A stretch of 64,000 bases of DNA, filler included, from Stramenopiles sp. TOSAG23-6 (Eukaryota), in NCBI GenBank assembly GCA_900128565.1. It is 9 parts of 9 records of this genome, joined end to end, with 100 filler letters (N's around TTAATTAATTAA, not from the genome) between each part and the next. Parts side by side here need not be neighbours in the genome. Positions count along the whole stretch, not along the records: positions 14,402 to 21,494 come from LT636611.1; positions 21,595 to 28,675 come from LT636612.1; positions 28,776 to 35,846 come from LT636613.1; positions 35,947 to 43,015 come from LT636614.1; 5 more parts are not named here. One strand, given 5' to 3'. Made by a program: the position numbers and the translations under genes. Shown here in pieces: positions 1 to 64,000 of the stretch; the first letter of the stretch is position 1, and each line of letters begins with the position of its first letter. The notes under the pieces were generated by a model. The model ran no database searches and had not been told where the DNA came from. It saw only the letters and a list, made by a program, of their open reading frames with translations.

Positions 1-2
1 CA

Positions 3-3000
3 GGTGACTGGTTAAATTTCCCTCTATTTCAAACAGAATATGATGCACTAACAAAATCTCTAAATAATTTCGTTGCTATAATTGGTAAGCAAGGATCAAC
101 TGCAGATAGCTTGGATATACAGCTTGCCTGGGAATATCTCGGTACTCCTGTTGAAGCTAGTAGAGAAGACATTTTACTAGACATTAGTTTTAGAGGAGAA
201 GATATTTGTGCAGGAAACAAATGTACAATTGCTCAGAAAACATCACTTCATCCAGGCAAAACGTTAATCAAATCACACGTGTGTGGTCCTCAAGGGTGCT
301 ACCCAAAAGATGTGTACGAAAAAGAAATTTTTATTGTTGATAGAGAATTGAAAAACAAATTCGGACCTAGTAAAGAATTTGGAGTTCGAATAGACTTTAA
401 ACCACGTGGGTATTCAGTGAGAGCAGATAATCGTCTTTTGTTTGGATACGACTACCGCACAGAAGATTATGTTGCCATTAGTGACTATTTTGTGGACCGG
501 GAAACACGTGGGTTCCCTTCTTTACCNTATATACCTTCACCAGTTTCGGTTGTCCGAGTATCCACGCAACTATTAGCGGGTGGTGCACCAAAATTAGATG
601 CTTCNGGATTGGAGGATGTATGGATGTGTCATGGCTGGGAATCTACAGGGCCTCCAGCTATCGANTGTAGTAGCGTAAATAGTGAAGTAGCAGATCCAAA
701 TGCAATACCTTCACCTTCAAAACCTGGAGAGTGTGAGTGTAAAAAAGGTTGGCATGATGATGATGGAACAATGTTTACGCTGTGTAAAGAAGGAGATTCT
801 GCAATAGTATATACACCAGTTATGAATGAAAATACTTGTTTAAATACTGGAAATATTTGGTCAACTCTGTCTTCTCCAATTTGTAAAGAAACGAAAAATG
901 GAAAAGTGCAATCTAATATATCAACTGAAAAAGATTGTACAGATGCTGGACATGTTTGGTATAAAGTCGGCGATAAAGAATGTAAAGAAGTTAAAGGCAA
1001 AAGTTTCGGTGTCATGGTTGAAAACCCAAATACTCAAAATCTCTGTGAAAAACGGGTAAATAATAAATGGACTCTTCGAATATTAGGTACATGTACTGAT
1101 AAAAATGGAAATATATTAAGCCAACACAAACTTGAAAGTCAATGTAAAGTACTATCTTCTAATGTTTGGACTCCATTGCCTTCAGGGGTATGTAAAGATG
1201 TAGCTGGTAATGATTTAGGTACAAAAGATACAAATGGAAATCTATGGGTGGAATCAACATGTGCTGTAACTAGTGTNCAATTAAAGAAACGCAATATTTG
1301 GACAGCTCATCCTGTCGGATACTGCACAATGTATGATGACTACCCGGTTGGTAAAGAATGGAACTTTACAACAGGTATGAAGTATANAATTGATCCTCAA
1401 CTAAAAAGCTCAGGTCTATCCAATTGTAAAGTGCCAAAAATTGTTTGGATAGGTGATAAAAATTGTGATGTNGGGTCATACAACACCAAAGACTGTACAT
1501 TTGACGGCGGAGATTGTTGTGAACAGACAAATCCGATTTGTGCAACTTCGCCGACAAATCCATGTGCTTGTCGTGATCCATTTTATAGTGATGAAGGTGC
1601 TGAAAAAGAGAAATTACTTCTTATGAAAGAAATGGAAAAAGGAAATAGCACACGATGGTATCCAAAATCACTTACTAGCTGGGCATTAAATATTGGATCA
1701 TTAACTTATGATAACTCAACTGCCATTACTTTAGACCAACATTCTCCACTAGCATGGGTGGGTATCAATACTATCCAAACTCCAAANAAAAATTCATTAT
1801 TGGAATGTGCATATGGCTATCATTGTGGTGGAGCCGATGTAGTAATTTTAGAAGTTGATACTGACACAGGTTTTACATCTGTTGATGGCACTGTNCCATC
1901 TATTCGTTTCGGTGGACCAGGAGACGAATATCTTACTGACATCTTCAAATCAACTAATAGAATATTTGCTGTTGGTTACACTACAGCCCAGTTGAATGAT
2001 TATTGGGGGTGTGGATCTAGAACAAATCCTAATGACTACAATTGTAAAGGAGAAGACAATTGGATGGTATCTTTGCTGGTAAACGACCTAGGGAAAATGC
2101 TTATAGATTTCACTTTTCAATGGGGCACAACAAAAGATGAAAGAGCTGTTGCGGTATCCTCATCATTGAGTAATAAAGATATGGATAANATCTATGTTGT
2201 TTCATCTACAAATAAGCAAGTTGTTGAATGTTCATTTGGAAGTGAGTGTGGAGGAACAGATATCTTGCTCACCAGNCATTATAAAGTTAATGGCACAATA
2301 TTTTGGAGTGCTCAGATTGGCGGGACTGGCACCGACGAGCCCATAGATATGGCACAAGATAATATCGGTACAGTATATGTGGTTGGAACATCAATTGCAA
2401 GTGTAGAATCTGCGTCATCTGAAACTTCATCCTGTCATAAAGGATACGTTTGTGGNAAACAAGATATAATATTAGCCAAAAAGGATCCATTGACACATGA
2501 GTTTAGTATTATACATCGGTGGGGTGGTTCGGGTAATGATTTTCCTCATGGACTAGTATTAGATTATAGCCACGGACATGCATTTATAACAGGGTTTACA
2601 GATGAACCTGTGGATATTCAAAAACAAAACACCGAAACAGGTATAATGGAGACAGTTCCTGGTGGTACAATTGGACCTTGTTTTTCTACATCTTCACCTT
2701 CATCATCATCATTGAGTGGTTGTGGTGGACTTGATGTATTTGTTACTCGGGTACCAATCGATATTATTGATATATACAAATCACCTGTGAATGCAACTCT
2801 TGACAATTCAAATTCGACGATTACTCTGACAAAGACGGAACCGAAATCGACATTTCAACTTCAAAAGGAGTTAGACGAAAAGAAGAAGTTTGAAGATGAA
2901 CAATGGTGGTCAAAAGTCTTTGGAACATCCAACGCTGAAGTAGGAGTTGATATTGGAATTCGTTTTAACCGGCTTTTTGTTATTGGTAATACAGAGTCAA

Positions 3001-6000
3001 GTAAAACACTCCCTTCTTCAACTTCTGATGTGTTAGAATTAGGAGGAAGTGTAGCAACATTTGCCAATGCAACTGGGATGATTGGTGATTGCAGCGTTGG
3101 ATTTCAAACATGGAGATGTGGTGGGAAACGTGACATTTTTCTCACTGAAATTAATCCAACTAATGGAGATTTGTTGCATTCAATACGTATTGGTTCACCT
3201 GGAGAAGATGGGGCAACAGGAATGAAACTTGACATGGATGGAAATCCAATTATTGTNGGTTATACACCACTTCAAGTGTGTGGTCTTGATGGAGAATTTG
3301 CTCGTTTAAATGCATGTTCTCCATCAGGAGTTGATGCTACTGTTATCAAGTTTACAGAAGTTGACTGTAAACCAGGGAAAAGGCCAGCATTTGACTCAAA
3401 ACATGGAAATCTTGCATCTCCATACGCTGCTGCAGGTGGTTTTAGATCAAATGGTACATATAGTAGTTCAATGAGCACTGCAGCTATGATGTGCGTATAC
3501 TGTGATGAAGGTTACTTTTCTCCATATGGATATTCATGTATACCATGTCCTCGTGGAGCTAGATGTAAAACAGAGGAAGAAATGTGGGATGGTTCTATCC
3601 GACGTTTTGGATCCATCACACCGCGTGCAAATCGAGGTTTCTTTTTGGGATCTTTGGAAGGACCTGCTAGAAATTATACAGAAGACGAATGGGGTGTAGT
3701 AAAATTTAATGAGTGTGACCGCCTTCCACGTGGTGAAACTGTTTGCTTTGGAGATGAAGCAAGTACTGGTCAAAGTAGTCCGGGTAATTGCATTGAAGGT
3801 CATGCGCCTACATTAGTTTGCGGAACTTGCATGAATGATTATGCTATGATATATGGCCAATGTTGGGATTGTAGTCCTGTCAAACTTAGTCCACCTACAT
3901 TTACAGCTATTACATACATTTGTTTGTTGCTATGGTTTATCAATAAAAAATATACAGAACTGCAAAAGAGAAGAAAACAAATGCGAAGAAATGCAAGAAT
4001 CCATCCAAAATCACCAAAGAAAAAGTCATCAGTTGACGATAAAGATGAAGACGAACAGAAANGTGCAAAAAAGGCTGCGAAACGGGCCGCACGACGNGAG
4101 GCAAAGAGATCTGAAGAAGCAAATGCAAAGAAAAAATCTGCTCGAGCTATGAAACTGCTTCGAAAGAAATTTGATTTTCATGATCGCGATGGTGGCGGTT
4201 CTTTAGATCCCGGAGATTTCAAGACATTCATGTCTGATTTATGCCCGGAATGCCCCGATAAAGTTCGGAATGCTTTGTTTGCAATGATTGATGTGAGTCG
4301 AGATAATGAAATCGAGTTTTGGGAATTTAAACAATGGTATACTGGCTATAATGATGCGAGTGCGTTTGAATCTGAGTTGATTCAGATAAAAAGTGCTATC
4401 CGGGCATTGGGTAATAAGACTAATCTTGGGGGTGAGCAATTAACGCTGATAGAAGTGAAATTTCCTTTTCCAGAGGGTAAAGAGTTAGACGATATTAAAA
4501 AGGTTGAAGCATGGCAATGTAATGTAAAGTGTCTTATCGGATACGTCCAGATTATTGGAAGTGTTTTGTCTTTATTTGAAATTCCNTGGCCAGATGTTTT
4601 CTATAGATTTTTGATACTTTTCAATATTACTGAGATTTTAAATCCTNTCCTAGAAATACTTCCNTGTGCAAGTAGTTCATTGACGTCAAGTTATTTACTC
4701 AAGTATGAGTTAATGTGTTTNATATCGTTACCTTGGATGGGTGCTTTAGTTTACTGTTTAAAGTTTTGGTTACAAAGTGTAAATATGACATTTCTTATGA
4801 CCAAAATAAAGCGATGGGAGTATTGGGATTATGAACCAGATGAAAACTATCATCCAATTCGGAGAAAGTTGCCTAAATTACTACCAAATATACTCTTTGG
4901 TGTATTTATATTTTTGATTCCTATGACGCGAATGTCTTTAACAATTTTCGACTGCCGTGAGATGCATGATGGAAATTTATGGCTCCGTGCTGATTATACC
5001 GTACAATGTTACGTAGGTGAGCATTATTTTGCTGTGGTTCTTGCATGGTTGACTATTTTAGTATATCCTGTAGGTACATTTGTTGTGCTTGCATATGCTT
5101 TGTTAAAACAAAACCATCTGCGCAAAGGTCTCAGAAGGATCCTCATCAACAAACAGGGAGATAACTTAGTTGCTCGTTTTCGGCAGTATACTTTACTAAT
5201 GAAGCCTTTGCGTATACTTCACCAAGAATACAATATGAGTGCTCATACAGAAAACAATTGTTGTGGCTGGNCATGGAATATGTATTATGAGCTATTTCAG
5301 ATTTTTAGGCGTCTCTTACTAGCTGTGATATTGAAATGGGTTCTTCGAGAGAATCGATCCGGACCTGTCATTGGAAGTATTCTCACAGTGATGCTATGCT
5401 TATTTCTTCATTATGCAGATACATGGGGGAAGTCGACAGCTAAAAGATTTGATCAAATTAGAAATNGTGTGCTTGCAGCTTTATACATTATAGGATTATA
5501 TCTTCAAATTAATCCACATTATACACAAAACAATGACGCTTCTGCACACACGGTCTCAATAATATTAATTATACTAGTCTTGACACCAATTTGTATAGCA
5601 TTCGATTTGATGTATATTGGACCTTTCTATAAATGGATTGACACCGATCATATCAAACAAGTAGCCAAAATAAGAAAAACATTTTATGCAGAAAAAACAA
5701 CACAGACAGAAGAACTTACACAAGTTGAACAGGAGAATCGCGATCTTCGAACGAAGTTACATAATTTAAGAATTGATGAACACAAATTAATTAAGGAAAG
5801 AAGTAGAGTTGATAGAAAAGTAGACGCTGCAGAATCAAGTAAGACAAATTTGAAGACTTTGCTTAACAAACATAAAGTTAATTTATCAAGTCTACGAAAA
5901 AAGAGAAGAGATTTAAAGCGAGATATATCTTTATTAAAAGATGAAAAAAACTCTATCATTGAAGCTATGGAAAAAAGTGCAAATGAAAAATCNCGAGTGT

Positions 6001-6290
6001 TAGGAAAAGGGACAACGAAAGGTAGCCATAACCGCAATAAAAATAATAAACGNATCAGACGAAGTAGAGCATTGGGAGCGAGTTCAAACCAGAGAGGTAG
6101 CCCACAAGGAAGTCCAGGGAGAGAAAAATATACTACCCGTGGAACTATTACAGACAGGGATGCTCGATCTTCTGTACGAGATAATAGTAAGCCATTAAAC
6201 CGAGGAGGGTATAACCCTACNGGTCGTTCAAAGTCAAAGTCACCTTCACGTAATCGATCCAANAGTCCACCCAAACGTAGAAAAAAATAA
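3..6290 (+). CDS. Giant intronless multi-pass membrane protein, 5'-partial: Cys-rich repeats, LNR/Notch-like module, SBBP-like beta-propeller repeats, EF-hand pair, ~7-8 TM segments, coiled-coil tail
   Basis: Frame is open from the window start. Motifs: WIGDKNCDxGSYNTKDCTFDGGDCC (LNR-like); repeated (F/I/W)GGxGxD/E units (SBBP-like); DRDGGGSLDPGDF and DVSRDNEIEFWEF (EF-hands); several hydrophobic segments after ~aa 1270. Confidence 0.8.
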   Translation, partial: GDWLNFPLFQTEYDALTKSLNNFVAIIGKQGSTADSLDIQLAWEYLGTPVEASREDILLDISFRGEDICAGNKCTIAQKTSLHPGKTLIKSHVCGPQGCYPKDVYEKEIFIVDRELKNKFGPSKEFGVRIDFKPRGYSVRADNRLLFGYDYRTEDYVAISDYFVDRETRGFPSLXYIPSPVSVVRVSTQLLAGGAPKLDAXGLEDVWMCHGWESTGPPAIXCSSVNSEVADPNAIPSPSKPGECECKKGWHDDDGTMFTLCKEGDSAIVYTPVMNENTCLNTGNIWSTLSSPICKETKNGKVQSNISTEKDCTDAGHVWYKVGDKECKEVKGKSFGVMVENPNTQNLCEKRVNNKWTLRILGTCTDKNGNILSQHKLESQCKVLSSNVWTPLPSGVCKDVAGNDLGTKDTNGNLWVESTCAVTSXQLKKRNIWTAHPVGYCTMYDDYPVGKEWNFTTGMKYXIDPQLKSSGLSNCKVPKIVWIGDKNCDXGSYNTKDCTFDGGDCCEQTNPICATSPTNPCACRDPFYSDEGAEKEKLLLMKEMEKGNSTRWYPKSLTSWALNIGSLTYDNSTAITLDQHSPLAWVGINTIQTPXKNSLLECAYGYHCGGADVVILEVDTDTGFTSVDGTXPSIRFGGPGDEYLTDIFKSTNRIFAVGYTTAQLNDYWGCGSRTNPNDYNCKGEDNWMVSLLVNDLGKMLIDFTFQWGTTKDERAVAVSSSLSNKDMDXIYVVSSTNKQVVECSFGSECGGTDILLTXHYKVNGTIFWSAQIGGTGTDEPIDMAQDNIGTVYVVGTSIASVESASSETSSCHKGYVCXKQDIILAKKDPLTHEFSIIHRWGGSGNDFPHGLVLDYSHGHAFITGFTDEPVDIQKQNTETGIMETVPGGTIGPCFSTSSPSSSSLSGCGGLDVFVTRVPIDIIDIYKSPVNATLDNSNSTITLTKTEPKSTFQLQKELDEKKKFEDEQWWSKVFGTSNAEVGVDIGIRFNRLFVIGNTESSKTLPSSTSDVLELGGSVATFANATGMIGDCSVGFQTWRCGGKRDIFLTEINPTNGDLLHSIRIGSPGEDGATGMKLDMDGNPIIXGYTPLQVCGLDGEFARLNACSPSGVDATVIKFTEVDCKPGKRPAFDSKHGNLASPYAAAGGFRSNGTYSSSMSTAAMMCVYCDEGYFSPYGYSCIPCPRGARCKTEEEMWDGSIRRFGSITPRANRGFFLGSLEGPARNYTEDEWGVVKFNECDRLPRGETVCFGDEASTGQSSPGNCIEGHAPTLVCGTCMNDYAMIYGQCWDCSPVKLSPPTFTAITYICLLLWFINKKYTELQKRRKQMRRNARIHPKSPKKKSSVDDKDEDEQKXAKKAAKRAARXEAKRSEEANAKKKSARAMKLLRKKFDFHDRDGGGSLDPGDFKTFMSDLCPECPDKVRNALFAMIDVSRDNEIEFWEFKQWYTGYNDASAFESELIQIKSAIRALGNKTNLGGEQLTLIEVKFPFPEGKELDDIKKVEAWQCNVKCLIGYVQIIGSVLSLFEIXWPDVFYRFLILFNITEILNPXLEILXCASSSLTSSYLLKYELMCXISLPWMGALVYCLKFWLQSVNMTFLMTKIKRWEYWDYEPDENYHPIRRKLPKLLPNILFGVFIFLIPMTRMSLTIFDCREMHDGNLWLRADYTVQCYVGEHYFAVVLAWLTILVYPVGTFVVLAYALLKQNHLRKGLRRILINKQGDNLVARFRQYTLLMKPLRILHQEYNMSAHTENNCCGWXWNMYYELFQIFRRLLLAVILKWVLRENRSGPVIGSILTVMLCLFLHYADTWGKSTAKRFDQIRNXVLAALYIIGLYLQINPHYTQNNDASAHTVSIILIILVLTPICIAFDLMYIGPFYKWIDTDHIKQVAKIRKTFYAEKTTQTEELTQVEQENRDLRTKLHNLRIDEHKLIKERSRVDRKVDAAESSKTNLKTLLNKHKVNLSSLRKKRRDLKRDISLLKDEKNSIIEAMEKSANEKXRVLGKGTTKGSHNRNKNNKXIRRSRALGASSNQRGSPQGSPGREKYTTRGTITDRDARSSVRDNSKPLNRGGYNPXGRSKSKSPSRNRSXSPPKRRKK

Positions 6291-6524
6291 AAGAATGTAA
6301 ATGATGTAGTAAATGTTTTTTATTTTTTTAAAACTATTATATACGGAAATTTTAACCGACCAAAACGGACGACTACAGCTGACCCTTTTTGATTTGAGAT
6401 TGCGATTATGACATCGGCCAACGCCAACACGCGAAAATTTTCATAAACTACAAAGGAAGTGCTAAGGACCTCGCGCGGATTAACTCTTTCATTGTTTCTT
6501 TTCAATAAACTATTTTTTCCACTA

Positions 6525-7043
6525 ATGACACTCAAAATAAAGTCAAAGTCTGCGTCTAAGAGTTATCTTGATCGGGTAGTTTTTGCAATAAGAAGTTTGA
6601 AACAATATAAGGGTTCTTCTCGAAAGGCTATTTCTAATTATATTGAATCTGAATTCGCAATCAAAGTAAATACTGTGGCATTACGCAATGCATTAAAAAA
6701 GGGGGTAGCTGCAGGTCTTCTATCTCAAGATAAACAAAGCTTCAAAGTTGCTATGGACAGTGAGTATTTGGATACAACTCCATCTTGCACAATAAATGAG
6801 GAAGTCATTGGCACCGGAGATGCTGCTGTTGAAGGTAGCACAGTAACTGTAAAATATCGTGGTACTCTTGAAGATAGTGGAGAACAATTTGATGCTGCAA
6901 ATAAGTTTACTTTTGTTTTAGGTGCTGGTGATGTAATTAAAGGCTGGGATCAAGGAATTATTGGTATGAAAGTGGGAGGCAGAAGACGTTTGAAGGTGCC
7001 TCCTACACTAGGATATGGTAAAAAAGGAAGTGGGAGCAAAAAT
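6525..7043 (+). CDS. Linker histone H1/H15 globular domain fused to FKBP-type peptidyl-prolyl isomerase (exon 1, 3'-partial)
   Basis: SYLDRVVFAIRSLKQYKGSSRKAISNYI...LRNALKKGV...SFKV (H15) followed by VTVKYRGTLEDSGEQFD...FVLGAGDVIKGWDQGIIGMKVGGRRRLKVPPTLGYG (FKBP). An intron starts at 7044 and runs into the gap. Confidence 0.85.
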
Positions 7044-7103
7044 GTAAATTTTATTTTTTTTCAATTTCAAATTTATTTTTCGTACGAAATTTTGTACCTA
7101 ACG

Positions 7104-7203
7104 NNNNNNNNNNNNNNNNNNNNNNNNNNNNNNNNNNNNNNNNNNNNTTAATTAATTAANNNNNNNNNNNNNNNNNNNNNNNNNNNNNNNNNNNNNNNNN
7201 NNN
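7104..7203. other. Artificial contig linker. Identical linkers lie at 14302-14401, 21495-21594, 28676-28775, 35847-35946, 43016-43115, 50182-50281 and 57341-57440
   Basis: 100-nt N-run containing TTAATTAATTAA (stops in all six frames), recurring every ~7.2 kb. Confidence 0.98.
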
Positions 7204-7268
7204 TGTTAGGTACAAAATTTCGTACGAAAAAAAAATCGATTTTTTTGTTTAAAAAAAATAAAACATAC

Positions 7269-9976
7269 ATCCTCTACCCAATGTTTTTTCCTTCCTGTTA
7301 ATTCAGCAACATTATCATTACCTAATTCACGTTTGATATAATCAATAGGATTTACAAAATTACAATTATCTATACCAGAATTTTCAATCATCAAAAGCAA
7401 TTCTGAACGAATATTTTCAATTTCAATCCACATTGAATTTTTAGATTTTTTATATGTTTCAATTTGTTCTCTGGAAAGGTTCTGTTGAATCTCATTCGAA
7501 GGTTTTCTATTTTCTATATTACATGTTTCATCATCATCAATAATTATAACATCATCATCAATATCTATACAATCAGTATCTTCCTCAGTATCATTAAAAT
7601 CACCAACAAATAATGGTTTCCATTCATGTTTTACATTTTTATTCTTTTTTACATTTTTATTCTTTTTTACATTTTTATTTTTTTCTACATTTTTATTCTT
7701 TTCTACTAGCAAGGAATCATCATTCTCACTTTTTCGATTGATCCAATACATAGGATCAAAAAATTTATTCACAAATGAACGTATAATCTCCTTGACAATG
7801 TTGACATTACCATTCGCAAATAAAAGTTGTCGTTGCTTTTCATCATTGCCTGCAGTAGTAGAATTTAATGTTGATCGATCATTTAATGGATCTAAAATTG
7901 ATTTCGTACGAGCCATGTTTATGAAAAAATATTTCAAAAAAAATTGATTTTTTTGTTAGGTATGAAATTTCGTATGAAAAAAAAGAAAAGAAATAATATA
8001 ATATAAAACAGACTCTCCTGTACTAAATAATGAAAAAACCACAGCAAAGTCTTTTGATACAAGTTCCTTTGCATCTTTCACTGCTTGAATTAGTTTACCA
8101 TTAATTATAATAGCTTTATAAAATCGCTGGTTCATTCCCCAATATGTCGTCCATGTATTGTGGGAAATATTTTAAAAGGTTTTTTCATTAGGTACAGAAT
8201 TTTGTATGAAAAAAAAATTGAAATGTTGAGGAAAAAAACGTACATAAAATTTTGGCATCTACATTTCTATTTGCATTTACAAATATACTTTTTAACATTT
8301 TGACTTTGTCCATCACACGCCACATAACACCTACAGCTATATCATATGTCTTTTGAAAATTTTCAGATAGTTTGACATCTGTGATTGAAAAGTCAACACC
8401 CTCATATGAAATCATACGAGCCATGTATCGTGAAAAAATATTAGTAAAAAAAATTCAAAATTTTCTATGAAACAAAAAAAAAATGATGAAAACATACATG
8501 TACAATCCTCTCGCAAATAAATCTCGACCTACCATTTCACACATTGCAACTTCACCTGGATGCTGAGTTGTATCCTTTGTATTCTGAAAACGATCATTAC
8601 ATTTTTGTGGTTTTATAAGCTTCTCAAAGTCAAAAAAGTCAATAAATGGAGTTCCAGTGCCCATGTATTGTGAAAAAATATTTTTTTTTTGTAAAATTTG
8701 TTAGGTACAAAATTTCGTATGAAAAAAAAATAAATTTGAAATTGAAAAACAAAAACGTCCCATAGGCCAAGACGATCAAATGCTGCAATCGATCGAATAG
8801 ATGACAATGATGTCGCACTACTATATAAAACGCATGCGTACGGTAATAAAGTCTGTATAAGCAAAACTGCTCGACCTCGATTTGTTCCACCAGACACATG
8901 TATTGTGAAAAAAAAAAAATTGTAAAATTTGTTAGGTACGAAATTAATAAATTCGAAATTGAAAAAAAAATTAAAAAAAAACATACATGTAGTATACTCT
9001 TTTCATCATGATTAAAAACTATATTAGATTTATCATCATTTTCATCAATAATGACACCATTCTCAAGATCAATATTGTCCGTTTCATTAGTATCATCATT
9101 TTCATCATTTTCATCATTCTTTCTTTTGACACTAGTTCCTGGTGGTAATAAATTCTTTGCTAAATGACATTCATCAAAAACAACAATACCTTCTGAAGTA
9201 TCCCCCGGTGTTCCTCTTAGCCAATCAGTTAGTCGTTTTGTTTCTCCTCTCCAATTTAAACTCAATTTTGTATATGTCACAAATAAAACACCACGACGAA
9301 CTGAATGAGATATTGGTTTGTTACGCTTTATTCTTTTATCTTCTCCATACGCATACAATGGAATACTTTCCCATTTTGGATCTAATATTCCATGAAAATC
9401 TCTCTTGGCGTCCTCAAAAAGACCAGAGTTTACAGATACCCAAAGAGCTCTTGTTTGTCCATGAACAAACCAATTATGTACAATACATCCTGCAATTTGT
9501 CGACCTTTGCCCATTCCTGTTTGATCACCTAAAATAAAGCCTCTCCTTTTACTTTTTTGCATTGCAGACTTTCCACGAAATGCCATTTCAGAGCGAGCAA
9601 TTCCTTCATACTGTAACGAAGACAGATTTCCTGTTTTAAATGCATGTTTCAGTTGTACAGCAAGTCTAACAGAAGCATAGTTAGGCGATGGAGTACCATA
9701 AAACGCAGATGATACTACAGCATCCGCAGGATGAGGATTTAATTTGACAGTACTATTATCTATAAATTTTGCTGAGATTACGCGTGGTTTATATTTGAAT
9801 ACAACGGCAGCATCACAGTCATGAGGAACATCCGATTGATCTTCTGACAACTGAGAATCTTCCACATGATCAGATAAAGGAACGACTTCACATTCATTCG
9901 ACTCTGCACTATGCCAATCTTCTTCATCGCTACTATCACTAACCGTAAGGTCAACTACTTGGTTGATATTGTTCAT
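7269..9976 (-). CDS. SBNO: Strawberry notch-like helicase, 3'-partial. Exons 9976-8987, 8897-8761, 8662-8498, 8422-8244, 8152-8014, 7914-7269
   Basis: LSSLQYE, GFILGDQTGMGKGRQIAG, VFDECHLAKN, YSSAT and VAELTGRK within exons. Splicing restores RLGLWG, GLYMARMISYEGV, LWTTYWGMNQRFYK and STGEART. Confidence 0.92.
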
Positions 9977-10250
9977 TTTCACGTATTAGAAGAGAAAGAA
10001 GTCCGAATGTTGTTTGAGTGGACACTGATTTGTTGACCGATTAAATTTTGATGGCAAAATAAAAAAATAAAAAAATCGAAAAATAAATCCATTTGATTCG
10101 CGTCGCGAGAAGACGACGGTCCTGAAAAACCCACACAATAGGTAATTCTATTGTTATTCTAATTTACTGTTGTAGTTTGTATACATTGTTACTGAACATC
10201 ACAGCAAAAATACAATAGATTGTGCGCTTTGGGATACTTTCAGCATTATT

Positions 10251-10790
10251 ATGGAGGCAGTAGCAAAAAAGGCCGCGATTGAAAAGGCCGCAATAGCTAA
10301 ACGGGAAGCAGCGCGTGCATACTTACTGGAGCATTCATGTGGTCCTCAAGAAGTAACTGCGAAGGTTCACGGGTTTCATAATTCAAAACACTTAGATAAC
10401 ACTGCACTTCTAGTTCGTAAAAGACGTGCGAGGCAACTTAGCTCATCATCATTTGGGAAATCAGATAATAGTACTTTCAAGAACTTTGAATCTGGAAAAC
10501 TTTGTTCATGGGGTAAAAAAAAGGAGAATACTGGTTTCGCTAAAAAGAAGAGTGTTGCTGGTAGTTCTAAAAATGCCAAGTCAAGTAGTAATACAACATT
10601 TGATAAAGTTTCTCTTTTACCCCTTCAAACGAAAGAATTTGATAAAGAACAATCGGAAAAATTAGCATGGATTGAAGTGCAGCTACCACAATCCCAAATA
10701 ATAGAGTTTCAAGGAAGAACGAGTTACTGGTGGAATACATTGTCAGGAGTTAGAAGTTGGCAAGCACCAGAAGATATTGAATATATATAG
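10251..10790 (+). CDS. Small protein with a C-terminal WW domain
   Basis: Ends in W...YWWNTLSGVRSWQAP, a WW-domain pattern; ATG-initiated 179-aa ORF. Confidence 0.65.
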   Translation: MEAVAKKAAIEKAAIAKREAARAYLLEHSCGPQEVTAKVHGFHNSKHLDNTALLVRKRRARQLSSSSFGKSDNSTFKNFESGKLCSWGKKKENTGFAKKKSVAGSSKNAKSSSNTTFDKVSLLPLQTKEFDKEQSEKLAWIEVQLPQSQIIEFQGRTSYWWNTLSGVRSWQAPEDIEYI

Positions 10791-10939
10791 AATAGTCACT
10801 ATAATCACACTGAGGCTTATTATTATAAGGATTATTACTTAGTGTGATCGAATAAATCATATTTCATTTTGATTTATTATTATTAACCCTAATTGATTTC
10901 ATTTGGATTACAATAAGGGTGATCAAAAAGAAATATTTT

Positions 10940-13900
10940 TTAAAAGAATAATGCAGTCACAAATGCTATCAAAAATGATAGTATTAAAACATTTGATTTC
11001 GACGCAGCGCCAATCGAGACGTCTGACTCTAAACTGTCATCAGGTTCATTCTCATCGTTCTTCCCTCCTCCAAAATTAGCCCCTTCATTTTTATCTTCAT
11101 CATTTTTATCTTCTGGGGTCAAAGTTTTCTCGACACACAAACCATCTCCAACCTTGCATTCTTTTATTGCATTATTAGTCGCTTCGCATTTTTTACCATT
11201 TCCTTGAGCTTCTGTAGTAATTTTGTACACAAGATTTGCACAATCTGCTGCACAACTCGATGGTGACCAAGCACCCACACAATCCAAATTCTTTGCGGTA
11301 CACGAACCATCTCCTTCCTTGCACTCTTTTATTGCATTATTAGCCGCTTCGCATTTTTTACCATTTCCTTGAGCTTCCTTAGTAATTTTGTACACAAGAT
11401 TTGCACAATCTGCTGCACAACTCGATGGTGACCAAGCACCCACACAATCCAAATTCTTTGCGGTACACGAACCATCTCCTTCCTTGCACTCTTTTATTGC
11501 ATTATTAGCCGCTTCGCATTTTTTACCATTTCCTTGAGCTTCCTTAGTAATTTTGTACACAAGATTTGCACAATCTGCTGCACAACTCGATGGTGACCAA
11601 GCACCCACACAGTCTGGCTCTGAACAATTAGCCTTGTTCTGAGAGTCCATGAAACAATATTTACCTGGGTCACAAATTGAATCAGCCCCACAAAAGCATT
11701 TTGTAGTAATTACTTGGGTGTCAGAATCATTGCAAGTCAATGGCCGTGCTTCATCATTGCATGATGGTTGCTTGTCAGTTGTTTTCATTTTGTAACAGAA
11801 CTTACCAGCTTCACATGATGAAGTACCGCAAGTACATTCAGTGAGAATCTTACTGTTGGTGTTGCCAACTGTATTGCATTTTGGATGTAGATTACATGAA
11901 TTTGTATCCTCGAGTTCCTTCTTAAAACAAAATTTACCAACGTCGCAAGATGATGCACCACATTTACATGGTGTATCGGTAATTGCAGTTTTATTCTTGG
12001 CAGCACATAATTGAACCTTGGCACTATCAAAACATGTTGAAGCATTGCCTTCATCCTTATAACACCATTTCCCGATTTTACATGAATCAGCTCCACAAAA
12101 ACATTCTTTACTGATCTTAGTAGACTCACTATCAGAACATTTTGGAAAGTTGTTGCATGAGTTCTTAACATCGCCATCTTTTTTATAGCAAAAGGAATTC
12201 ACTGCACAAGACGCCGTATCGCCACATTTACATGCTTCAGTAGCAATTGCAGTCTTATCTTTTGATACACAGTCTTGCGACGATGTTTTTGCAAACTTGT
12301 TGCACGAGTTTTCAGTTGAACCAAGCTTTTTATAACAAAAGCTGCCTGTTTTACAACCAACGCCACCACATTTACAATCTTCTCCAGTAATTTCAGTTTT
12401 ATCTTTTGGTACACAGTTGGATAAACATTTTGTGCAAAAGTTCCCGCCACAATCGATATCTGTTTCATCTCCATTCTTTGCACCATCAGTACACTGATCA
12501 ATACATTCGCCATTTTTTACAGAACAGGGAACATCTGGATTTGTTGGACAATCTTTCCCTTTACCAGATTTAGGTGTCTGAATCAAAAAAATCCTTTTGC
12601 ATGGATTAATTCCTGCACTGCATGCTCCCCATCTGCCTGAACAATCAATATTTAGTGGACACGATCCCCAGCCCGGTTCGCACTGTTTTGTCTTGTTAAG
12701 ATTTTCACATTCTTTTCCATTACCTTGTTTGGCTTGTGTTACAACAAATTTTTGTGATTCACAAGAGCTTGGACATTCCGCAGGTGACCATTTCCCTTCG
12801 CAATCTTTGTCTACACTATCATCGATGACTTTACATTTGCTTTTATCACACGTGGACTTCTCCTGGTCAGTATGTGGGCATGCTGCTCCGCCATTGGACG
12901 CAGCGCGAGATATCACATAAGTCAATGGATCACAGCTGTTGGAGCAAGTACTCTTCTTTACATTTCCGCGTGTTTTTGACATTTCTTGTAGCCATGATTC
13001 TACCTCGGCATTATTTGGCTCATACATCCAACCACCTGAAAATTAAAATATATGTGAACAGTTTTGAAATGAGTATGAATGAGTGATACATGTTGAGTTG
13101 ATGATATATAAAATAGTCAATGGAAAATAATTGTTACATACCAACTCCACCTTCAAATTTTCCGTTAGCATCGTCTGTTCGCGCTTTAATCACCATATCC
13201 GAAAAGTCTTTTGCTTTCAACATTCCATTCGAGGCGTGGCCTTTCATTTTTACTGGTTTTCCGACAACTATAGATTTACTTGGAATTCCTTTCGAAACTA
13301 GTTCTTTGACTGAAGTACCTACAACTGCAGAAATTTTGTCACTTTTAACAAATAGCTGATCATAGTCCATATATGTGCCCACGCCTTGGTTGTAATATTG
13401 TATAAATAAGTAGTCGAGATCACTTCCAGCTTGCTTCCAGATTTCAACATACCCTGCTTTTTCATTTTGAGTCCATTCTGGAGAAAAATACGGCCCCTGA
13501 GGTGCGTGGGAGATGATAAATTTTGTCTTTGACGTATCTGTATTTGCTATAAATCTTGCCTTTTTCGAGCATGCGACAGCCCAATCAACAAAAGTCCCAT
13601 CTTTCATTGGTGTGAAATTCCCAGGTGTGAGCTCCAAGTCAAAGTCAATTCCATCATACTTGTTTTCGAGGGCATAGTCTGCGGCAGCTTTACCATATTC
13701 ATCACCTGTTGGAGAGTTCTTTGATACATAGTTTTCAATAGGTTCAGTTGCACCACCTGCAGCAATCATAAGGTAAGCACCCTTATCATGAATATATTTC
13801 AAACAAGCATCTTTTTTCGTATCTTCGAGGTTTTGCCATTCTGTAGCTGCATCTGCCACTTTATCATAAAACCAAAAACCAAGGACAACTTCAGTTGCAC

Positions 13901-14301
13901 CCAAATCAACAGCTTTCTTGATATCATCATCTAATTTACCCCAAGTGACCTTCCAATCAATGTAAATCACGACGCGCTCAGATTCTTTTGGTGTTGAACT
14001 CCCATCTGCTTTTTGTTCAGTCGGTGGCTGCCAGCTTCCAACACATGATTCAGCAGGTGGACAACTTCCGTCACCTGGACTACAATCTACTGTCTTATCT
14101 TTATTCTCACAAGTTCCACCATCCTTCTCAACCTTGGTAACATTGAACTTTAGTGTCTTGCAGTCACTCCCACAGACCTTTTCGCCATTTACACCATTCT
14201 CCCAGACCCCTTCGCAGTTACTAGCAGTTGATCCACTATTACTTGGTGAACATTCCGTAGTATTACCAGGGCACAACTTTTTGCCATGTACTTCTTGGTA
14301 T
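10940..14301 (-). CDS. GH18 chitinase-like surface protein with thrombospondin/spondin-like and other Cys-rich repeats and a probable GPI signal, 5'-partial. Canonical GT-AG intron at 13036-13141
   Basis: AAGGA and YDGIDFDLE (GH18 DxxDxDxE), IQYYNQ. Splicing gives FEGGVGGWMY. DCxGxWSxC repeats and a hydrophobic C-terminus follow. Confidence 0.85.
11150..11612 (-). repeat. Three near-identical ~168-bp coding tandem repeats (56 aa, TSP-like)
   Basis: DCVGAWSPSSCAADCANLVYKIT(K/T)EAQGNGKKCEA occurs three times with almost identical DNA. Confidence 0.9.
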
Positions 14302-14492
14302 NNNNNNNNNNNNNNNNNNNNNNNNNNNNNNNNNNNNNNNNNNNNTTAATTAATTAANNNNNNNNNNNNNNNNNNNNNNNNNNNNNNNNNNNNNNNNNNN
14401 NATTTCAAAAAAAAAAACTAAAATTTGTTAGGTACAAAATTTACTATAAAAAAAATTTCAATTTTTTTGTAAAAAAAAAAAATAAAACATAC

Positions 14493-17400
14493 ATCCCATC
14501 TGTAATCCAATAAATCGTGCAAATCATATAAAGTGCAAATACCATCATTTGCTGCTTTTGTTTCGTAACCATTAATGTGAACAAGCCATTTTTTTCGTAT
14601 TTCTAATTGAATGATTGCTTTTTCAAGCTTATATTTTTCTACTTCAAACATTCGAATATACTGTGAAAAAATATTTTAAAAATTCATTAGACATTTTGTT
14701 AGGTATGAAATTTGTATGAAACTTTTATGAAATTCAAAAAAAAAAAAATCAATTGAAACCCTAACCCTAAGGGTAGGCTTATAACTTTGGGTTAGGCTTA
14801 CGTAGGGTTTACTATAAAAAACGTACATAGATTGAATGTAAATGTCCTTCCAAAACATTCTCATATCTATCGAAGCATTATAGTCTATGGAATCATCTTT
14901 TTGATCTATTTCTGTTTCTCCATTTTTAATTTGCAAAATTTCTATATGTCGAGATTGTAAAGTTTGAAATACCTCCTTTGTAATCTTTGCCTTTATATCT
15001 AAAGGTATATCTAAAGGTAATTTGATATCTGCAGATATAACAGGTCCTGCTTTTTCTTCTTTCTCAAAAACATCATATGATTGAAGTATTTCTTTGAGAT
15101 CATCAATTTTTTCAGGAATAGGAAAATGAATATCAGGGCAATTTGGGTTTTCTTTCATATCCATAAAAGTCTTTTGGAGAGCTTTCTTCATATCTTCAAT
15201 GGAATTTATATTAATTGGTTTGAAGAATTTTTTAAAACTTTTTTTAAAACAGTCAACATATGTTTGATTTTCTAAAAGTGCTGCATGTAATGCTCTTTCT
15301 GAATTCTTCAAGATATCACCTAACAATGATGCTTCATCTTTTTTTGTAGGAAGTTTCATGAGGGCTAAAATACTTTTCAGTGTGGTCTCATAAAATTTAT
15401 CTTCAGCTTTTACAGTTATCCCATTCTTATATTGCTTGCCGTACAATATTTCTAATAAATCATCCCTTTGTTTATCAACCGATTCAATTTCCTTTTGAAC
15501 TGTATCCAATGTATCAATTTCAGGATTTATTTGTACCTTTTTTAAGTGAGTATATATTTGGTCATCATTGGGAAACGACAATGCACGAAATCTAGGTATG
15601 TCTACATTTGCTTTTACTTTTTCAAGTTGACGTTTAAGTTTTTCTGTTAAATCTTTTTGCTCAGCCGTCGGCAAGACTACATTACTATTTAGTTTTCTAA
15701 TATGCATTTTGACTTGTTTTTCAAGTTCTGCAACTTGTTTAAACCTATGTTGAACATCGGAGAATCTAAAACCTTCTGGTTGTTGGTTTTGTTGTTCCAA
15801 GATTTTAACATTATAATATCCTAGTGAAAGGTGCTCTTGTTCAATGTTTAAATTAATTCCATCCATTCCTTCAAAATGTATTGCCTCCCCAAAGCCATAT
15901 AAATACTTGTTAAAGAATCCTTTGTCACTGTCTGTTCTGGGTTCTTTTGTTGGAATAAAAAATTTGGATTTGATTCTTTCAAATTTTACTTGAGCATTCA
16001 TTCCTACAGTGGAAAATATTGAGGCTTTCTTTTTCGCTGCTTCTTTTACTTGAGCATTCATTCCTACAGTGGAAAATATTGAGGCTTTCTTTTTCTCTGC
16101 TTCTTTGTATAATTTATACTGCATTAAAAGGTCATAATTAAGTAAACTTAACTTCTCTATAGCCACTCTATAGATGTAATCATCAAAATATTCAAAATTT
16201 TGCTCTCTTCTTTCTAATTTGCAGGTGTCTTTCTCTTCTCCCTTCGTACGTTCATGTCCAATACGGGTAGAAAAACGGGCAGGGTCGAAGTATTTCCAAA
16301 AGCCCTCTGGCGTGTAATCGGCCTTTTTACCTCTTACCTTGACCAAATTTTTTTTGGGCTCGAATGTTTTGACTTTGAACGTCTTCTTATTCACTTTATG
16401 CTTCACATGCATCCCCACCCTGATTTCCAGAGGGTCGAAGTGTTTCCAAAAATCCGCTTTCGTGTGTTTGGCACTACGACCTGATACCTGGATCAAATTG
16501 GGCTCGACTGTTTTGACTTTGTACGTCTTCCCCGTCTTCTTATGCTGCACACGCATCCCCACCGTTATTACTTTTGGTATTTTTGGTGTTTTTGGTGTGT
16601 TTTGTCTTTTTTGTCTTTTTTGTCTTTCTTGTCTTTTTTGTTTTTCACTTTTCATTTCTGAAAGTGATTTACTACATTGCTCAAAATCCGAATCTACATT
16701 GGTAAGAGGATGTTTCTTATCTTTATTTGAAAATTTGCAATTAAAGCCAAATAAAACCTGTGTTGTGAAAAACAAAAATCGTCAGATGCTTTTGTAAGGT
16801 ATAAAATATTTTTAACAAAAAAAAACTGAAATCAAATGAATGATGAAAAACGTATCGAAAAAAAACTCAAAAAAAAATTAAAAATTTCTTAGGTACAAAA
16901 TTTCGTATGAAAAAAATAAATTTGAAATGAATGATGAAAAACCTACATGAGTTTCTTCACGTGTTATTCCTTCCTCACATGACATTCCAAATGATTTTGG
17001 CAAACATTTAATATCATCAAAATTATACACATAACAATACGCTCTTTTTAAGTACGACGCCGCTCTTGCATATTGAGACTGTATTCTAATACTGTGGTGT
17101 AAGTGATGCGGTACTTCTGAACAAGATTTATTACGATGTATTTTGGAAAAATATTTCAAAAATTTTCTATAAAAAATTTGTTAGGTACAAAATTTTCTAT
17201 AAAAAAAAAATTCGATTTTTTTTTCGGTAAAAAAAAAAAAATTAAAACATACTTCACTGAGGGTATAATCACCATCTTGGGACAATCCAATTTTTGAAGT
17301 GATTATTTTTCTCAGAGAAATTGTTTTTTCTGGGGTTTCTAAGTTAGGTATTTTTAGTTTATCTTTTTCAAATTTATTTTCTTCGCGTTCAAAATCTGAA

Positions 17401-19410
17401 TATAAAAGTTTATGTATTTTGGAAAAATATTTCAAAAATTTTCTATACAAAAAAAATTTGTTAGGTACAAAATTTTTTATAAAAACCAAAAAACCAAAAA
17501 ACCAAAAAAACCAAAAAAAAAATCGAATTTGAAAAAAAATTAAAACATACATTAAACCTATAAAAAATCTGAGTTAAGATTTTTGGAGTGTTTTGTGATG
17601 ATTCTTCGTCTTTTGGCATGTTTTTCATTCTCCATACATTATATGCATCAAATAGTGATTTTTTTACTTTTGTTTTATACACAGAACCAAATTTTTTTAT
17701 ATACTTTCCAATATGTTCTTTCAATTCGTCGTCTTTGTTTTTAAAGTTATTTTTGCATTCTGGATAATTACTAGTATGTAAAAAATCTAAAATTCGGTTG
17801 ATATCTTGTCGAAATTTTTCATCAGTGCCAAGAATTGTGTTGACAGTGTCGTCATCTACCTTCATTTCCAACACTTGAGACAATTGGTCATGTATTTTGG
17901 AGAAAAAAAAAATTCAAAAAAAAATTGTTAGGTACAAATTTTTTATAAAAAAAAAACATTTAGACAAAAAATTTGAAAAAAAAAAATTAAACATACATGA
18001 TGTTGAAATGTTGAAACAGCAATTGCTTCATTCAACAAAGATTGAAAAATATGAGAATGATGATTAGAATTAGACCCATTTTGTTGAATATTCACATGGT
18101 TCTCTGCCAATTGTATCATTTTTTTCCATATAAAATCTGTAATAAAATCATCCAATGGATTTTTCATTTGAAGTTCAATAAATACTTTTCGTCTCTGAAT
18201 GTATTTTGGAAAAATATTTCAAAAAAAAATTTTGAAAATTAGTTAGGTACAAAATTTCGTACGAAAAAAAAAAAATAAATTCGAAATTGAAAAAAATAAA
18301 ATAAAACATACATTCGATTCTGTGCATCTCGAAAACGCATTTCATTCGGTAAGGTAATGAATTGCATTTCTTTTGGCAAATTTGTAATTAATATTCTATT
18401 CAAATCTGTTGAAATAACTTTTGTGCTACATTGACCTTTACCAAATGCAATATTGTACAAATGCAGAATTGATTTCATGTATTTTGGAAAATATTTTCAA
18501 ATGTTTTTTCGTTAGGTACAAAATTTCGTACGAAAAAAAAATCGATTTTTTTGAAAAAAAAAGTAAAACAAACATTTCCTCTTTTGCAGGTTCTGTTGTA
18601 AAATCATCCAACTCCTCTTTACCAATGTATTTTGGAAAAATATTTCAAAAACAAATTAAAAATTTGTTAGGTACAAAATTTCCTAGGAAACCGAAAACAA
18701 ATAAATTCAATTTCAATTTCAATTTAAAATTTAAAAAAAAAAAAAAAACATACATAATAATCCATCTACAATTGTTACTAGTAATAGAGTTACCTGTGAG
18801 TAAATTAACACATGTATGTGATTGTTGGCATTCATCTTGGGTCCGCTCTTTGCCATTTTTTCCATTTTTAAAGCGACAGCAAGTATTTTGGAAAAATATT
18901 TCAAAAAACAAATCGTTAGGTACAAAATTTCCTATAAAACAAAATAGACAAAAAAAATCATACAAAAAAAAAAAATAAAACATACAATTCGCTTTAACTT
19001 CATTTTGATTTTCTTCCTCCAAAAAACGAACATTATTTGCAATATTTGCAATATTTGATTGATTTGTTTGTTGTATTTCAAAAATTTCTTCAAGACTGTC
19101 AAATTGATTGCGTTCTCCACACAGTCTTGTTTTCCCAGTTGCCATTGTTTTAATTTTTTCGATTTTTTTTTCTAACTTTTTAATTTTTGATATTGTTCTG
19201 TCCCTTTTTATGTTTGTCATCTGTTCATTTATTACTTCTAAATCAATCTCACAAAGTGATTTATTCTGAGAGCTAATGTCTATAATATTAACAGCCTCAT
19301 GTAAACAATTTAACATATCATTATCTGGAATATATTCAGAATGTTGAATACCTTTGACTAATTTTTTTGCTTTATCTTGTAAATGATTTTTACATGTTTC
19401 ATTGGACTCT
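14493..19410 (-). CDS. Large multi-exon protein of unknown function, partial. Introns at 18881-18985, 18625-18753, 18477-18573, 18199-18311, 17890-17996, 17412-17550, 17136-17252, 16758-16946, 14656-14826 and from 14492 to the gap
   Basis: Removing the motif-bearing introns joins successive ORF fragments into one stop-free frame. No domain recognised; the 5' boundary is uncertain. Confidence 0.7.
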
Positions 19411-20061
19411 TTGAAACATGTTTTGTGAAATGATATATTGTACAATTGAATGTTTTTGTTATAATGAAAGAAGCAGACAAATAAAAACACATAAAAAAGA
19501 AAGAATAATCATTCATTCAACAATTATACACGTTTCAAAATGTAAAAATGGGAAACATACAATCACAATTTTCCTTCGTCAATGGATCAACATCATAATC
19601 ATCATCAGCATCATAATCATTCAAAATACATCTATATCTCTCCGCTGGATCTTTACATATATCGATACACTTATAGTTTACTAACTCATTACAAAGGTTT
19701 GGGATTCTTTTTACAAGTTGACGCTTTTTGATACCATCAAAGATTGAATAAATTTCTCTCGCAGATGTTTTGTGAAGAATATGTTTTTTTTCTGTTATAA
19801 ACAATATTTATTAGGAGGTGTGAACAAAAACAAAAAGGAAGAAAAATCAATTTTGTTTTTCTGTTATAAACAATATTTATTAGGAGGTGTGAACAAAACA
19901 AAAAGGAAGAAAAATCAATTTTGAAAACGTAGTCAATACGAAACACTCAAAACAAAATTATGATGAAAATAAAACAAAACCATGATGAAAACAAAACAAA
20001 ATCATGATGAAAACAAAATCATGATAAGGGTTTAGGGTTAGGGTTAAGAAAAACGACATAC

Positions 20062-21494
20062 ACGCTTCAGACAGATTTGAGACATTTTCTGTTTCTTTCA
20101 GTTGCACAATACTTTCAATTTGTCGTTCAGCAACTTCTGAGACTTTTCCATGTAATTCAAATATTTTTTTCATAAAACTATTCTTTTCCAATTCTCTGTA
20201 AACAGCTTCTGATTCGCGTAATGCCTTCCGAGATGCTTTTCTTATTATAATTTTACGTACAGATTTTATAAAATGTCCAATCTTTTTAGGAATATTTTCA
20301 AATTCAACCAATCGAGAAGCAGCCTCAGCAATTATACCCGTAGTTTCGATAGATTTTGATACTGTGTCTACTTTTCGAATAGCTGCTTCGGTGCATTCGG
20401 CTAACAATTGAATATCTTTTATATTTCGTAAATAGATAAGTTTTGCAATGTAAGTATTGTACATTTTGCGTATCAAGTCTAATGATACCCATATACCATC
20501 AAAGTTTATTGAAGTTACATGTAATATTTGCAAAGCAATATATTTTTGTGCATGATACTGTTTCAATTTTAATGATTGCACTGCTTCCTCCTTCCGAGCA
20601 GACACCTCTGCTGTAAAGTTCACCAATTCAATTGATTTGTATTGGAGTATTGCATTTGTATTTCGCCAAGATGCTTCAGCAGCATTCACCGCATTGCCTT
20701 GCGTATTACGTTGAATGATTTGTTTACCAAGGATCTTGAATTTATGTTTGACTTTCGCTACAATTTCAATCTTTCTCGCTGCGGTCTCAGATATTATACC
20801 AAATAATTCAATTGATTTATTTTTGAGTAATGCTTCCACAACTCTCGGTCCTACTTCTACTTCATTTACCGCTCTGCGTTTTTCATTTTGAATAATGATT
20901 TGTCTACCAAACCGTTTAAATTTAGTTTTATCTTTTACCCCATGTTCGATTAATCTAGTAGCCGCTTCAGCTGTTACACCTGCTAACTCAATTGCTTTAT
21001 GTCTACTACCTGTAACGGCCACTCTCAACGCTGCTTCCGCATCTTTCACTGATTTGAATTTTAAGTTTTGTACAATTACCTTTCTCACAAACATTTTGAA
21101 TTTTCTCTTCTTGGATGATTCCATCTGTCTGATAGCAGATTCGGACAGTTTCGCAACTAATTCATTCGATGTATATTTATGTAAAGAATCCAGAATGTGC
21201 CATGCTGCTTCTGCTTCGTTGACAGCAGTGTCTACCGCAATACGTACAATTGCTTTTCTCCCAAGGAACTTGAATTTATCTTTGACTTTCACAATTAAAT
21301 CAATTTTTCTTTCCGCTGATTCCGCTGATACACCGGCGAATTCAATTGATTTACGGTTGAGCGCTTCATCTGTGTTTCTCAATGATGTTTCGGCTTCATT
21401 TGCCGCTTTATCTTGCGCATTTAGTAAAACTAATTGTCTACCAAACAGTTTGAATTTATCTTTGACTCTCATAATTAGTTCAAATTTTCGAGAA
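20062..21494 (-). CDS. Helical/coiled-coil internally repetitive protein fragment, 5'-partial; possibly an upstream part of the 14493-19410 gene
   Basis: Long ORF with ~59-aa repeats (KFKxxGRQ...AVNEAEA...KSIEL...EAAxR). A GTATG donor-like site lies near 20061. Confidence 0.6.
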
Positions 21495-21704
21495 NNNNNN
21501 NNNNNNNNNNNNNNNNNNNNNNNNNNNNNNNNNNNNNNTTAATTAATTAANNNNNNNNNNNNNNNNNNNNNNNNNNNNNNNNNNNNNNNNNNNNAAAAAT
21601 GTTTTTTTTTTGAATTTTTTTTTTTGAATTTTTTTTTGGTTTCATACGAAATTTTGTACCTAACAAAAACTTTTGTTTTTTTCAAATATGTTTCAACAAT
21701 ATAT

Positions 21705-22830
21705 GTTCATTTTGATGATGAAGAAGCTGTAATATACTATAATGATTGTATTAAAATTGCGACAACTTCTGCCTTACAAGAAATGTATCTTTTTTTTTTC
21801 AATTTTTTATCTAAATATTTTTCATAGTAAATTTTGTACCTAACAATTTTAAAAAAAAAATTTGAAATATTTTTTCAAAATATATGCTCATTCCTGGTTT
21901 AATGGCCATTTTTGCACCTGCAGTTGTCGGCTTTTTGCTTGGCGCACCAGCGCTGGCAGGTTTGCTCATTGGTGCATTAACATCTGGATTTATGTTGGCA
22001 GTTACAATGTACGTTTTTCATCATGAATTTATTAATTTATTTTTTTTTGTACGAAATTTTGTACCTAACGATTTTTTTTTTTTTTTTTTTTTAAAAAACA
22101 TGCCGAATGCTGGGGGGGCTTGGGATAATGCTAAAAAAATTTTTTTTTTTTTTTTTTTTTGACAAAACATGGCGAATGCTGGAGGTGCTTGGGATAATGC
22201 TAAAAAGTTCTGTGAAAAAGGAGGTTTAAATGTTGATGGAATCACTGACAGAGGTAAAGGCACTCCTGCTCATTCTGCAACTGTGGTTGGTGACACTGTT
22301 GGTGATCCTTTTAAAGATACATCAGGTCCATCATTGAACATGTATGTTTTTTTTTTTTTTTGGTAAAAAAATTTTGTAAAAAAAAAAAAAGAAAAAATAT
22401 TTTTTTTGTACAATATTTGATTTTTTTTTTTTTTAAATTTTTTTTTAAATTTTTTTTCATAGTAAATTTTGTACCTAACCAAAAAAAAAAAAAAACTAAA
22501 ATTTTTTTTTTGAAATATTTCTTCCGATACAGTTTGATCAAGTTGATGTCCATTGTAGCTCTTGTCCTAGCACCGTTATTCAAAACTTGTTGTCAAAGTC
22601 ATTTTGATACTACCGATGGTATAGTTGCAGGAATTGTTCTTTTTACATTGACAATTGTTTTATGCGCTATAATTTCGTATTTAATGAACAAATCAAGTGA
22701 ACAACGAAAACTTGAAGTTGATGCGAGAATGAGAGCCATCAACGGGAACCACAAACCTGCTTCAAGTAAAGCTGCAGTTGTCCCACAAAACGAGTCAAGA
22801 AGTCCAAATCAAACAGATTTGGTCAAGTAA
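21705..22830 (+). CDS. Membrane H+-translocating pyrophosphatase, C-terminal part. Exons 21705-21784, 21886-22008, 22171-22341, 22533-22830
   Basis: Spliced product reads [22 protein letters not shown] and [25 protein letters not shown]. Confidence 0.95.
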
Positions 22831-24240
22831 TTGACTTTATTCCTACTGTCGAGTATTGTTAGTAGTATATTATTGATATCGTACCATTTTTTTTTTTGAG
22901 ATTTAAATTTTTTTTTTTTTTTTTTTTCCGTAAAAAACGAAATTTTCGTAAAATACGAAAAAAAAAAAAAAAAAAAAAATTGAAAATGTTNTAACAAAAA
23001 ATGGTATGAAATTTTATGATACGAAAACTACATCATCGAATCGAATAGGAGAGAGATTGCATTGGCTCAATTGAAAGATCTGTACCTAATACCATACTTG
23101 AAACGTTTCGTCAATAATGAATGAAAGTGTTGAGTGTTGCTTTGTTATTATCGAAATGTTTCATAGAGAATTTTGTACCTAATAAATTTTCAATTGGCTG
23201 TCTATTATTATCATTTATTTTTTTTTAATTTTTTTTATCTTTTAGATGATTAGGTACAAAACAATGGTACTGAATCTCACAATGCGTACAACACTAATTA
23301 TTTTTTTTCTATTTTTTTTTTATTTTTTCATTATTTTTTTATTGTTTTTTTATTTTTCCTAATTTTTTCATTGTTTGTTCATTTAGAAGTCCAAAAAAGT
23401 TCTTGAGACTTACCAGTTGAAAGATCTCTTTTCAATTGAACGAATTGAATAAGATATTTTGTTGTCATTTAAAGTAAAAAATTGAGTTGTGATCGTAATA
23501 GTTGACGAATTTCAGTTGGTATTGAACCAGTAAATTGGTTACCAAACTGCCACAGTCTTTCGAGATTTGCTAGTTGACCAATTTCCGTTGGATCCAGAAA
23601 ATTTATTCGAAAATTATTCATAAAAAAAAAAATTAGTAAAATAAATAAATAAAAAAAAAATAATAAAAAAAAAAATTCAAAATTTGCAGGATCCGGGGGC
23701 TTTTTTCTCCCTGGATATCCTGCAAATTTATTCGAAAATAATTTATAAAAAAAAAAATTAAAAATAAATAAAAATTTAATAAATTAGACATTGGACAATA
23801 TCACAAATACGTAAAAATTATTTCATTACAAAAAAAAAATTTTTTAATAAAATAAATCTGAGATATAGAAATTTCAGAAAGTAACGTAAATAAAATCTCA
23901 TTTTTTCGTCGACGAAAAAATGAGAAAGTAACGTAAATAAAATCACCACTTTTTTGTTCAAAAAAATCGAACAAAAAAGTGGTAAAAACAGGTTTTTTTT
24001 TTCCCTCATATATCGGCAAAGTAATAAAAAAAAAATATTTTATATTGAATCTGCCAAATATATTTATACATTGAATTTATCAAAAGTTAATGTACAGATC
24101 CCAGAATTTCTTTTTTGATTACCGGGTTCCGAACCTTTTGGTAAGTTGCCACACCATTTATATTATATATAGTTTCATTATACTCTTCTTCGTCAAACAA
24201 GAGCTTTCCCCGACACTAGTCATATGTTCATAGGGACGAG

Positions 24241-27200
24241 TCACGAGTCAAAAAAACCATCGTCATCACTATCGCTGCTACCCCAAGTAGATTCTTCATC
24301 GTCTCCACCATCTTTCATCTGACCAAAATATGCCGCGTGATCAGGATTTAGATTTATATTTTCCTTTTGTCTTCTTTTTTGATTTCGTAACGCCAATTCG
24401 AATTGTGGCTGCGATAGTTTTGCCGGTTTCTTTCCTCTTGCCTTTGTTTTTAGTTGTACTCCATTCTGTATTTCTGATAATAACAAAGAAGATCTCGTTG
24501 GTCTCTTTGGAGCTAGACTTTTTGGTATCAAAACATCCTTTGCATTACGTCGAACTCTGTAACCTCGAGCAACAGCCTGGATTTTTCTTGCAGCAGCATC
24601 CTCCTCTGCATCCTTTGCATCACGACGACTACGATTAAAATCCACGATAAGTGGGTCACGACGAGCTCTGTGACCTCGAGCGAGAGCTTGGATTTTGCTT
24701 TCGGCAGCAGCATCACGACGCGCCTGGATTTTTGCTTGTGCCACTGCTTCTTGCTCTTCATCAAAATCGGGATCATATTCGTCGTCATCACTTGGGTCAG
24801 AATCCGTCCATTCTTCAGAATCCGTCAATTCTTCAAAAGCCGTCAATTCTTCAAAACCATCAAGTGTTTCGTCTGCTTCGACTGCTTCACATTCGCAAAA
24901 GTGTGCGGTTCGTTTGACTTGATATTGGTTTTGCATTACAATTTGCATCATTTCCTCTCCCTTTCTTTCGCACATTTGTCGATTCATTATTGTGTTTCTT
25001 TCAACCAAATTATGAATATAAATCATACCACCGGATGGCTTAAGATCTATAGAGAGAGGGAAATGTTTCAACGTCTCTTTATATAATTTTGTGGATTCGT
25101 CTTCGTCAAGGGCGGGAAGGTTTAGATAGAAGCACCAGCCTCGTTGCTCGGGCTGTTCGAGTTCTTCAAAAAATGTTTCAGCATCTTGGATCTCTTGACC
25201 AGATTCTTTAAGAACAAAAAAATTGACGAAATTCTGACTATTCTTTCCATTTTTACAAGTATCTGTACATTTACGCTTCAGATAATCTGCTGCTTTTGCT
25301 CTTGCTGCTGCTGCTTTTGTTTCTGCTCTTGCTGCTGCTGCTGCTCTTGCTTCTGGAGTAGCTTTTTCTTTTTCTTCAGCAATACGTTCTGCTTCTGCTT
25401 TTGCTGCTTGTTGGCGACGTCGAGCAGACTGAATGACTGTAGCTGCGTTTTCTGCTTTTGCTCTTGCTGCTGCTTCTTCTTTTGCTGCTTTTGCTGCTGC
25501 TGCTGCTTTTGTTTCTTCTTCTTCTGCTGCTGCTGCTGCTGCTTTTGCAGCAATTCGTGCTTCTTCTGCTGCTGTTTCTTCTTCTGCTGCTGCTGCTTCT
25601 GCTTTTGCTTTTGCCGCTGCAGACTGAATAGTTGTAGCAGCTTTCTGTCGTCGTTGTTGTTTTGCTTTAACTGCATTACCACGGGCAACAGCTTGAATAA
25701 CTGTAGCTGCTGCAGCAATTCGTTCTGCTTCTGCTTCTTCTGCTGCTGCTTGTGCATCTACTTCTGCTTTTGCTGCTGCTTGTGCTGCCGCTGCTTGTGC
25801 GCCTGCTTGTGCTTGTACTCTTTGTTGTTTTGTTGTTAATGTTGCTGCCGGTTGTACTGCTTGATTGAAATCAGCACCATTCTCAAGAAGTTGAACTACT
25901 TCAGCATGACCATTCAGTGAAGCAATAATCAATGGGGTATATTCGTTTTTATCATCCTGGTTGAGATTAGCACCAACAGCAATAAGTTTTGCAACTACTT
26001 TATCATTACCATTTGNTGAAGCAATAAGCAATGGGGTTTCTCCGTATTTGTTAGCCGTGTTGACATCAGCACCATTATCAAGAAGTACTTGAACTACTTC
26101 TGTATAACCAAACTCTGAAGCAGTAAACAATGGGGTTTCTCCATCCTCATTCTTCTTGTTGACATCAATTCCCTTTTCACCAAGAAGTAATTCAACTCTT
26201 TCAACATTACCATTCATTGAAGCAGTAAACAATGGGGTTTCTCCATACTCATTCTCCTTGTTGACATCAATTCCCTTTACATCAAGAAGTAATTCATCTC
26301 TTTCATCTCTATCAACATCACCTTTGTGTGAAGCATCAAATAAGACTGTTGGTGTTGGCATTCCTGGTGCTGCTGCTGCTGCTTTTGCTTCTGCTTTTGC
26401 TTTTGCTATATATTGTTTTGCTGCTTCTGCTTTTGCTTCTGCGGCTGCTGCTCCTGAAGACGATGATCCTGATGATGTTCCTGATGATGTTGCCTCCACG
26501 GCCTCTTCCCCTTCCTCTACCACGACCTCTTCCTCTACCGCGTCCTCTGCCTCGACCTTTGCTGGTGGTGCTGATGATGTTGCTGTTACTGTTGCTGTTG
26601 CTGATGCTGGTGCTGATGATGTTGCTGGTGCTGGTGCTGGTGCTGATGATGTTGCTGGTGCTGGTGCTGGTGCTGATCCACCACCACCACCTCCTCCGCC
26701 TGCTGGTGGTGCTGGTGTTGGTGCTGGTGTTGGAGGATCTGGATCATCATCTCCTGATCTACCACATTTTTGTGGTATTGCGCCTGTTGCTTTTGCCAAT
26801 TGCTCGCAATACTTTGTTTTGTCTGATGGTCCTTTACTGTTCTTACCTCTCGAAACATTAAAGCTCAAAATAATTGAACCCGGTTTCACAGAAATACCCT
26901 TGATTCCCTTTACTACAGAATCTCCATTTTCCTCCACCGCATGTATAATCTTTTTCTTTTTATCGATATAGTCATTATTCGGATCATACGCATCTGAAAA
27001 ATGCAACTTAATAGAAATTTTCTTCTTTTTTAGAAAGACCAACGGAATTAAAATACCAAACGTTGTAGCAATCGCAAGAAGACAGACAACAAGTATAATT
27101 ACTTTTTGTTTTGTCCAGAATGTTTTTTTCTTACTTGTACTTGACTTCTCTCCCAACAATGGAGTCTCGGATGGCTCGGATGATGTCGTCATATTATTTG

Positions 27201-27255
27201 CTTTTGACTTCTCTCCCAACAATGGAGTCTCGGATGACTCGGATGATGTCGTCAT
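24241..27255 (-). CDS. Intronless single-TM protein with ankyrin repeats, IQ-like motifs, Ala-rich coiled coil and a C-terminal WH2-like/acidic tail
   Basis: TM segment VIILVVCLLAIATTFGILIPLVFL; GETPLFTAS ankyrin repeats; IQAVARG and IQALARGHRAR; LLSEIQNGVQLK; acidic end DDEESTW. First ATG at 27255. Confidence 0.8.
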   Translation of the reverse strand: MTTSSESSETPLLGEKSKANNMTTSSEPSETPLLGEKSSTSKKKTFWTKQKVIILVVCLLAIATTFGILIPLVFLKKKKISIKLHFSDAYDPNNDYIDKKKKIIHAVEENGDSVVKGIKGISVKPGSIILSFNVSRGKNSKGPSDKTKYCEQLAKATGAIPQKCGRSGDDDPDPPTPAPTPAPPAGGGGGGGGSAPAPAPATSSAPAPAPATSSAPASATATVTATSSAPPAKVEAEDAVEEEVVVEEGEEAVEATSSGTSSGSSSSGAAAAEAKAEAAKQYIAKAKAEAKAAAAAPGMPTPTVLFDASHKGDVDRDERDELLLDVKGIDVNKENEYGETPLFTASMNGNVERVELLLGEKGIDVNKKNEDGETPLFTASEFGYTEVVQVLLDNGADVNTANKYGETPLLIASXNGNDKVVAKLIAVGANLNQDDKNEYTPLIIASLNGHAEVVQLLENGADFNQAVQPAATLTTKQQRVQAQAGAQAAAAQAAAKAEVDAQAAAEEAEAERIAAAATVIQAVARGNAVKAKQQRRQKAATTIQSAAAKAKAEAAAAEEETAAEEARIAAKAAAAAAEEEETKAAAAAKAAKEEAAARAKAENAATVIQSARRRQQAAKAEAERIAEEKEKATPEARAAAAARAETKAAAARAKAADYLKRKCTDTCKNGKNSQNFVNFFVLKESGQEIQDAETFFEELEQPEQRGWCFYLNLPALDEDESTKLYKETLKHFPLSIDLKPSGGMIYIHNLVERNTIMNRQMCERKGEEMMQIVMQNQYQVKRTAHFCECEAVEADETLDGFEELTAFEELTDSEEWTDSDPSDDDEYDPDFDEEQEAVAQAKIQARRDAAAESKIQALARGHRARRDPLIVDFNRSRRDAKDAEEDAAARKIQAVARGYRVRRNAKDVLIPKSLAPKRPTRSSLLLSEIQNGVQLKTKARGKKPAKLSQPQFELALRNQKRRQKENINLNPDHAAYFGQMKDGGDDEESTWGSSDSDDDGFFDS

Positions 27256-27702
27256 ATTATTTGCTTTTGCTACTTGTCTTTGTTGTACACTTTGAATACA
27301 GAATATATTAGTATCGTGTGCACCACACGACGATTTACAAGCCAAACAGTGTAAACAAATAGAGAAAAACGCTGGAACGACGATTTGGATACGATTTTTA
27401 TAACCGACGGGTAACTACTCAAAAAGTCGGAGATTTTCCGAAAATTTCGAATCTCAAAAATCTTTTCGAAATTGACATTTTTTTTGAACGAAAAAAAAAA
27501 CGAAAAAAAATTAAACATGAATAATTAAAAAAAAAAAAGAAATCTCTTTAAATAACGTATTGCTGCTACCATGGCCATTCAACTAAAGAATGTATAGATT
27601 TAAATTTTGTTTTATTTATTTTTTACTTTTTTGTAATATTTTTTGTACCAAACAATTTTTTTNACTTTTTTTTAAATTTTTTTAAAATTTTTTTTAAATT
27701 TT

Positions 27703-28171
27703 TTAAAAACTTGAATCAAAAGAATGATACTTTAAAGGTGATATTTTCATTGTTGTAGGTGAATGTAGAGAAATTGGTTCAATATTTCTAAATTCGCTTG
27801 GTGAAAATAAATTTTCATTGAAATTAAAATGTTGAGGATTTCGTGTTGATTGAAAATGATTTTGTTGTTCATCACTAATAATATCCCGTTGATGATCATT
27901 TGTGGGTGTATTTACATTTGTAGTTATATTTGATTGTTGTACTGGAGTATTACATGATTGAAGTATTGGACTACCAAACGAGTATCCTTCGTTAATTAGA
28001 TCAACACCTCGTTGGTCTCGTAATAAAGATTCAGAGTTTGTTTGAATTGGATCTGGGGAATGTTGTTGTCTGTAGATTTCGTGTTTTTTTTTTTTTTGCC
28101 AAGGTGGACAAGTATTCGGTCCTCGTCTTCGTTGATAGTTTGGGTTTTCATAATTTCGATATTGTCCATAC

Positions 28172-28219
<48 letters not shown>

Positions 28220-28506
28220 ATATATTTTTCATGTTTTTGATAATTTTGATAATTTGAATAATTTTGTTGTTGACTAGGGTTAGGGTTATGTGAATGTTGT
28301 CCATATTCTTGATACATTGGTTTTATTATAGTATGATGATGTTCCTCTGCACTACGACTCCATGGAGAAATTGGTCTCATTACGTCAGGTTTGTTCCAAA
28401 AGCCAATGGGCGAATTAGGGTTAGGGTTAGGGTGAATTTCAATGGGTTTAATTTCAACAATTGTTTGACAACCTCCATTGTCCTTGATGACATGTAATTG
28501 AGGTTC
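27703..28506 (-). CDS. Terminal exon of a Gln/Asn-rich low-complexity protein
   Basis: The ORF begins right after an intron 3' end (AAAATACAT, ending 28507) and contains a polyQ tract. Confidence 0.6.
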
Positions 28507-28775
28507 ATGTATTTTGAAAAAATATTTCAAAAAAAAAAAAAAATGTTTTTTGGTTAGGTACAAAATTTACTAAAAAAAAATTTACTAAAAAAAACCAAAA
28601 AAAAAAAAAAATTCATACAAAAAAAATTCACAAAAAAAAAAAAAAATATTTTTTTTTTGTTTAGGTACAAAATTTNNNNNNNNNNNNNNNNNNNNNNNNN
28701 NNNNNNNNNNNNNNNNNNNTTAATTAATTAANNNNNNNNNNNNNNNNNNNNNNNNNNNNNNNNNNNNNNNNNNNN

Positions 28776-30729
28776 TACAATATTCCATATGAATTCTATT
28801 ATTACTAGGGTTAGGGTTAGGGTGTTTAGCATAATAAAGATCATTACAATATTCCATATGAATTCTATTATTACTAGGGTTAGGGTTAGGGTGTTTAGCA
28901 TAATAAAGATCATTACAATATTCCATATGAATTAATTTTTGAGTGATTGTATCATTATATTCAGATAATTCACATAATTCATTTTTAACTTTGGTATATT
29001 TTTGTATAATATTTTTAATTTCACAATTTTTTGAATGTTTTGAATTAGGGTTAGGGTTAGTCATTGAAAAAATTCTATTGTTATTTTGTATATTCATATT
29101 ATTTTGATTATTTTGTGTATTATTTTGTGAATTATTTTGAGATGTTTGTGAGATATCATCATTAGGGTTAGGGTTTTCACAAGTTGTTGTTGTTGCTGTT
29201 GTGTCGTTTTTTAACTGTAATCGCAATTTATTAATTTCAGCTTTTAATTTAGCTATTGTCTTAGACTCAATCTCAGATGAACTTTCATTCTTTATTGCTT
29301 TATTTTTGATATTTCGTGCACGATTAGCATATATTGTTAAGACATATATAGACGAGACAATTGGTGAGATGTGAAATTTTTACTACAAAAAAAATTTAAA
29401 AAAAAATTAAAAAAAAAAAATTTTTAAAATTAAAAAAAAAAATTTAAAAAAAAATTCAAAAAAAAAAAAATTAAATCGTAAATTCATATTGAAAACATAC
29501 ATAATGTAATGTAGACATTGATTCTTCATGATTTGATAATGCAGGTGAAACACACGAAATAATCAAAGTTCTTGAGTTTCCACCTAAACTATCCCGTAAA
29601 ATTCGTGTCAATTTTGAATCTCTATATGGTATAAAAATAATTTGAAAAATATTTCAAAATTTCAATTTTTTTTTTGTTAGGTATAAAAATTTTTTTTAAC
29701 GGAAACCAAAAAAAAAAAAAAAAATTTTGAAAAATTTTGAAAAAAATTGAAAACGTATATAAAGCTTTTTTACTTTTACCCTTATTTTTTTTTTTATTCG
29801 ATTTTTCACATTTTTCAGATTTTTGATTGTTTTGTGTTTTTTTACTTTTTGGTGTTTTTGGTGTTTTTGGAAATTTTGGTGTTTTTGGAGTTATTCCATC
29901 ATCACCTAAAGCCGATATGACATTACCTAATGCAAGTAAACCTTTATTTATATTTATACCCTCTCGCATATTAAATCACGAAATATTCAAAAAAAAAATT
30001 TCAAATTTTTTTTGTTAGGTACAAAGTTTACTACGAATTATTTTTTTTACATTAGGGTTAGGGTTATAATAAAAACATACATTCGTATTCCAGATGAACC
30101 TGTTCGCTTTGCACGTTCACTTCCAGCAAGGTCAACAAACGTAAATTTTGAAAGAATATATTTTGTATTTTTTTGTGTTTTTTGTGTTTTTGAATTTTTT
30201 TCATTTTTTTCATCTGAAATTGTTGTAATTTTCTGTCTAATTTTCATTGTAAAAATTGCATGTGAACGAGACGACGCTGAATTCATGTAATGTTTGATAC
30301 ATAGTACATATTTGAATTGTATTTTTAGTTTACTTTTTTTATAGGAAAAAATTAAAAAAATAATTTAAAAAAAAATTTAAAAAAAAATTAAATTTTTTTT
30401 TTAAAACTCGTTAGGTACAAAATTTCGTACGAAAACCAAAAAAAAAAAAAAAAAAAATTATTCATTGTAAAGAAAAACTACATCTGCGTTTCTCCTGTGA
30501 TTCGATGTTGACTACATTTATGTAAAAAATTTGACATTTCGTGTTTTGAATGAACTAATTCTTCATGTAGGCCTTCTATTGTGACACCTCCTTTTGAAGC
30601 ATCTCGTATAGAAATTTTCTTACTTGAATGAACATTTGATAAATCTCGAAGATTTTCTCCATGTATTGTGGAAAAAAAAAAAAATTCAAAATTGGTCAAT
30701 ATTTTTTTGTTAGGTATGAAATTTCGTAC

Positions 30730-30771
<42 letters not shown>

Positions 30772-30806
30772 AAAAAAAAATTTTTTTTTAGGTAAAAAAT
30801 TTCCTA

Positions 30807-30844
<38 letters not shown>

Positions 30845-31515
30845 GTACATACACCTCAAGAAAAGATAAATAAATGTTAATTTCAACAGTTGTGTTTTTC
30901 GTGTTACTTGTATTTGATTGATTCTTCATATCAAATGTTTCATTTTCATCAAATGTTTCATTTTTTGTACGATTTTTATTGTAAAGTGACGTCATCAAAG
31001 TTCGTTTTTTGACCTCATTTTCAACACTTTGGAAAACTCTAGGAATATATTTCAAAAAATATTTCAAAAAAAAAAAATTAATTTGTTAGGTACAAAATTT
31101 CGTACGAAAAAAAACTCCATTTTTTTTTTAGGCTCAAAAAAAAAAATAAATCATACATGATTCCATTATTTGAGTTCGATTCATTTTTCATTGAAGCTGC
31201 ACTACCCATTGTATATGTCTTACCTGAACCTGTTTGACCATATGCAATCACAGTTGCGTTAAACCCTTCAAAACAATTACTAACAAGATCTTTAACACAA
31301 GTGGAATAAATGTCATCTTGAGTCGATGTCGGATCAAATAGAAAGTCAAAAGTAAAATTTGTACTATTATTGTCACTTGTTCCAATTTTTAATTGAGGTG
31401 GGATAGTTGCAATCTTTTCAATACAAATTGAATCATTATTGTCTAGCTCTTTTTGTCCTAAAGGACGAATACGAACAGCTACTCGAACCCTACCCGAATC
31501 TTTTGCGTTGCTCAT
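28776..31515 (-). CDS. Kinesin motor protein, kinesin-4-like, 3'-partial. Introns at 31045-31156, 30661-30848, 30285-30481, 29968-30080, ~29625-29758, 29329-29500
   Basis: [30 protein letters not shown] and [18 protein letters not shown] within exons. Splicing restores [42 protein letters not shown] and [15 protein letters not shown]. Confidence 0.95.
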
Positions 31516-31786
31516 TTTTTGTCTTGACTAGTCAATTTGTGTACGTCACGTATTGTTACAGAATCATCTAATATGTACAACAAACTTGATTGCACTTATA
31601 TATAAAATAGACTCCTTTACTGGGAATTATGTACGAAATTGTATGAGAGAAAAAAACCCAACAACATACTAAAGTTGTACTACGTACCGTAAAATATATT
31701 TTTTGAGGAGGAGGAAGAGTTCTCGTTCTCTCTCGATTTTTTTTTAGTATTAAATAGTTTCAAAATTTTGATTTTGATGTGTCCTA

Positions 31787-32362
31787 GCGAGTTGGAATTG
31801 ATTTCGTGGTTGGCATTGCTGACGGTTTTCAATTTCGGATTTCCCAAAGCAAAAGGGTCAAAAAAAGCAAAAAAAGCAAAAAAATAAGTTATCCTGCAAA
31901 GAAAAGCTAAAAGAATGATTTTTACTCCCACTTATTCCACTCAAGGATCAAGAGTAATGAAAAACAGCAAACAGTATACAAGCTATGGTATTCAACATCA
32001 AATTAAAAGTAAAAATAAAAAAAATTAATTTTGGAAGAATACAAATTTGAAATTGCGTGCCAGATTTTCAGATTTCGTGTTACCCGGGATTAAATTTAAA
32101 TTATTATTTGTCAACTCAGACATCAGTACCTCAACTGTTTAAACCTTCAACATGTTCTATTTTATTAATAAATAATGATTTAGTACTAGAGTCTATATAC
32201 ACATCTAATACAGCATTATACAAGTCCTCAAGGGTGCTGATGTAATATTTTCATTAATTTGCTTTTTTTTGCTTTTTTAGCTGATTTTGCTTTGGGTATG
32301 GTTTTCGGATTTCATTTTGGACGAGTGCTGCAATGCCAACCACGAAATCAATTCCAACTCGC
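31787..32362. mobile_element. Putative MITE / non-autonomous DNA transposon with 33-bp perfect inverted repeats
   Basis: GCGAGTTGGAATTGATTTCGTGGTTGGCATTGC at 31787-31819 and its exact reverse complement at 32330-32362, plus imperfect inner inverted repeats; no convincing ORF. Confidence 0.6.
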
Positions 32363-32605
32363 CTAAAAATCCAAAAAATCGAAATCCAAAAAATCCAAAA
32401 AAGAAAACGAAAAAAAAACGAAAAAAAAATATTTATATAAAATACAAAATTTACAAATTATATTAAAATAAAATGAATTACACGTAGCTACAGTATGTAG
32501 TAGCAATACCTAGCTAGTTCGAGTTATTTCCGTCTACACACACGTAATTCATTTTTGTATGTTTTATTTTCGTGTTTCCCTAACCCTAACCCTAGCTAGT
32601 TCGAG

Positions 32606-33842
32606 TTATTTCCGTCTACACGCACGTAATTCATTTTTGTATGTTTTATTTTCGTGTTTTAGTTTTTGAATTATTTTCGTTTTTTCTTCGATGATTTTGA
32701 GTAATTCATTAATTAGTACCTCATGGGATGTAGATAAATTTTGTTTTGTTTCTTTTTTAATTTGTTGATTTNTGAGAGATGAATTTTGTTTTGTTTCTTT
32801 TTTAATTTTGTTTTCAATTGAACTCATTTTTTTTTTTTTTTTCATATTTTCCTGCATTGGTTGTTGGCATTTTGAATCTTTCAAATTTGTACTTTCAGTT
32901 TCAGAAAATGATCTTTTTTTTGTTTTTTGTACATTTTGTTGTGCTACATTTTTTTCAACTTGGTCCAAAGTACAGTTTTTTTTTGTGATTTGTTTTTTTG
33001 GCTTTTTTGGCTTTTTTGACAATTTTGACAATTTTGTTTTTTTTTGTTCTAGAAAAGATTCTAAAGGTAAATGTCGATGAAATGGCGATGTACATTGTTG
33101 AAATACAACAATTGCACCAATATCAAAATTATGTCCAGTTTTATTTTTTTTTCTTTCCCCTCGGCTTCCTTCATTTTGTTCTCTTAAGAAATCTTCAACA
33201 TTTTGTTTTCCAATTATTTTTTTGGCTACGAGAAACCAGCCACGTATTCATTGTAAATGGTATACATACATGTTTTTTATACTATGTGTAAGAATTTTAA
33301 GTTGTGTATGTAATAACAATAACAAGTAGGGGATAAAGAAAAAATAAAATATACATTGTCCACAATTTGTCTTTTTTTTTCTTTGAAATTGCAAATATAT
33401 GATAATTTAATGGTATTCTATTAACTGTTGTAAGTCTATTTTTTGTATTGGATATCCAACATTCACCACGGAGGAGAAACCGAGGGTTCCAATCTTCCTT
33501 TACTTGTAACAAAACTGGTCCTGAACACGGTTGAGGTGCTTTTTTTGTATTCATGTTTTCAAATTCATCAAATGTTCCAATTTGACCATTACATTGAAAT
33601 AATGCACCACGTCCTGTTTGTTTGATACCACGACTTCTACGGAAAAGACCAGATGCTGCTTGCCCTTGAAGAACTTTTTGAATCTCTGATTTGTTCCCGA
33701 GTGATATTGTTGTGTTCACTTGTTGATTGAGTTTTTCAAATAAATGTATATGTGATTGTGTAAGGTTTGCGTGACATACAGAAATATTACTTTTACATTC
33801 ACTTTTAATATGTAGACTGGTTATACAACTATTTTTTGCCAT
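32606..33842 (-). CDS. Hypothetical protein(s): a 181-aa ORF (33297-33842) and a Lys-rich coiled-coil ORF (32606-33031), connection unresolved
   Basis: Two same-strand ORFs. I could not find a splice joining them without a stop codon. Confidence 0.35.
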
Positions 33843-34220
33843 TATGTAGATAAATCAAAACATTGTTTGGATACAATTGTTTGTGCGTTACTACAACTAA
33901 CTATTATGTAGTAACTATACTATATACTGTAGCTAATAGCTACTGTTATTATCTCTACTATACTAGTTTTATACTGTTGTAGTAGTAGTACGCAGTGCCA
34001 CCAAGGGAATAAGTTATATTCTTCCTTTGGCTTTGGCCGGGGGTTGTCAAAACATTCTTTGCTTTTGAAATAAAACCCTAACCCTAGCCTATAGTAATTT
34101 TTTTATTTCGACCGCGTGTGACAGTGACTTGTCTTGTGACACACAAACAACTACAAGAATTAATTACGATACTACAGTAGTATGCAAGTCTATAACCAAA
34201 GTATTGACAACTAAATAAAA

Positions 34221-34859
34221 ATGATAACAAATAGCGTAACTTCACATACAAAGACCTGGGAGAAACCTGCAAGATTTGTTACAGGTTCGTCTCTAATCGG
34301 AGCAAGTATTGGTGCAGGGTATCACGTATTTGGTGCTACTGCTGCAAAAATCCAGGGCTTCCCAGTTGTTTGGTCGTCTGTTTACAAATTAGCTAGACGT
34401 TCTTGTCTTCGGTTTGGAATGATTGGTGGCTGTTTTGCATTATCATACGCTACATGTGCAACATATTGTCATGATTCACATCGTATAGGTACGTTACTTT
34501 CTGGAGGTATTGGCTTAGTCAGTGGAACAGTAGTGGATTCTGCATCAATGAAAACAACAATGACAAAGTTTAGTGTTAGCCGACCCTACCTTCTCTCGAG
34601 TATGTTTTTAAGTGGGTTTATTTTTCTTGGTGGTGGTACTTTACTTGTAGAAAGAATGTTACATCAACCTCTTTATTCTACTAATAGGTTACTTGAACCA
34701 AAAATTGTACCAAATTGTGAAAAAATAGACAAATCCGATAGAAATGACACATTGTTACAATTGTCAAATAATAATGAATTAAATACATCAAATACTACAA
34801 GCATACATACACAATATGATGATAATAGACAGAATAATTCTGGAACTTTTTTCAAATGA
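34221..34859 (+). CDS. Small Gly-rich membrane protein, possibly Tim17/Tim22/Tim23-family
   Basis: GxxxG-rich hydrophobic segments (LIGASIGAG, FGMIGGCF...C, LSGGIGLVSG). Confidence 0.45.
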   Translation: MITNSVTSHTKTWEKPARFVTGSSLIGASIGAGYHVFGATAAKIQGFPVVWSSVYKLARRSCLRFGMIGGCFALSYATCATYCHDSHRIGTLLSGGIGLVSGTVVDSASMKTTMTKFSVSRPYLLSSMFLSGFIFLGGGTLLVERMLHQPLYSTNRLLEPKIVPNCEKIDKSDRNDTLLQLSNNNELNTSNTTSIHTQYDDNRQNNSGTFFK

Positions 34860-35049
34860 TTTTTTTTTATTTTTTTGTTACACAAAAAATGTTCTACAAC
34901 CCTAACCCTAACGGAACAGGGTTAGGGTAATTTCTACCCTTACAATAAAAATGGTACATAAATAATAAAGGAAATATCTAATAAAACATATAAACAATAC
35001 ATTTTAAAATGAAGTTTTGATTTTAAAAAAAAAAAAAATATTTTAAAAA

Positions 35050-35650
35050 TCATTGTAAAAATGGATGCTCTAGCAAACAACTTGCTGAAAGTCTCATTGA
35101 TGCATTTACACAAAGTAATTTTTGAATTACGTCTTTTACTTCATCACTTAAATTTCCATAGATTTCGTTACTTGTATCAAAATCACCATTTAAAATATTT
35201 TCAACAATTTGACTATCACTTTCATCAGCGGTTGGATCAAATGGGTGAATTCCACATACCCTTTATTTGTAAAAGATAAATACACTTTTTTTTTTTTTTT
35301 TTTTTTTTTAAATGTTAGGTACGAAATTTCGTATGAAAAAAATGAAGAAAATATATATATTTTTTTTTTTTTTTTTTTTTAGGTACGAAATTTCGTATGA
35401 AAAAAATATTTTTTGATGAAAAAAAACCTACATTACATAAAGTATAACACCCAATGACCACATATATTGTGCAAAAAAACACGAAATCATGAAAAAAATC
35501 GTTAGGTACGAAATTTCGTATGAAAAAATAAATATATTAATAAATTCATGATGAAAATGTACATATCAGATTGTGTCATTGAAACTGTATCCTTCATCAT
35601 CGTTTCGGGCGCAGCGTAGCACCATGTGCCACCAAAGAAACGTCCCGGTA
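35050..35650 (-). CDS. CAMK-like Ser/Thr protein kinase, C-terminal exons. Introns at 35462-35562 (GT-AT) and 35261-35431 (GT-AG)
   Basis: GTWCYAAPE; spliced SDMWSLGVILYVMVCGIHPFD; ends in RLSASCLLEHPFLQ-stop. Confidence 0.9.
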
Positions 35651-35946
35651 TATTTTGTGAGATATATATATAAATTTTTTTTTTTTTAAATGTTAGGTAC
35701 GAAATTTCGTATGAAAAAATAAATTTGAAAAAAAAATTGAAAAAAAAAAAAAAAAAAAATGTTAGGTACGAAATTTCGTATGAAAAAAAAAATTTGAAAA
35801 AAAAAAAATTCAAATTTTCAAAAAAAAAAAAAAAAACACACTTTTCNNNNNNNNNNNNNNNNNNNNNNNNNNNNNNNNNNNNNNNNNNNNTTAATTAATT
35901 AANNNNNNNNNNNNNNNNNNNNNNNNNNNNNNNNNNNNNNNNNNNN

Positions 35947-37590
35947 CCAAAACCATTTGGTCCTCCACCTCCAAAACCACCAAAACCACCAAAACCACCA
36001 AAACCATTTGGTCCTCCGCCACAAAAAACACAAAAAACACAAAAAACACAAAACCAAATAGAACAATCTGTCGTCACTATACCACAACCACAACCAAAAT
36101 TAAGTATAGTAATAAAACCACTATCTATTTCATTTCCATCAGTTTCAAATGAAAATTCTGATTCTGAAGAAAACAACATAAATAAAAACATTCAGGTTTC
36201 AAATAATTCCTCAACAAAAACAACAACAACAACAACAACAATGTCATCTAGAATATCACGATTGTCACCCGTTGTAGCCAAGTTACGAAGAGACAGTCGA
36301 AAATATAGAGGTTTTAATAAATTTAGTATGAAAAATCAACCAAAAATACCAAAAATACCAAAAATACCAAAAATACCGTTTGCCATGCAATCTATAGAAG
36401 AAAAATCTTCAGATATTTCAAATTCTAATAACAAAATGATACAGGATACGTATGATCCACGTAATGAACCGGGTATCCATGATATAGACTTTATATACAA
36501 CTCGCCCCCCGTAACACCAGGAGGCAAAAATTCTATATTGGCTATAGCTTTGGCGGATGTACGTCTTTACTCATCATTTTTTTTAGAATCATTTTTTTCA
36601 CCTAATTTTTTAACCTAATGTTTTTTTTTTCGTAGGCAATTTTGTACCTAACAAAATTTGATTTTTTTTTTGAAATATTTTCTCAAAAATACATTACGTA
36701 GCAACTGATAATAATGAATTAACATTTAGAAAAGGCGATTTAATAAGAATATTACAACAAGCTGCGAGTGGCTGGTGGAAAGGTGAAATTCGTCATATGG
36801 TTGGTTTCTTCCCTTCAACATTTGTACATATTAAATACGATTTATATACAATAGAGGAAGTAGATACACCACGAAATACAGATACAAATCACAGCACAAT
36901 TGGTGATACTATATTAAAAGCAGATCAAATAAAACAAATTAATGCATCTACAGAATTAGATCAAAACAAACAAATCAAATTAAAATCAACAGTAGATACT
37001 ACTACTACTATTGATCCACATAACCCTAACCCTAATCCACTCCAATCACCAAAATCAACAATACAATCAACTCTACATAAAACTAAATCTGCATTCAGTC
37101 CAATTCATAAAAATACCACCGTTCCAGTAAACCCTTCAACAAATATTTCTCCCAGTACGGCAAATACAATCGCCTCAAAAATGACATTGTCTTCTTCATT
37201 TGGAACTCAACAAATTCGAAATTCATCAAGTACCAAATTTCATATAGACTCGATTTCAATATCACCAAGAGCAAATCCAACAACAGATCCACGATCTCCG
37301 TGGGGAGAATTAACTCCACGATCACCATCACCTCTTCATTCACCGCCAAGATCACCAAGATGTAGGTTTGTTTTACTATTTTTTTACTATTTTTTACACT
37401 ATTTTTTACTATTTTTTTTTACTTTTAAAATGTTTTTTTGTTTTTTTTATGGAAAATTTTGTACCTTTACATTTTTCAACTCACCAATTTTGAATGAAAT
37501 ATATTTTTTCAAAAAACATCACCACCAAGATCACCTCGATCAAGTAAAAGTGGAAGAGCCAGCAGTCCACCATTGTGATTATATTCTCTA
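35947..37590 (+). CDS. Pro/Ser-rich SH3-domain protein, partial. GT-AT introns at 36559-36694 and 37362-37519
   Basis: Splicing gives a complete SH3 domain: AIALADYVATDNNELTFRKGDLIRILQQAASGWWKGEIRHMVGFFPSTFV. Confidence 0.88.
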
Positions 37591-37895
37591 GGTACGAAAT
37601 TCGGTCAAAAAAATTTATAAAAAAAAAAATTAAAAATAAATTTTTTTATTTAAAAATTTATTTTATTGTTGTCCATGGAATTTTCATGTCATTCACAGAA
37701 CCTGAGGCTTTAAAACCAACATCAGCTTTAGATAATGTATCCATCATTTCTTGTGGGATCGACCAACCCTCCTGTAATTCTGAAAAAAAATTCCAAAAAA
37801 AAATTGTTAGGTACAAAATTTCGTACGAAAAAAAAAATTTCAAAAAAAAAAATTTTCAATTTCAATTTCAAATTTAAAAAAAAAATAAAACATAC

Positions 37896-39880
37896 ATTCA
37901 ATTTGATCACCAGGACACAAAACAACAGCACCAAGAACATCTGTTCCCATAAAACGAATACCCTTATGTTGATTTTGTTTTTTTTTCACAAGTGTAGAAT
38001 TAGAATTCGTGTTTTTTTTCAAAAGTTGTTTTTTTTTGTTTTTTTCTGATCTCATTTTCAATACAATTGCTCTTTTTTCAGGATCTGAAGGTAAACTTAA
38101 ACAGCCTTGATTTGTTTCATCATTTGTTTTATCATTTGTTTGATTATTTGTTTGATTATTTGTTTCATCATTTGTTTTATCATTTGTTTCATCATTTGTT
38201 TGATCATTTGTTTGATCATTTGTTTCATCATTTGTTTGATTATTTGTTTGATTATTTATTTCATCATTTGTTTCATCATTTATTTCATCATTTGTTTCAT
38301 CATTTGTTTCATCATTTGTTTTTTCGACTTCAAAAGGGACTATATAACCACCCAATATTGTCACATTTCCATGATTACTCCTATCATTTTTTGAATATCG
38401 TTTTGATGTATCCATTTCTGATATTGTCCCAATACAACGCTTTCCAGGAGTTTCAAGGGAAACACTGTTTTCAGGTAATAATGTAATTTCAAATGCACCT
38501 ATATTTTGGAAAAATATTTCAAAATTTTTTTTTTTAGTTTCAAAAAAAAAAAAAAATTGTTAGGTAAAAAATTTTCAAAAAAAAAAAAAAATTCGATTTT
38601 TTTGTAAAAAAAAAATAAATAAAACATACCTATAGTATAATTATCTGATGCTTTCTTTTGATGACGATCAGATCTTTGGGATCTTTGGTAACCAGAGTGT
38701 CGTACAACACTTTCAGGAGGAGGAGGAGGTAAATATTGTGAAAAAATATTAAAAAAAAAAATTAATTTTTGTTAGGTATAAAATTTCGTACGAAAAAAAA
38801 ATTTCAAAAAAAAAAAATTCGAAATTGAAAAAAAAATAAAACATACAATTCCGTACCACTTAATACTATAAATGAGACACAATCACCCACACGTAGTTCA
38901 CCATTACGTCTTTCTTTTGGTATTTCGTGTTTTTGATGTTTTTGATGTTTTTGATGGTTGGAACAATTTTCATACCGAGTACTCTTATATATAGTATTTA
39001 TTTCAGAGTACATGTTATGTCCAAAATCATTTACATGTTTCGTACCAAATTCAGTACGTGAAGAATTTCGGATGTCCTGTGAATTATCAACATGATCAAC
39101 ATGATCAACATGATCATCAACACATGAACTTTCTTCATTATATTTTTTGTTTTTTTTGTCTTTTTTGTCTAAAGATTGACTAGTACTTTCTTCCATTTTA
39201 GGTAATGCGACAGTAGGATCAACCGTTTCTTCAGATTTGATGTCACAGAAAAAAAATTTCACTTTCTTGTTGACTGATGTTCGTTGAATCATTCCAAATT
39301 TGTTTTTCAAATTGATACTTGAGATAATACCTGTTTCAACATCACCATCTACAATATTCTCAGAAATAGTAAATTCACGTTCGGCTAACTTAACTGCTTC
39401 ACGATCTGCTTTTGATTGACCAAAGTGAATTGAGCTTGCTCTGGTCCGACCTCGATGGTCAGAGGATAGGAAAAAAGTAAGCTCATCACCGATAGAGATG
39501 TCTTGCTCATCAATTTGTCGAAGTTCCGAATAATGAAAGAAAATTTCGTCCATAGAGGAAGCATCATCATCAAGACAGAGGAAACCAAATTCACTCTTTT
39601 TCGAGGAAACAACACCAGTCAGTCGTTCACTTTGGTGGTGACTCTCTTCTTCACGTCTTTGNTTACCTCGGCTTTGGTACGAACTACGATGTCGATCATA
39701 TCGACCAGTATAACGCTGATTACGATCATAATCATCATGCCTATGGCTGTCACGCTGGTAGGACGAACGTCCTTGGCTGTACTCATTACGGGCACTAGTG
39801 TATCGACCTTCGCGTACATTAGACCTGCTTCCACGACTATAGCCACGAGAGTCACTTCGGTCATAACTATTGCGCCTCAT
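37896..39880 (-). CDS. Multi-cold-shock-domain RNA-binding protein (CSDE1/UNR-like) with an Arg/Ser-rich N-terminus. Introns at 38731-38846 (GT-TT) and 38499-38629 (GT-AG); 3' end unresolved
   Basis: TGVVSSKKSEFGFL...EIFFHYSE...IGDELTF, KFGMIQR...FFF and LRVGDCVSF are cold-shock-domain motifs; the spliced frame is continuous. Confidence 0.78.
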
Positions 39881-40215
39881 CTGGATATATAAGGATGTTT
39901 GCTATGAAATCACCAGTATTCTCTGGTATTTATTACAAACGAATGCTGATGGCAAAGAAAAAGGACAGGAGGAACTCCAGTTTGATTTTTAAAAGAGCAC
40001 CAGATTGTTGACCCAAGAGGAACTTTGTTACACGGTCAGTAAAAACTGACTTGATCGATACCCGGTAACGTATTTTTGGTTGAATGACAGGAACTAACCC
40101 TAATTTTCATAGAGAATTTCTTACCTAAATAATTGGTCACCTGACCTCTATAGTCTATACTAAAGCCAGTAATTTTTTTTTGTAAAAGGCATTTCAAAAG
40201 TGCGCAAAGAATAAA

Positions 40216-41442
40216 ATGAATATTGTACTATATTTTGTCATTCTATCATGCTTGATTGTATCATCATTTGCTGCAGACGATTCTTCTAGGCCTAAAAAGA
40301 AGCCACGTCTACGTGATGGAAAACATGAACAACAACTGGAACAACAACTGGAGCAGTACAGGTTGGAAAGAAAGTTGAACGAAATCTTTGAAAAGATGAA
40401 ACGTGATTGGAATACACTTCGATGTGCATACGATACCAATAATAACTTGGCTACGCATTACGATTCGCGTATGACATTTGCATTGAGCTTGCAGCGATTA
40501 TTTAACCGAGGAATTGTCCCTCAACTGAAGAACAATGAAAGCCGATATATCCTCGACTTTCTGGGATTATCATTTTTGAATCCTTGGTCAAAGACTTGTT
40601 TGGAAAGAGTCCGTAAGACGGCAATCAAAATGATCCACCCACTCCATGTTTTGGCAAATTTCTCTAAATGTGAGATACGACCAGACATTTTGCAACGACG
40701 TATTGAAACTGGTGCACCTGTGCAAGACGTTGTTCATCGTATATTTCGTGAATATGACTGGGCACAGTTGTCACTGGAGGAGAAGAAGCAACGTTTTGCT
40801 AGAGAGGTCGTGAGAAATGGCTTGGAAAGGGACGCTCCGTTTAAAGAGGGTTATTTGTCTTTGTGGGAAGCTTTAAATAATGATGAAACCATGAAGGTCA
40901 AACTCAGGAAAGTTAAGATTCTAATTGATATAGGTGCAGATGTAAATCAGACTAATAAAGACGGAGAAACCCCGTTGTTTGCTGCTTCACAGAATGGTTA
41001 TGAAAAGATAGTTGCACGACTTATCAATGCAGGTGCTAATGTCAATCAAGCTGATAAATACGGATTTACCCCATTGTATATTGCTTCAGAGGTTGGTCAT
41101 GCAGAAGTAGTTAAAGTACTTCTTGATAATGGTGCTGATGTCAATTGGGCAAAAAATAATGGAAATACCCCATTGAATGTTGCTTCACAGGAAGGTCATG
41201 TTGGAGTAGTTGCACAACTTCTTAAAAAAGATGCTGATGTCAACAAGGCTACGAAAGGCAAATCTACCCCATTGTTGATTGCTTCATGGAAAGGTCATGA
41301 TAAAGTAGTTGAACAACTTATCGCTGCTGGTGCTTATGTCGATCAGGCTAACAAAAATGGAGATACCCCATTGCTTGTCGCTTCACAGGAACGTCACCAA
41401 AGAGTAATTGAGCTACTCACTGATGCTGGTGCTACTATATAG
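40216..41442 (+). CDS. Intronless ankyrin-repeat protein with an N-terminal signal peptide-like segment
   Basis: MNIVLYFVILSCLIVSSFA followed by five GxTPLxxAS ankyrin repeats. Confidence 0.88.
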   Translation: MNIVLYFVILSCLIVSSFAADDSSRPKKKPRLRDGKHEQQLEQQLEQYRLERKLNEIFEKMKRDWNTLRCAYDTNNNLATHYDSRMTFALSLQRLFNRGIVPQLKNNESRYILDFLGLSFLNPWSKTCLERVRKTAIKMIHPLHVLANFSKCEIRPDILQRRIETGAPVQDVVHRIFREYDWAQLSLEEKKQRFAREVVRNGLERDAPFKEGYLSLWEALNNDETMKVKLRKVKILIDIGADVNQTNKDGETPLFAASQNGYEKIVARLINAGANVNQADKYGFTPLYIASEVGHAEVVKVLLDNGADVNWAKNNGNTPLNVASQEGHVGVVAQLLKKDADVNKATKGKSTPLLIASWKGHDKVVEQLIAAGAYVDQANKNGDTPLLVASQERHQRVIELLTDAGATI

Positions 41443-41723
41443 TTTCACCATCTTTAGCCGCCAGACTTGCTTTGTATAAAATGAAAGTGGGAAAAACTTA
41501 TTTTATTTTTATAAACTTGTACAAAAATGTAGATTTCTTTCACAATTTTTCTTTATATCTTTTTCAAATATGATCTAGTTTTATTTATCGAAAGCAATTA
41601 AAGTACATACAATGAAAATGATTTTATTATAATGCCGCTGGTACAGGTATAGGAAGAGGTCTCCCCCAACTATATTTATTGAAAGCAATTGAAGTATATA
41701 CAATGAAAATGATATCGATTTTA

Positions 41724-42956
41724 TTATAATGCCGCTGGTACAGGTATAGGAAGAGGACTCCCCCAACTATATTTATCGAAAGCAATTGAAGGATAATCAT
41801 ATCCATGTTTTCGTTGAACTTTATTGACATCTTGCGGCAAAATTTGAGCTTCGGATCCAATTCGAGGAGGGAACATTGCTCTAGCTCTAGCAATATGCCC
41901 ATATACACTTAATGATGCATCCACCCCAACATTTCCTGGCCATTTTGCAATTTCATGCAACATTGTAGGTTCAAAATGTGCATGGTAAGATCCACCATGC
42001 ATGATTCGATTTCCAGCAGCTCTACTGACTCCTGGTAAGGTAAACTATAATTTGTACAATATGTAAATGATAAAACAAATAAATAATCATAATTCAATTA
42101 TTCTTTTGTTGTAGAAATATTTGTGGCAAATACAAAATATTGGAATATTTCCGGTTGTATACCATCTTTTTGGTTCCGGATTCCCCATGGAACCGACTAC
42201 TCTACCTGGCGATTCATAAGGCCAAGGTGAAGATGACCATTGCCACATGTATTGTGAAAAAAAAATTTTATAAAAATTTTGTACAATTTATTAGGTACGA
42301 AATTTCATACGAAACCAAAAAAAAAAAATCGAAAAAAAATAAAACATACGGGTATCCATTAAATGGTGGATTGCCAACATAATGTTTTCCCCAGCCTGGA
42401 CCATATGGGAAACTGAATAAATAATTAGTAACATTGACAAATTTTTGTTGATGATACCCGGATCCAAGTGCTGATGCAATCTGTGGCGCATGAATTTGTA
42501 AAAAAATAATCAAAAACATTTTTTTGTTAAAATTTTTGTTCAATTTGTAAAAAAAATAATCAAAAACATTTTTTTGTTAAAATTTTGTTGAATTTGTAAA
42601 AAAATAATCAAAAACATTTTTTTGTTACAATTTGGTCAATTTTCACAGTAAAAAAAAAGCTAGAAAATTAAGAATAAAAAATTTAAAATGTACATGTGGA
42701 TTTGTGAATAAGGTTGATGCTTGTGGTAAAGATGTATTGTGAACAAATATTTTTTTTTGTAAAATTTGTTAGGTACAAAATTTTTATAAAAAACCAAAAC
42801 AAAAACTCGAAATTAAAAAAAATAAAACATATTTCCTTCACCAGGAATCATAGATTTACTACGAGAAATCTCCGGATACCCATTTAAGCCAATACGTGCA
42901 TTTTTGAGTGCATTTTGACTGCCTACGCCATAAAGATTTGTATGTACTGCATGTGG
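41724..42956 (-). CDS. Multi-exon Gly/Pro/aromatic-rich protein of unknown function, 5'-partial. Introns at 42732-42832 (AT-AT), 42490-42693, 42247-42349 and one unresolved near 42050-42135
   Basis: The frame is continuous across three motif-type introns; no recognised domain. Confidence 0.6.
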
Positions 42957-43359
42957 ATGTATTTTGGAAAAATATTTCAAAAAAAAATCTAAAAAAAATT
43001 GTTAGGTACAAAATTNNNNNNNNNNNNNNNNNNNNNNNNNNNNNNNNNNNNNNNNNNNNTTAATTAATTAANNNNNNNNNNNNNNNNNNNNNNNNNNNNN
43101 NNNNNNNNNNNNNNNAAAAATTAATTTAAAAAAAAAAAGTTTTTTTTTTTTTTTTTTTATATTTTTATTTTTTTTATTTTTTTTATTTTTTAAACCAAAA
43201 AAAAAAAAAAAAAAAATTTAAAATAAAAAAAAAAAAAAAAAAATTAATTTAAAAAAAAAAAGTTTTTTTTTTTTTTTTTTATATATTTATATTTTTTATA
43301 TTTTTTATATTTTGTACCATACAAAAAAAACAAACAAACATTTTCGCATACTATATTTT

Positions 43360-43950
43360 TGCACACTATATGATGCCACAGTTGCTCTGTATCGAAAGAA
43401 AAAAAAGTTTTCATTTGAATTTACAATTTCATTAACTTGGCGGTTAATTAACCCTAACCCTAACCTAAGAAATATTGCTGAAAGTGGAACTTTTCATCGT
43501 ACTTCAAGATTTAAAGGGTTACTCATCGACTCGAGATGGAAAAAAAATCCTGAAGCAGTCAAACATGAAACCCCTAACCCTAGTAATACAGAAAATACAA
43601 AAATACAAAAACAACAAAAACAACAAAAAATACAAAAACATATAACAGGTATGTCAGGAACAATTTTTTTTCCTGAAGTGAATTGCGATGAGCTAGGGTT
43701 AGGGTTAGGAGTACTGGACAAAACTCAAAAAAATCAAAAAAATCAAAAAAATCAAAAGAGTCCAAAACATTCAAAAAAAAAAAAAAAGATAATTTTTGAT
43801 GCAACTACATTCAAGCTCTTGAATACAAAAAATGTTGAGTATTGTGAAGAATTTCAAGAAACACATAAACAAATTAGAAATTCACTTCAAAATACAATAT
43901 CAAAATCAGTACAAATATTTTATTCAAAATTTTGTGAATTTGTGGAATAA
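43360..43950 (+). CDS. Probable Aha1 N-terminal-like domain (Hsp90 co-chaperone), last exon
   Basis: DATVALYRKKKKFSFEFTISLTW...GTIFFPEV resembles the Aha1_N pattern, interrupted by low-complexity insertions. Confidence 0.5.
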   Translation, partial: CTLYDATVALYRKKKKFSFEFTISLTWRLINPNPNLRNIAESGTFHRTSRFKGLLIDSRWKKNPEAVKHETPNPSNTENTKIQKQQKQQKIQKHITGMSGTIFFPEVNCDELGLGLGVLDKTQKNQKNQKNQKSPKHSKKKKKIIFDATTFKLLNTKNVEYCEEFQETHKQIRNSLQNTISKSVQIFYSKFCEFVE

Positions 43951-44277
43951 ACAAATTAGAAATTCACTTCAAAGTACAATATCGAAATCAGTACAAATAT
44001 TTTATTCAAAATTTTGTGAATTTGTGGAATAAATTAAATAATATGTCTCTTTTTAGGCTCTTTTTTTTTTAGGCTCTTTTTGGAGTTCTAAAAATTTAAT
44101 GGTTTTTTTTTTTTTTTTTCATTCATAAATTTGAAATTGAAGATTTTTCGAAATTCTAACCCTAACCCTAGGAGGGAGGGACTCTCGCGAAACGAAAAGA
44201 TACGGACCTCTGAGAGAGAGATCTCGATCACGTTGTGTACAATTTCAATACTTTTGAAATTGTATCTTCTTTAGAGG

Positions 44278-46484
44278 ATGAATATGTCCAATTCTCCACG
44301 GCGACGTACTGTAAAGGATGCTAGATATAGAACAACTCTTGCCGCTCCTGGTGTTTTTTCTAAAATAAACACGTCCAAGGATTACAAAACAATGCCAATT
44401 GTAAGCAAGGGGAACCTCGTTGGCTCATTGATAGAGTCTTGTTTAGCTCATTCTTCTTCGGCGAGTTCTCCAATAGAATCGATCAGATGTACCAACACAA
44501 CAGGTACATCGGACGATTCAACGAAAAATATTACATATTCGGGTAACCCACGTGATTTTTTTAAAACAAAAGAAGCTACTATTTACAACGGACAAAAAAC
44601 ACAAAGAAAGCATCTTCTTCGTAAAGCACCGGAAGAACCAGTGACTGAGTTCTTCATACATCNAAAAAAAANCCGTANTTGNCCGTATTATAACACCGAA
44701 TCAGCATTATCTACAACATAACGAAATATCTACAGAGTCATATCCTCCACATCCATATCCGTCTGATTGTGTAGGTAGTGAGTTCACAGAGAAAATCCAT
44801 AAAATGGAAACGAAATTATTTTTAGAAACTCAGAAACGACTCAAACTTCGAAAGTCTCTTTTAGAAAAATTAGATACGAAATTTCCTACTATTGATATAT
44901 GTGATGTACATAACGAGGATACAATTCAGTATAATGATAAATTGCAATCTGTAGGAAATTGTTTTGAAATGAAAAATATTGAAGCCCCAATGTGCATTGG
45001 TGAAACCTTGACCGTAATGAGTGATGAAAAAACAAAATTTAAAAATGAAAATTTCAATATTGTTGATACTATTGTTGATAATATTGTTGATAATACTATT
45101 GATAATGAAATCAATATCAGCAGCAACAATAGTAACAATACTAATATGAATTCAGTTGAATACAAAAAGTGTATAGTAGAAGATGAAACANTNAATGNAA
45201 AAAAAAAAANANTTANAAAATGCAATTACAGATTTATTATTGACACGAAAAAACGTACAAGAAGCATCTGGACAATTAAACCTTTCTCAAACGAAATTAA
45301 GACAATTAGAAAACGAACTTTTTAAAATGTTATCTCTTTGTAGATGCATTGATGGAACAAACTTGAAATCTATCAATGAGCTTTCTGAATTGATCCAAGA
45401 GCCAATCAAAAGACATTTTTCTGGATATGATAATTTGGTTTTTATGTACGTTTTTTTTTTTTGTTTTTCATACGAAATGTTGTACCTAACCAAACAAAAA
45501 AAATAGACCTTTTCTTTCAGTATGATATGATGGATGTTTCATGATACTTACTTTTTATTTTTATTCTTTTTTTTTTTTTTTTTTTTTTTTCATGAAACAT
45601 TTTGTATGAAAATGTGTTGCTAATTGTATATATATATTTTTTTTAAATATTTTTTTTTACACAACATTCAAGACAAATTAAAAAAAATGTCAGAATTATT
45701 CCTACCTACACCGTTAGAAAAGACATTTCAAGACGCTCTCAAACGAACAACTAGAACAAATTCAAATAATTCAAATAATACAAATAATACAAATAATACA
45801 AATAATACAAATAATACAAATTGTCTTTTAAAAAAAGATGTACAATTACTACACCAAGAAGATAAAGAAAGTATACAATATAATAATAATAATAATAATG
45901 ATGATTATCCTACAGATTTCAACCATCAAAAACATCTCTATTATAAAAAAGATGTAAATAAAGTGATACATAGCCATTCCAATAGTAACCCTAATCCTAC
46001 TCCTAACGAATTCGAAAGATGGTCAAAACATGATTTGAGAGATTTGGTTTGTTTTCAACAACAAAAACAACAAAAACAACAAAAACAACAACAACACAAA
46101 AACAATGATTATAAAAAAGTGAAAAAAAAAAACGAAAACACTCAAAACACTCAAATGTTTTTTGAAAATAAATTCAAAAAAGCGTCAATTTATGGAATAT
46201 ATAAACGATATATTGTATCTGAACCACCAAAGCAACCAACAAGTACAACAAATACTGTCTGTGTGGAATGTCCAGATGGGGAATTTTTCATGCTAGGCAT
46301 CTACCACTCGTCTGAAGGGCACCGACCTTTTGAAGAAATAAATGCTTTTGAAGGGAAAATGGTTGAAGTAATTGGTGTAAAGCATTCAGCCACACCACCA
46401 AATTATTATGATAAATATGATATCTTGGCAAAAATTACACCTTATATATCAGATTTTACTATAATGGAACATCGAACAGTATAA
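44278..46484 (+). CDS. Hypothetical low-complexity protein(s), fragmented by ambiguous bases and at least one motif intron starting near 45446
   Basis: Successive same-strand ORFs with Ns at the frame breaks, and a GTACGTTTT...GTACCTAAC element. Confidence 0.4.
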
Positions 46485-47004
46485 TATCGTGTACAATTTC
46501 AAATTAGAAAATAAAAAAAATATGAAAAAATATAATGATGTCGTGTTTTCTTTCACTCTACGTCTAGGGTTAGGGTTTATCAGTACTCATTTAGTATTAG
46601 GGTTAGGGTCGCTAGATATACTATATATTAAATATTTTTTTGGCAGTGACTCTTTCATTGTTTTGTTGTTTTGTATACGATTGAATAGACTAGTATATTC
46701 ATAGTGACTTGCTCTTACACAACTATAAAGACTATACAGTAATAAAAGTTTAAAAAAAAATTCAAAAAAAAAAAAAAAATTTTAAATTAAAAACATAAAA
46801 ATTTTGAATTAATTTTTTTTTATTTTAAACTCCTCGGAGACACATCTTTGTCACCTTGGTAGAAATAAAAAAGTATAAACTTGTCTATATAGTATCTTTC
46901 AAAATTGTGTTTGGGCTAATCTTGCACATTATAGAACACATCAATTTGAAGCTACCCCACGATATTTTAAAAAACACACGAAAATCAGTGTCAATTCTTT
47001 CTAA

Positions 47005-48105
47005 TTACTTTGAAAGATTCTTCGCATAGGGTACAAGAGCCACACGTAAAAACTTTGAAGATGTGTATTTCTTTCTGACGGCCTGCAAATTAGATTTCGT
47101 GTTTAAGATATGTTCCTTAATTTTATCTGCACAAGTTTGCAGTTCACTGGCTTTGTATCTGGAGTACCTTTCGAGTGTAGGTGTCCACGATTGAGTTTGA
47201 TTATTTGCTTTAAGCGCGAGATGTACGCAAGCAGCGGCAATTGTTGACGGAAGGAAACGAAGCATACCATATTCTTGCATCGTTCGCTCACAAAAGAAAT
47301 GAGCAAGTTTATCGGTAGTATTGTCACACTTTGCAGCCTTGATGAATCTTTTAAGGAAGCAGATTGGCGTTGGAACAGTCAACTCAAAGCCGAGAGTGTT
47401 CAAGACGAGACTTTCCATTTGTAATATTTGGTCGCGTTTATAAGCTCTGTCGGTGATGTATACAAAATCGCGCACTTCAGGAAAGTAGATTTCTTCATAC
47501 TTTGATGCAAGTAACATACACGTGACACCAACGAGTTGAAGACGTTGCCGAGCGACGACTTTTCGTTCGAGGAACCTATCGATAAGGTTGACAGTAAGAA
47601 AGAGCGTCTCGGGCATGAGTTTAAATTTGAGGTGAACTTCAACGAGCCAATCGACAAGAATAGCACGCATCTTTTCGTTGATATGCGGTTGATCTTTCAT
47701 ATACGTAGGAGAAGGACCATTGCGCGATTCAATTTTACGAAAGTAAGCAAAGATATCGTTGACATACTCCGTAACGGCTTGAGGGTTTGAACGATCTCCG
47801 GCGTCAATATCGTGAACATTAGTTCTGTGCTTGTTCAAATGAAGGTGCTTCACTTGCTCGTTAAAGTACGCATCGGACTCACCTGTTGGCTTCTTTACCA
47901 CGTCCACTTCAGGTTTTGTACGAAGGGAAGGTTTCTTTACCCCTGGTTTAACACCGGCTAAAGAAGCTGATTTGTCGGAACCAACCTTGTTCGTAATGTC
48001 ACGAAGACCTCCTCCACGGCGAGTGGAAACTCCAGCTTTTCCCATCATTACTTCGTTTGCATGAGAGCGAGTATTATGTTGGTAAACATCAGTTGAAGAG
48101 TACAT
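47005..48105 (-). CDS. Mitotic cyclin B, intronless
   Basis: Cyclin box MRAILVDWLVEVH...ETLFLTVNLIDRFL...LQLVGVTCMLLASKYEE, and a D-box-like LRDITN; ATG at 48105. Confidence 0.95.
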   Translation of the reverse strand: MYSSTDVYQHNTRSHANEVMMGKAGVSTRRGGGLRDITNKVGSDKSASLAGVKPGVKKPSLRTKPEVDVVKKPTGESDAYFNEQVKHLHLNKHRTNVHDIDAGDRSNPQAVTEYVNDIFAYFRKIESRNGPSPTYMKDQPHINEKMRAILVDWLVEVHLKFKLMPETLFLTVNLIDRFLERKVVARQRLQLVGVTCMLLASKYEEIYFPEVRDFVYITDRAYKRDQILQMESLVLNTLGFELTVPTPICFLKRFIKAAKCDNTTDKLAHFFCERTMQEYGMLRFLPSTIAAACVHLALKANNQTQSWTPTLERYSRYKASELQTCADKIKEHILNTKSNLQAVRKKYTSSKFLRVALVPYAKNLSK

Positions 48106-48521
48106 GATCAGATTAAATGAAGCTGGGGTAAGACGGAGAAAGACGAAGGAGAAGAAAGCGAACTCAACAGTTGTTTTTGTTTTGTGTGTTTGAAGTTTTG
48201 AGGAGTAGAAAAGGATACTGTTGTTGAGCGGCAAAATACATTTGAATTTTGAGGGATTTGTATACGAAATTTTCGTACCTAAAGCCAGACAAACCTGCTG
48301 CGCGCCAACGTGACGATCATATTTTTGAGATTCCCGCTTACTTTGATTTTCCAAAATTTTGAGGAGTCAGTGCTCCGATTTTATTTAGGTACAAAAATTT
48401 CGTATACATTTGACCACGAGTTCGACACACACAACATGATTTCTCTGCTTTGCGTCTTCTTCGCCAGTTGCCTCGTCAAAAGTCAACACAATCAAACTAT
48501 CCGCATTGATCATATTTTGCG

Positions 48522-49486
48522 ATGGTAGCTACCGATAGCACTGAAGGTGATTGGTCTACAATGACCAAATGTGGCCGAACACGCCAGATTACACCTGAGG
48601 GTTCTCCAAAACATAAATTGGAGTGCAAGTGGTCTTTTTGGTACGATGCAAAAAACGCGCAACGTGGGAAAGTTTCATGGCAACGCAACATGGAAAATTT
48701 AGGTTCATTTGATACTGTAGAAGACTTTTGGTGTCACTATGTACATATGCGCAAGCCAAGTACAATGCCAACTGATAGTAATTACTACTGCTTTCGTAAT
48801 GGGCTCTTTCCTGCGTGGGAAACCTTCCCAGGCGGTGGTTGTTGGATCCTCAAGGTAAAGAAAAGTCCAGGTGTTCTCAATACACTCTGGCAAAATCTTT
48901 TGTTTGCTCTAATTGGTATGTTTTATTTCAAATTATAACTAGTATTGAGTTTTGTTTTTCTCTTTGTACAGATTGTATCATGTTGTTTGTGTGGCGTTTT
49001 TTCTTTCATTACCTATGAATGAGGTAATTTCTTCTTTTCTTTGATTTCTTTGATTTCTTTGATTTCTTTGATTCATGAGTGATGTGAAATATTTGGACGA
49101 GACGGAAAAACCCGGTGGTCGCCAATCTCTAAGAAGTACTGACATGTTTGAATCATTCTTTTTTTTACTTTTGATTATTTTCTATAATCAACGTTCTTTA
49201 TTATTACTATTACTTTGATGAAATTATGTTGTGTACTAGAATGAATTCATCATACAATTATGAACCAATAGTCCAAAATTAATTATAAATATAGTTATAC
49301 TCACTTTATATGATGACAACCTTGATACATATTAAACACAATACAGGCGAGATATTTGAAGAACCAGCAGTTGTTGGTTGTATGCTTGCTGCTAGAGGTC
49401 GGTTCGATGTTATTTCAGTTTGGAATAATAATCCAATTGCAAATACGAGATTTGAAATTGGAGAAGTATTGAAAAGTGTCCTACAG
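48522..49486 (+). CDS. eIF4E-family cap-binding protein, 3'-partial. Canonical GT-AG intron 48916-49346; second intron from 49487
   Basis: HKLECKWSFWY, FDTVEDFW, PAWE...GGCW, spliced LIGEIF, and ISVWN. Confidence 0.93.
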
Positions 49487-50084
49487 GTATGTTCCATAGA
49501 TAGTCTACATTTTTTTTTACATTCAACATTCGAAATGTGTTTTTTTAGTTGTATTGTTGTATACCATACGGTAACAATGATGTTTCACAACATTTCGTGT
49601 TTTTTTTTTTCACTTTTTTGTTTTTTTAAATGGTAATGTCATGAACTCGTGAATGAGTCCCGAATTATCCTCAAATTCGGGACTCATTCACGAGACGACA
49701 GCATGCCTTACAATCGTACAACTTTCTTGGCGCAGTACTATTTCGTATTGCACATTGCGCTCTTGACAATACGTTGTATTCAATTCCTGTATATCACATC
49801 TTATCCACGATAATATTGATTACGGTAGAGTTTTTTATATTCGTTTTGAATTCGATTTGCGTCCAGACACCAAGATAAATTAAAAATTGGGAAAAACTAA
49901 ATTTTACTCTGAAGTTTTTTCAGACTTTTTAGTTTTTTCATTGAAATGTTCTTAAGACTATTTTCAAGTAATTTGCAAATTAAGTAAGCCGAATTACTAT
50001 GATGTTCATGTGACATTTGTTCATTGAAATTATTCGAGTCATGGCATTTCAATATTTCATGTTTTTCGTGTTTTTTTTTTTAAT

Positions 50085-50123
<39 letters not shown>

Positions 50124-50281
50124 TAAAAAAAAAAAAAAAAAAAAAAAATTTGAAACTAAAATTTTTTTTTTACGTTAAAAANNNNNNNNNNNNNNNNNNN
50201 NNNNNNNNNNNNNNNNNNNNNNNNNTTAATTAATTAANNNNNNNNNNNNNNNNNNNNNNNNNNNNNNNNNNNNNNNNNNNN

Positions 50282-53200
50282 CCTGTGCGAAGAACAACGG
50301 ATCCACTGCTACCTTCTGATGTTGTTCCACTTGTTAAACTCAAATCGCCACTAACTCCTGACTCACCTCCATTTGATGTTTTTATTGAAAAGTTACCAGA
50401 TGATGATGATGAGCCATATCCAGAAATAATCGATATTGCACCACCAGTAATATGCGTACTTTCACCTGCTTGTAGAATAATTCTCCCACCTTCAGATATA
50501 TTACCGCTACCGACGATAACACTAACAGAACCACCAGTTCCGAGTTTGGCAGTCCCAGATTGTAACATGAGCATACCAGAGCTTCCATTTGCCGCATCTC
50601 CAGATGCAATTGATATATTACCTGATACACCTGTCGTACCGGAAATTGATGTTTTAATACTGAAGGAACCACTAGATGCTGCGTCACCAAAACCAGTCAT
50701 CACCGATATTGATCCTCCTGTTTTACCAGAGGTATCATTCAATGATCCGGCTGAAATAGTAACACGTCCACCAGAGTCGATTGATCCGTTGCCCACCAAA
50801 ATACTAATACTGCCACTTGCGCCATCTACAGCACCACCCGACCTGAAAAGGATATCACCGCTGCTCCCTTTCTTGCCCCCCCCGGTTGAGATATTTATTG
50901 CACCTGAAGCCATACCCTTGATTGTGGTTATGCTAAAGGTTCCACTCGATGATGATCCACCATATCCACTTACCAAAGATATGTCTCCACCCGTTGAACT
51001 TTCTTCACCGACAGCTTGAGAGATTTTTCCTGCATGGATGGTGATACGACCGCCAGTGGTTGTATTACCCTTGCCAACACTTATACTCACACTTCCGGAT
51101 GACCCCTTAACAGCCACACCTGTTCTCACTATAACATTACCACTACTTCCTTTCACTGATTCACCAGTGAATAGGTGCATGGCACCGGATACACCATTGT
51201 TATATTGATCACCTTGCCCTCCGGAATTGGCTGTTAGTATATTGAAGCTTCCAGATGAGGACATTGAACCGAAACCACTTAAAATACTTATGGAACCACC
51301 AGTAACGGTTGTACTTTCCCCGGCATTGACGATAACACGACTACCAGCTTTAAAATTGCCTTTCGATGCGTGCATTTTTAATTTGCCTGCCACGCCAAGA
51401 TGGGCAGACCCAGAACGGAAAATGATTGCTCCACTCGAACCCTTTTCAGATTGTCCTGTAGAAAAAAATATTGATCCACTTACACCTCCATGTGGTGTAG
51501 GACCAGAATTTGCGGTCTTTAAAGTAAAGACCCCACTTGATGAAGATCGACTGTACCCACTTACCAAAGATACAGCACCACCAGTTGAGTTTACTGTTTC
51601 GGTGCTCATACCGGAAGAAATAATGATACGGGAACCCGTCGTTAAATTACCATTCCCCGATAGAATACTAATATTACCTCCTCGACCACTCTTTGTATTT
51701 CCAGTGTGAAGACTGATATGACCACTTTGGCCTAAAGATGTGTCTCCAGTGTTAAGTGTCAATACCCCAGATGTTCCAGCTGTACCTGCATTACGAGTAC
51801 GTATACTGAATGAACCTGATGATCTTTTTGAACTATATCCCGAAGTAATTGAAATTACGCCACCTTGAAAAGTTGTGCTTTCTCCAGAAGTTATAACAAG
51901 CCTACCACCACTTATTAATTTTCCATTTCCTACAATGACGCTAATACTACCACTGCTTCCTTGTGAGGAAGATCCTGTTCGAAGTGATATCATACCGCTA
52001 CTTCCTAAGGAAGCAGAACTTGAAGATATATTCAAAGAACCACTAATACCTTCTGTGCCAGAGTTGGGCGAGCGAATACTGAATGAACCACTAGAACTGA
52101 TATTTCCATATCCAGATATAATTGATATAGCACCGCCAGTAAATGATTCAAAAGAACTTCCTGATTCAATAGATACACGTCCTCCAGAATTTATATTACC
52201 ACGACTAACTACGATGCTGATACTCCCTGCAGTTCCTTTCGCGCCGATACCTGTTCGGATTAATAAGCTACCACTGGTACCATTAGATGCAGCACCTGAA
52301 CTGAGACTGAGAGACCCGCTTTGACCATCCCCATTGGGTGTGAGGATACTGAAACTTCCACTTGATTTTGAAGAACCATAACCCGAGATTATTGAAATAG
52401 AACCCCCTGTGGCGTTAGTAGTTTCCCCAGCGCTGATCATAATACGACCACCATCAGTTGTGGTACCAGAACCAACTAGGATACTAATACTACCACAGGT
52501 TCCTCCAGTTGTAGAACCAGTACGAAAAGTGATATCTCCGCTATTTGCTAAAGACGATGTACCAGAATTAATACTGATAGATCCTGTAGTACCATTATTA
52601 CCACTTCTCGCCGTAAGAATACTGAATGATCCACTGGATGAAATTTTTCCATACCCACTTATCATAGAGATTGCGCCACCTGCTGATAATGTGCTTTCAC
52701 CCGCACTCATTACTATTCGACCACCTGTTACAATTTTACCACTACCTATGTTAATACTAATGCTTCCTGACACACCTGCTTTTGCATGCCCAGTTCGAAG
52801 TAAAGCATGACCAGAGAGTCCATTGTTAGAGTCTCCTGATATTACCGATAAACTGCCAGATTGTAATGCATCACCAGTGCGAATACTAAAAGACCCACTC
52901 GAACTGATAGAACTATATCCACTAATCATAGATACGCTACCACCTCTTTTATCGGTGGAAGAACCAGCTGACACAGAAATTCTTCCTCCAGTGGATATAC
53001 TTGCGTTCTGGACAGTAATACTGACGGATCCCGCAGTTCCACTTTCTGCACTTCGGCTGATGAAGACGACTGTTCCGCTGTTACCACCACCTGTATTACC
53101 CGATGTGATATTCAAGGATCCCGAAATACCATTAGTGTTGCGACCGGTATTGGTGGAAATACTAAATGAGCCACTAGATGTTGTAGTACTATATCCTGTG

Positions 53201-56200
53201 ATAATAGAAATATCCCCACCGTGATCGTTCGTGCTCCCCCCGGAACTGAAAATAATACGACCACCAGTGTTAGAGGAACCACTACCAACCTGAATACTAA
53301 CACTTCCAGCTTGTCCAAGTGTTGCTGAGCCGGTTCTAAGATTTATCATTCCACTATTCCCAGCATTTGTTGTCCCAGATACAAAACCAAGTGACCCAGA
53401 TGTTCCTTCTAATCCTGATTTTGAAGTTTTTAAGCTAAACGAACCACTAGATGATCTGCTTCCATATCCTGAATGGATAGATACGGCACCACCAGTCATA
53501 CTTGGTGCCCCACCTGCTCTAATTATAAATCTGCCACCATTTGCATTTGTACCACTACCAACTAGAATACTCATAGAGCCTGCGGTGCCACTATTGGCAG
53601 ATCCTGTACGAAGAGTTACTTCACCGCTCCCACCGTGAGAAGTAGTTCCTGTAGAAAATGACATTGATCCCGAAAGACCTGTACTTCCCGAATTAGATGT
53701 TCGAATACTAAATGAGCCACTTGAACTACTAGACCCATAACCTGATATCAAGGATATACTTCCCCCAGTAACTGATGTGCTTTCACCAGCGTGTATCGAT
53801 ACGCGACCACCCCCCGTTGTTGTACCACTACCAACGATAATGCTGATACTTCCACTTGGCCCATGAATAGCAGATCCAGAGCGTAAGATCAATGTACCAG
53901 AACTTCCGTGGCTGCTTGAACCTGTTATTATTGCGATGGAACCGCTAGTTCCTCCACTTTCAGAATTCCCTCCAGCATTGAAAGATTTGATACTGAAGGA
54001 ACCACTGGATGATGCATGACCGTAGCCAGATATAATGGAAATATCACCTCCTGTAGAATTGGCACTTTCACCCGAAGTTTGTATAATACGACCACCAGTT
54101 CCGAGATTACCGACGCCAACAAGCATACTTATGCTCCCAGAAGTTCCAAGAGTAGCTACCCCAGTCTTCAGGGTTAGCATACCACTACTTCCGCGTGTAG
54201 CTTCTCCCGTTTTAAACGATATAGCACCAGTAGCATAATCCTTATTTGTTTCAATACTAAATGAACCACTTGAAGTGTTTTTCCCATAACCTGAAGTTAC
54301 AGATATGCTACCACCAGTCATGTTTGTACTTCTACCAGCTTTAAGCACAATACGTCCACCAGAAGTATAACTACCTCGACCCATAACTACACTAACACTT
54401 CCACCCGTGCCACCAGCGTCAAACCCAACAAGTTTCGATTTCATTGTTATGCTACCACTGCTTCCATATGTGGACTTACCCGACGAAATATTTAGCCCTC
54501 CACTGCTTCCCGTGGTACCAGCTCGTGTTGTTGAAATACTGAATGATCCACTAGAACTAGCTCTACCGTAACCAGAAACCATCGATAGTGATCCTCCTGT
54601 TGCCTGTGTGATTTGGCCAGAACTTAACACAATCCGACCGCCATGTGATTTTGTTCCACTTCCAACTATAAAACTAATACTACCACCCACACCAGATTTT
54701 GCAGATCCTGTGCGTATTGTGAGCATCCCACTGTTTCCAGCTGATGAAGTACCTGTTACAAGAGATAGTGAACCGCTTGATCCATCGACCCCAGAATTTG
54801 CGGTGATAACACTGAAAGTGCCGCTAGAAGATATTCTACTGTATCCACTAATCATTGAAGTCGAACCCCCTGTTGAATTTGTGCTCTCACCGGCATTCAT
54901 CATAAGCATTGCACCTGGAGGTTCATCGCCCGAACCAACAACAATACTGATACTTCCACCAGTACCCGATGTGGCAGATCCAGAACGAATGATAATATCC
55001 CCAGTGTTACCATTTGAACTTGCCCCCGAAGTCAATTGGAGGGAACCCGATACTCCCCCATACCCAGAATTTGTTGTGCGGATGCTAAATATTCCACTAG
55101 ATGCAAATCTTCCATATCCGCTAATCATTGAGAATGAACCACCGGTTGATGATGTTGTTTCTCCTCCATTAACAGTAAACTGTCCTCCTCTGTCTTTATC
55201 ACCTGTACCCACAACTATACTAATACTACCAGCAATTCCTGCAGTCGCACTTCCTGTTCGAACTATAATAGACCCACTGTTTCCTTCCGAAGTTGTTCCC
55301 GATGTAAATGATAATGATCCGCTGATACCGCTAATACCAGCATTAGAAGTATGCAGTGAAAAACTCCCCGAAGACTTATTCGAACCATAACCTGAAATGA
55401 GCGACACAGAGCCTCCATTAAAACCTTCACCTCCGCGAATTACAATTCGCCCACCGACCCCATTTGTTCCACTACCAACAATTACACTAACACTGCCACT
55501 TGTTCCTAGTGTTGCAGAACCAGTGCGGAATATCATATTTCCACTACTTCCACCACTTGCTGACCCTGTAGCAATAGATATATCACCCGAAACACCATTC
55601 AAGCCAGAACGGGAAGTGCGGACACTGAAAGAGCCACTTGAACTCAAAGATCCATATCCTGAAATTAAAGAAATGGCGCCTCCATTTAGCGATGTACTTT
55701 CACCAGCACTTATAATAATGCGCCCACCAACTGATTCATTGCCGCTACCAACTACAATACTCAAACTTCCACTTGTTCCTAATGTTGACGAACCTGTACG
55801 TAGCCTGATTATACCAGAGCTGCCACCTGTTATAACTTTGCCAGATGCCAAAGATATTGTCCCAGATATACCGTCTATTCCTGTATCAGAAGTTCGGAGA
55901 CTAAATGAACCGCTTGACGATACATTTCCATAACCAGACATTAATGAAATTGAACCACCTGTAGAAGTATTGCTTTTTCCAGCTGATATAACAACACGAC
56001 CACCATATAAAACATTACCACTTCCGATGATCACACTCATGTTTCCACCAGTACCCGATGTGCTACTTCCTGTCCGGAGTATCACGGAGCCGCTAAAGCC
56101 AGCAGAAGAATTTCCGGAAGTGATATTTAATTTTCCATTTGCTCCGTGAGAACCCGCATTTGATGTTTTAATAGAAAATGATCCACTTGAAGATGTAGAG

Positions 56201-57340
56201 CCATACCCTGAGATGAGAGAAAAGGATCCACCAGAAGTAGATGTACTTTCCCCGGCGCTGATTACGATCCGTCCCCCGGAAGATGAAATCCCACTCCCAA
56301 CAATTACACTTATAGACCCGCTAGCTCCAAGTGTAGCTGAATTAGAGCTGAGCGAGATTGTACCACTTTTACCACTACTAGATGAACCAGACGTCAATGC
56401 AATGGCGCCTGAAATACCCGCATCACCTGAGTTATTTGTCATGATACTGAACGAGCCACTAGATGTTTCCCTTCCGTGTCCCGAGATGATTGAGAAGTTT
56501 CCACCACTTACTGTTGTGCTTTCTCCTGCGCCCATACTTATACGACCTCCAACAGAAAAGCTACCTTTACCAATAATTACACTAATAGATCCTCCAGTCC
56601 CACTTATCGCAGATCCAGAACGAATAGTAACATAACCACTACTTCCTTTTGTAGCTGAACCCGATATTAAAGAAATCTCACCTGATACTCCTGAATTTCC
56701 GGCAAAAGGTGTACGTATGCTGAAGGAACCACTTGATTTTGTGCTTCCATATCCGGTTATAATGGATAAGCCACCACCTGTGACATCTGTACTTTCACCA
56801 GACGTCATTACAATTCTTCCTCCTGCATTATAATCGCCACTTCCAACAGAAACATTAATATTTCCACCAGATCCATTTACTCCAGAACCCGATGCAAACG
56901 TGAGCATACCACTACTACCGATCTTCGCAAAGCCTGTTCCTAAAGTCATAGAACCAGAAGCCCCATTTGTCCCTGATGCTAACGTTTTTAGAAAGAATTC
57001 CCCGCTAGTTTCATTTGCACTAAAGCCAGAAATCAAATGTATTGCCCCGCCTGTTCCATCTAACATTGTACCTGGAACGACTTTGGCAGCTCCACCAATT
57101 GATTTTTTTACGTCACCTTTACCGACAAGAAGACTTATACTGCCACTCGTGCCAAGCCTTGCTGTGCCAGTGGAGATTATCAACCCCCCACTATTACCCT
57201 TAGATGTTGTACCTGTTTTGAATGATAAAGAACCAGACACACCGTTATGCCCTGCATCCGATGTCTTAATAATGAATACACCACCAGATGTTATTTTGCC
57301 ATACCCACTTATGATTGACATTGTCCCTCCTCTCGAATTT
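50282..57340 (-). CDS. Giant Gly/Ser/Thr-rich repeat protein (>2350 aa, both ends missing), probable beta-solenoid/fibre
   Basis: One open frame spans the whole contig. ~15-aa GG/SG-x-hydrophobic-x-hydrophobic-xxG units form a ~92-aa six-unit super-repeat (~25 copies). Confidence 0.85.
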
Positions 57341-57525
57341 NNNNNNNNNNNNNNNNNNNNNNNNNNNNNNNNNNNNNNNNNNNNTTAATTAATTAANNNN
57401 NNNNNNNNNNNNNNNNNNNNNNNNNNNNNNNNNNNNNNNNTATTTCAAAAAAAAAACTAAAATTTGTTAGGTACAAAATTTCGTATGAAAAAAAAACTTA
57501 AATTAGAAATTCTTATAAAATGTAC

Positions 57526-58831
57526 ATTCTATTTGAAAACTTTTATGAAGTTTTTCTTCTAACTCATTCTGTTGGTCGTCTCTTGCATTAAATAAAAACA
57601 CACGTCGATAAAATGACAACACTGAATTGTAGTGAGCTGCGATGTGTATATTTGGTAACTGTATACTAAGACGTTTCTTTGTGGCTTGGAGGAAATTATC
57701 AATGATGGCGTAATCCCTGGTTAATTCTTCACGCTTATGCTTATCAAAGAGCCTAGCTGATTGTGTTATTTGCCGTCCACTACCACGACCTCGACCACGA
57801 AATCGATTTGATCTGCCTTGAACTGCACGCGTTAGTCCATCACCTGTTCTAAATGCACGGCGAGTAAAAGAACTTGCAGTTTCCAACGCACATTTTGCTT
57901 GTTTCAATGATTCTTCACAGACGGACCAATTACCGAGTAGCGCAGCAGAGCGAGCAAGTGCAATATAGAGAGCACCATTATACATCGTATCTTCTCTAGT
58001 ATCAAGTGTGTCACGCAATTGATATACTAGTCCTTTTGCTTCACGCAGTTTAAGTCCCTGGCATAAAAGTGTTATACACGACTCATAAGAAGTTGCATCA
58101 GGAGTAATATCCCAAAGACTCAACATTTGGGCAATAAGCCACTCAGCTTCCTCCACGCAACCTTCCCGAATACAACCACGTAAATATGTATTGCACGTAC
58201 GTACATTTGGAATTATAGGGGGAGAATCTGTAATCATTTTACGCATGGCTGCTCCAGCACTGTCCATCATACGAGAACTGCAAAACCCTTTAATTAATGC
58301 CGTGTATGTTACCACATTTGGTTTTACTCCTGCTAACCACATAGAATCCATGATTTTTTCAGCTTCTACAATCTGATCACAACGTACAAATGCATTAATC
58401 ATGCTTGTGTATGTATGCACATCAGCAATACCGCGTTTTACACCTTTTTGAAACGCCTCAAGGGCTTTGTTGAGCTGCTTACTCTGTGCATGCTGGGCAA
58501 CTTGTTGGTTCAAAAATCGAGTTTGTTTTTTATCCCCTTTCTTATTAATCCGCGTTTTTTTTTTCTTTCTTGGTACATCACATACGCCATTGTTTTTGGA
58601 ATTATTGGAATCCTTCTTTGAAATATTTTTTCCGTCATCTTTTAGTTGGCTTCTTCTACGTTTTGTTGAAGCACTACTGTTGACTCCTAACTGTGCATCG
58701 ATTGCTGCTATTGCATTTTTGAGTCTTATGTATACATCTGCTGAACTATCCTGTAGCGAGTGCATCTTTCTTTGAAGTAACCTCCGTAAAGCAACCTTAG
58801 ATTGTCGTTGTTCTTCGTTCAAAGGTGCCAT
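57526..58831 (-). CDS. Pentatricopeptide-repeat protein, exon 1 (3'-partial)
   Basis: DVHTYTSMINAFVR, PNVVTYTALIKGFC, PNVRTCNTYLRGC and PDATSYE; a motif intron starts at 57525. Confidence 0.9.
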
Positions 58832-59204
58832 TGCGGTGGATAAAATAGGAGGTTCTGTTTATAGCAACTCTACTGCTACTAATAGGGGCTCGTAAAAATG
58901 TTCACTGACTTGATCTTCAATTTTGATGCTACTAGCCTAGCTAGGGTTAGGGTTAGCGCTTCGGGTCAAAATTTAATAAAATCGTAAAAAAAAAGAATGA
59001 AAATCTTGATGGCGATGGATGATGGATGGATGGCCATTGATTGGCCAATACTAAATCTTAGGACTAAATCAGCCGATTCGAACGATCCAGGTAATATTAT
59101 TTACCAACAATGCTATTTAACTGTAATGTTAACTTTGATTACTAAACAGCGGATTGTCGACGTTTAATTGAAATTGAATATACTTGGATAGAATTATACT
59201 TCGT

Positions 59205-60686
59205 ATGTCAAAATTAGAACTTTATGATGGTGAATATCCAGATAACTGCATATTTTGTGGAGATGGTGGTGACTTAATCTGTTGTAGTTATTGTAGCGGA
59301 ACGTGGCACGTTGCGTGTGTTCAACAGTTATTCTCACAACCTAAAGGTGATTGGCAGTGTCCCCGACATAGTAAATTAGTATCCCATACAGCGAATGAAA
59401 AGAATTTTCTAAAGACTTCTCCAGTATTCATCAAATTGTGTACATTACTGTCAAAATTTTCATGTCTTTTTAAGATCGAAAACTTCACCTTTTCTGCACT
59501 AGAAAACTCATTTTTGGAAACAAGTGACTCATTTCTTGCATCGATACACGTTTCAGTACTAAGAATGTTTGATGGTACAACCAGAAAAGCAAATGAATTA
59601 AATTGGAGAAGAATTTTACTTCGTTTTTGTCGAAAGCGCAGTGGAGACATTTGCTTTGGAAACGCTGAAAGTGTCTCAGAAAAAAACTTCCTTCATTTGA
59701 CTGGAAACGCAGAGTTACCACCCAAGTATTATTCGATAGATTCAATATCCTCATCTTTTCCTCCATATGATAATCTCCCTGTATTAATGCGTATGGCATT
59801 GTTTCTTGCCATATGTGAGTGGTCTTTATCAGAGTGCACTAAAACACACCAAATTATAAGTAAGAATTGGATTCCGGAAGATTTAAGACAAGATTGTTGT
59901 GGAAAAGATTCTAGTGGGAGTACATATTGGATAATATCAGATACCCAACTTAATCTTAGATTTTATAAAGAAACCACAAATTGTATGAACATAGTAGATG
60001 CTGAAAAAGAAAAAATAAAAGAAACCACAAATTGTATAAAAATAATAGATGCTGAAAAAGAAAAAATAAAAGAAACCACAAATTGTATGAACATAGTAGA
60101 TGCTGAAAAAGAAAAAATGATAGAAAAACTAGAAATAGAACACAAGTGTGTGATAATAGGTGAAACAATTGAAGATGTGCTGGCATTCTCAAATCGCATA
60201 GTCGAAAACAATTACAATGAAGAGATGAAGTTGTGTAATAGAAAACTTTTAACAATTGAAAAGCATAATCATCTGAATCCTCCACGAAATGTCAATAAAG
60301 ACGATTCTTTTTCGAGCAAAAGATTGAAAAGGAATCTTTTAAATATATGGATACCTCAGTTAATTACAAAAAGGCAGAAAGCTACGTCTACACTACGTCG
60401 GTTAGAATCACAGAGGAGGCGTTTGGAAATTCCAGGAAAATCGTTAGGTACATTAGGATCCCGTAGACGTGGGAGAAAAGTTATCAATTATTCAGATGAT
60501 ACGTTTGATCGTACAATAGCGGAGGCTTGTGAAAATAATGAATATGACGCAGAGCGGGCTGCAGAACTCAGACAAAAGGAATATGCTAGAAACGAAAAAC
60601 AACGCATAGTCAGAGAAGAGATGAGGACGAGAAAGTTGCAGTCGTTGAAAACTAGAGAAATTTTAGGTCTTCGAAGTAGAACATAA
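59205..60686 (+). CDS. PHD finger plus DDT/WHIM-like chromatin protein
   Basis: [24 protein letters not shown]...WQCPRH (PHD); [20 protein letters not shown] (WHIM/WSD-like). Confidence 0.8.
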
Positions 60687-60803
60687 GCATATTATGTGCA
60701 TAAGTATTGTTAATTTCTTACGTAATATATATCTATGAAAATTGTCGTTTTCTTTTATTTCCATTTTGGTAAAAAAAGCACCATTTTGTTTCAACTAAAT
60801 ATT

Positions 60804-61283
60804 TTAAGCATCAGCATGTTTAGCAATATGAGCATCAATCATTTCGGAGGCTTTTTTTTTATCCTTGTTCCAAATCTCGCAAAATTCAGCATTCACGGGA
60901 GTATCGAGATTGGGTTCAATCATTACAGAACGGATAGCACGGAGAACATAAGCAGAATCCAACGTTGGACCCCAATTAGCTGCCCATAAATCTCTACACC
61001 ATTCTTTACCTGTAGAGTCTGTGTTTGGATGTAATATTGGTGTACTGTTCTGTACATCGGGTGCCTTATGTGGGTAGCGACTTGGGAATTCAAGTACAAG
61101 AGTAAAGACACCGTTTTCGTACAGAGACTCTTTTGGTCCTTTCATTTTAACAACCCACTTCATAATATTGGCCTCATCAGGAAGACTAATGGTACAAGAG
61201 TCACGAATATCTTGAAAATTTTCGTAGCCTTTAGTCTTTGGATCGGTCATCCTCTTAAGTTCTTTCTGAAGTCGTCGAGCCAT
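60804..61283 (-). CDS. Ubiquitin-conjugating enzyme E2
   Basis: ARRLQKEL, GPKESLYENG, FPSRYPHKAP and HPN...WC (catalytic Cys). Confidence 0.95.
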   Translation of the reverse strand: MARRLQKELKRMTDPKTKGYENFQDIRDSCTISLPDEANIMKWVVKMKGPKESLYENGVFTLVLEFPSRYPHKAPDVQNSTPILHPNTDSTGKEWCRDLWAANWGPTLDSAYVLRAIRSVMIEPNLDTPVNAEFCEIWNKDKKKASEMIDAHIAKHADA

Positions 61284-61568
61284 AGTCACTTATCTCTTCT
61301 AATAAATCTCAATAGATCAAATTCTGTGAGCGCACTTGTCCTATATATAGGTGAATACGGAAAACGATTCGACGATCGATCTCTCTCAATTGACTCACAT
61401 AAAAAAAAGATATTGATGATCGAACCCTAACCCTAGCCATCATTATTACCGATACCCGGTACACTTACTAGAAATTCAGTTCACCACACAAGTTGACCAC
61501 GCGACACGAGGCGCTTGTTCTTCTTCATCTAGAACCGCAGTCGCGATTTTACATATTATTAACTAACC

Positions 61569-62195
61569 ATGGGTCGTCGTCCAGCTCGTTGCTCTCGCTA
61601 CTGTAAGAACAAGCCTTACATCAAATCTCGATTTTGCCGTGGTGTTCCAGATTCCAAAATCCGTATTTATGAAGTTGGAAAGAAGTCCGCTGGTGTAGAC
61701 ACTTTCCCACTATGCATCCACCTTGTGTCCAACGAGCGTGAACAGATTTCTTCTGAAGCTCTCGAAGCTGCACGTATTTCATGCAACAAGAATCTTTCTA
61801 CCGTCGTTGGTAAAGAAAATTTCCACATGCGTATCCGTGCTCACCCATTTCACGTACTCCGTGTGAATAAAATGCTTGCGTGCGCAGGTGCTGATCGTCT
61901 CAGTTCCGGTATGCGTGGATCTTACGGTAAACCAGTTGGTATGATTGCACGTGTTCGTATTGGACAAGTACTCATGTCTGTCCGTGGAAAGGACACCAGT
62001 AGAGATGCTATTATTGAAGGTCTCCGCCGTTGCAAAATGAAATTTCCTGGTGTACAAAAAATTATTGAGTCTGACAAATGGGGATTCACGAAATATACTC
62101 GTGATAAGTATGTTGAATATCGCAAGAGTGGTCGTATTGTTCCTGATGGAAACAATGCTAAGTATGTATCTGACCATGGTCCTCTTGGATATTAA
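61569..62195 (+). CDS. RPL10: 60S ribosomal protein L10 (uL16)
   Basis: MGRRPARC...[27 protein letters not shown]. Confidence 0.99.
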
Positions 62196-62653
62196 TTTGT
62201 GGTCTTGTATGGTATTATTATTTATTTGATTTAGTATATCCATGCTAGTGACTAATATATTAGCACTTGGCATTGAAGAGGAATAAATAAATGGTTATAC
62301 TCCTTATTGAAATATCTTATTGAAATATCTGTATTTTGAAATGTATTTTGTACAATATTAATGCAATCCATCACAACCGATCAGATTTTAATAAAGTAAT
62401 AGTATTGACATCATTCCAATTCCAAAACTCTTGTCATTCGAGGACAATTCCGATAAAGAAAACGTTTAATGCGTTTTTCTGCAGCATGCGCAGCTGGAAA
62501 GTGCCACGTGGCACGGCACCGCATCATATTTTTTTGATTCGATTTTTTTGGGTTGGCCACAAAACGAAAAGGTTCGGTACCTTCAAGCAAGGGTTTCAAG
62601 GGCTTATAAATACGTAAAGAAAACACAAATAATCACCAAATAATTCATAAAAA

Positions 62654-63736
62654 ATGAAAACTTGTCTATCTTTCACTCGGAATAATTTTTGTGCAGCTGC
62701 CCGCAGCTTCTCTAGTACAGGTGTTGCTAATACGAAAGTATGTGTCGTTGGTGGTGGTGGTGGTATCGGTCAACCATTGTCTCTTCTCTTAAAGTTAGAC
62801 CAAAACGTCTCACACGTTAGTGTTTTCGACATGGTTGGTGCGCCAGGTGTTGGTGCTGACCTTAGTCATATTGACACTCCAGCTTCTGCAAGTGGTCATG
62901 GAATGTCGTTGGCACAATTCACTGGCGATAATAAAATCGATAACCAAGATGAGTTTCAAGCTGCTGCTTTTAACGAAGCTCTCCAGGGTTGTGATGTCGT
63001 TGTCATCCCTGCTGGTGTTCCACGTAAACCCGGTATGGACCGTCAGGATTTGTTTGATGTGAATGCAAGCCTTGTAAAGTCGTTTGCAGATGCTGTGTCT
63101 GTTAATTGTCCCAATGCTCTTGTTGCTATTATTTCTAATCCTGTCAACTCTACAGTTCCGATATTTGCCGAACAAATGAAGAAGAATGGCACCTACGACG
63201 CTCGTAAAGTTTTTGGTGTTACACAACTTGATATTACCCGTGCTCGTACCTTTGTGGGCGAAGCGGCTGGTGTTGATGTGAATACGCTTGATATTCCTGT
63301 CATTGGAGGTCATGCGGGTGCTTCTATTTTACCCGTCCTCAGTCAAGCTAATCCGCCTGTCAAAGACAAACTCAACCAACAACAGATTGAAGCTCTGACT
63401 GATCGTATCCAAAATGGAGGGACTGAAGTTGTTCAGGCTAAGGCTGGCGCCGGTTCAGCAACACTTTCAATGGCAAAGGCTGGTGCAGACTTTGTTAGCT
63501 CTCTCATTCGTGCAAAGAACGGAGAAAAAGGTATTATTGCGTGCGCATATGTTGAAAGTGATGTAGTTGATGAGTGCGAGTGGTTTGCTACGCAAATCGA
63601 ATTAGGCCAAAATGGACTTGAACGAAATTGTGGTATCGGTGAATTGGATGACTATGAGCAAACTCTTCTTGTAAAAGCTATTGCTGAACTTAAACCATCT
63701 ATTGTAGAAGGAAAAGAGTTTATTGCCAACCAATAA
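62654..63736 (+). CDS. MDH2: Mitochondrial malate dehydrogenase
   Basis: Presequence-like N-terminus, GGIGQPLSLLLK, IPAGVPRKPGM, ISNPVNSTVP and GAGSATLSMA. Confidence 0.97.
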   Translation: MKTCLSFTRNNFCAAARSFSSTGVANTKVCVVGGGGGIGQPLSLLLKLDQNVSHVSVFDMVGAPGVGADLSHIDTPASASGHGMSLAQFTGDNKIDNQDEFQAAAFNEALQGCDVVVIPAGVPRKPGMDRQDLFDVNASLVKSFADAVSVNCPNALVAIISNPVNSTVPIFAEQMKKNGTYDARKVFGVTQLDITRARTFVGEAAGVDVNTLDIPVIGGHAGASILPVLSQANPPVKDKLNQQQIEALTDRIQNGGTEVVQAKAGAGSATLSMAKAGADFVSSLIRAKNGEKGIIACAYVESDVVDECEWFATQIELGQNGLERNCGIGELDDYEQTLLVKAIAELKPSIVEGKEFIANQ

Positions 63737-63808
63737 ATAACATTAATTTTTACGTTTTTATTTTTTTTGAACTGATGTCAACAACACAATATTTTTACCA
63801 ACTGCTAT

Positions 63809-64000
63809 TATCACCCCAACCTCCATCATCATCATCACTAATTACATTCTGTTTATTTTGTTCATTTTGTTGATTATTGACATCACCCCAACCTCCATCA
63901 TCATTATCATCATCATTAATTACATTATTTTGTTCATTTTGTTGGTTATTGACATCACCCCAACCTCCATCATCATCATCGTCATCATCACTAACTACAT
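63809..64000. repeat. ~72-bp imperfect tandem repeat (3 copies, the last partial)
   Basis: ATCACCCCAACCTCCATCATCAT recurs at ~63809, ~63882 and ~63953. Confidence 0.8.

Follow-up and report, generated by a model that had tools for sequence, protein, structure and literature searches.

An introner-like intron family with mostly AT 3′ ends in genes of a MAST-3-like marine stramenopile

Introduction

In likening the introns described here to introner elements, we draw on details of those elements reportedly given by Huff in 2016. The introns lie in a 64-kb window, by which we mean the whole stretch of DNA that was analyzed; it consists of nine ~7-kb contigs, comes from a MAST-3-like marine stramenopile, and is the sample for all of the counts below. 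In the cited parts of the survey by Gozashti et al. (PMC9860276), introners of Micromonas, Aureococcus and the surveyed families form high-copy, genic, sense-oriented intron families in which the element supplies the 5′ site and the branch point, the far end coincides with a short repeat in the flanking sequence, and the reading frame is intact again after removal. The same source describes a Chrysochromulina introner that carries its own 5′ splice site, whereas its 3′ site is supplied by a 4-bp target-site duplication. The cited parts do not name MAST-3. The stramenopile introns share this general build. However, the GY-AG splice sites of the surveyed introner families are not found here, as the co-opted end is AT rather than AG in 23 of 29 complete introns; the flanking repeat is 2 nt long, compared with the 3–9 nt cited there for earlier families (PMC9860276), and the inverted repeat spans only 4 nt.

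Other lineages also depart from standard intron ends. In Amoebophrya, as in our window, repeated introns have ends other than GT-AG, and short direct repeats lie across the boundaries between exon and intron, but the Amoebophrya introns are described in the cited part of PMC7789003 as having no clear end signature, hairpin-forming inverted repeats of 8–20 nt, and direct repeats of 3–5 nt. By contrast, the family studied here has GT at 28 of 29 5′ ends, a strong branch module, and a 4-nt inverted repeat; across 19 copies RNAalifold predicts no pairs, hence no fold and no 8–20 nt hairpin of the intron ends. In Fritillaria borealis, as far as the cited portion of PMC13326754 goes, introns also have 3′ AT ends (there AT or AC), are U2-type and are handled by the major spliceosome, and introner transposons have been put forward as one possible origin of the divergent splice sites. 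Fewer than 10% of its introns are GT/AG, and divergent U2AF paralogues read the noncanonical 3′ ends (PMC13326754), whereas the 5′ GT is intact in our window.

Two further systems bear on origin. The U12-type introns of Physarum polycephalum combine mass intron gain, an extended 5′ motif starting with GTAT, and tolerance of GT-AT ends, and the passages cited here propose a transposon origin with a 2-bp duplication (bioRxiv 10.1101/2020.10.12.336362). Physarum introns have [G/A]TATC[C/T]TTT at the 5′ end, a TTTGA branch 9–12 nt from the 3′ end, and a TA duplication, whereas those reported here have GTATGT, TACCTAAC ~30–60 nt upstream, and an AT repeat. Finally, ISL2EU elements (PHIS superfamily) are cut-and-paste transposons defined, in the part of PMC4482050 cited here, by a 2-bp 5′-AT-3′ target-site duplication and by AT-rich targets.

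Results

One intron family across the window

With an nhmmer profile built from 19 copies, 42 matches to one intron family were found in the window (E ≤ 1e-3), in agreement with the single repeated family that had been predicted. Every copy lies within a gene, in the sense direction, and these nhmmer matches include no antisense copy and no full-length copy between genes. The introns are ~75–200 nt long and share one layout, running from GTATGT through the TACCTAAC branch module to ATAC plus 2 nt. Three elements are conserved in each copy. The 5′ splice site is strong and reads GTATGT or GTACGT, the branch module is extended (...CGTACGAAATTTTGTACCTAAC), and the 3′ block has ATAC or ATAT as its terminus. 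The copies span positions 7051 to 57603, and thus are not limited to 18881–38846, the interval to which the original prediction had assigned them. Their window-wide density is ~0.6 copies per kb, but it is very uneven, with nine in one 1280-aa gene, whereas two ORFs, of 2095 and 2384 aa, are free of them. Eight of the 16 internal contig ends fall inside a copy, as expected of a high-copy repeat. A pattern scan of JGI metagenome contigs returned no further copy, only a single chance match. Colonization of these genes by one high-copy introner-like intron family with a non-AG 3′ end is, in our assessment, well supported.

Old introns, vertically inherited and never mobile, might also look alike if they were held to a very long splice-signal consensus peculiar to the lineage. 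The copies are only ~73% identical (pairwise mean 0.73, maximum 0.90), which implies that the burst was not recent, and conservation is highest in the 5′ site, branch module, and 3′ block; both observations would suit such a history. Yet the alignment shows conserved blocks along the full intron length, non-signal blocks included. The assembly breaks within copies and the uneven density also speak against this explanation, and the dinucleotide covariation reported below is left without an explanation under it. We therefore regard it as very improbable.

Where the introns are removed

We curated 29 complete introns. Conserved motifs in the encoded proteins fixed 13 of the junctions, and reading frame fixed the others. 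In what follows, a slash marks a boundary and the strand is given in brackets. In an SBNO-like helicase, compared with P0242 and P0243, the intron at 7915–8013 (−; GA/GTCTGT...AAAC+AT/G, no repeat) interrupts STGE/ARTK, the STGEART motif of these helicases, and demonstrates GT-AT ends. The intron at 8423–8497 (−; AT/GTATGT...ATAC+AT, branch motif TACTAAT) gives GLYM/ARM, compared with GLYV-ARM in P0242, and the one without GT, at 8663–8760 (−; TG/GGACGT...ATAC+AT, no repeat, its boundary sliding by 1–2 G), falls in RLGLW/GTGTPF, which corresponds to the conserved RLGLWGxGTxF. The intron at 8153–8243 (−; AT/GTACGT...ATAC+AT) was placed by frame and is compatible with the P0242 and P0243 alignment; that at 8898–8986 (−; AT/GTATGT...ATAC+AT) was placed by frame.

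The V-PPase junctions are contiguous in the relative P0122. They belong to the introns at 21785–21885 (+; AT/GTATCT...ATAT+AT, at QEM/LIPG), 22009–22170 (+; AT/GTACGT...AAAC+AT, with a pseudo-exon copy inside), and 22342–22532 (+; AT/GTATGT...ATAC+AG, no repeat, at SLN-I-LIKLM). In a kinesin, the Pfam profile positions are contiguous over two junctions, namely 248/249/250 for the intron at 29968–30080 (−; AT/GTATGT...TAAT+AT) and 195/196 for that at 30285–30481 (−; AT/GTAGTT...TTAC+AT). Two more kinesin introns lie at 30661–30848 (−; AT/GTACGT...ATAC+AT, with two branch modules), in the kinesin motif SFLEVY/GENLRDL, and at 31045–31156 (−; AT/GTATGA...ATAT+AT), in the kinesin motif GI-I-PR. The kinase introns at 35261–35431 (−; AT/GTAGGT...ATAA+AG, no repeat) and 35462–35562 (−; AT/GTACAT...ATAT+AT) lie at LYVM/VCGIHPF, beyond which the Pkinase profile resumes from position 192, and at SDM/WSLGVILY. 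An SH3 domain reads ALAD/YVATDNNELTFRKGD across the intron at 36559–36694 (+; AT/GTACGT...ATAC+AT). In all, 11 of the 13 homology-fixed introns end in AT and two in AG.

The other introns were placed by frame and are all on the minus strand. A chain of seven comprises those at 17412–17550, 17890–17996, 18199–18311, and 18625–18753 (each AT/GTATGT...ATAC+AT), 18477–18573 (AT/GTTTGT...ATAC+AT), 17136–17252 (AA/GTATGT...ATAC+AT, no repeat), and 18881–18985 (TT/GTATGT...ATAC+TT). Elsewhere, the intron at 14656–14826 (AT/GTACGT...GTAT+AT) contains telomere-like repeats, that at 16758–16946 (AT/GTAGGT...ACAC+AG, no repeat) holds two tandem family copies, and that at 37777–37895 (AT/GTATGT...CAGA+AT) has neighboring AGs that are out of frame. 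The intron at 38499–38629 (AG/GTATGT...ATAT+AG) was placed by sequence and frame together, and 38731–38846 (TT/GTATGT...ATAT+TT), 42247–42349 (CC/GTATGT...ATAC+AT, no repeat), and 42490–42693 (AT/GTACAT...ATTC+AT, with internal tandem repeats) complete the set.

Removing nine, five, three, four, and three introns yields ORFs of 1280, 754, 612, 372, and 223 aa, respectively, none with an internal stop, whereas the unspliced frames of these five genes carry 17–50 stops. Public gene models misread the family: those built over these exons either carry translated introns or leave out conserved motifs. Judged from the sequence, family membership, sense genic position, GT...AT excision at 11 homology-fixed junctions, and restoration of the frame in five genes are secure. 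An AT-AC reading of the boundaries was rejected on the junctions GA/GT...AT/G (8013) and AT/GT...AG/T (22342), which put both cuts at identical family-aligned positions. As read from these alignments, removal runs from GT to a fixed point 2 nt beyond the ATAY end of the 3′ block. Those final 2 nt are usually AT, with AG or TT in a minority of copies, and the organism would therefore splice GT...AT introns routinely.

Such cutting at a constant offset from the conserved 3′ block, whether the end is AT, AG, or TT, would also suit a minor (U12-type) or U12-like spliceosome, expanded as in Physarum, that places the 3′ cut by distance and accepts a loose terminal dinucleotide. This alternative concerns the splicing machinery and fits either model of origin discussed below. 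GT-AT is a documented noncanonical U12-type boundary, and a transposon/TA-duplication model was put forward for Physarum, according to the cited part of bioRxiv 10.1101/2020.10.12.336362; in addition, the 5′ motif GTATGTTTT is similar to [G/A]TATC[C/T]TTT. However, the 5′ site is GTATGT or GTACGT with variants rather than [AG]TATCCTT (GTATCT occurs in 1 of 29), and in most copies 19–61 nt separate the TACCTAAC branch module from the 3′ end, as against 9–20 nt. Measured from the last branch-like motif, the distance is 30–61 nt in 24 of the 28 introns with such a motif, 19 nt in one, and >100 nt in three; the U12-type arrangement, with TCCTTAAC ~10–20 nt from the 3′ end, was not found. The window contains no Rfam match. 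We consider a U12-like machinery improbable.

The repeat at the intron ends

The 3′ dinucleotides of the 29 introns are AT (23), AG (4), and TT (2), and the upstream exons end in AT (22), TT (2), and once each in AG, GA, TG, AA, and CC. The final intron dinucleotide equals the last two exon bases in 22 of 29; the original prediction, which put this at 23 of 32, was right that matching is common. In 19 introns AT stands on both sides, and on these counts a repeat cannot be separated from a consensus. When the 3′ dinucleotides were shuffled among the 29 introns (200,000 rounds), the mean was 17.7 matches, and 22 or more arose with P = 0.0036. As AT is dominant on both sides, the excess over chance comes from the three non-AT matches (TT, TT, AG; P = 0.0004 by the same shuffle), the only locus-specific repeats in the set. 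They are the three introns named in the prediction, at 18881–18985, 38731–38846, and 38499–38629 (all −), which are present as described, and an excess of matching non-AT ends, which it had proposed to check, was observed within the window. No exon ends in TT apart from those before the two TT-ending introns, and the single exon ending in AG likewise precedes an intron with an AG end.

The repeat is absent from seven of the 29 introns. Four of these are fixed by homology, those ending at 8013 (exon GA, intron AT), 8760 (TG, AT), 22342 (AT, AG), and 35431 (AT, AG), so AT acts as an acceptor without copying the exon end. In three of the repeat-less introns (exon ends GA, CC, TG), neither exon-end base agrees with the intron end. 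The repeat that the proposed 2-bp duplication would leave exceeds chance but is not universal. The related claim that the duplicated copy serves as acceptor whatever its sequence holds by homology for AT and AG, whereas frame fixes the TT ends modulo 3 only: each TT intron has an in-frame AG downstream, 47 nt beyond ATAC in 18881–18985 and, following a CCT tract, 23 nt beyond ATAT in 38731–38846.

The predicted GTAT...ATAC bounds are a tendency rather than a rule. GTAT begins 16 of 29 introns, the final 2 nt are preceded by ATAC in 15 and by ATAT in five, and GTAT and ATAC occur jointly in 10. This inverted repeat is 4 nt long, 91.5% of cells can pair, and covariation is absent; the repeat is indistinguishable from splice signals under conservation.

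Discussion

The repeat at the intron ends can be read in two ways. One is that the same GT...AT family spread with no target-site duplication, its terminal AT belonging to the element or to a 3′ signal. New copies would then favor exonic AT (AT/G), through reverse splicing or a nonduplicating transposase, and the repeat would be two consensus sequences coinciding. With AT at 23 of 29 intron ends and 22 of 29 exon ends, most matches are expected under this reading, the homology-fixed introns that end in AT after GA and TG fit it, and genic, sense-only copies are what reverse splicing predicts. However, chance alone would seldom pair both TT intron ends with the sole TT exon ends and an AG intron end with the sole AG exon end (P = 0.0004), and an exonic AT is not known to be a splice-site requirement. 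Gozashti et al. note, in the cited part of their paper, that across-intron matches cannot distinguish duplication from insertion preference (PMC9860276), an ambiguity that favors the no-duplication reading. We hold spread with no duplication to be unlikely.

The other reading, a 2-bp target-site duplication by an introner-like DNA element, is plausible and, on balance, the one we favor. In its favor are the shuffling results, the 22 of 29 exon ends that are AT compared with 9% of dinucleotides in two long intron-free ORFs, the existence in ISL2EU of a transposon group with exactly this 2-bp AT duplication, and the MITE-like element described below. The repeat-less introns, the shortness of the inverted repeat, the genic, sense-only copies, the lack of a transposase in the window, and the ~73% likeness of the copies weigh against it. 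The family would have spread as DNA, as a non-autonomous transposon whose insertion made a 2-bp duplication, with AT preferred in the context AT/G. The downstream copy would have become the last two intron bases, so that excision would restore the original coding sequence. Later mutation, either T to G (giving AG) or a change at the exon end, may have destroyed the repeat in roughly one copy in four. The 3′ cut would be placed by its distance from the conserved 3′ block and not by AG.

More tentatively, this positional cut, 2 nt past the transposon terminus with no AG needed, may have let an AT-duplicating DNA transposon with an ISL2EU-like footprint insert wherever coding sequence offers an AT and still be excised precisely. 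The 2-bp AT footprint is shared with ISL2EU, but the cited part of PMC4482050 describes inverted ends that usually start with GG, an A/AT/T target, and reports only from animals. Here the ends are GT...AC and start with GT, and of 27 sites, 11 have A at position −3, 17 have G at position +1, and seven have T at position +1. No transposase domain was found in the scanned ORFs of the window, which include no DDE/THAP transposase or YqaJ ORF, and no autonomous element, empty site, or insertion polymorphism came to light in the DNA covered. If this extension is true, the ~0.6 copies per kb would translate into GT-AT introns on the order of ten thousand genome-wide, and published MAST-3 gene sets would be badly under-called.

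Partial and irregular copies complete the family. Contig ends cut off 5′ parts at 7051–7103 (+), 7204–7268 (−), and 14402–14492 (−), each after an AT exon end, and at 57441–57603 (−; AC/GTGTGT). There are 3′ parts at a contig start, 21595–21704 (+; ...ATAT+AT), and at contig ends, 28507–28675 and 42957–43015 (both −; ...ATAC+AT). Another copy at a contig end, 35691–35846 (−), has two branch modules. With approximate bounds, the copy at 29642–29758 (−) has ATACGT in place of GTACGT, that at 42732–42832 (−) starts with ATATGT, and a 5′ half at 45446–45520 (+) has a canonical-looking 3′ end, ...TTTCAG. Separately, the window holds a MITE-like element at 48260–48408, with 24-nt inverted ends, similar to the introner branch module.

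A repeated intron family with a non-AG 3′ end

A motif search of the window returned dozens of segments resembling the predicted intron motif, on both strands, and a family profile built on 19 clean copies gave 42 matches at E ≤ 1e-3. The consensus passes from an exon ending ..AT into GTATGTTTTATTTT, a variable T/A-rich stretch and ..TTTTCGTACGAAATTTTGTACCTAAC.., and closes with a 3′ block, GAAATATTTTTCCAAAATAC or CACAATAC, followed by AT and the next exon. Over aligned columns, copies share a pairwise identity of 0.73 on average and of 0.90 at most. Every copy with readable flanks lies inside a gene in sense orientation. Density is uneven: the 2095-aa and 2384-aa ORFs (3-6290 and 50230-57384) hold 0 copies, whereas one 1280-aa gene on contig 3 (14500-19508) holds nine within 5 kb. 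Of the 16 internal contig ends, eight lie within a family copy, which would be expected of a repeat common enough to break the assembly.

Both ends could be fixed for 29 introns, 28 of which start with GT; their 3′ ends are AT in 23, AG in four and TT in two. Conserved residues pin 13 junctions, 11 ending in AT and two in AG. These comprise three in a V-PPase gene (including SLN-I-LIKLM), four in a kinesin, two in a protein kinase, one in an SH3 domain and three in an SBNO-like helicase (GLYM/ARM, RLGLW/GTGTPF and STGE/ARTK, read against the homologues P0242 and P0243). P0122, a relative with 79% identity, is contiguous over the last two V-PPase junctions. Two kinesin junctions are confirmed by Pfam profile positions that run on between exons (195/196 and 248/249/250), and STGEART and RLGLWGxGTxF recur among the retrieved homologues. 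The remaining 16 junctions were placed by reading frame. Taking all curated introns out of five genes yields ORFs without internal stops of 1280 aa (nine introns), 754 aa (five), 612 aa (three), 372 aa (four) and 223 aa (three), and the unspliced frames of these genes contain 17–50 stops. The stop-free spliced ORFs rule out an assembly artefact or a coding insert. The reading as an introner-like family whose acceptor is not AG is well supported by the genomic sequence and its homologies, and we consider it highly probable.

Two other readings of the boundaries were rejected. With the canonical first AG as acceptor, conserved residues would be lost at the 11 AT junctions that homology fixes, and this AG is out of frame at most of the rest; in the intron at 37777-37895, for example, nearby AGs that would break the frame are passed over. 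An AT-AC reading is harder to separate, since wherever the exon ends in AT, removing AT+GT...ATAC yields the same mRNA as removing GT...AT. Two homology-fixed introns decide between them. The intron at 7915-8013 follows an exon ending in GA and closes with ...AAAC+AT, and that at 22342-22532 follows an exon ending in AT and closes with ...ATAC+AG; the AT-AC reading is impossible at both. Each is cut just ahead of GT and again 2 nt beyond the conserved 3′ block. By parsimony, the same aligned positions apply to all members of the family.

Some boundaries are irregular. The intron at 8663-8760 has GGACGT in place of GTACGT and hence no GT, and the homology at RLGLW/GTGTPF demands its exact removal; its 5′ dinucleotide is GG, GA or AC, according to how the run of G is split. 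A reading with a 5-nt ATGGG repeat at 8760 was rejected, as it gives the wrong frame and conflicts with that homology. The introns at 29758, 42832 and 45446 each admit several in-frame parses.

The terminal dinucleotide and a proposed target-site duplication

The original prediction held that the last two intron bases repeat the last two bases of the upstream exon, as the trace of a target-site duplication. The observation itself is confirmed in 22 of the 29 introns. Against a shuffled null the mean was 17.7 matches, a number already to be expected because AT dominates exon and intron ends alike, and only 0.36% of 200,000 shuffles gave as many as 22. The excess resides in the non-AT pairs (P = 0.0004): both introns that end in TT, and no others, follow an exon ending in TT, and the sole exon ending in AG precedes one of the four introns that end in AG.

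The upstream exon closes with AT in 22 of 29 cases, compared with 9% AT in long intron-free ORFs, and G is the base that follows 17 of 27 introns in an earlier table. After splicing, 14 of the 29 junctions read ATG and seven ATT. Where homologues allow the frame to be read, in the PPase, kinesin, kinase and helicase genes, the ATG split by the intron is an in-frame Met codon. This composition suggests a preference for ATG or ATT targets.

The two TT introns (18881-18985 and 38731-38846) were placed by frame only, and an in-frame AG follows 47 nt beyond the ATAC end of the first and 23 nt beyond the ATAT end of the second. Read from the DNA, the TT repeat of both is real at that level, and TT is their putative acceptor. 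A protein search with the cold-shock-domain exon for a spliced relative over the TT junction gave no match.

A simple duplication does not account for every copy. Seven of the 29 introns have no repeat, with exon/intron pairs GA/AT, TG/AT, AA/AT, CC/AT and three AT/AG; for four of these, homology fixes the junction. Loss of the repeat would need one change for AT/AG (T to G) and for AA/AT, and two each for GA, CC and TG. The decay of a once-perfect duplication in these introns is an assumption, conceivable because copies differ by ~27%. A 2-bp target-site duplication that would supply the acceptor is the best available explanation; it is unproven, and we regard it as somewhat more likely than not.

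The inverted repeat at the intron ends amounts to GTAT/ATAC only, with both halves present in 10 of 29. Pairing is possible in 91.5% of cells, with no covariation, and an RNAalifold consensus fold of 19 copies contained no pairs.

Hints of mobility

An intergenic, MITE-like element at 48260-48408, just upstream of the cyclin gene, has 24-nt inverted ends (GTATACGAAATTTTnGTACCTAAA) that resemble the introner branch module. ATTT borders the element at either end, or TT when its ends are taken one base wider. In several introns the branch module, or the whole copy, is present twice in tandem. Together, the element and these tandem arrangements are hints of DNA mobility. The larger ORFs scanned in the window contained no transposase domain, the profile matches in the window included no full-length intergenic or antisense copy, and an Rfam scan of the window gave 0 matches. 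Beyond the window, a pattern scan of viral contigs gave 77 matches, none with the family branch module; three have a loose ACCTAA upstream, which we read as chance. A scan of metagenome contigs for the pattern with non-A 3′ flanks gave one match (L078), by chance. Seven metatranscriptome runs shared 5–9% of sampled words with the window and three seawater DNA runs 12–22%, figures that carry no weight here.

Two introns have unusual internal structures. That at 42490-42693 contains three tandem copies of a ~50-nt unit (..ACAAAAAAATGTTTTTGATTATTTTTTTACAAATTCA..) and lacks the TACCTAAC module, yet keeps AT/GT...AT/G ends. The V-PPase intron at 22009-22170 contains a pseudo-exon (22095-22170), in which ~45 nt repeat the intron end and the start of the next exon, with a T run after; this may be a duplication that arose locally or a chimera formed during amplification.

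Comparison with known systems

The family was set beside known systems. Introners are described in which the element supplies the 5′ site and a target-site duplication the 3′ site; one such family, in Chrysochromulina, has a duplication of 4 bp, and the survey that describes it warns that duplications of consensus bases alone are ambiguous (PMC9860276). Amoebophrya has non-canonical repeated introns with boundary repeats (PMC7789003), and Fritillaria has introns ending in AT or AC that are handled by the major spliceosome via a divergent U2AF (PMC13326754). In Physarum, GT-AT is tolerated as a U12-type boundary, and a transposon/TA-duplication origin has been proposed (bioRxiv 10.1101/2020.10.12.336362). 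ISL2EU transposons make an exactly 2-bp AT duplication, but their ends start with GG, their target is A/AT/T and they are reported only from animals (PMC4482050). The present family fits none of these fully. It combines a canonical GT and a strong branch module with a 3′ end that is fixed in position and is mostly AT, and with the 2-nt repeat.

A search of the literature on MAST and marine stramenopiles, with the supplementary tables of the introner surveys outside its scope, found no introners or non-canonical introns, and a text search of MAST genome papers returned nothing on unusual splicing. If our reading is true, it extends introners to uncultured MAST-3 stramenopiles, adds a case of transposon-made introns with a non-AG acceptor and allows the choice of 3′ splice site to be tested directly in a lineage of free-living protists.

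Source lineage and public gene models

The best matches of the cyclin B ORF and of a V-PPase exon are gene models labelled eukprot:GSMAST32, which, mapped back, match window exons at 100% identity. Because of this identity, the source organism is, judged by its exons, a MAST-3-type marine stramenopile.

Despite that identity, three of these models are mis-spliced when compared with the genomic sequence. P0121 (21884-22827) skips a conserved motif, P0241 (7227-9976) translates introns as peptide of the FFFIRNFVPN type, and P0001 (47008-48105) cuts 15 and 40 aa out of an uninterrupted cyclin ORF. The consequence is practical and immediate: gene calling in the MAST-3 lineage is affected, and functional inventories drawn from such models will under-count genes.

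The nine contigs of ~7.1 kb are connected by linkers of the form N44-TTAATTAATTAA-N44 at 7104-7203, 14302-14401, 21495-21594, 28676-28775, 35847-35946, 43016-43115, 50182-50281 and 57341-57440. The Pfam profiles matched by further genes are those of glycosyl hydrolase 18 (13134-14300, minus strand), PPR repeats (57503-58858, minus strand) and malate/lactate dehydrogenase (62651-63736, plus strand). Telomere-like sequence, (TTAGGG)2-3 or its complement, also occurs in 13 short blocks inside the contigs, at 14759, 20032, 28415, 28811, 28880, 29045, 29162, 30052, 32578, 34900, 37024, 43452 and 46597. Those at 14759 and 30052 lie within introns, and some lie where the ORF translation is PNPNP; near 34900, blocks of opposite orientation face each other.

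Follow-up and report, generated by a model that had tools for sequence, protein, structure and literature searches.

In an uncultured marine stramenopile, the divergent promoter between a cyclin B gene and an eIF4E gene carries a 25-nt inverted repeat whose two arms each contain the core motif of an intron family that is abundant in the same 64-kb stretch of DNA (hereafter the window, meaning the whole stretch analysed). We tentatively favor the reading, though at somewhat less than even confidence, that this pair derives from a transposon and represents a MITE-like relative of the intron family, located in the promoter without being an intron itself. A two-ended unit of 148 nt, with 24-nt terminal inverted repeats that carry the core motif of the family, would have been inserted into, or retained in, the shared promoter, and its arms, if active at all, would act as DNA, i.e., as transposase-recognised ends that could fold into a hairpin or cruciform. 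For this unit we infer mobility, an origin by insertion, and absence from mature as well as precursor RNA. The MITE-like reading is chosen because inverted ends, a length of 148 nt, the lack of an open reading frame and a flanking ATTT come together with the core of a mobile element and with core-only fragments in other non-coding places.

The inverted pair and its promoter

The positions of the pair, its surroundings and the neighboring genes are compiled in Table 1.

Table 1. Features of the cyclin B / eIF4E locus (positions count along the window).
Feature	Position	Strand	Remarks
Cyclin B coding sequence, one open frame	47005..48107	-	Cyclin_N 4.7e-56, Cyclin_C 8.4e-34
Direct copies of (A/G)TTTTGAGG, three	48195, 48246, 48356 (span 48195..48364)	+	second copy adjoins arm 1
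Left ATTT	48256..48259		overlaps outermost repeat pair; weak, spotted post hoc
Arm 1, TGTATACGAAATTTTCGTACCTAAA	48259..48283	+	intron core reads in sense on the plus strand
Unit of 148 nt, GTATAC...GTATAC	48260-48407		24-nt terminal inverted repeats, no open reading frame
Spacer, 100 nt, 44% G+C	48284..48383		includes CGCG-rich CTGCTGCGCGCCAACGTGACG (48296-48316)
Arm 2, reads TGTATACGAAATTTTTGTACCTAAA on the minus strand	48384..48408	-	one mismatch versus arm 1
Right ATTT	48408..48411		candidate flanking direct repeat, read from sequence; weak, spotted post hoc
TTGACCACG	48410..48418	+	directly after arm 2; candidate promoter element
eIF4E exon 1	48522..48854	+	IF4E domain 5.8e-28
eIF4E intron 1, GT...AG	48855-49346	+	from sequence

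The first-pass annotation of this DNA had described a 25-bp inverted repeat with one mismatch around a 100-bp spacer, and both its strings and its coordinates proved exact. The two arms of 25 nt are complementary at 24 positions (96%), lie 100 nt apart, and are convergent, pointing at each other. With three mismatches allowed, the arm pattern matches nowhere else in the 64-kb window, and two such matches were found in 0 of 100 dinucleotide shuffles. When folded as single-stranded DNA, a 168-nt stretch around the pair forms a long hairpin of -23.6 kcal/mol (z = -4.0) that none of 200 shuffles equalled. The occurrence of the repeat beyond chance, arms composed of the family core plus one base (see below) and the hairpin at z = -4.0 all argue for the MITE-like reading. 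The window as a whole has 123 inverted pairs with arms of 20 nt or more within 400 nt of each other, of which the 25 longest are A/T runs, palindromic intron cores or artificial linkers; the promoter pair is distinct from such low-complexity sequence. A search of the pair against Rfam returned nothing at gathering score, and a weak match to a hairpin-type miRNA (29 bits versus the 140 needed) merely reflects the inverted repeat.

The ATTT on either side of the 148-nt unit is weak evidence for a candidate target-site duplication, given as it is by only 4 nt in AT-rich DNA with a register picked post hoc (chance of ca. 1% to 5% of a random origin by our own estimate, with the free choice of register taken into account). 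No second copy of the unit, its spacer or its flanks was found in the 64-kb window, and the window has no exact copies of (A/G)TTTTGAGG other than the two at this locus. Such a single instance would also be expected of a local inverted duplication without function or mobility, for example by template switching or quasi-palindrome correction between nearby core-like fragments. The two arms show a single difference over 25 positions, as against around 3 of 25 (our count) between the arms and the nearest family copy, as a duplication would have it, and the local direct repeats suggest a repeat-prone stretch of promoter. However, a core-derived seed would still be needed here, which makes local duplication a sub-case of a transposon-derived origin, and the flanking ATTT would be left unexplained. 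We consider this scenario very improbable.

The pair lies between the cyclin B ATG at 48107 (minus strand), 152 nt from arm 1, and the eIF4E ATG at 48522 (plus strand), 114 nt from arm 2, so that its earlier placement in a divergent promoter of these two genes is borne out. All of this is located on a single piece of the window (43116-50181), and cyclin B and eIF4E are therefore truly adjacent. The best protein relative of this cyclin B (P0001) is identical to it in every aligned block (310/311 residues), with a common start ATG. Its source label begins with GSMAST32, from which we take the organism to be an uncultured marine stramenopile. In the public gene model of this relative (311 aa), two stretches of 15 and 40 codons are left out that the DNA (47005-48107, minus strand) reads through in one open frame, and these probably represent two wrongly predicted introns. 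In agreement with this, the stretch was found in 24 sequencing runs from 11 studies, all of them seawater or marine-plankton metatranscriptomes; 21 of the runs are recorded as RNA, and the best share was 0.34.

With 414 nt, the region between cyclin B and eIF4E is the longest of the five divergent intergenic stretches examined (ca. 262 nt if the unit is subtracted). Its G+C content is 39% and that of the spacer 44%, compared to 33% to 39% in the four other divergent promoters, 12% to 24% in 14 units of the intron family and 25% to 28% in the two ordinary introns of eIF4E. In composition, the pair-bearing stretch resembles promoters and is unlike introns. The length of this intergenic stretch and its non-intron-like G+C content are in line with the MITE-like reading. 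At the same time, the spacer is G+C-rich and has a CGCG-rich stretch like other promoters of the window, and it therefore looks like native promoter rather than the interior of an AT-rich element. This promoter-like spacer counts against the MITE-like reading, as do the weak ATTT repeat and scans of viral and bacterial contigs that stayed at zero or at chance (see below).

Composition also bears on the possibility that the arms are parts of spliced 5'UTR introns, which could take three forms. Each arm might supply the branch-point core for an intron that belongs to the distal gene, with 5'UTRs that overlap head to head; or it might be read towards the proximal gene as TTTAG/GTAC(G/A)A, a 5' splice site, with 3' ends at pyrimidine-rich tracts that run to a CAG at ~48124 (cyclin B, 155 nt) and ~48467 (eIF4E, 79 nt); or the whole 148-nt unit might be removed, like the introns with inverted and direct repeats of Amoebophrya. 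In the family, the core is indeed found within introns and reads in sense, both ATGs are preceded by pyrimidine tracts with a terminal CAG as seen by eye, and splicing of the eIF4E candidate would remove an upstream ATG at 48436. Furthermore, introns with terminal inverted repeats of 8 to 20 nt and direct repeats of 3 to 5 nt have been described (PMC7789003), and a core variant of the window at 40104, with GTAACG ca. 40 nt upstream and T9...AAAAG ca. 60 nt downstream, resembles a 5'UTR intron by eye. The candidate introns have a G+C content of 0.35 to 0.41, however, versus 0.12 to 0.28 in all 16 introns measured, and neither family ends nor T-runs surround the arms; across the promoter, family-type ends appeared only as 10-nt patterns with one or two mismatches. 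The head-to-head version would moreover require each start site to fall within ca. 75 nt of the ATG of the other gene. The uL16 gene, which has no intron, also has a pyrimidine patch of this kind in front of it, so that such tracts may be features of promoters or 5'UTRs. Composition and the missing family ends favor the earlier view that the pair lies outside any evident intron. Splicing of the arms appears improbable to us and is retained at that level because the 40104 variant looks 5'UTR-intronic and CAG-ending tracts precede both ATGs.

The candidate promoter element TTGACCACG has its sole other exact copy in the window at 61493, 69 nt upstream of the ATG of ribosomal protein uL16/L10e. 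Together with GATACCCGGTA and ACTGACTTGATC, it is one of three exact long motifs common to unrelated divergent promoters, each found twice (at 40045-40067, 58904-58915, 61451-61461, 61493-61501 and 48410-48418) and expected 0.01 to 0.2 times. Separately, telomere-like dimers (CCCTAACCCTAA/G) have 27 matches in the window versus 0.12 expected, for example at 46564-46608, 58941-58958 and 61425-61436, the latter two between genes, and are candidates for general promoter or boundary sites.

The main rival to the MITE-like reading sees the arms as paired cis-regulatory sites of a dimeric DNA-binding protein, maybe derived from a transposon or copied by the intron family, and placed in mirror image so that each gene sees TTTAGGTAC(G/A)AAAATTTCGTATACA 114 to 152 nt upstream of its ATG. 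This arrangement would agree with the internal palindrome of each arm, given in arm 1 by TACGAAA-T-TTTCGTA and read with zero to one mismatches on both strands, and with an identity of 24/25 between arms whose flanks are unrelated. The arms also bracket the CGCG-rich center in mirror symmetry, keep an equal orientation relative to each proximal gene and, in case of arm 2, adjoin the TTGACCACG motif that is common to the uL16 promoter. Against such sites, none of the four other divergent promoters has the arms again, apart from a degenerate core at 40104, and no known factor accounts for them. The relatives recovered, which are too distant for a close comparison, provide no support either: among 39 related cyclin B loci (best protein identity 55% to 63%), none has a match to eIF4E exon 1 at E <= 0.01 and neither a same-species locus nor an orthologous cyclin B / eIF4E promoter was found, the motif is absent from the 12 loci examined (L001 to L012), and five relatives with only 55% to 63% protein identity have no comparable inverted repeat upstream of cyclin B. 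Paired binding sites seem rather unlikely to us. With the heat-shock-element motif as a yardstick, a heat-shock-element reading of CGAAATTTCG was ruled out, the arm spacing being wrong by our reading.

The intron family of the window and its core

The intron family to which the arms are related is evident from 46 occurrences of TTTGTACCTAA with up to one mismatch in the window. A family profile of 115 positions, built from 14 full-length introns, gave 44 matches at E < 0.01 in the 64 kb, and 35 of these share the strand of the nearest long open reading frame. One of the nine off-strand matches is a reverse-strand echo of the palindromic core, and the other eight are located >470 nt from a listed open reading frame, where shorter minus-strand frames occur. 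The family units measure 86 to 142 nt with 12% to 24% G+C and follow the layout [AT]GTAYGTTTT, T-runs, TTTC(G/A)TACGAAATTTTGTACCTAAC, T-runs, GAAATATTTTTCCAAAATAC[AT], with [AT]GTAYGTTTT ... AAAATAC[AT] as conserved ends. Conserved coding sequence, such as that of the H+-pyrophosphatase gene, is broken up by units in sense orientation. An abundant repeated family of this kind, with its 44 matches, 35 of them on the strand of an open reading frame, and its conserved ends, again speaks for the MITE-like reading of the promoter pair. By analogy, the picture is that of transposon-derived introns, or introners, a pattern described in PMC9860276, and the element behind the family, as judged from its sequence, would clearly be mobile now or recently. 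The family core is found 35 to 60 nt before the 3' end of the units and has a branch-point-like CTAAC followed by a T-run; given this position, the CTAAC and the T-run, the core in introns most likely acts in RNA, as a putative branch-site region.

The boundaries of these units are unusual in several respects. Typical stretches of the family are located at 8152-8987 (minus strand), 16758-18985 (minus strand) and 21617-22482 (plus strand). A terminal AG is absent from the last 12 nt in 13 of 14 full units, which end in ...AAAATACAT, and the unit ends GTATGTTTT / AAAATAC form short inverted repeats accompanied by a direct repeat of AT or ATG. The bordering Met of two exons of the H+-pyrophosphatase gene falls at profile position 583 in both cases, which suggests that the junction falls in the duplicated ATG and has no GT-AG phase. 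The family consequently looks like an introner with unusual boundaries. Around 42 nt of a pyrophosphatase exon start (…AACATG(C/G)CGAATGCTGG…GGGATAATGCTAAAAA) are duplicated in the preceding intron (22096-22140 versus 22164-22208).

The window itself contains filler blocks of 44 N + TTAATTAATTAA + 44 N approximately every 7.17 kb, with slowly falling spacing (7104-7203, 14302-14401, 21495-21594, 28676-28775, 35847-35946, 43016-43115, 50182-50281 and 57341-57440), which look like stop-codon linkers between nine size-sorted contigs, so that the window is not a single stretch of chromosome. Several of the joined pieces terminate inside copies of the intron family. The piece at 50282-57340 (minus strand) is a single open frame of >2,300 codons that meets linkers at both ends and encodes a Gly/Ser-rich protein with repeats of ca. 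60 to 70 residues (…SGSFSI…).

Each arm of the promoter pair consists of the 19-nt majority core of the family, TACGAAATTTTGTACCTAA, with one base inserted at the same spot, a C in arm 1 and a T in arm 2. Sites within one edit of the 19-nt core number 23 in the window versus none in 100 shuffles, so that the kinship of arms and family is real. It is also narrow: the profile aligns the arms at model positions 48-72 (6.8 bits, E of 0.26) and 53-74 (6.3 bits, E of 0.38) out of 115, likeness to the family is confined to the core, and likeness from end to end with family members was not seen. When compared to the rest of the family consensus, the arms show no likeness; out of 1000 shuffled arms, 285 and 218 reach an equal score. 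The inserted base is also the reason why the arms are absent from ungapped matches to a 32-nt core matrix. The statement in the first-pass annotation that each arm matches the intron core is accordingly right for the 19-nt core plus one base, but does not extend to an ungapped match, and the family profile yields only 6 to 7 bits. As the arms converge, with arm 1 in plus sense and arm 2 in minus sense, each of them is "sense" only for the distal gene.

Three more specific relationships were ruled out. The arms are not decayed full-length copies of the family, of which the profile aligns the core alone; the family 3' end is not a degenerate inverted arm, as its match does not surpass that of shuffles; and over a span of 30 nt neither arm is the sole best match of the other, since family copies tie once flanks are included. 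A likeness limited to the core and the single copy of unit and spacer in the window count against the MITE-like reading.

Copies of the core also exist apart from recognisable introns. The first-pass annotation had listed single intergenic variants near 23161 and 40105, and both exist as core-only matches (23156-23193 with E 1.4e-5; 40104-40137 with E 0.011). Both of these variants might belong to UTR introns, as suggested by a T-run and an AG ca. 60 nt downstream of each that we noticed by eye. They are not the only ones, since further copies of GTACCTAAT are located at 23082 (plus strand) and 23250 (minus strand). The copy at 23250 and the core at 23175 compose a second convergent pair with 13 shared bases and ca. 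66 nt between its members. Among the 43 exact GTACCTAA sites, eight lie outside family matches, five of them in two intergenic clusters, and copies of the motif outside introns were found to exceed chance, which disposes of one objection that the first-pass annotation had raised against its own reading. The central 13-mer of the arm, ACGAAATTTTCGT, has one further copy at 22937, where ca. 0.005 are expected. These core fragments outside recognisable introns (23156-23193, 40104-40137, 23082 and 23250) and the 13-mer at 22937 are a further argument for the MITE-like reading.

Downstream of the pyrophosphatase stop codon we observed a palindrome of ca. 137 nt (22876-23012) that is made of a T-run ... 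ACGAAATTTTCGT ... A-run and centered on the 13-mer of arm 1. It is followed by three copies of GTACCTAAT (23082-23262), two of which are convergent.

Core and arm patterns had 0 matches in the viral_contigs collection and nine single bacterial matches in genome_contigs, which corresponds to chance level and comes without family context. Among the 34 open reading frames scanned, none matched a transposase-named family.

Comparison with known elements

Taken as a whole, the earlier proposal of a DNA-level site or two-ended MITE holds insofar as the anatomy of the unit fits a MITE and the tie to the core goes beyond chance, and is weakened by the lack of a second copy of the unit and of any likeness beyond the core. 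MITEs are non-autonomous elements with terminal inverted repeats, and a family of them is defined by many copies. The unit is similar to them in its small size, terminal inverted repeats, candidate target-site duplication and lack of coding capacity, but differs from them in the single copy seen in the 64-kb window and in having no known parent element or transposase. Transposon-derived transcription-factor sites are likewise known to occur in promoters. The pair shares with those the presence of a repeat-family motif in a promoter and a symmetric arrangement, but is unlike them in its failure to recur in the four other divergent promoters (apart from the degenerate core at 40104).

Introners as described in PMC9860276 are similar to the intron family of the window, whose numerous short members are nearly identical, read in sense, and have conserved ends as well as short repeats at their flanks; the promoter arms carry the core of this family. 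The promoter unit differs from that pattern by matching only the core of ca. 25 nt and by being far more G+C-rich than the family. A second comparison is offered by the introner elements of Amoebophrya, which, according to PMC7789003, have terminal inverted repeats of 8 to 20 nt and direct repeats of 3 to 5 nt. Like the 148-nt unit, those elements feature hairpin-capable inverted ends, a short direct repeat at the boundary and no transposase inside, and like the intron family of the window (13 of 14 units), they mostly lack a terminal AG and have short end repeats. They differ in that their host is a dinoflagellate rather than a stramenopile, in that the arms studied here span 24 to 25 nt instead of 8 to 20 nt, and in that the unit lies in a promoter.

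Our literature search found no description of introners for MAST-4 and no account of introns with non-canonical splice sites for marine stramenopiles, and titles and abstracts on the single-cell genomics of uncultured stramenopiles were without any on intron families. The main text of PMC12130899 has no mention of stramenopil-, MITE, intergenic, branch point or promoter; its supplements may list more species. No description of such an element in uncultured marine stramenopiles was found in the literature.

The inverted pair adds a further case to a type of feature that is already known, with a putative function, and the case for it is one locus read at the level of sequence. In the most specific form of the MITE-like reading, which we regard as unlikely, the 148-nt unit would be a two-ended, hairpin-forming member of the mobile class behind the intron family that was captured in this uncultured marine stramenopile at a site between genes, with arms that would serve as a DNA-level module for the mobilising enzyme and as branch-site region once the element lands in a gene. 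If the arms were regulatory instead, a motif of a repeat family would be wired into a promoter that serves both the cell cycle and translation. Should the unit prove to be a mobile member of the wider kin of the intron family, it would show such an element in a place where splicing is not selected, would mark the part of the intron that is needed at the level of DNA, and would bear on the conversion of transposons to introns.
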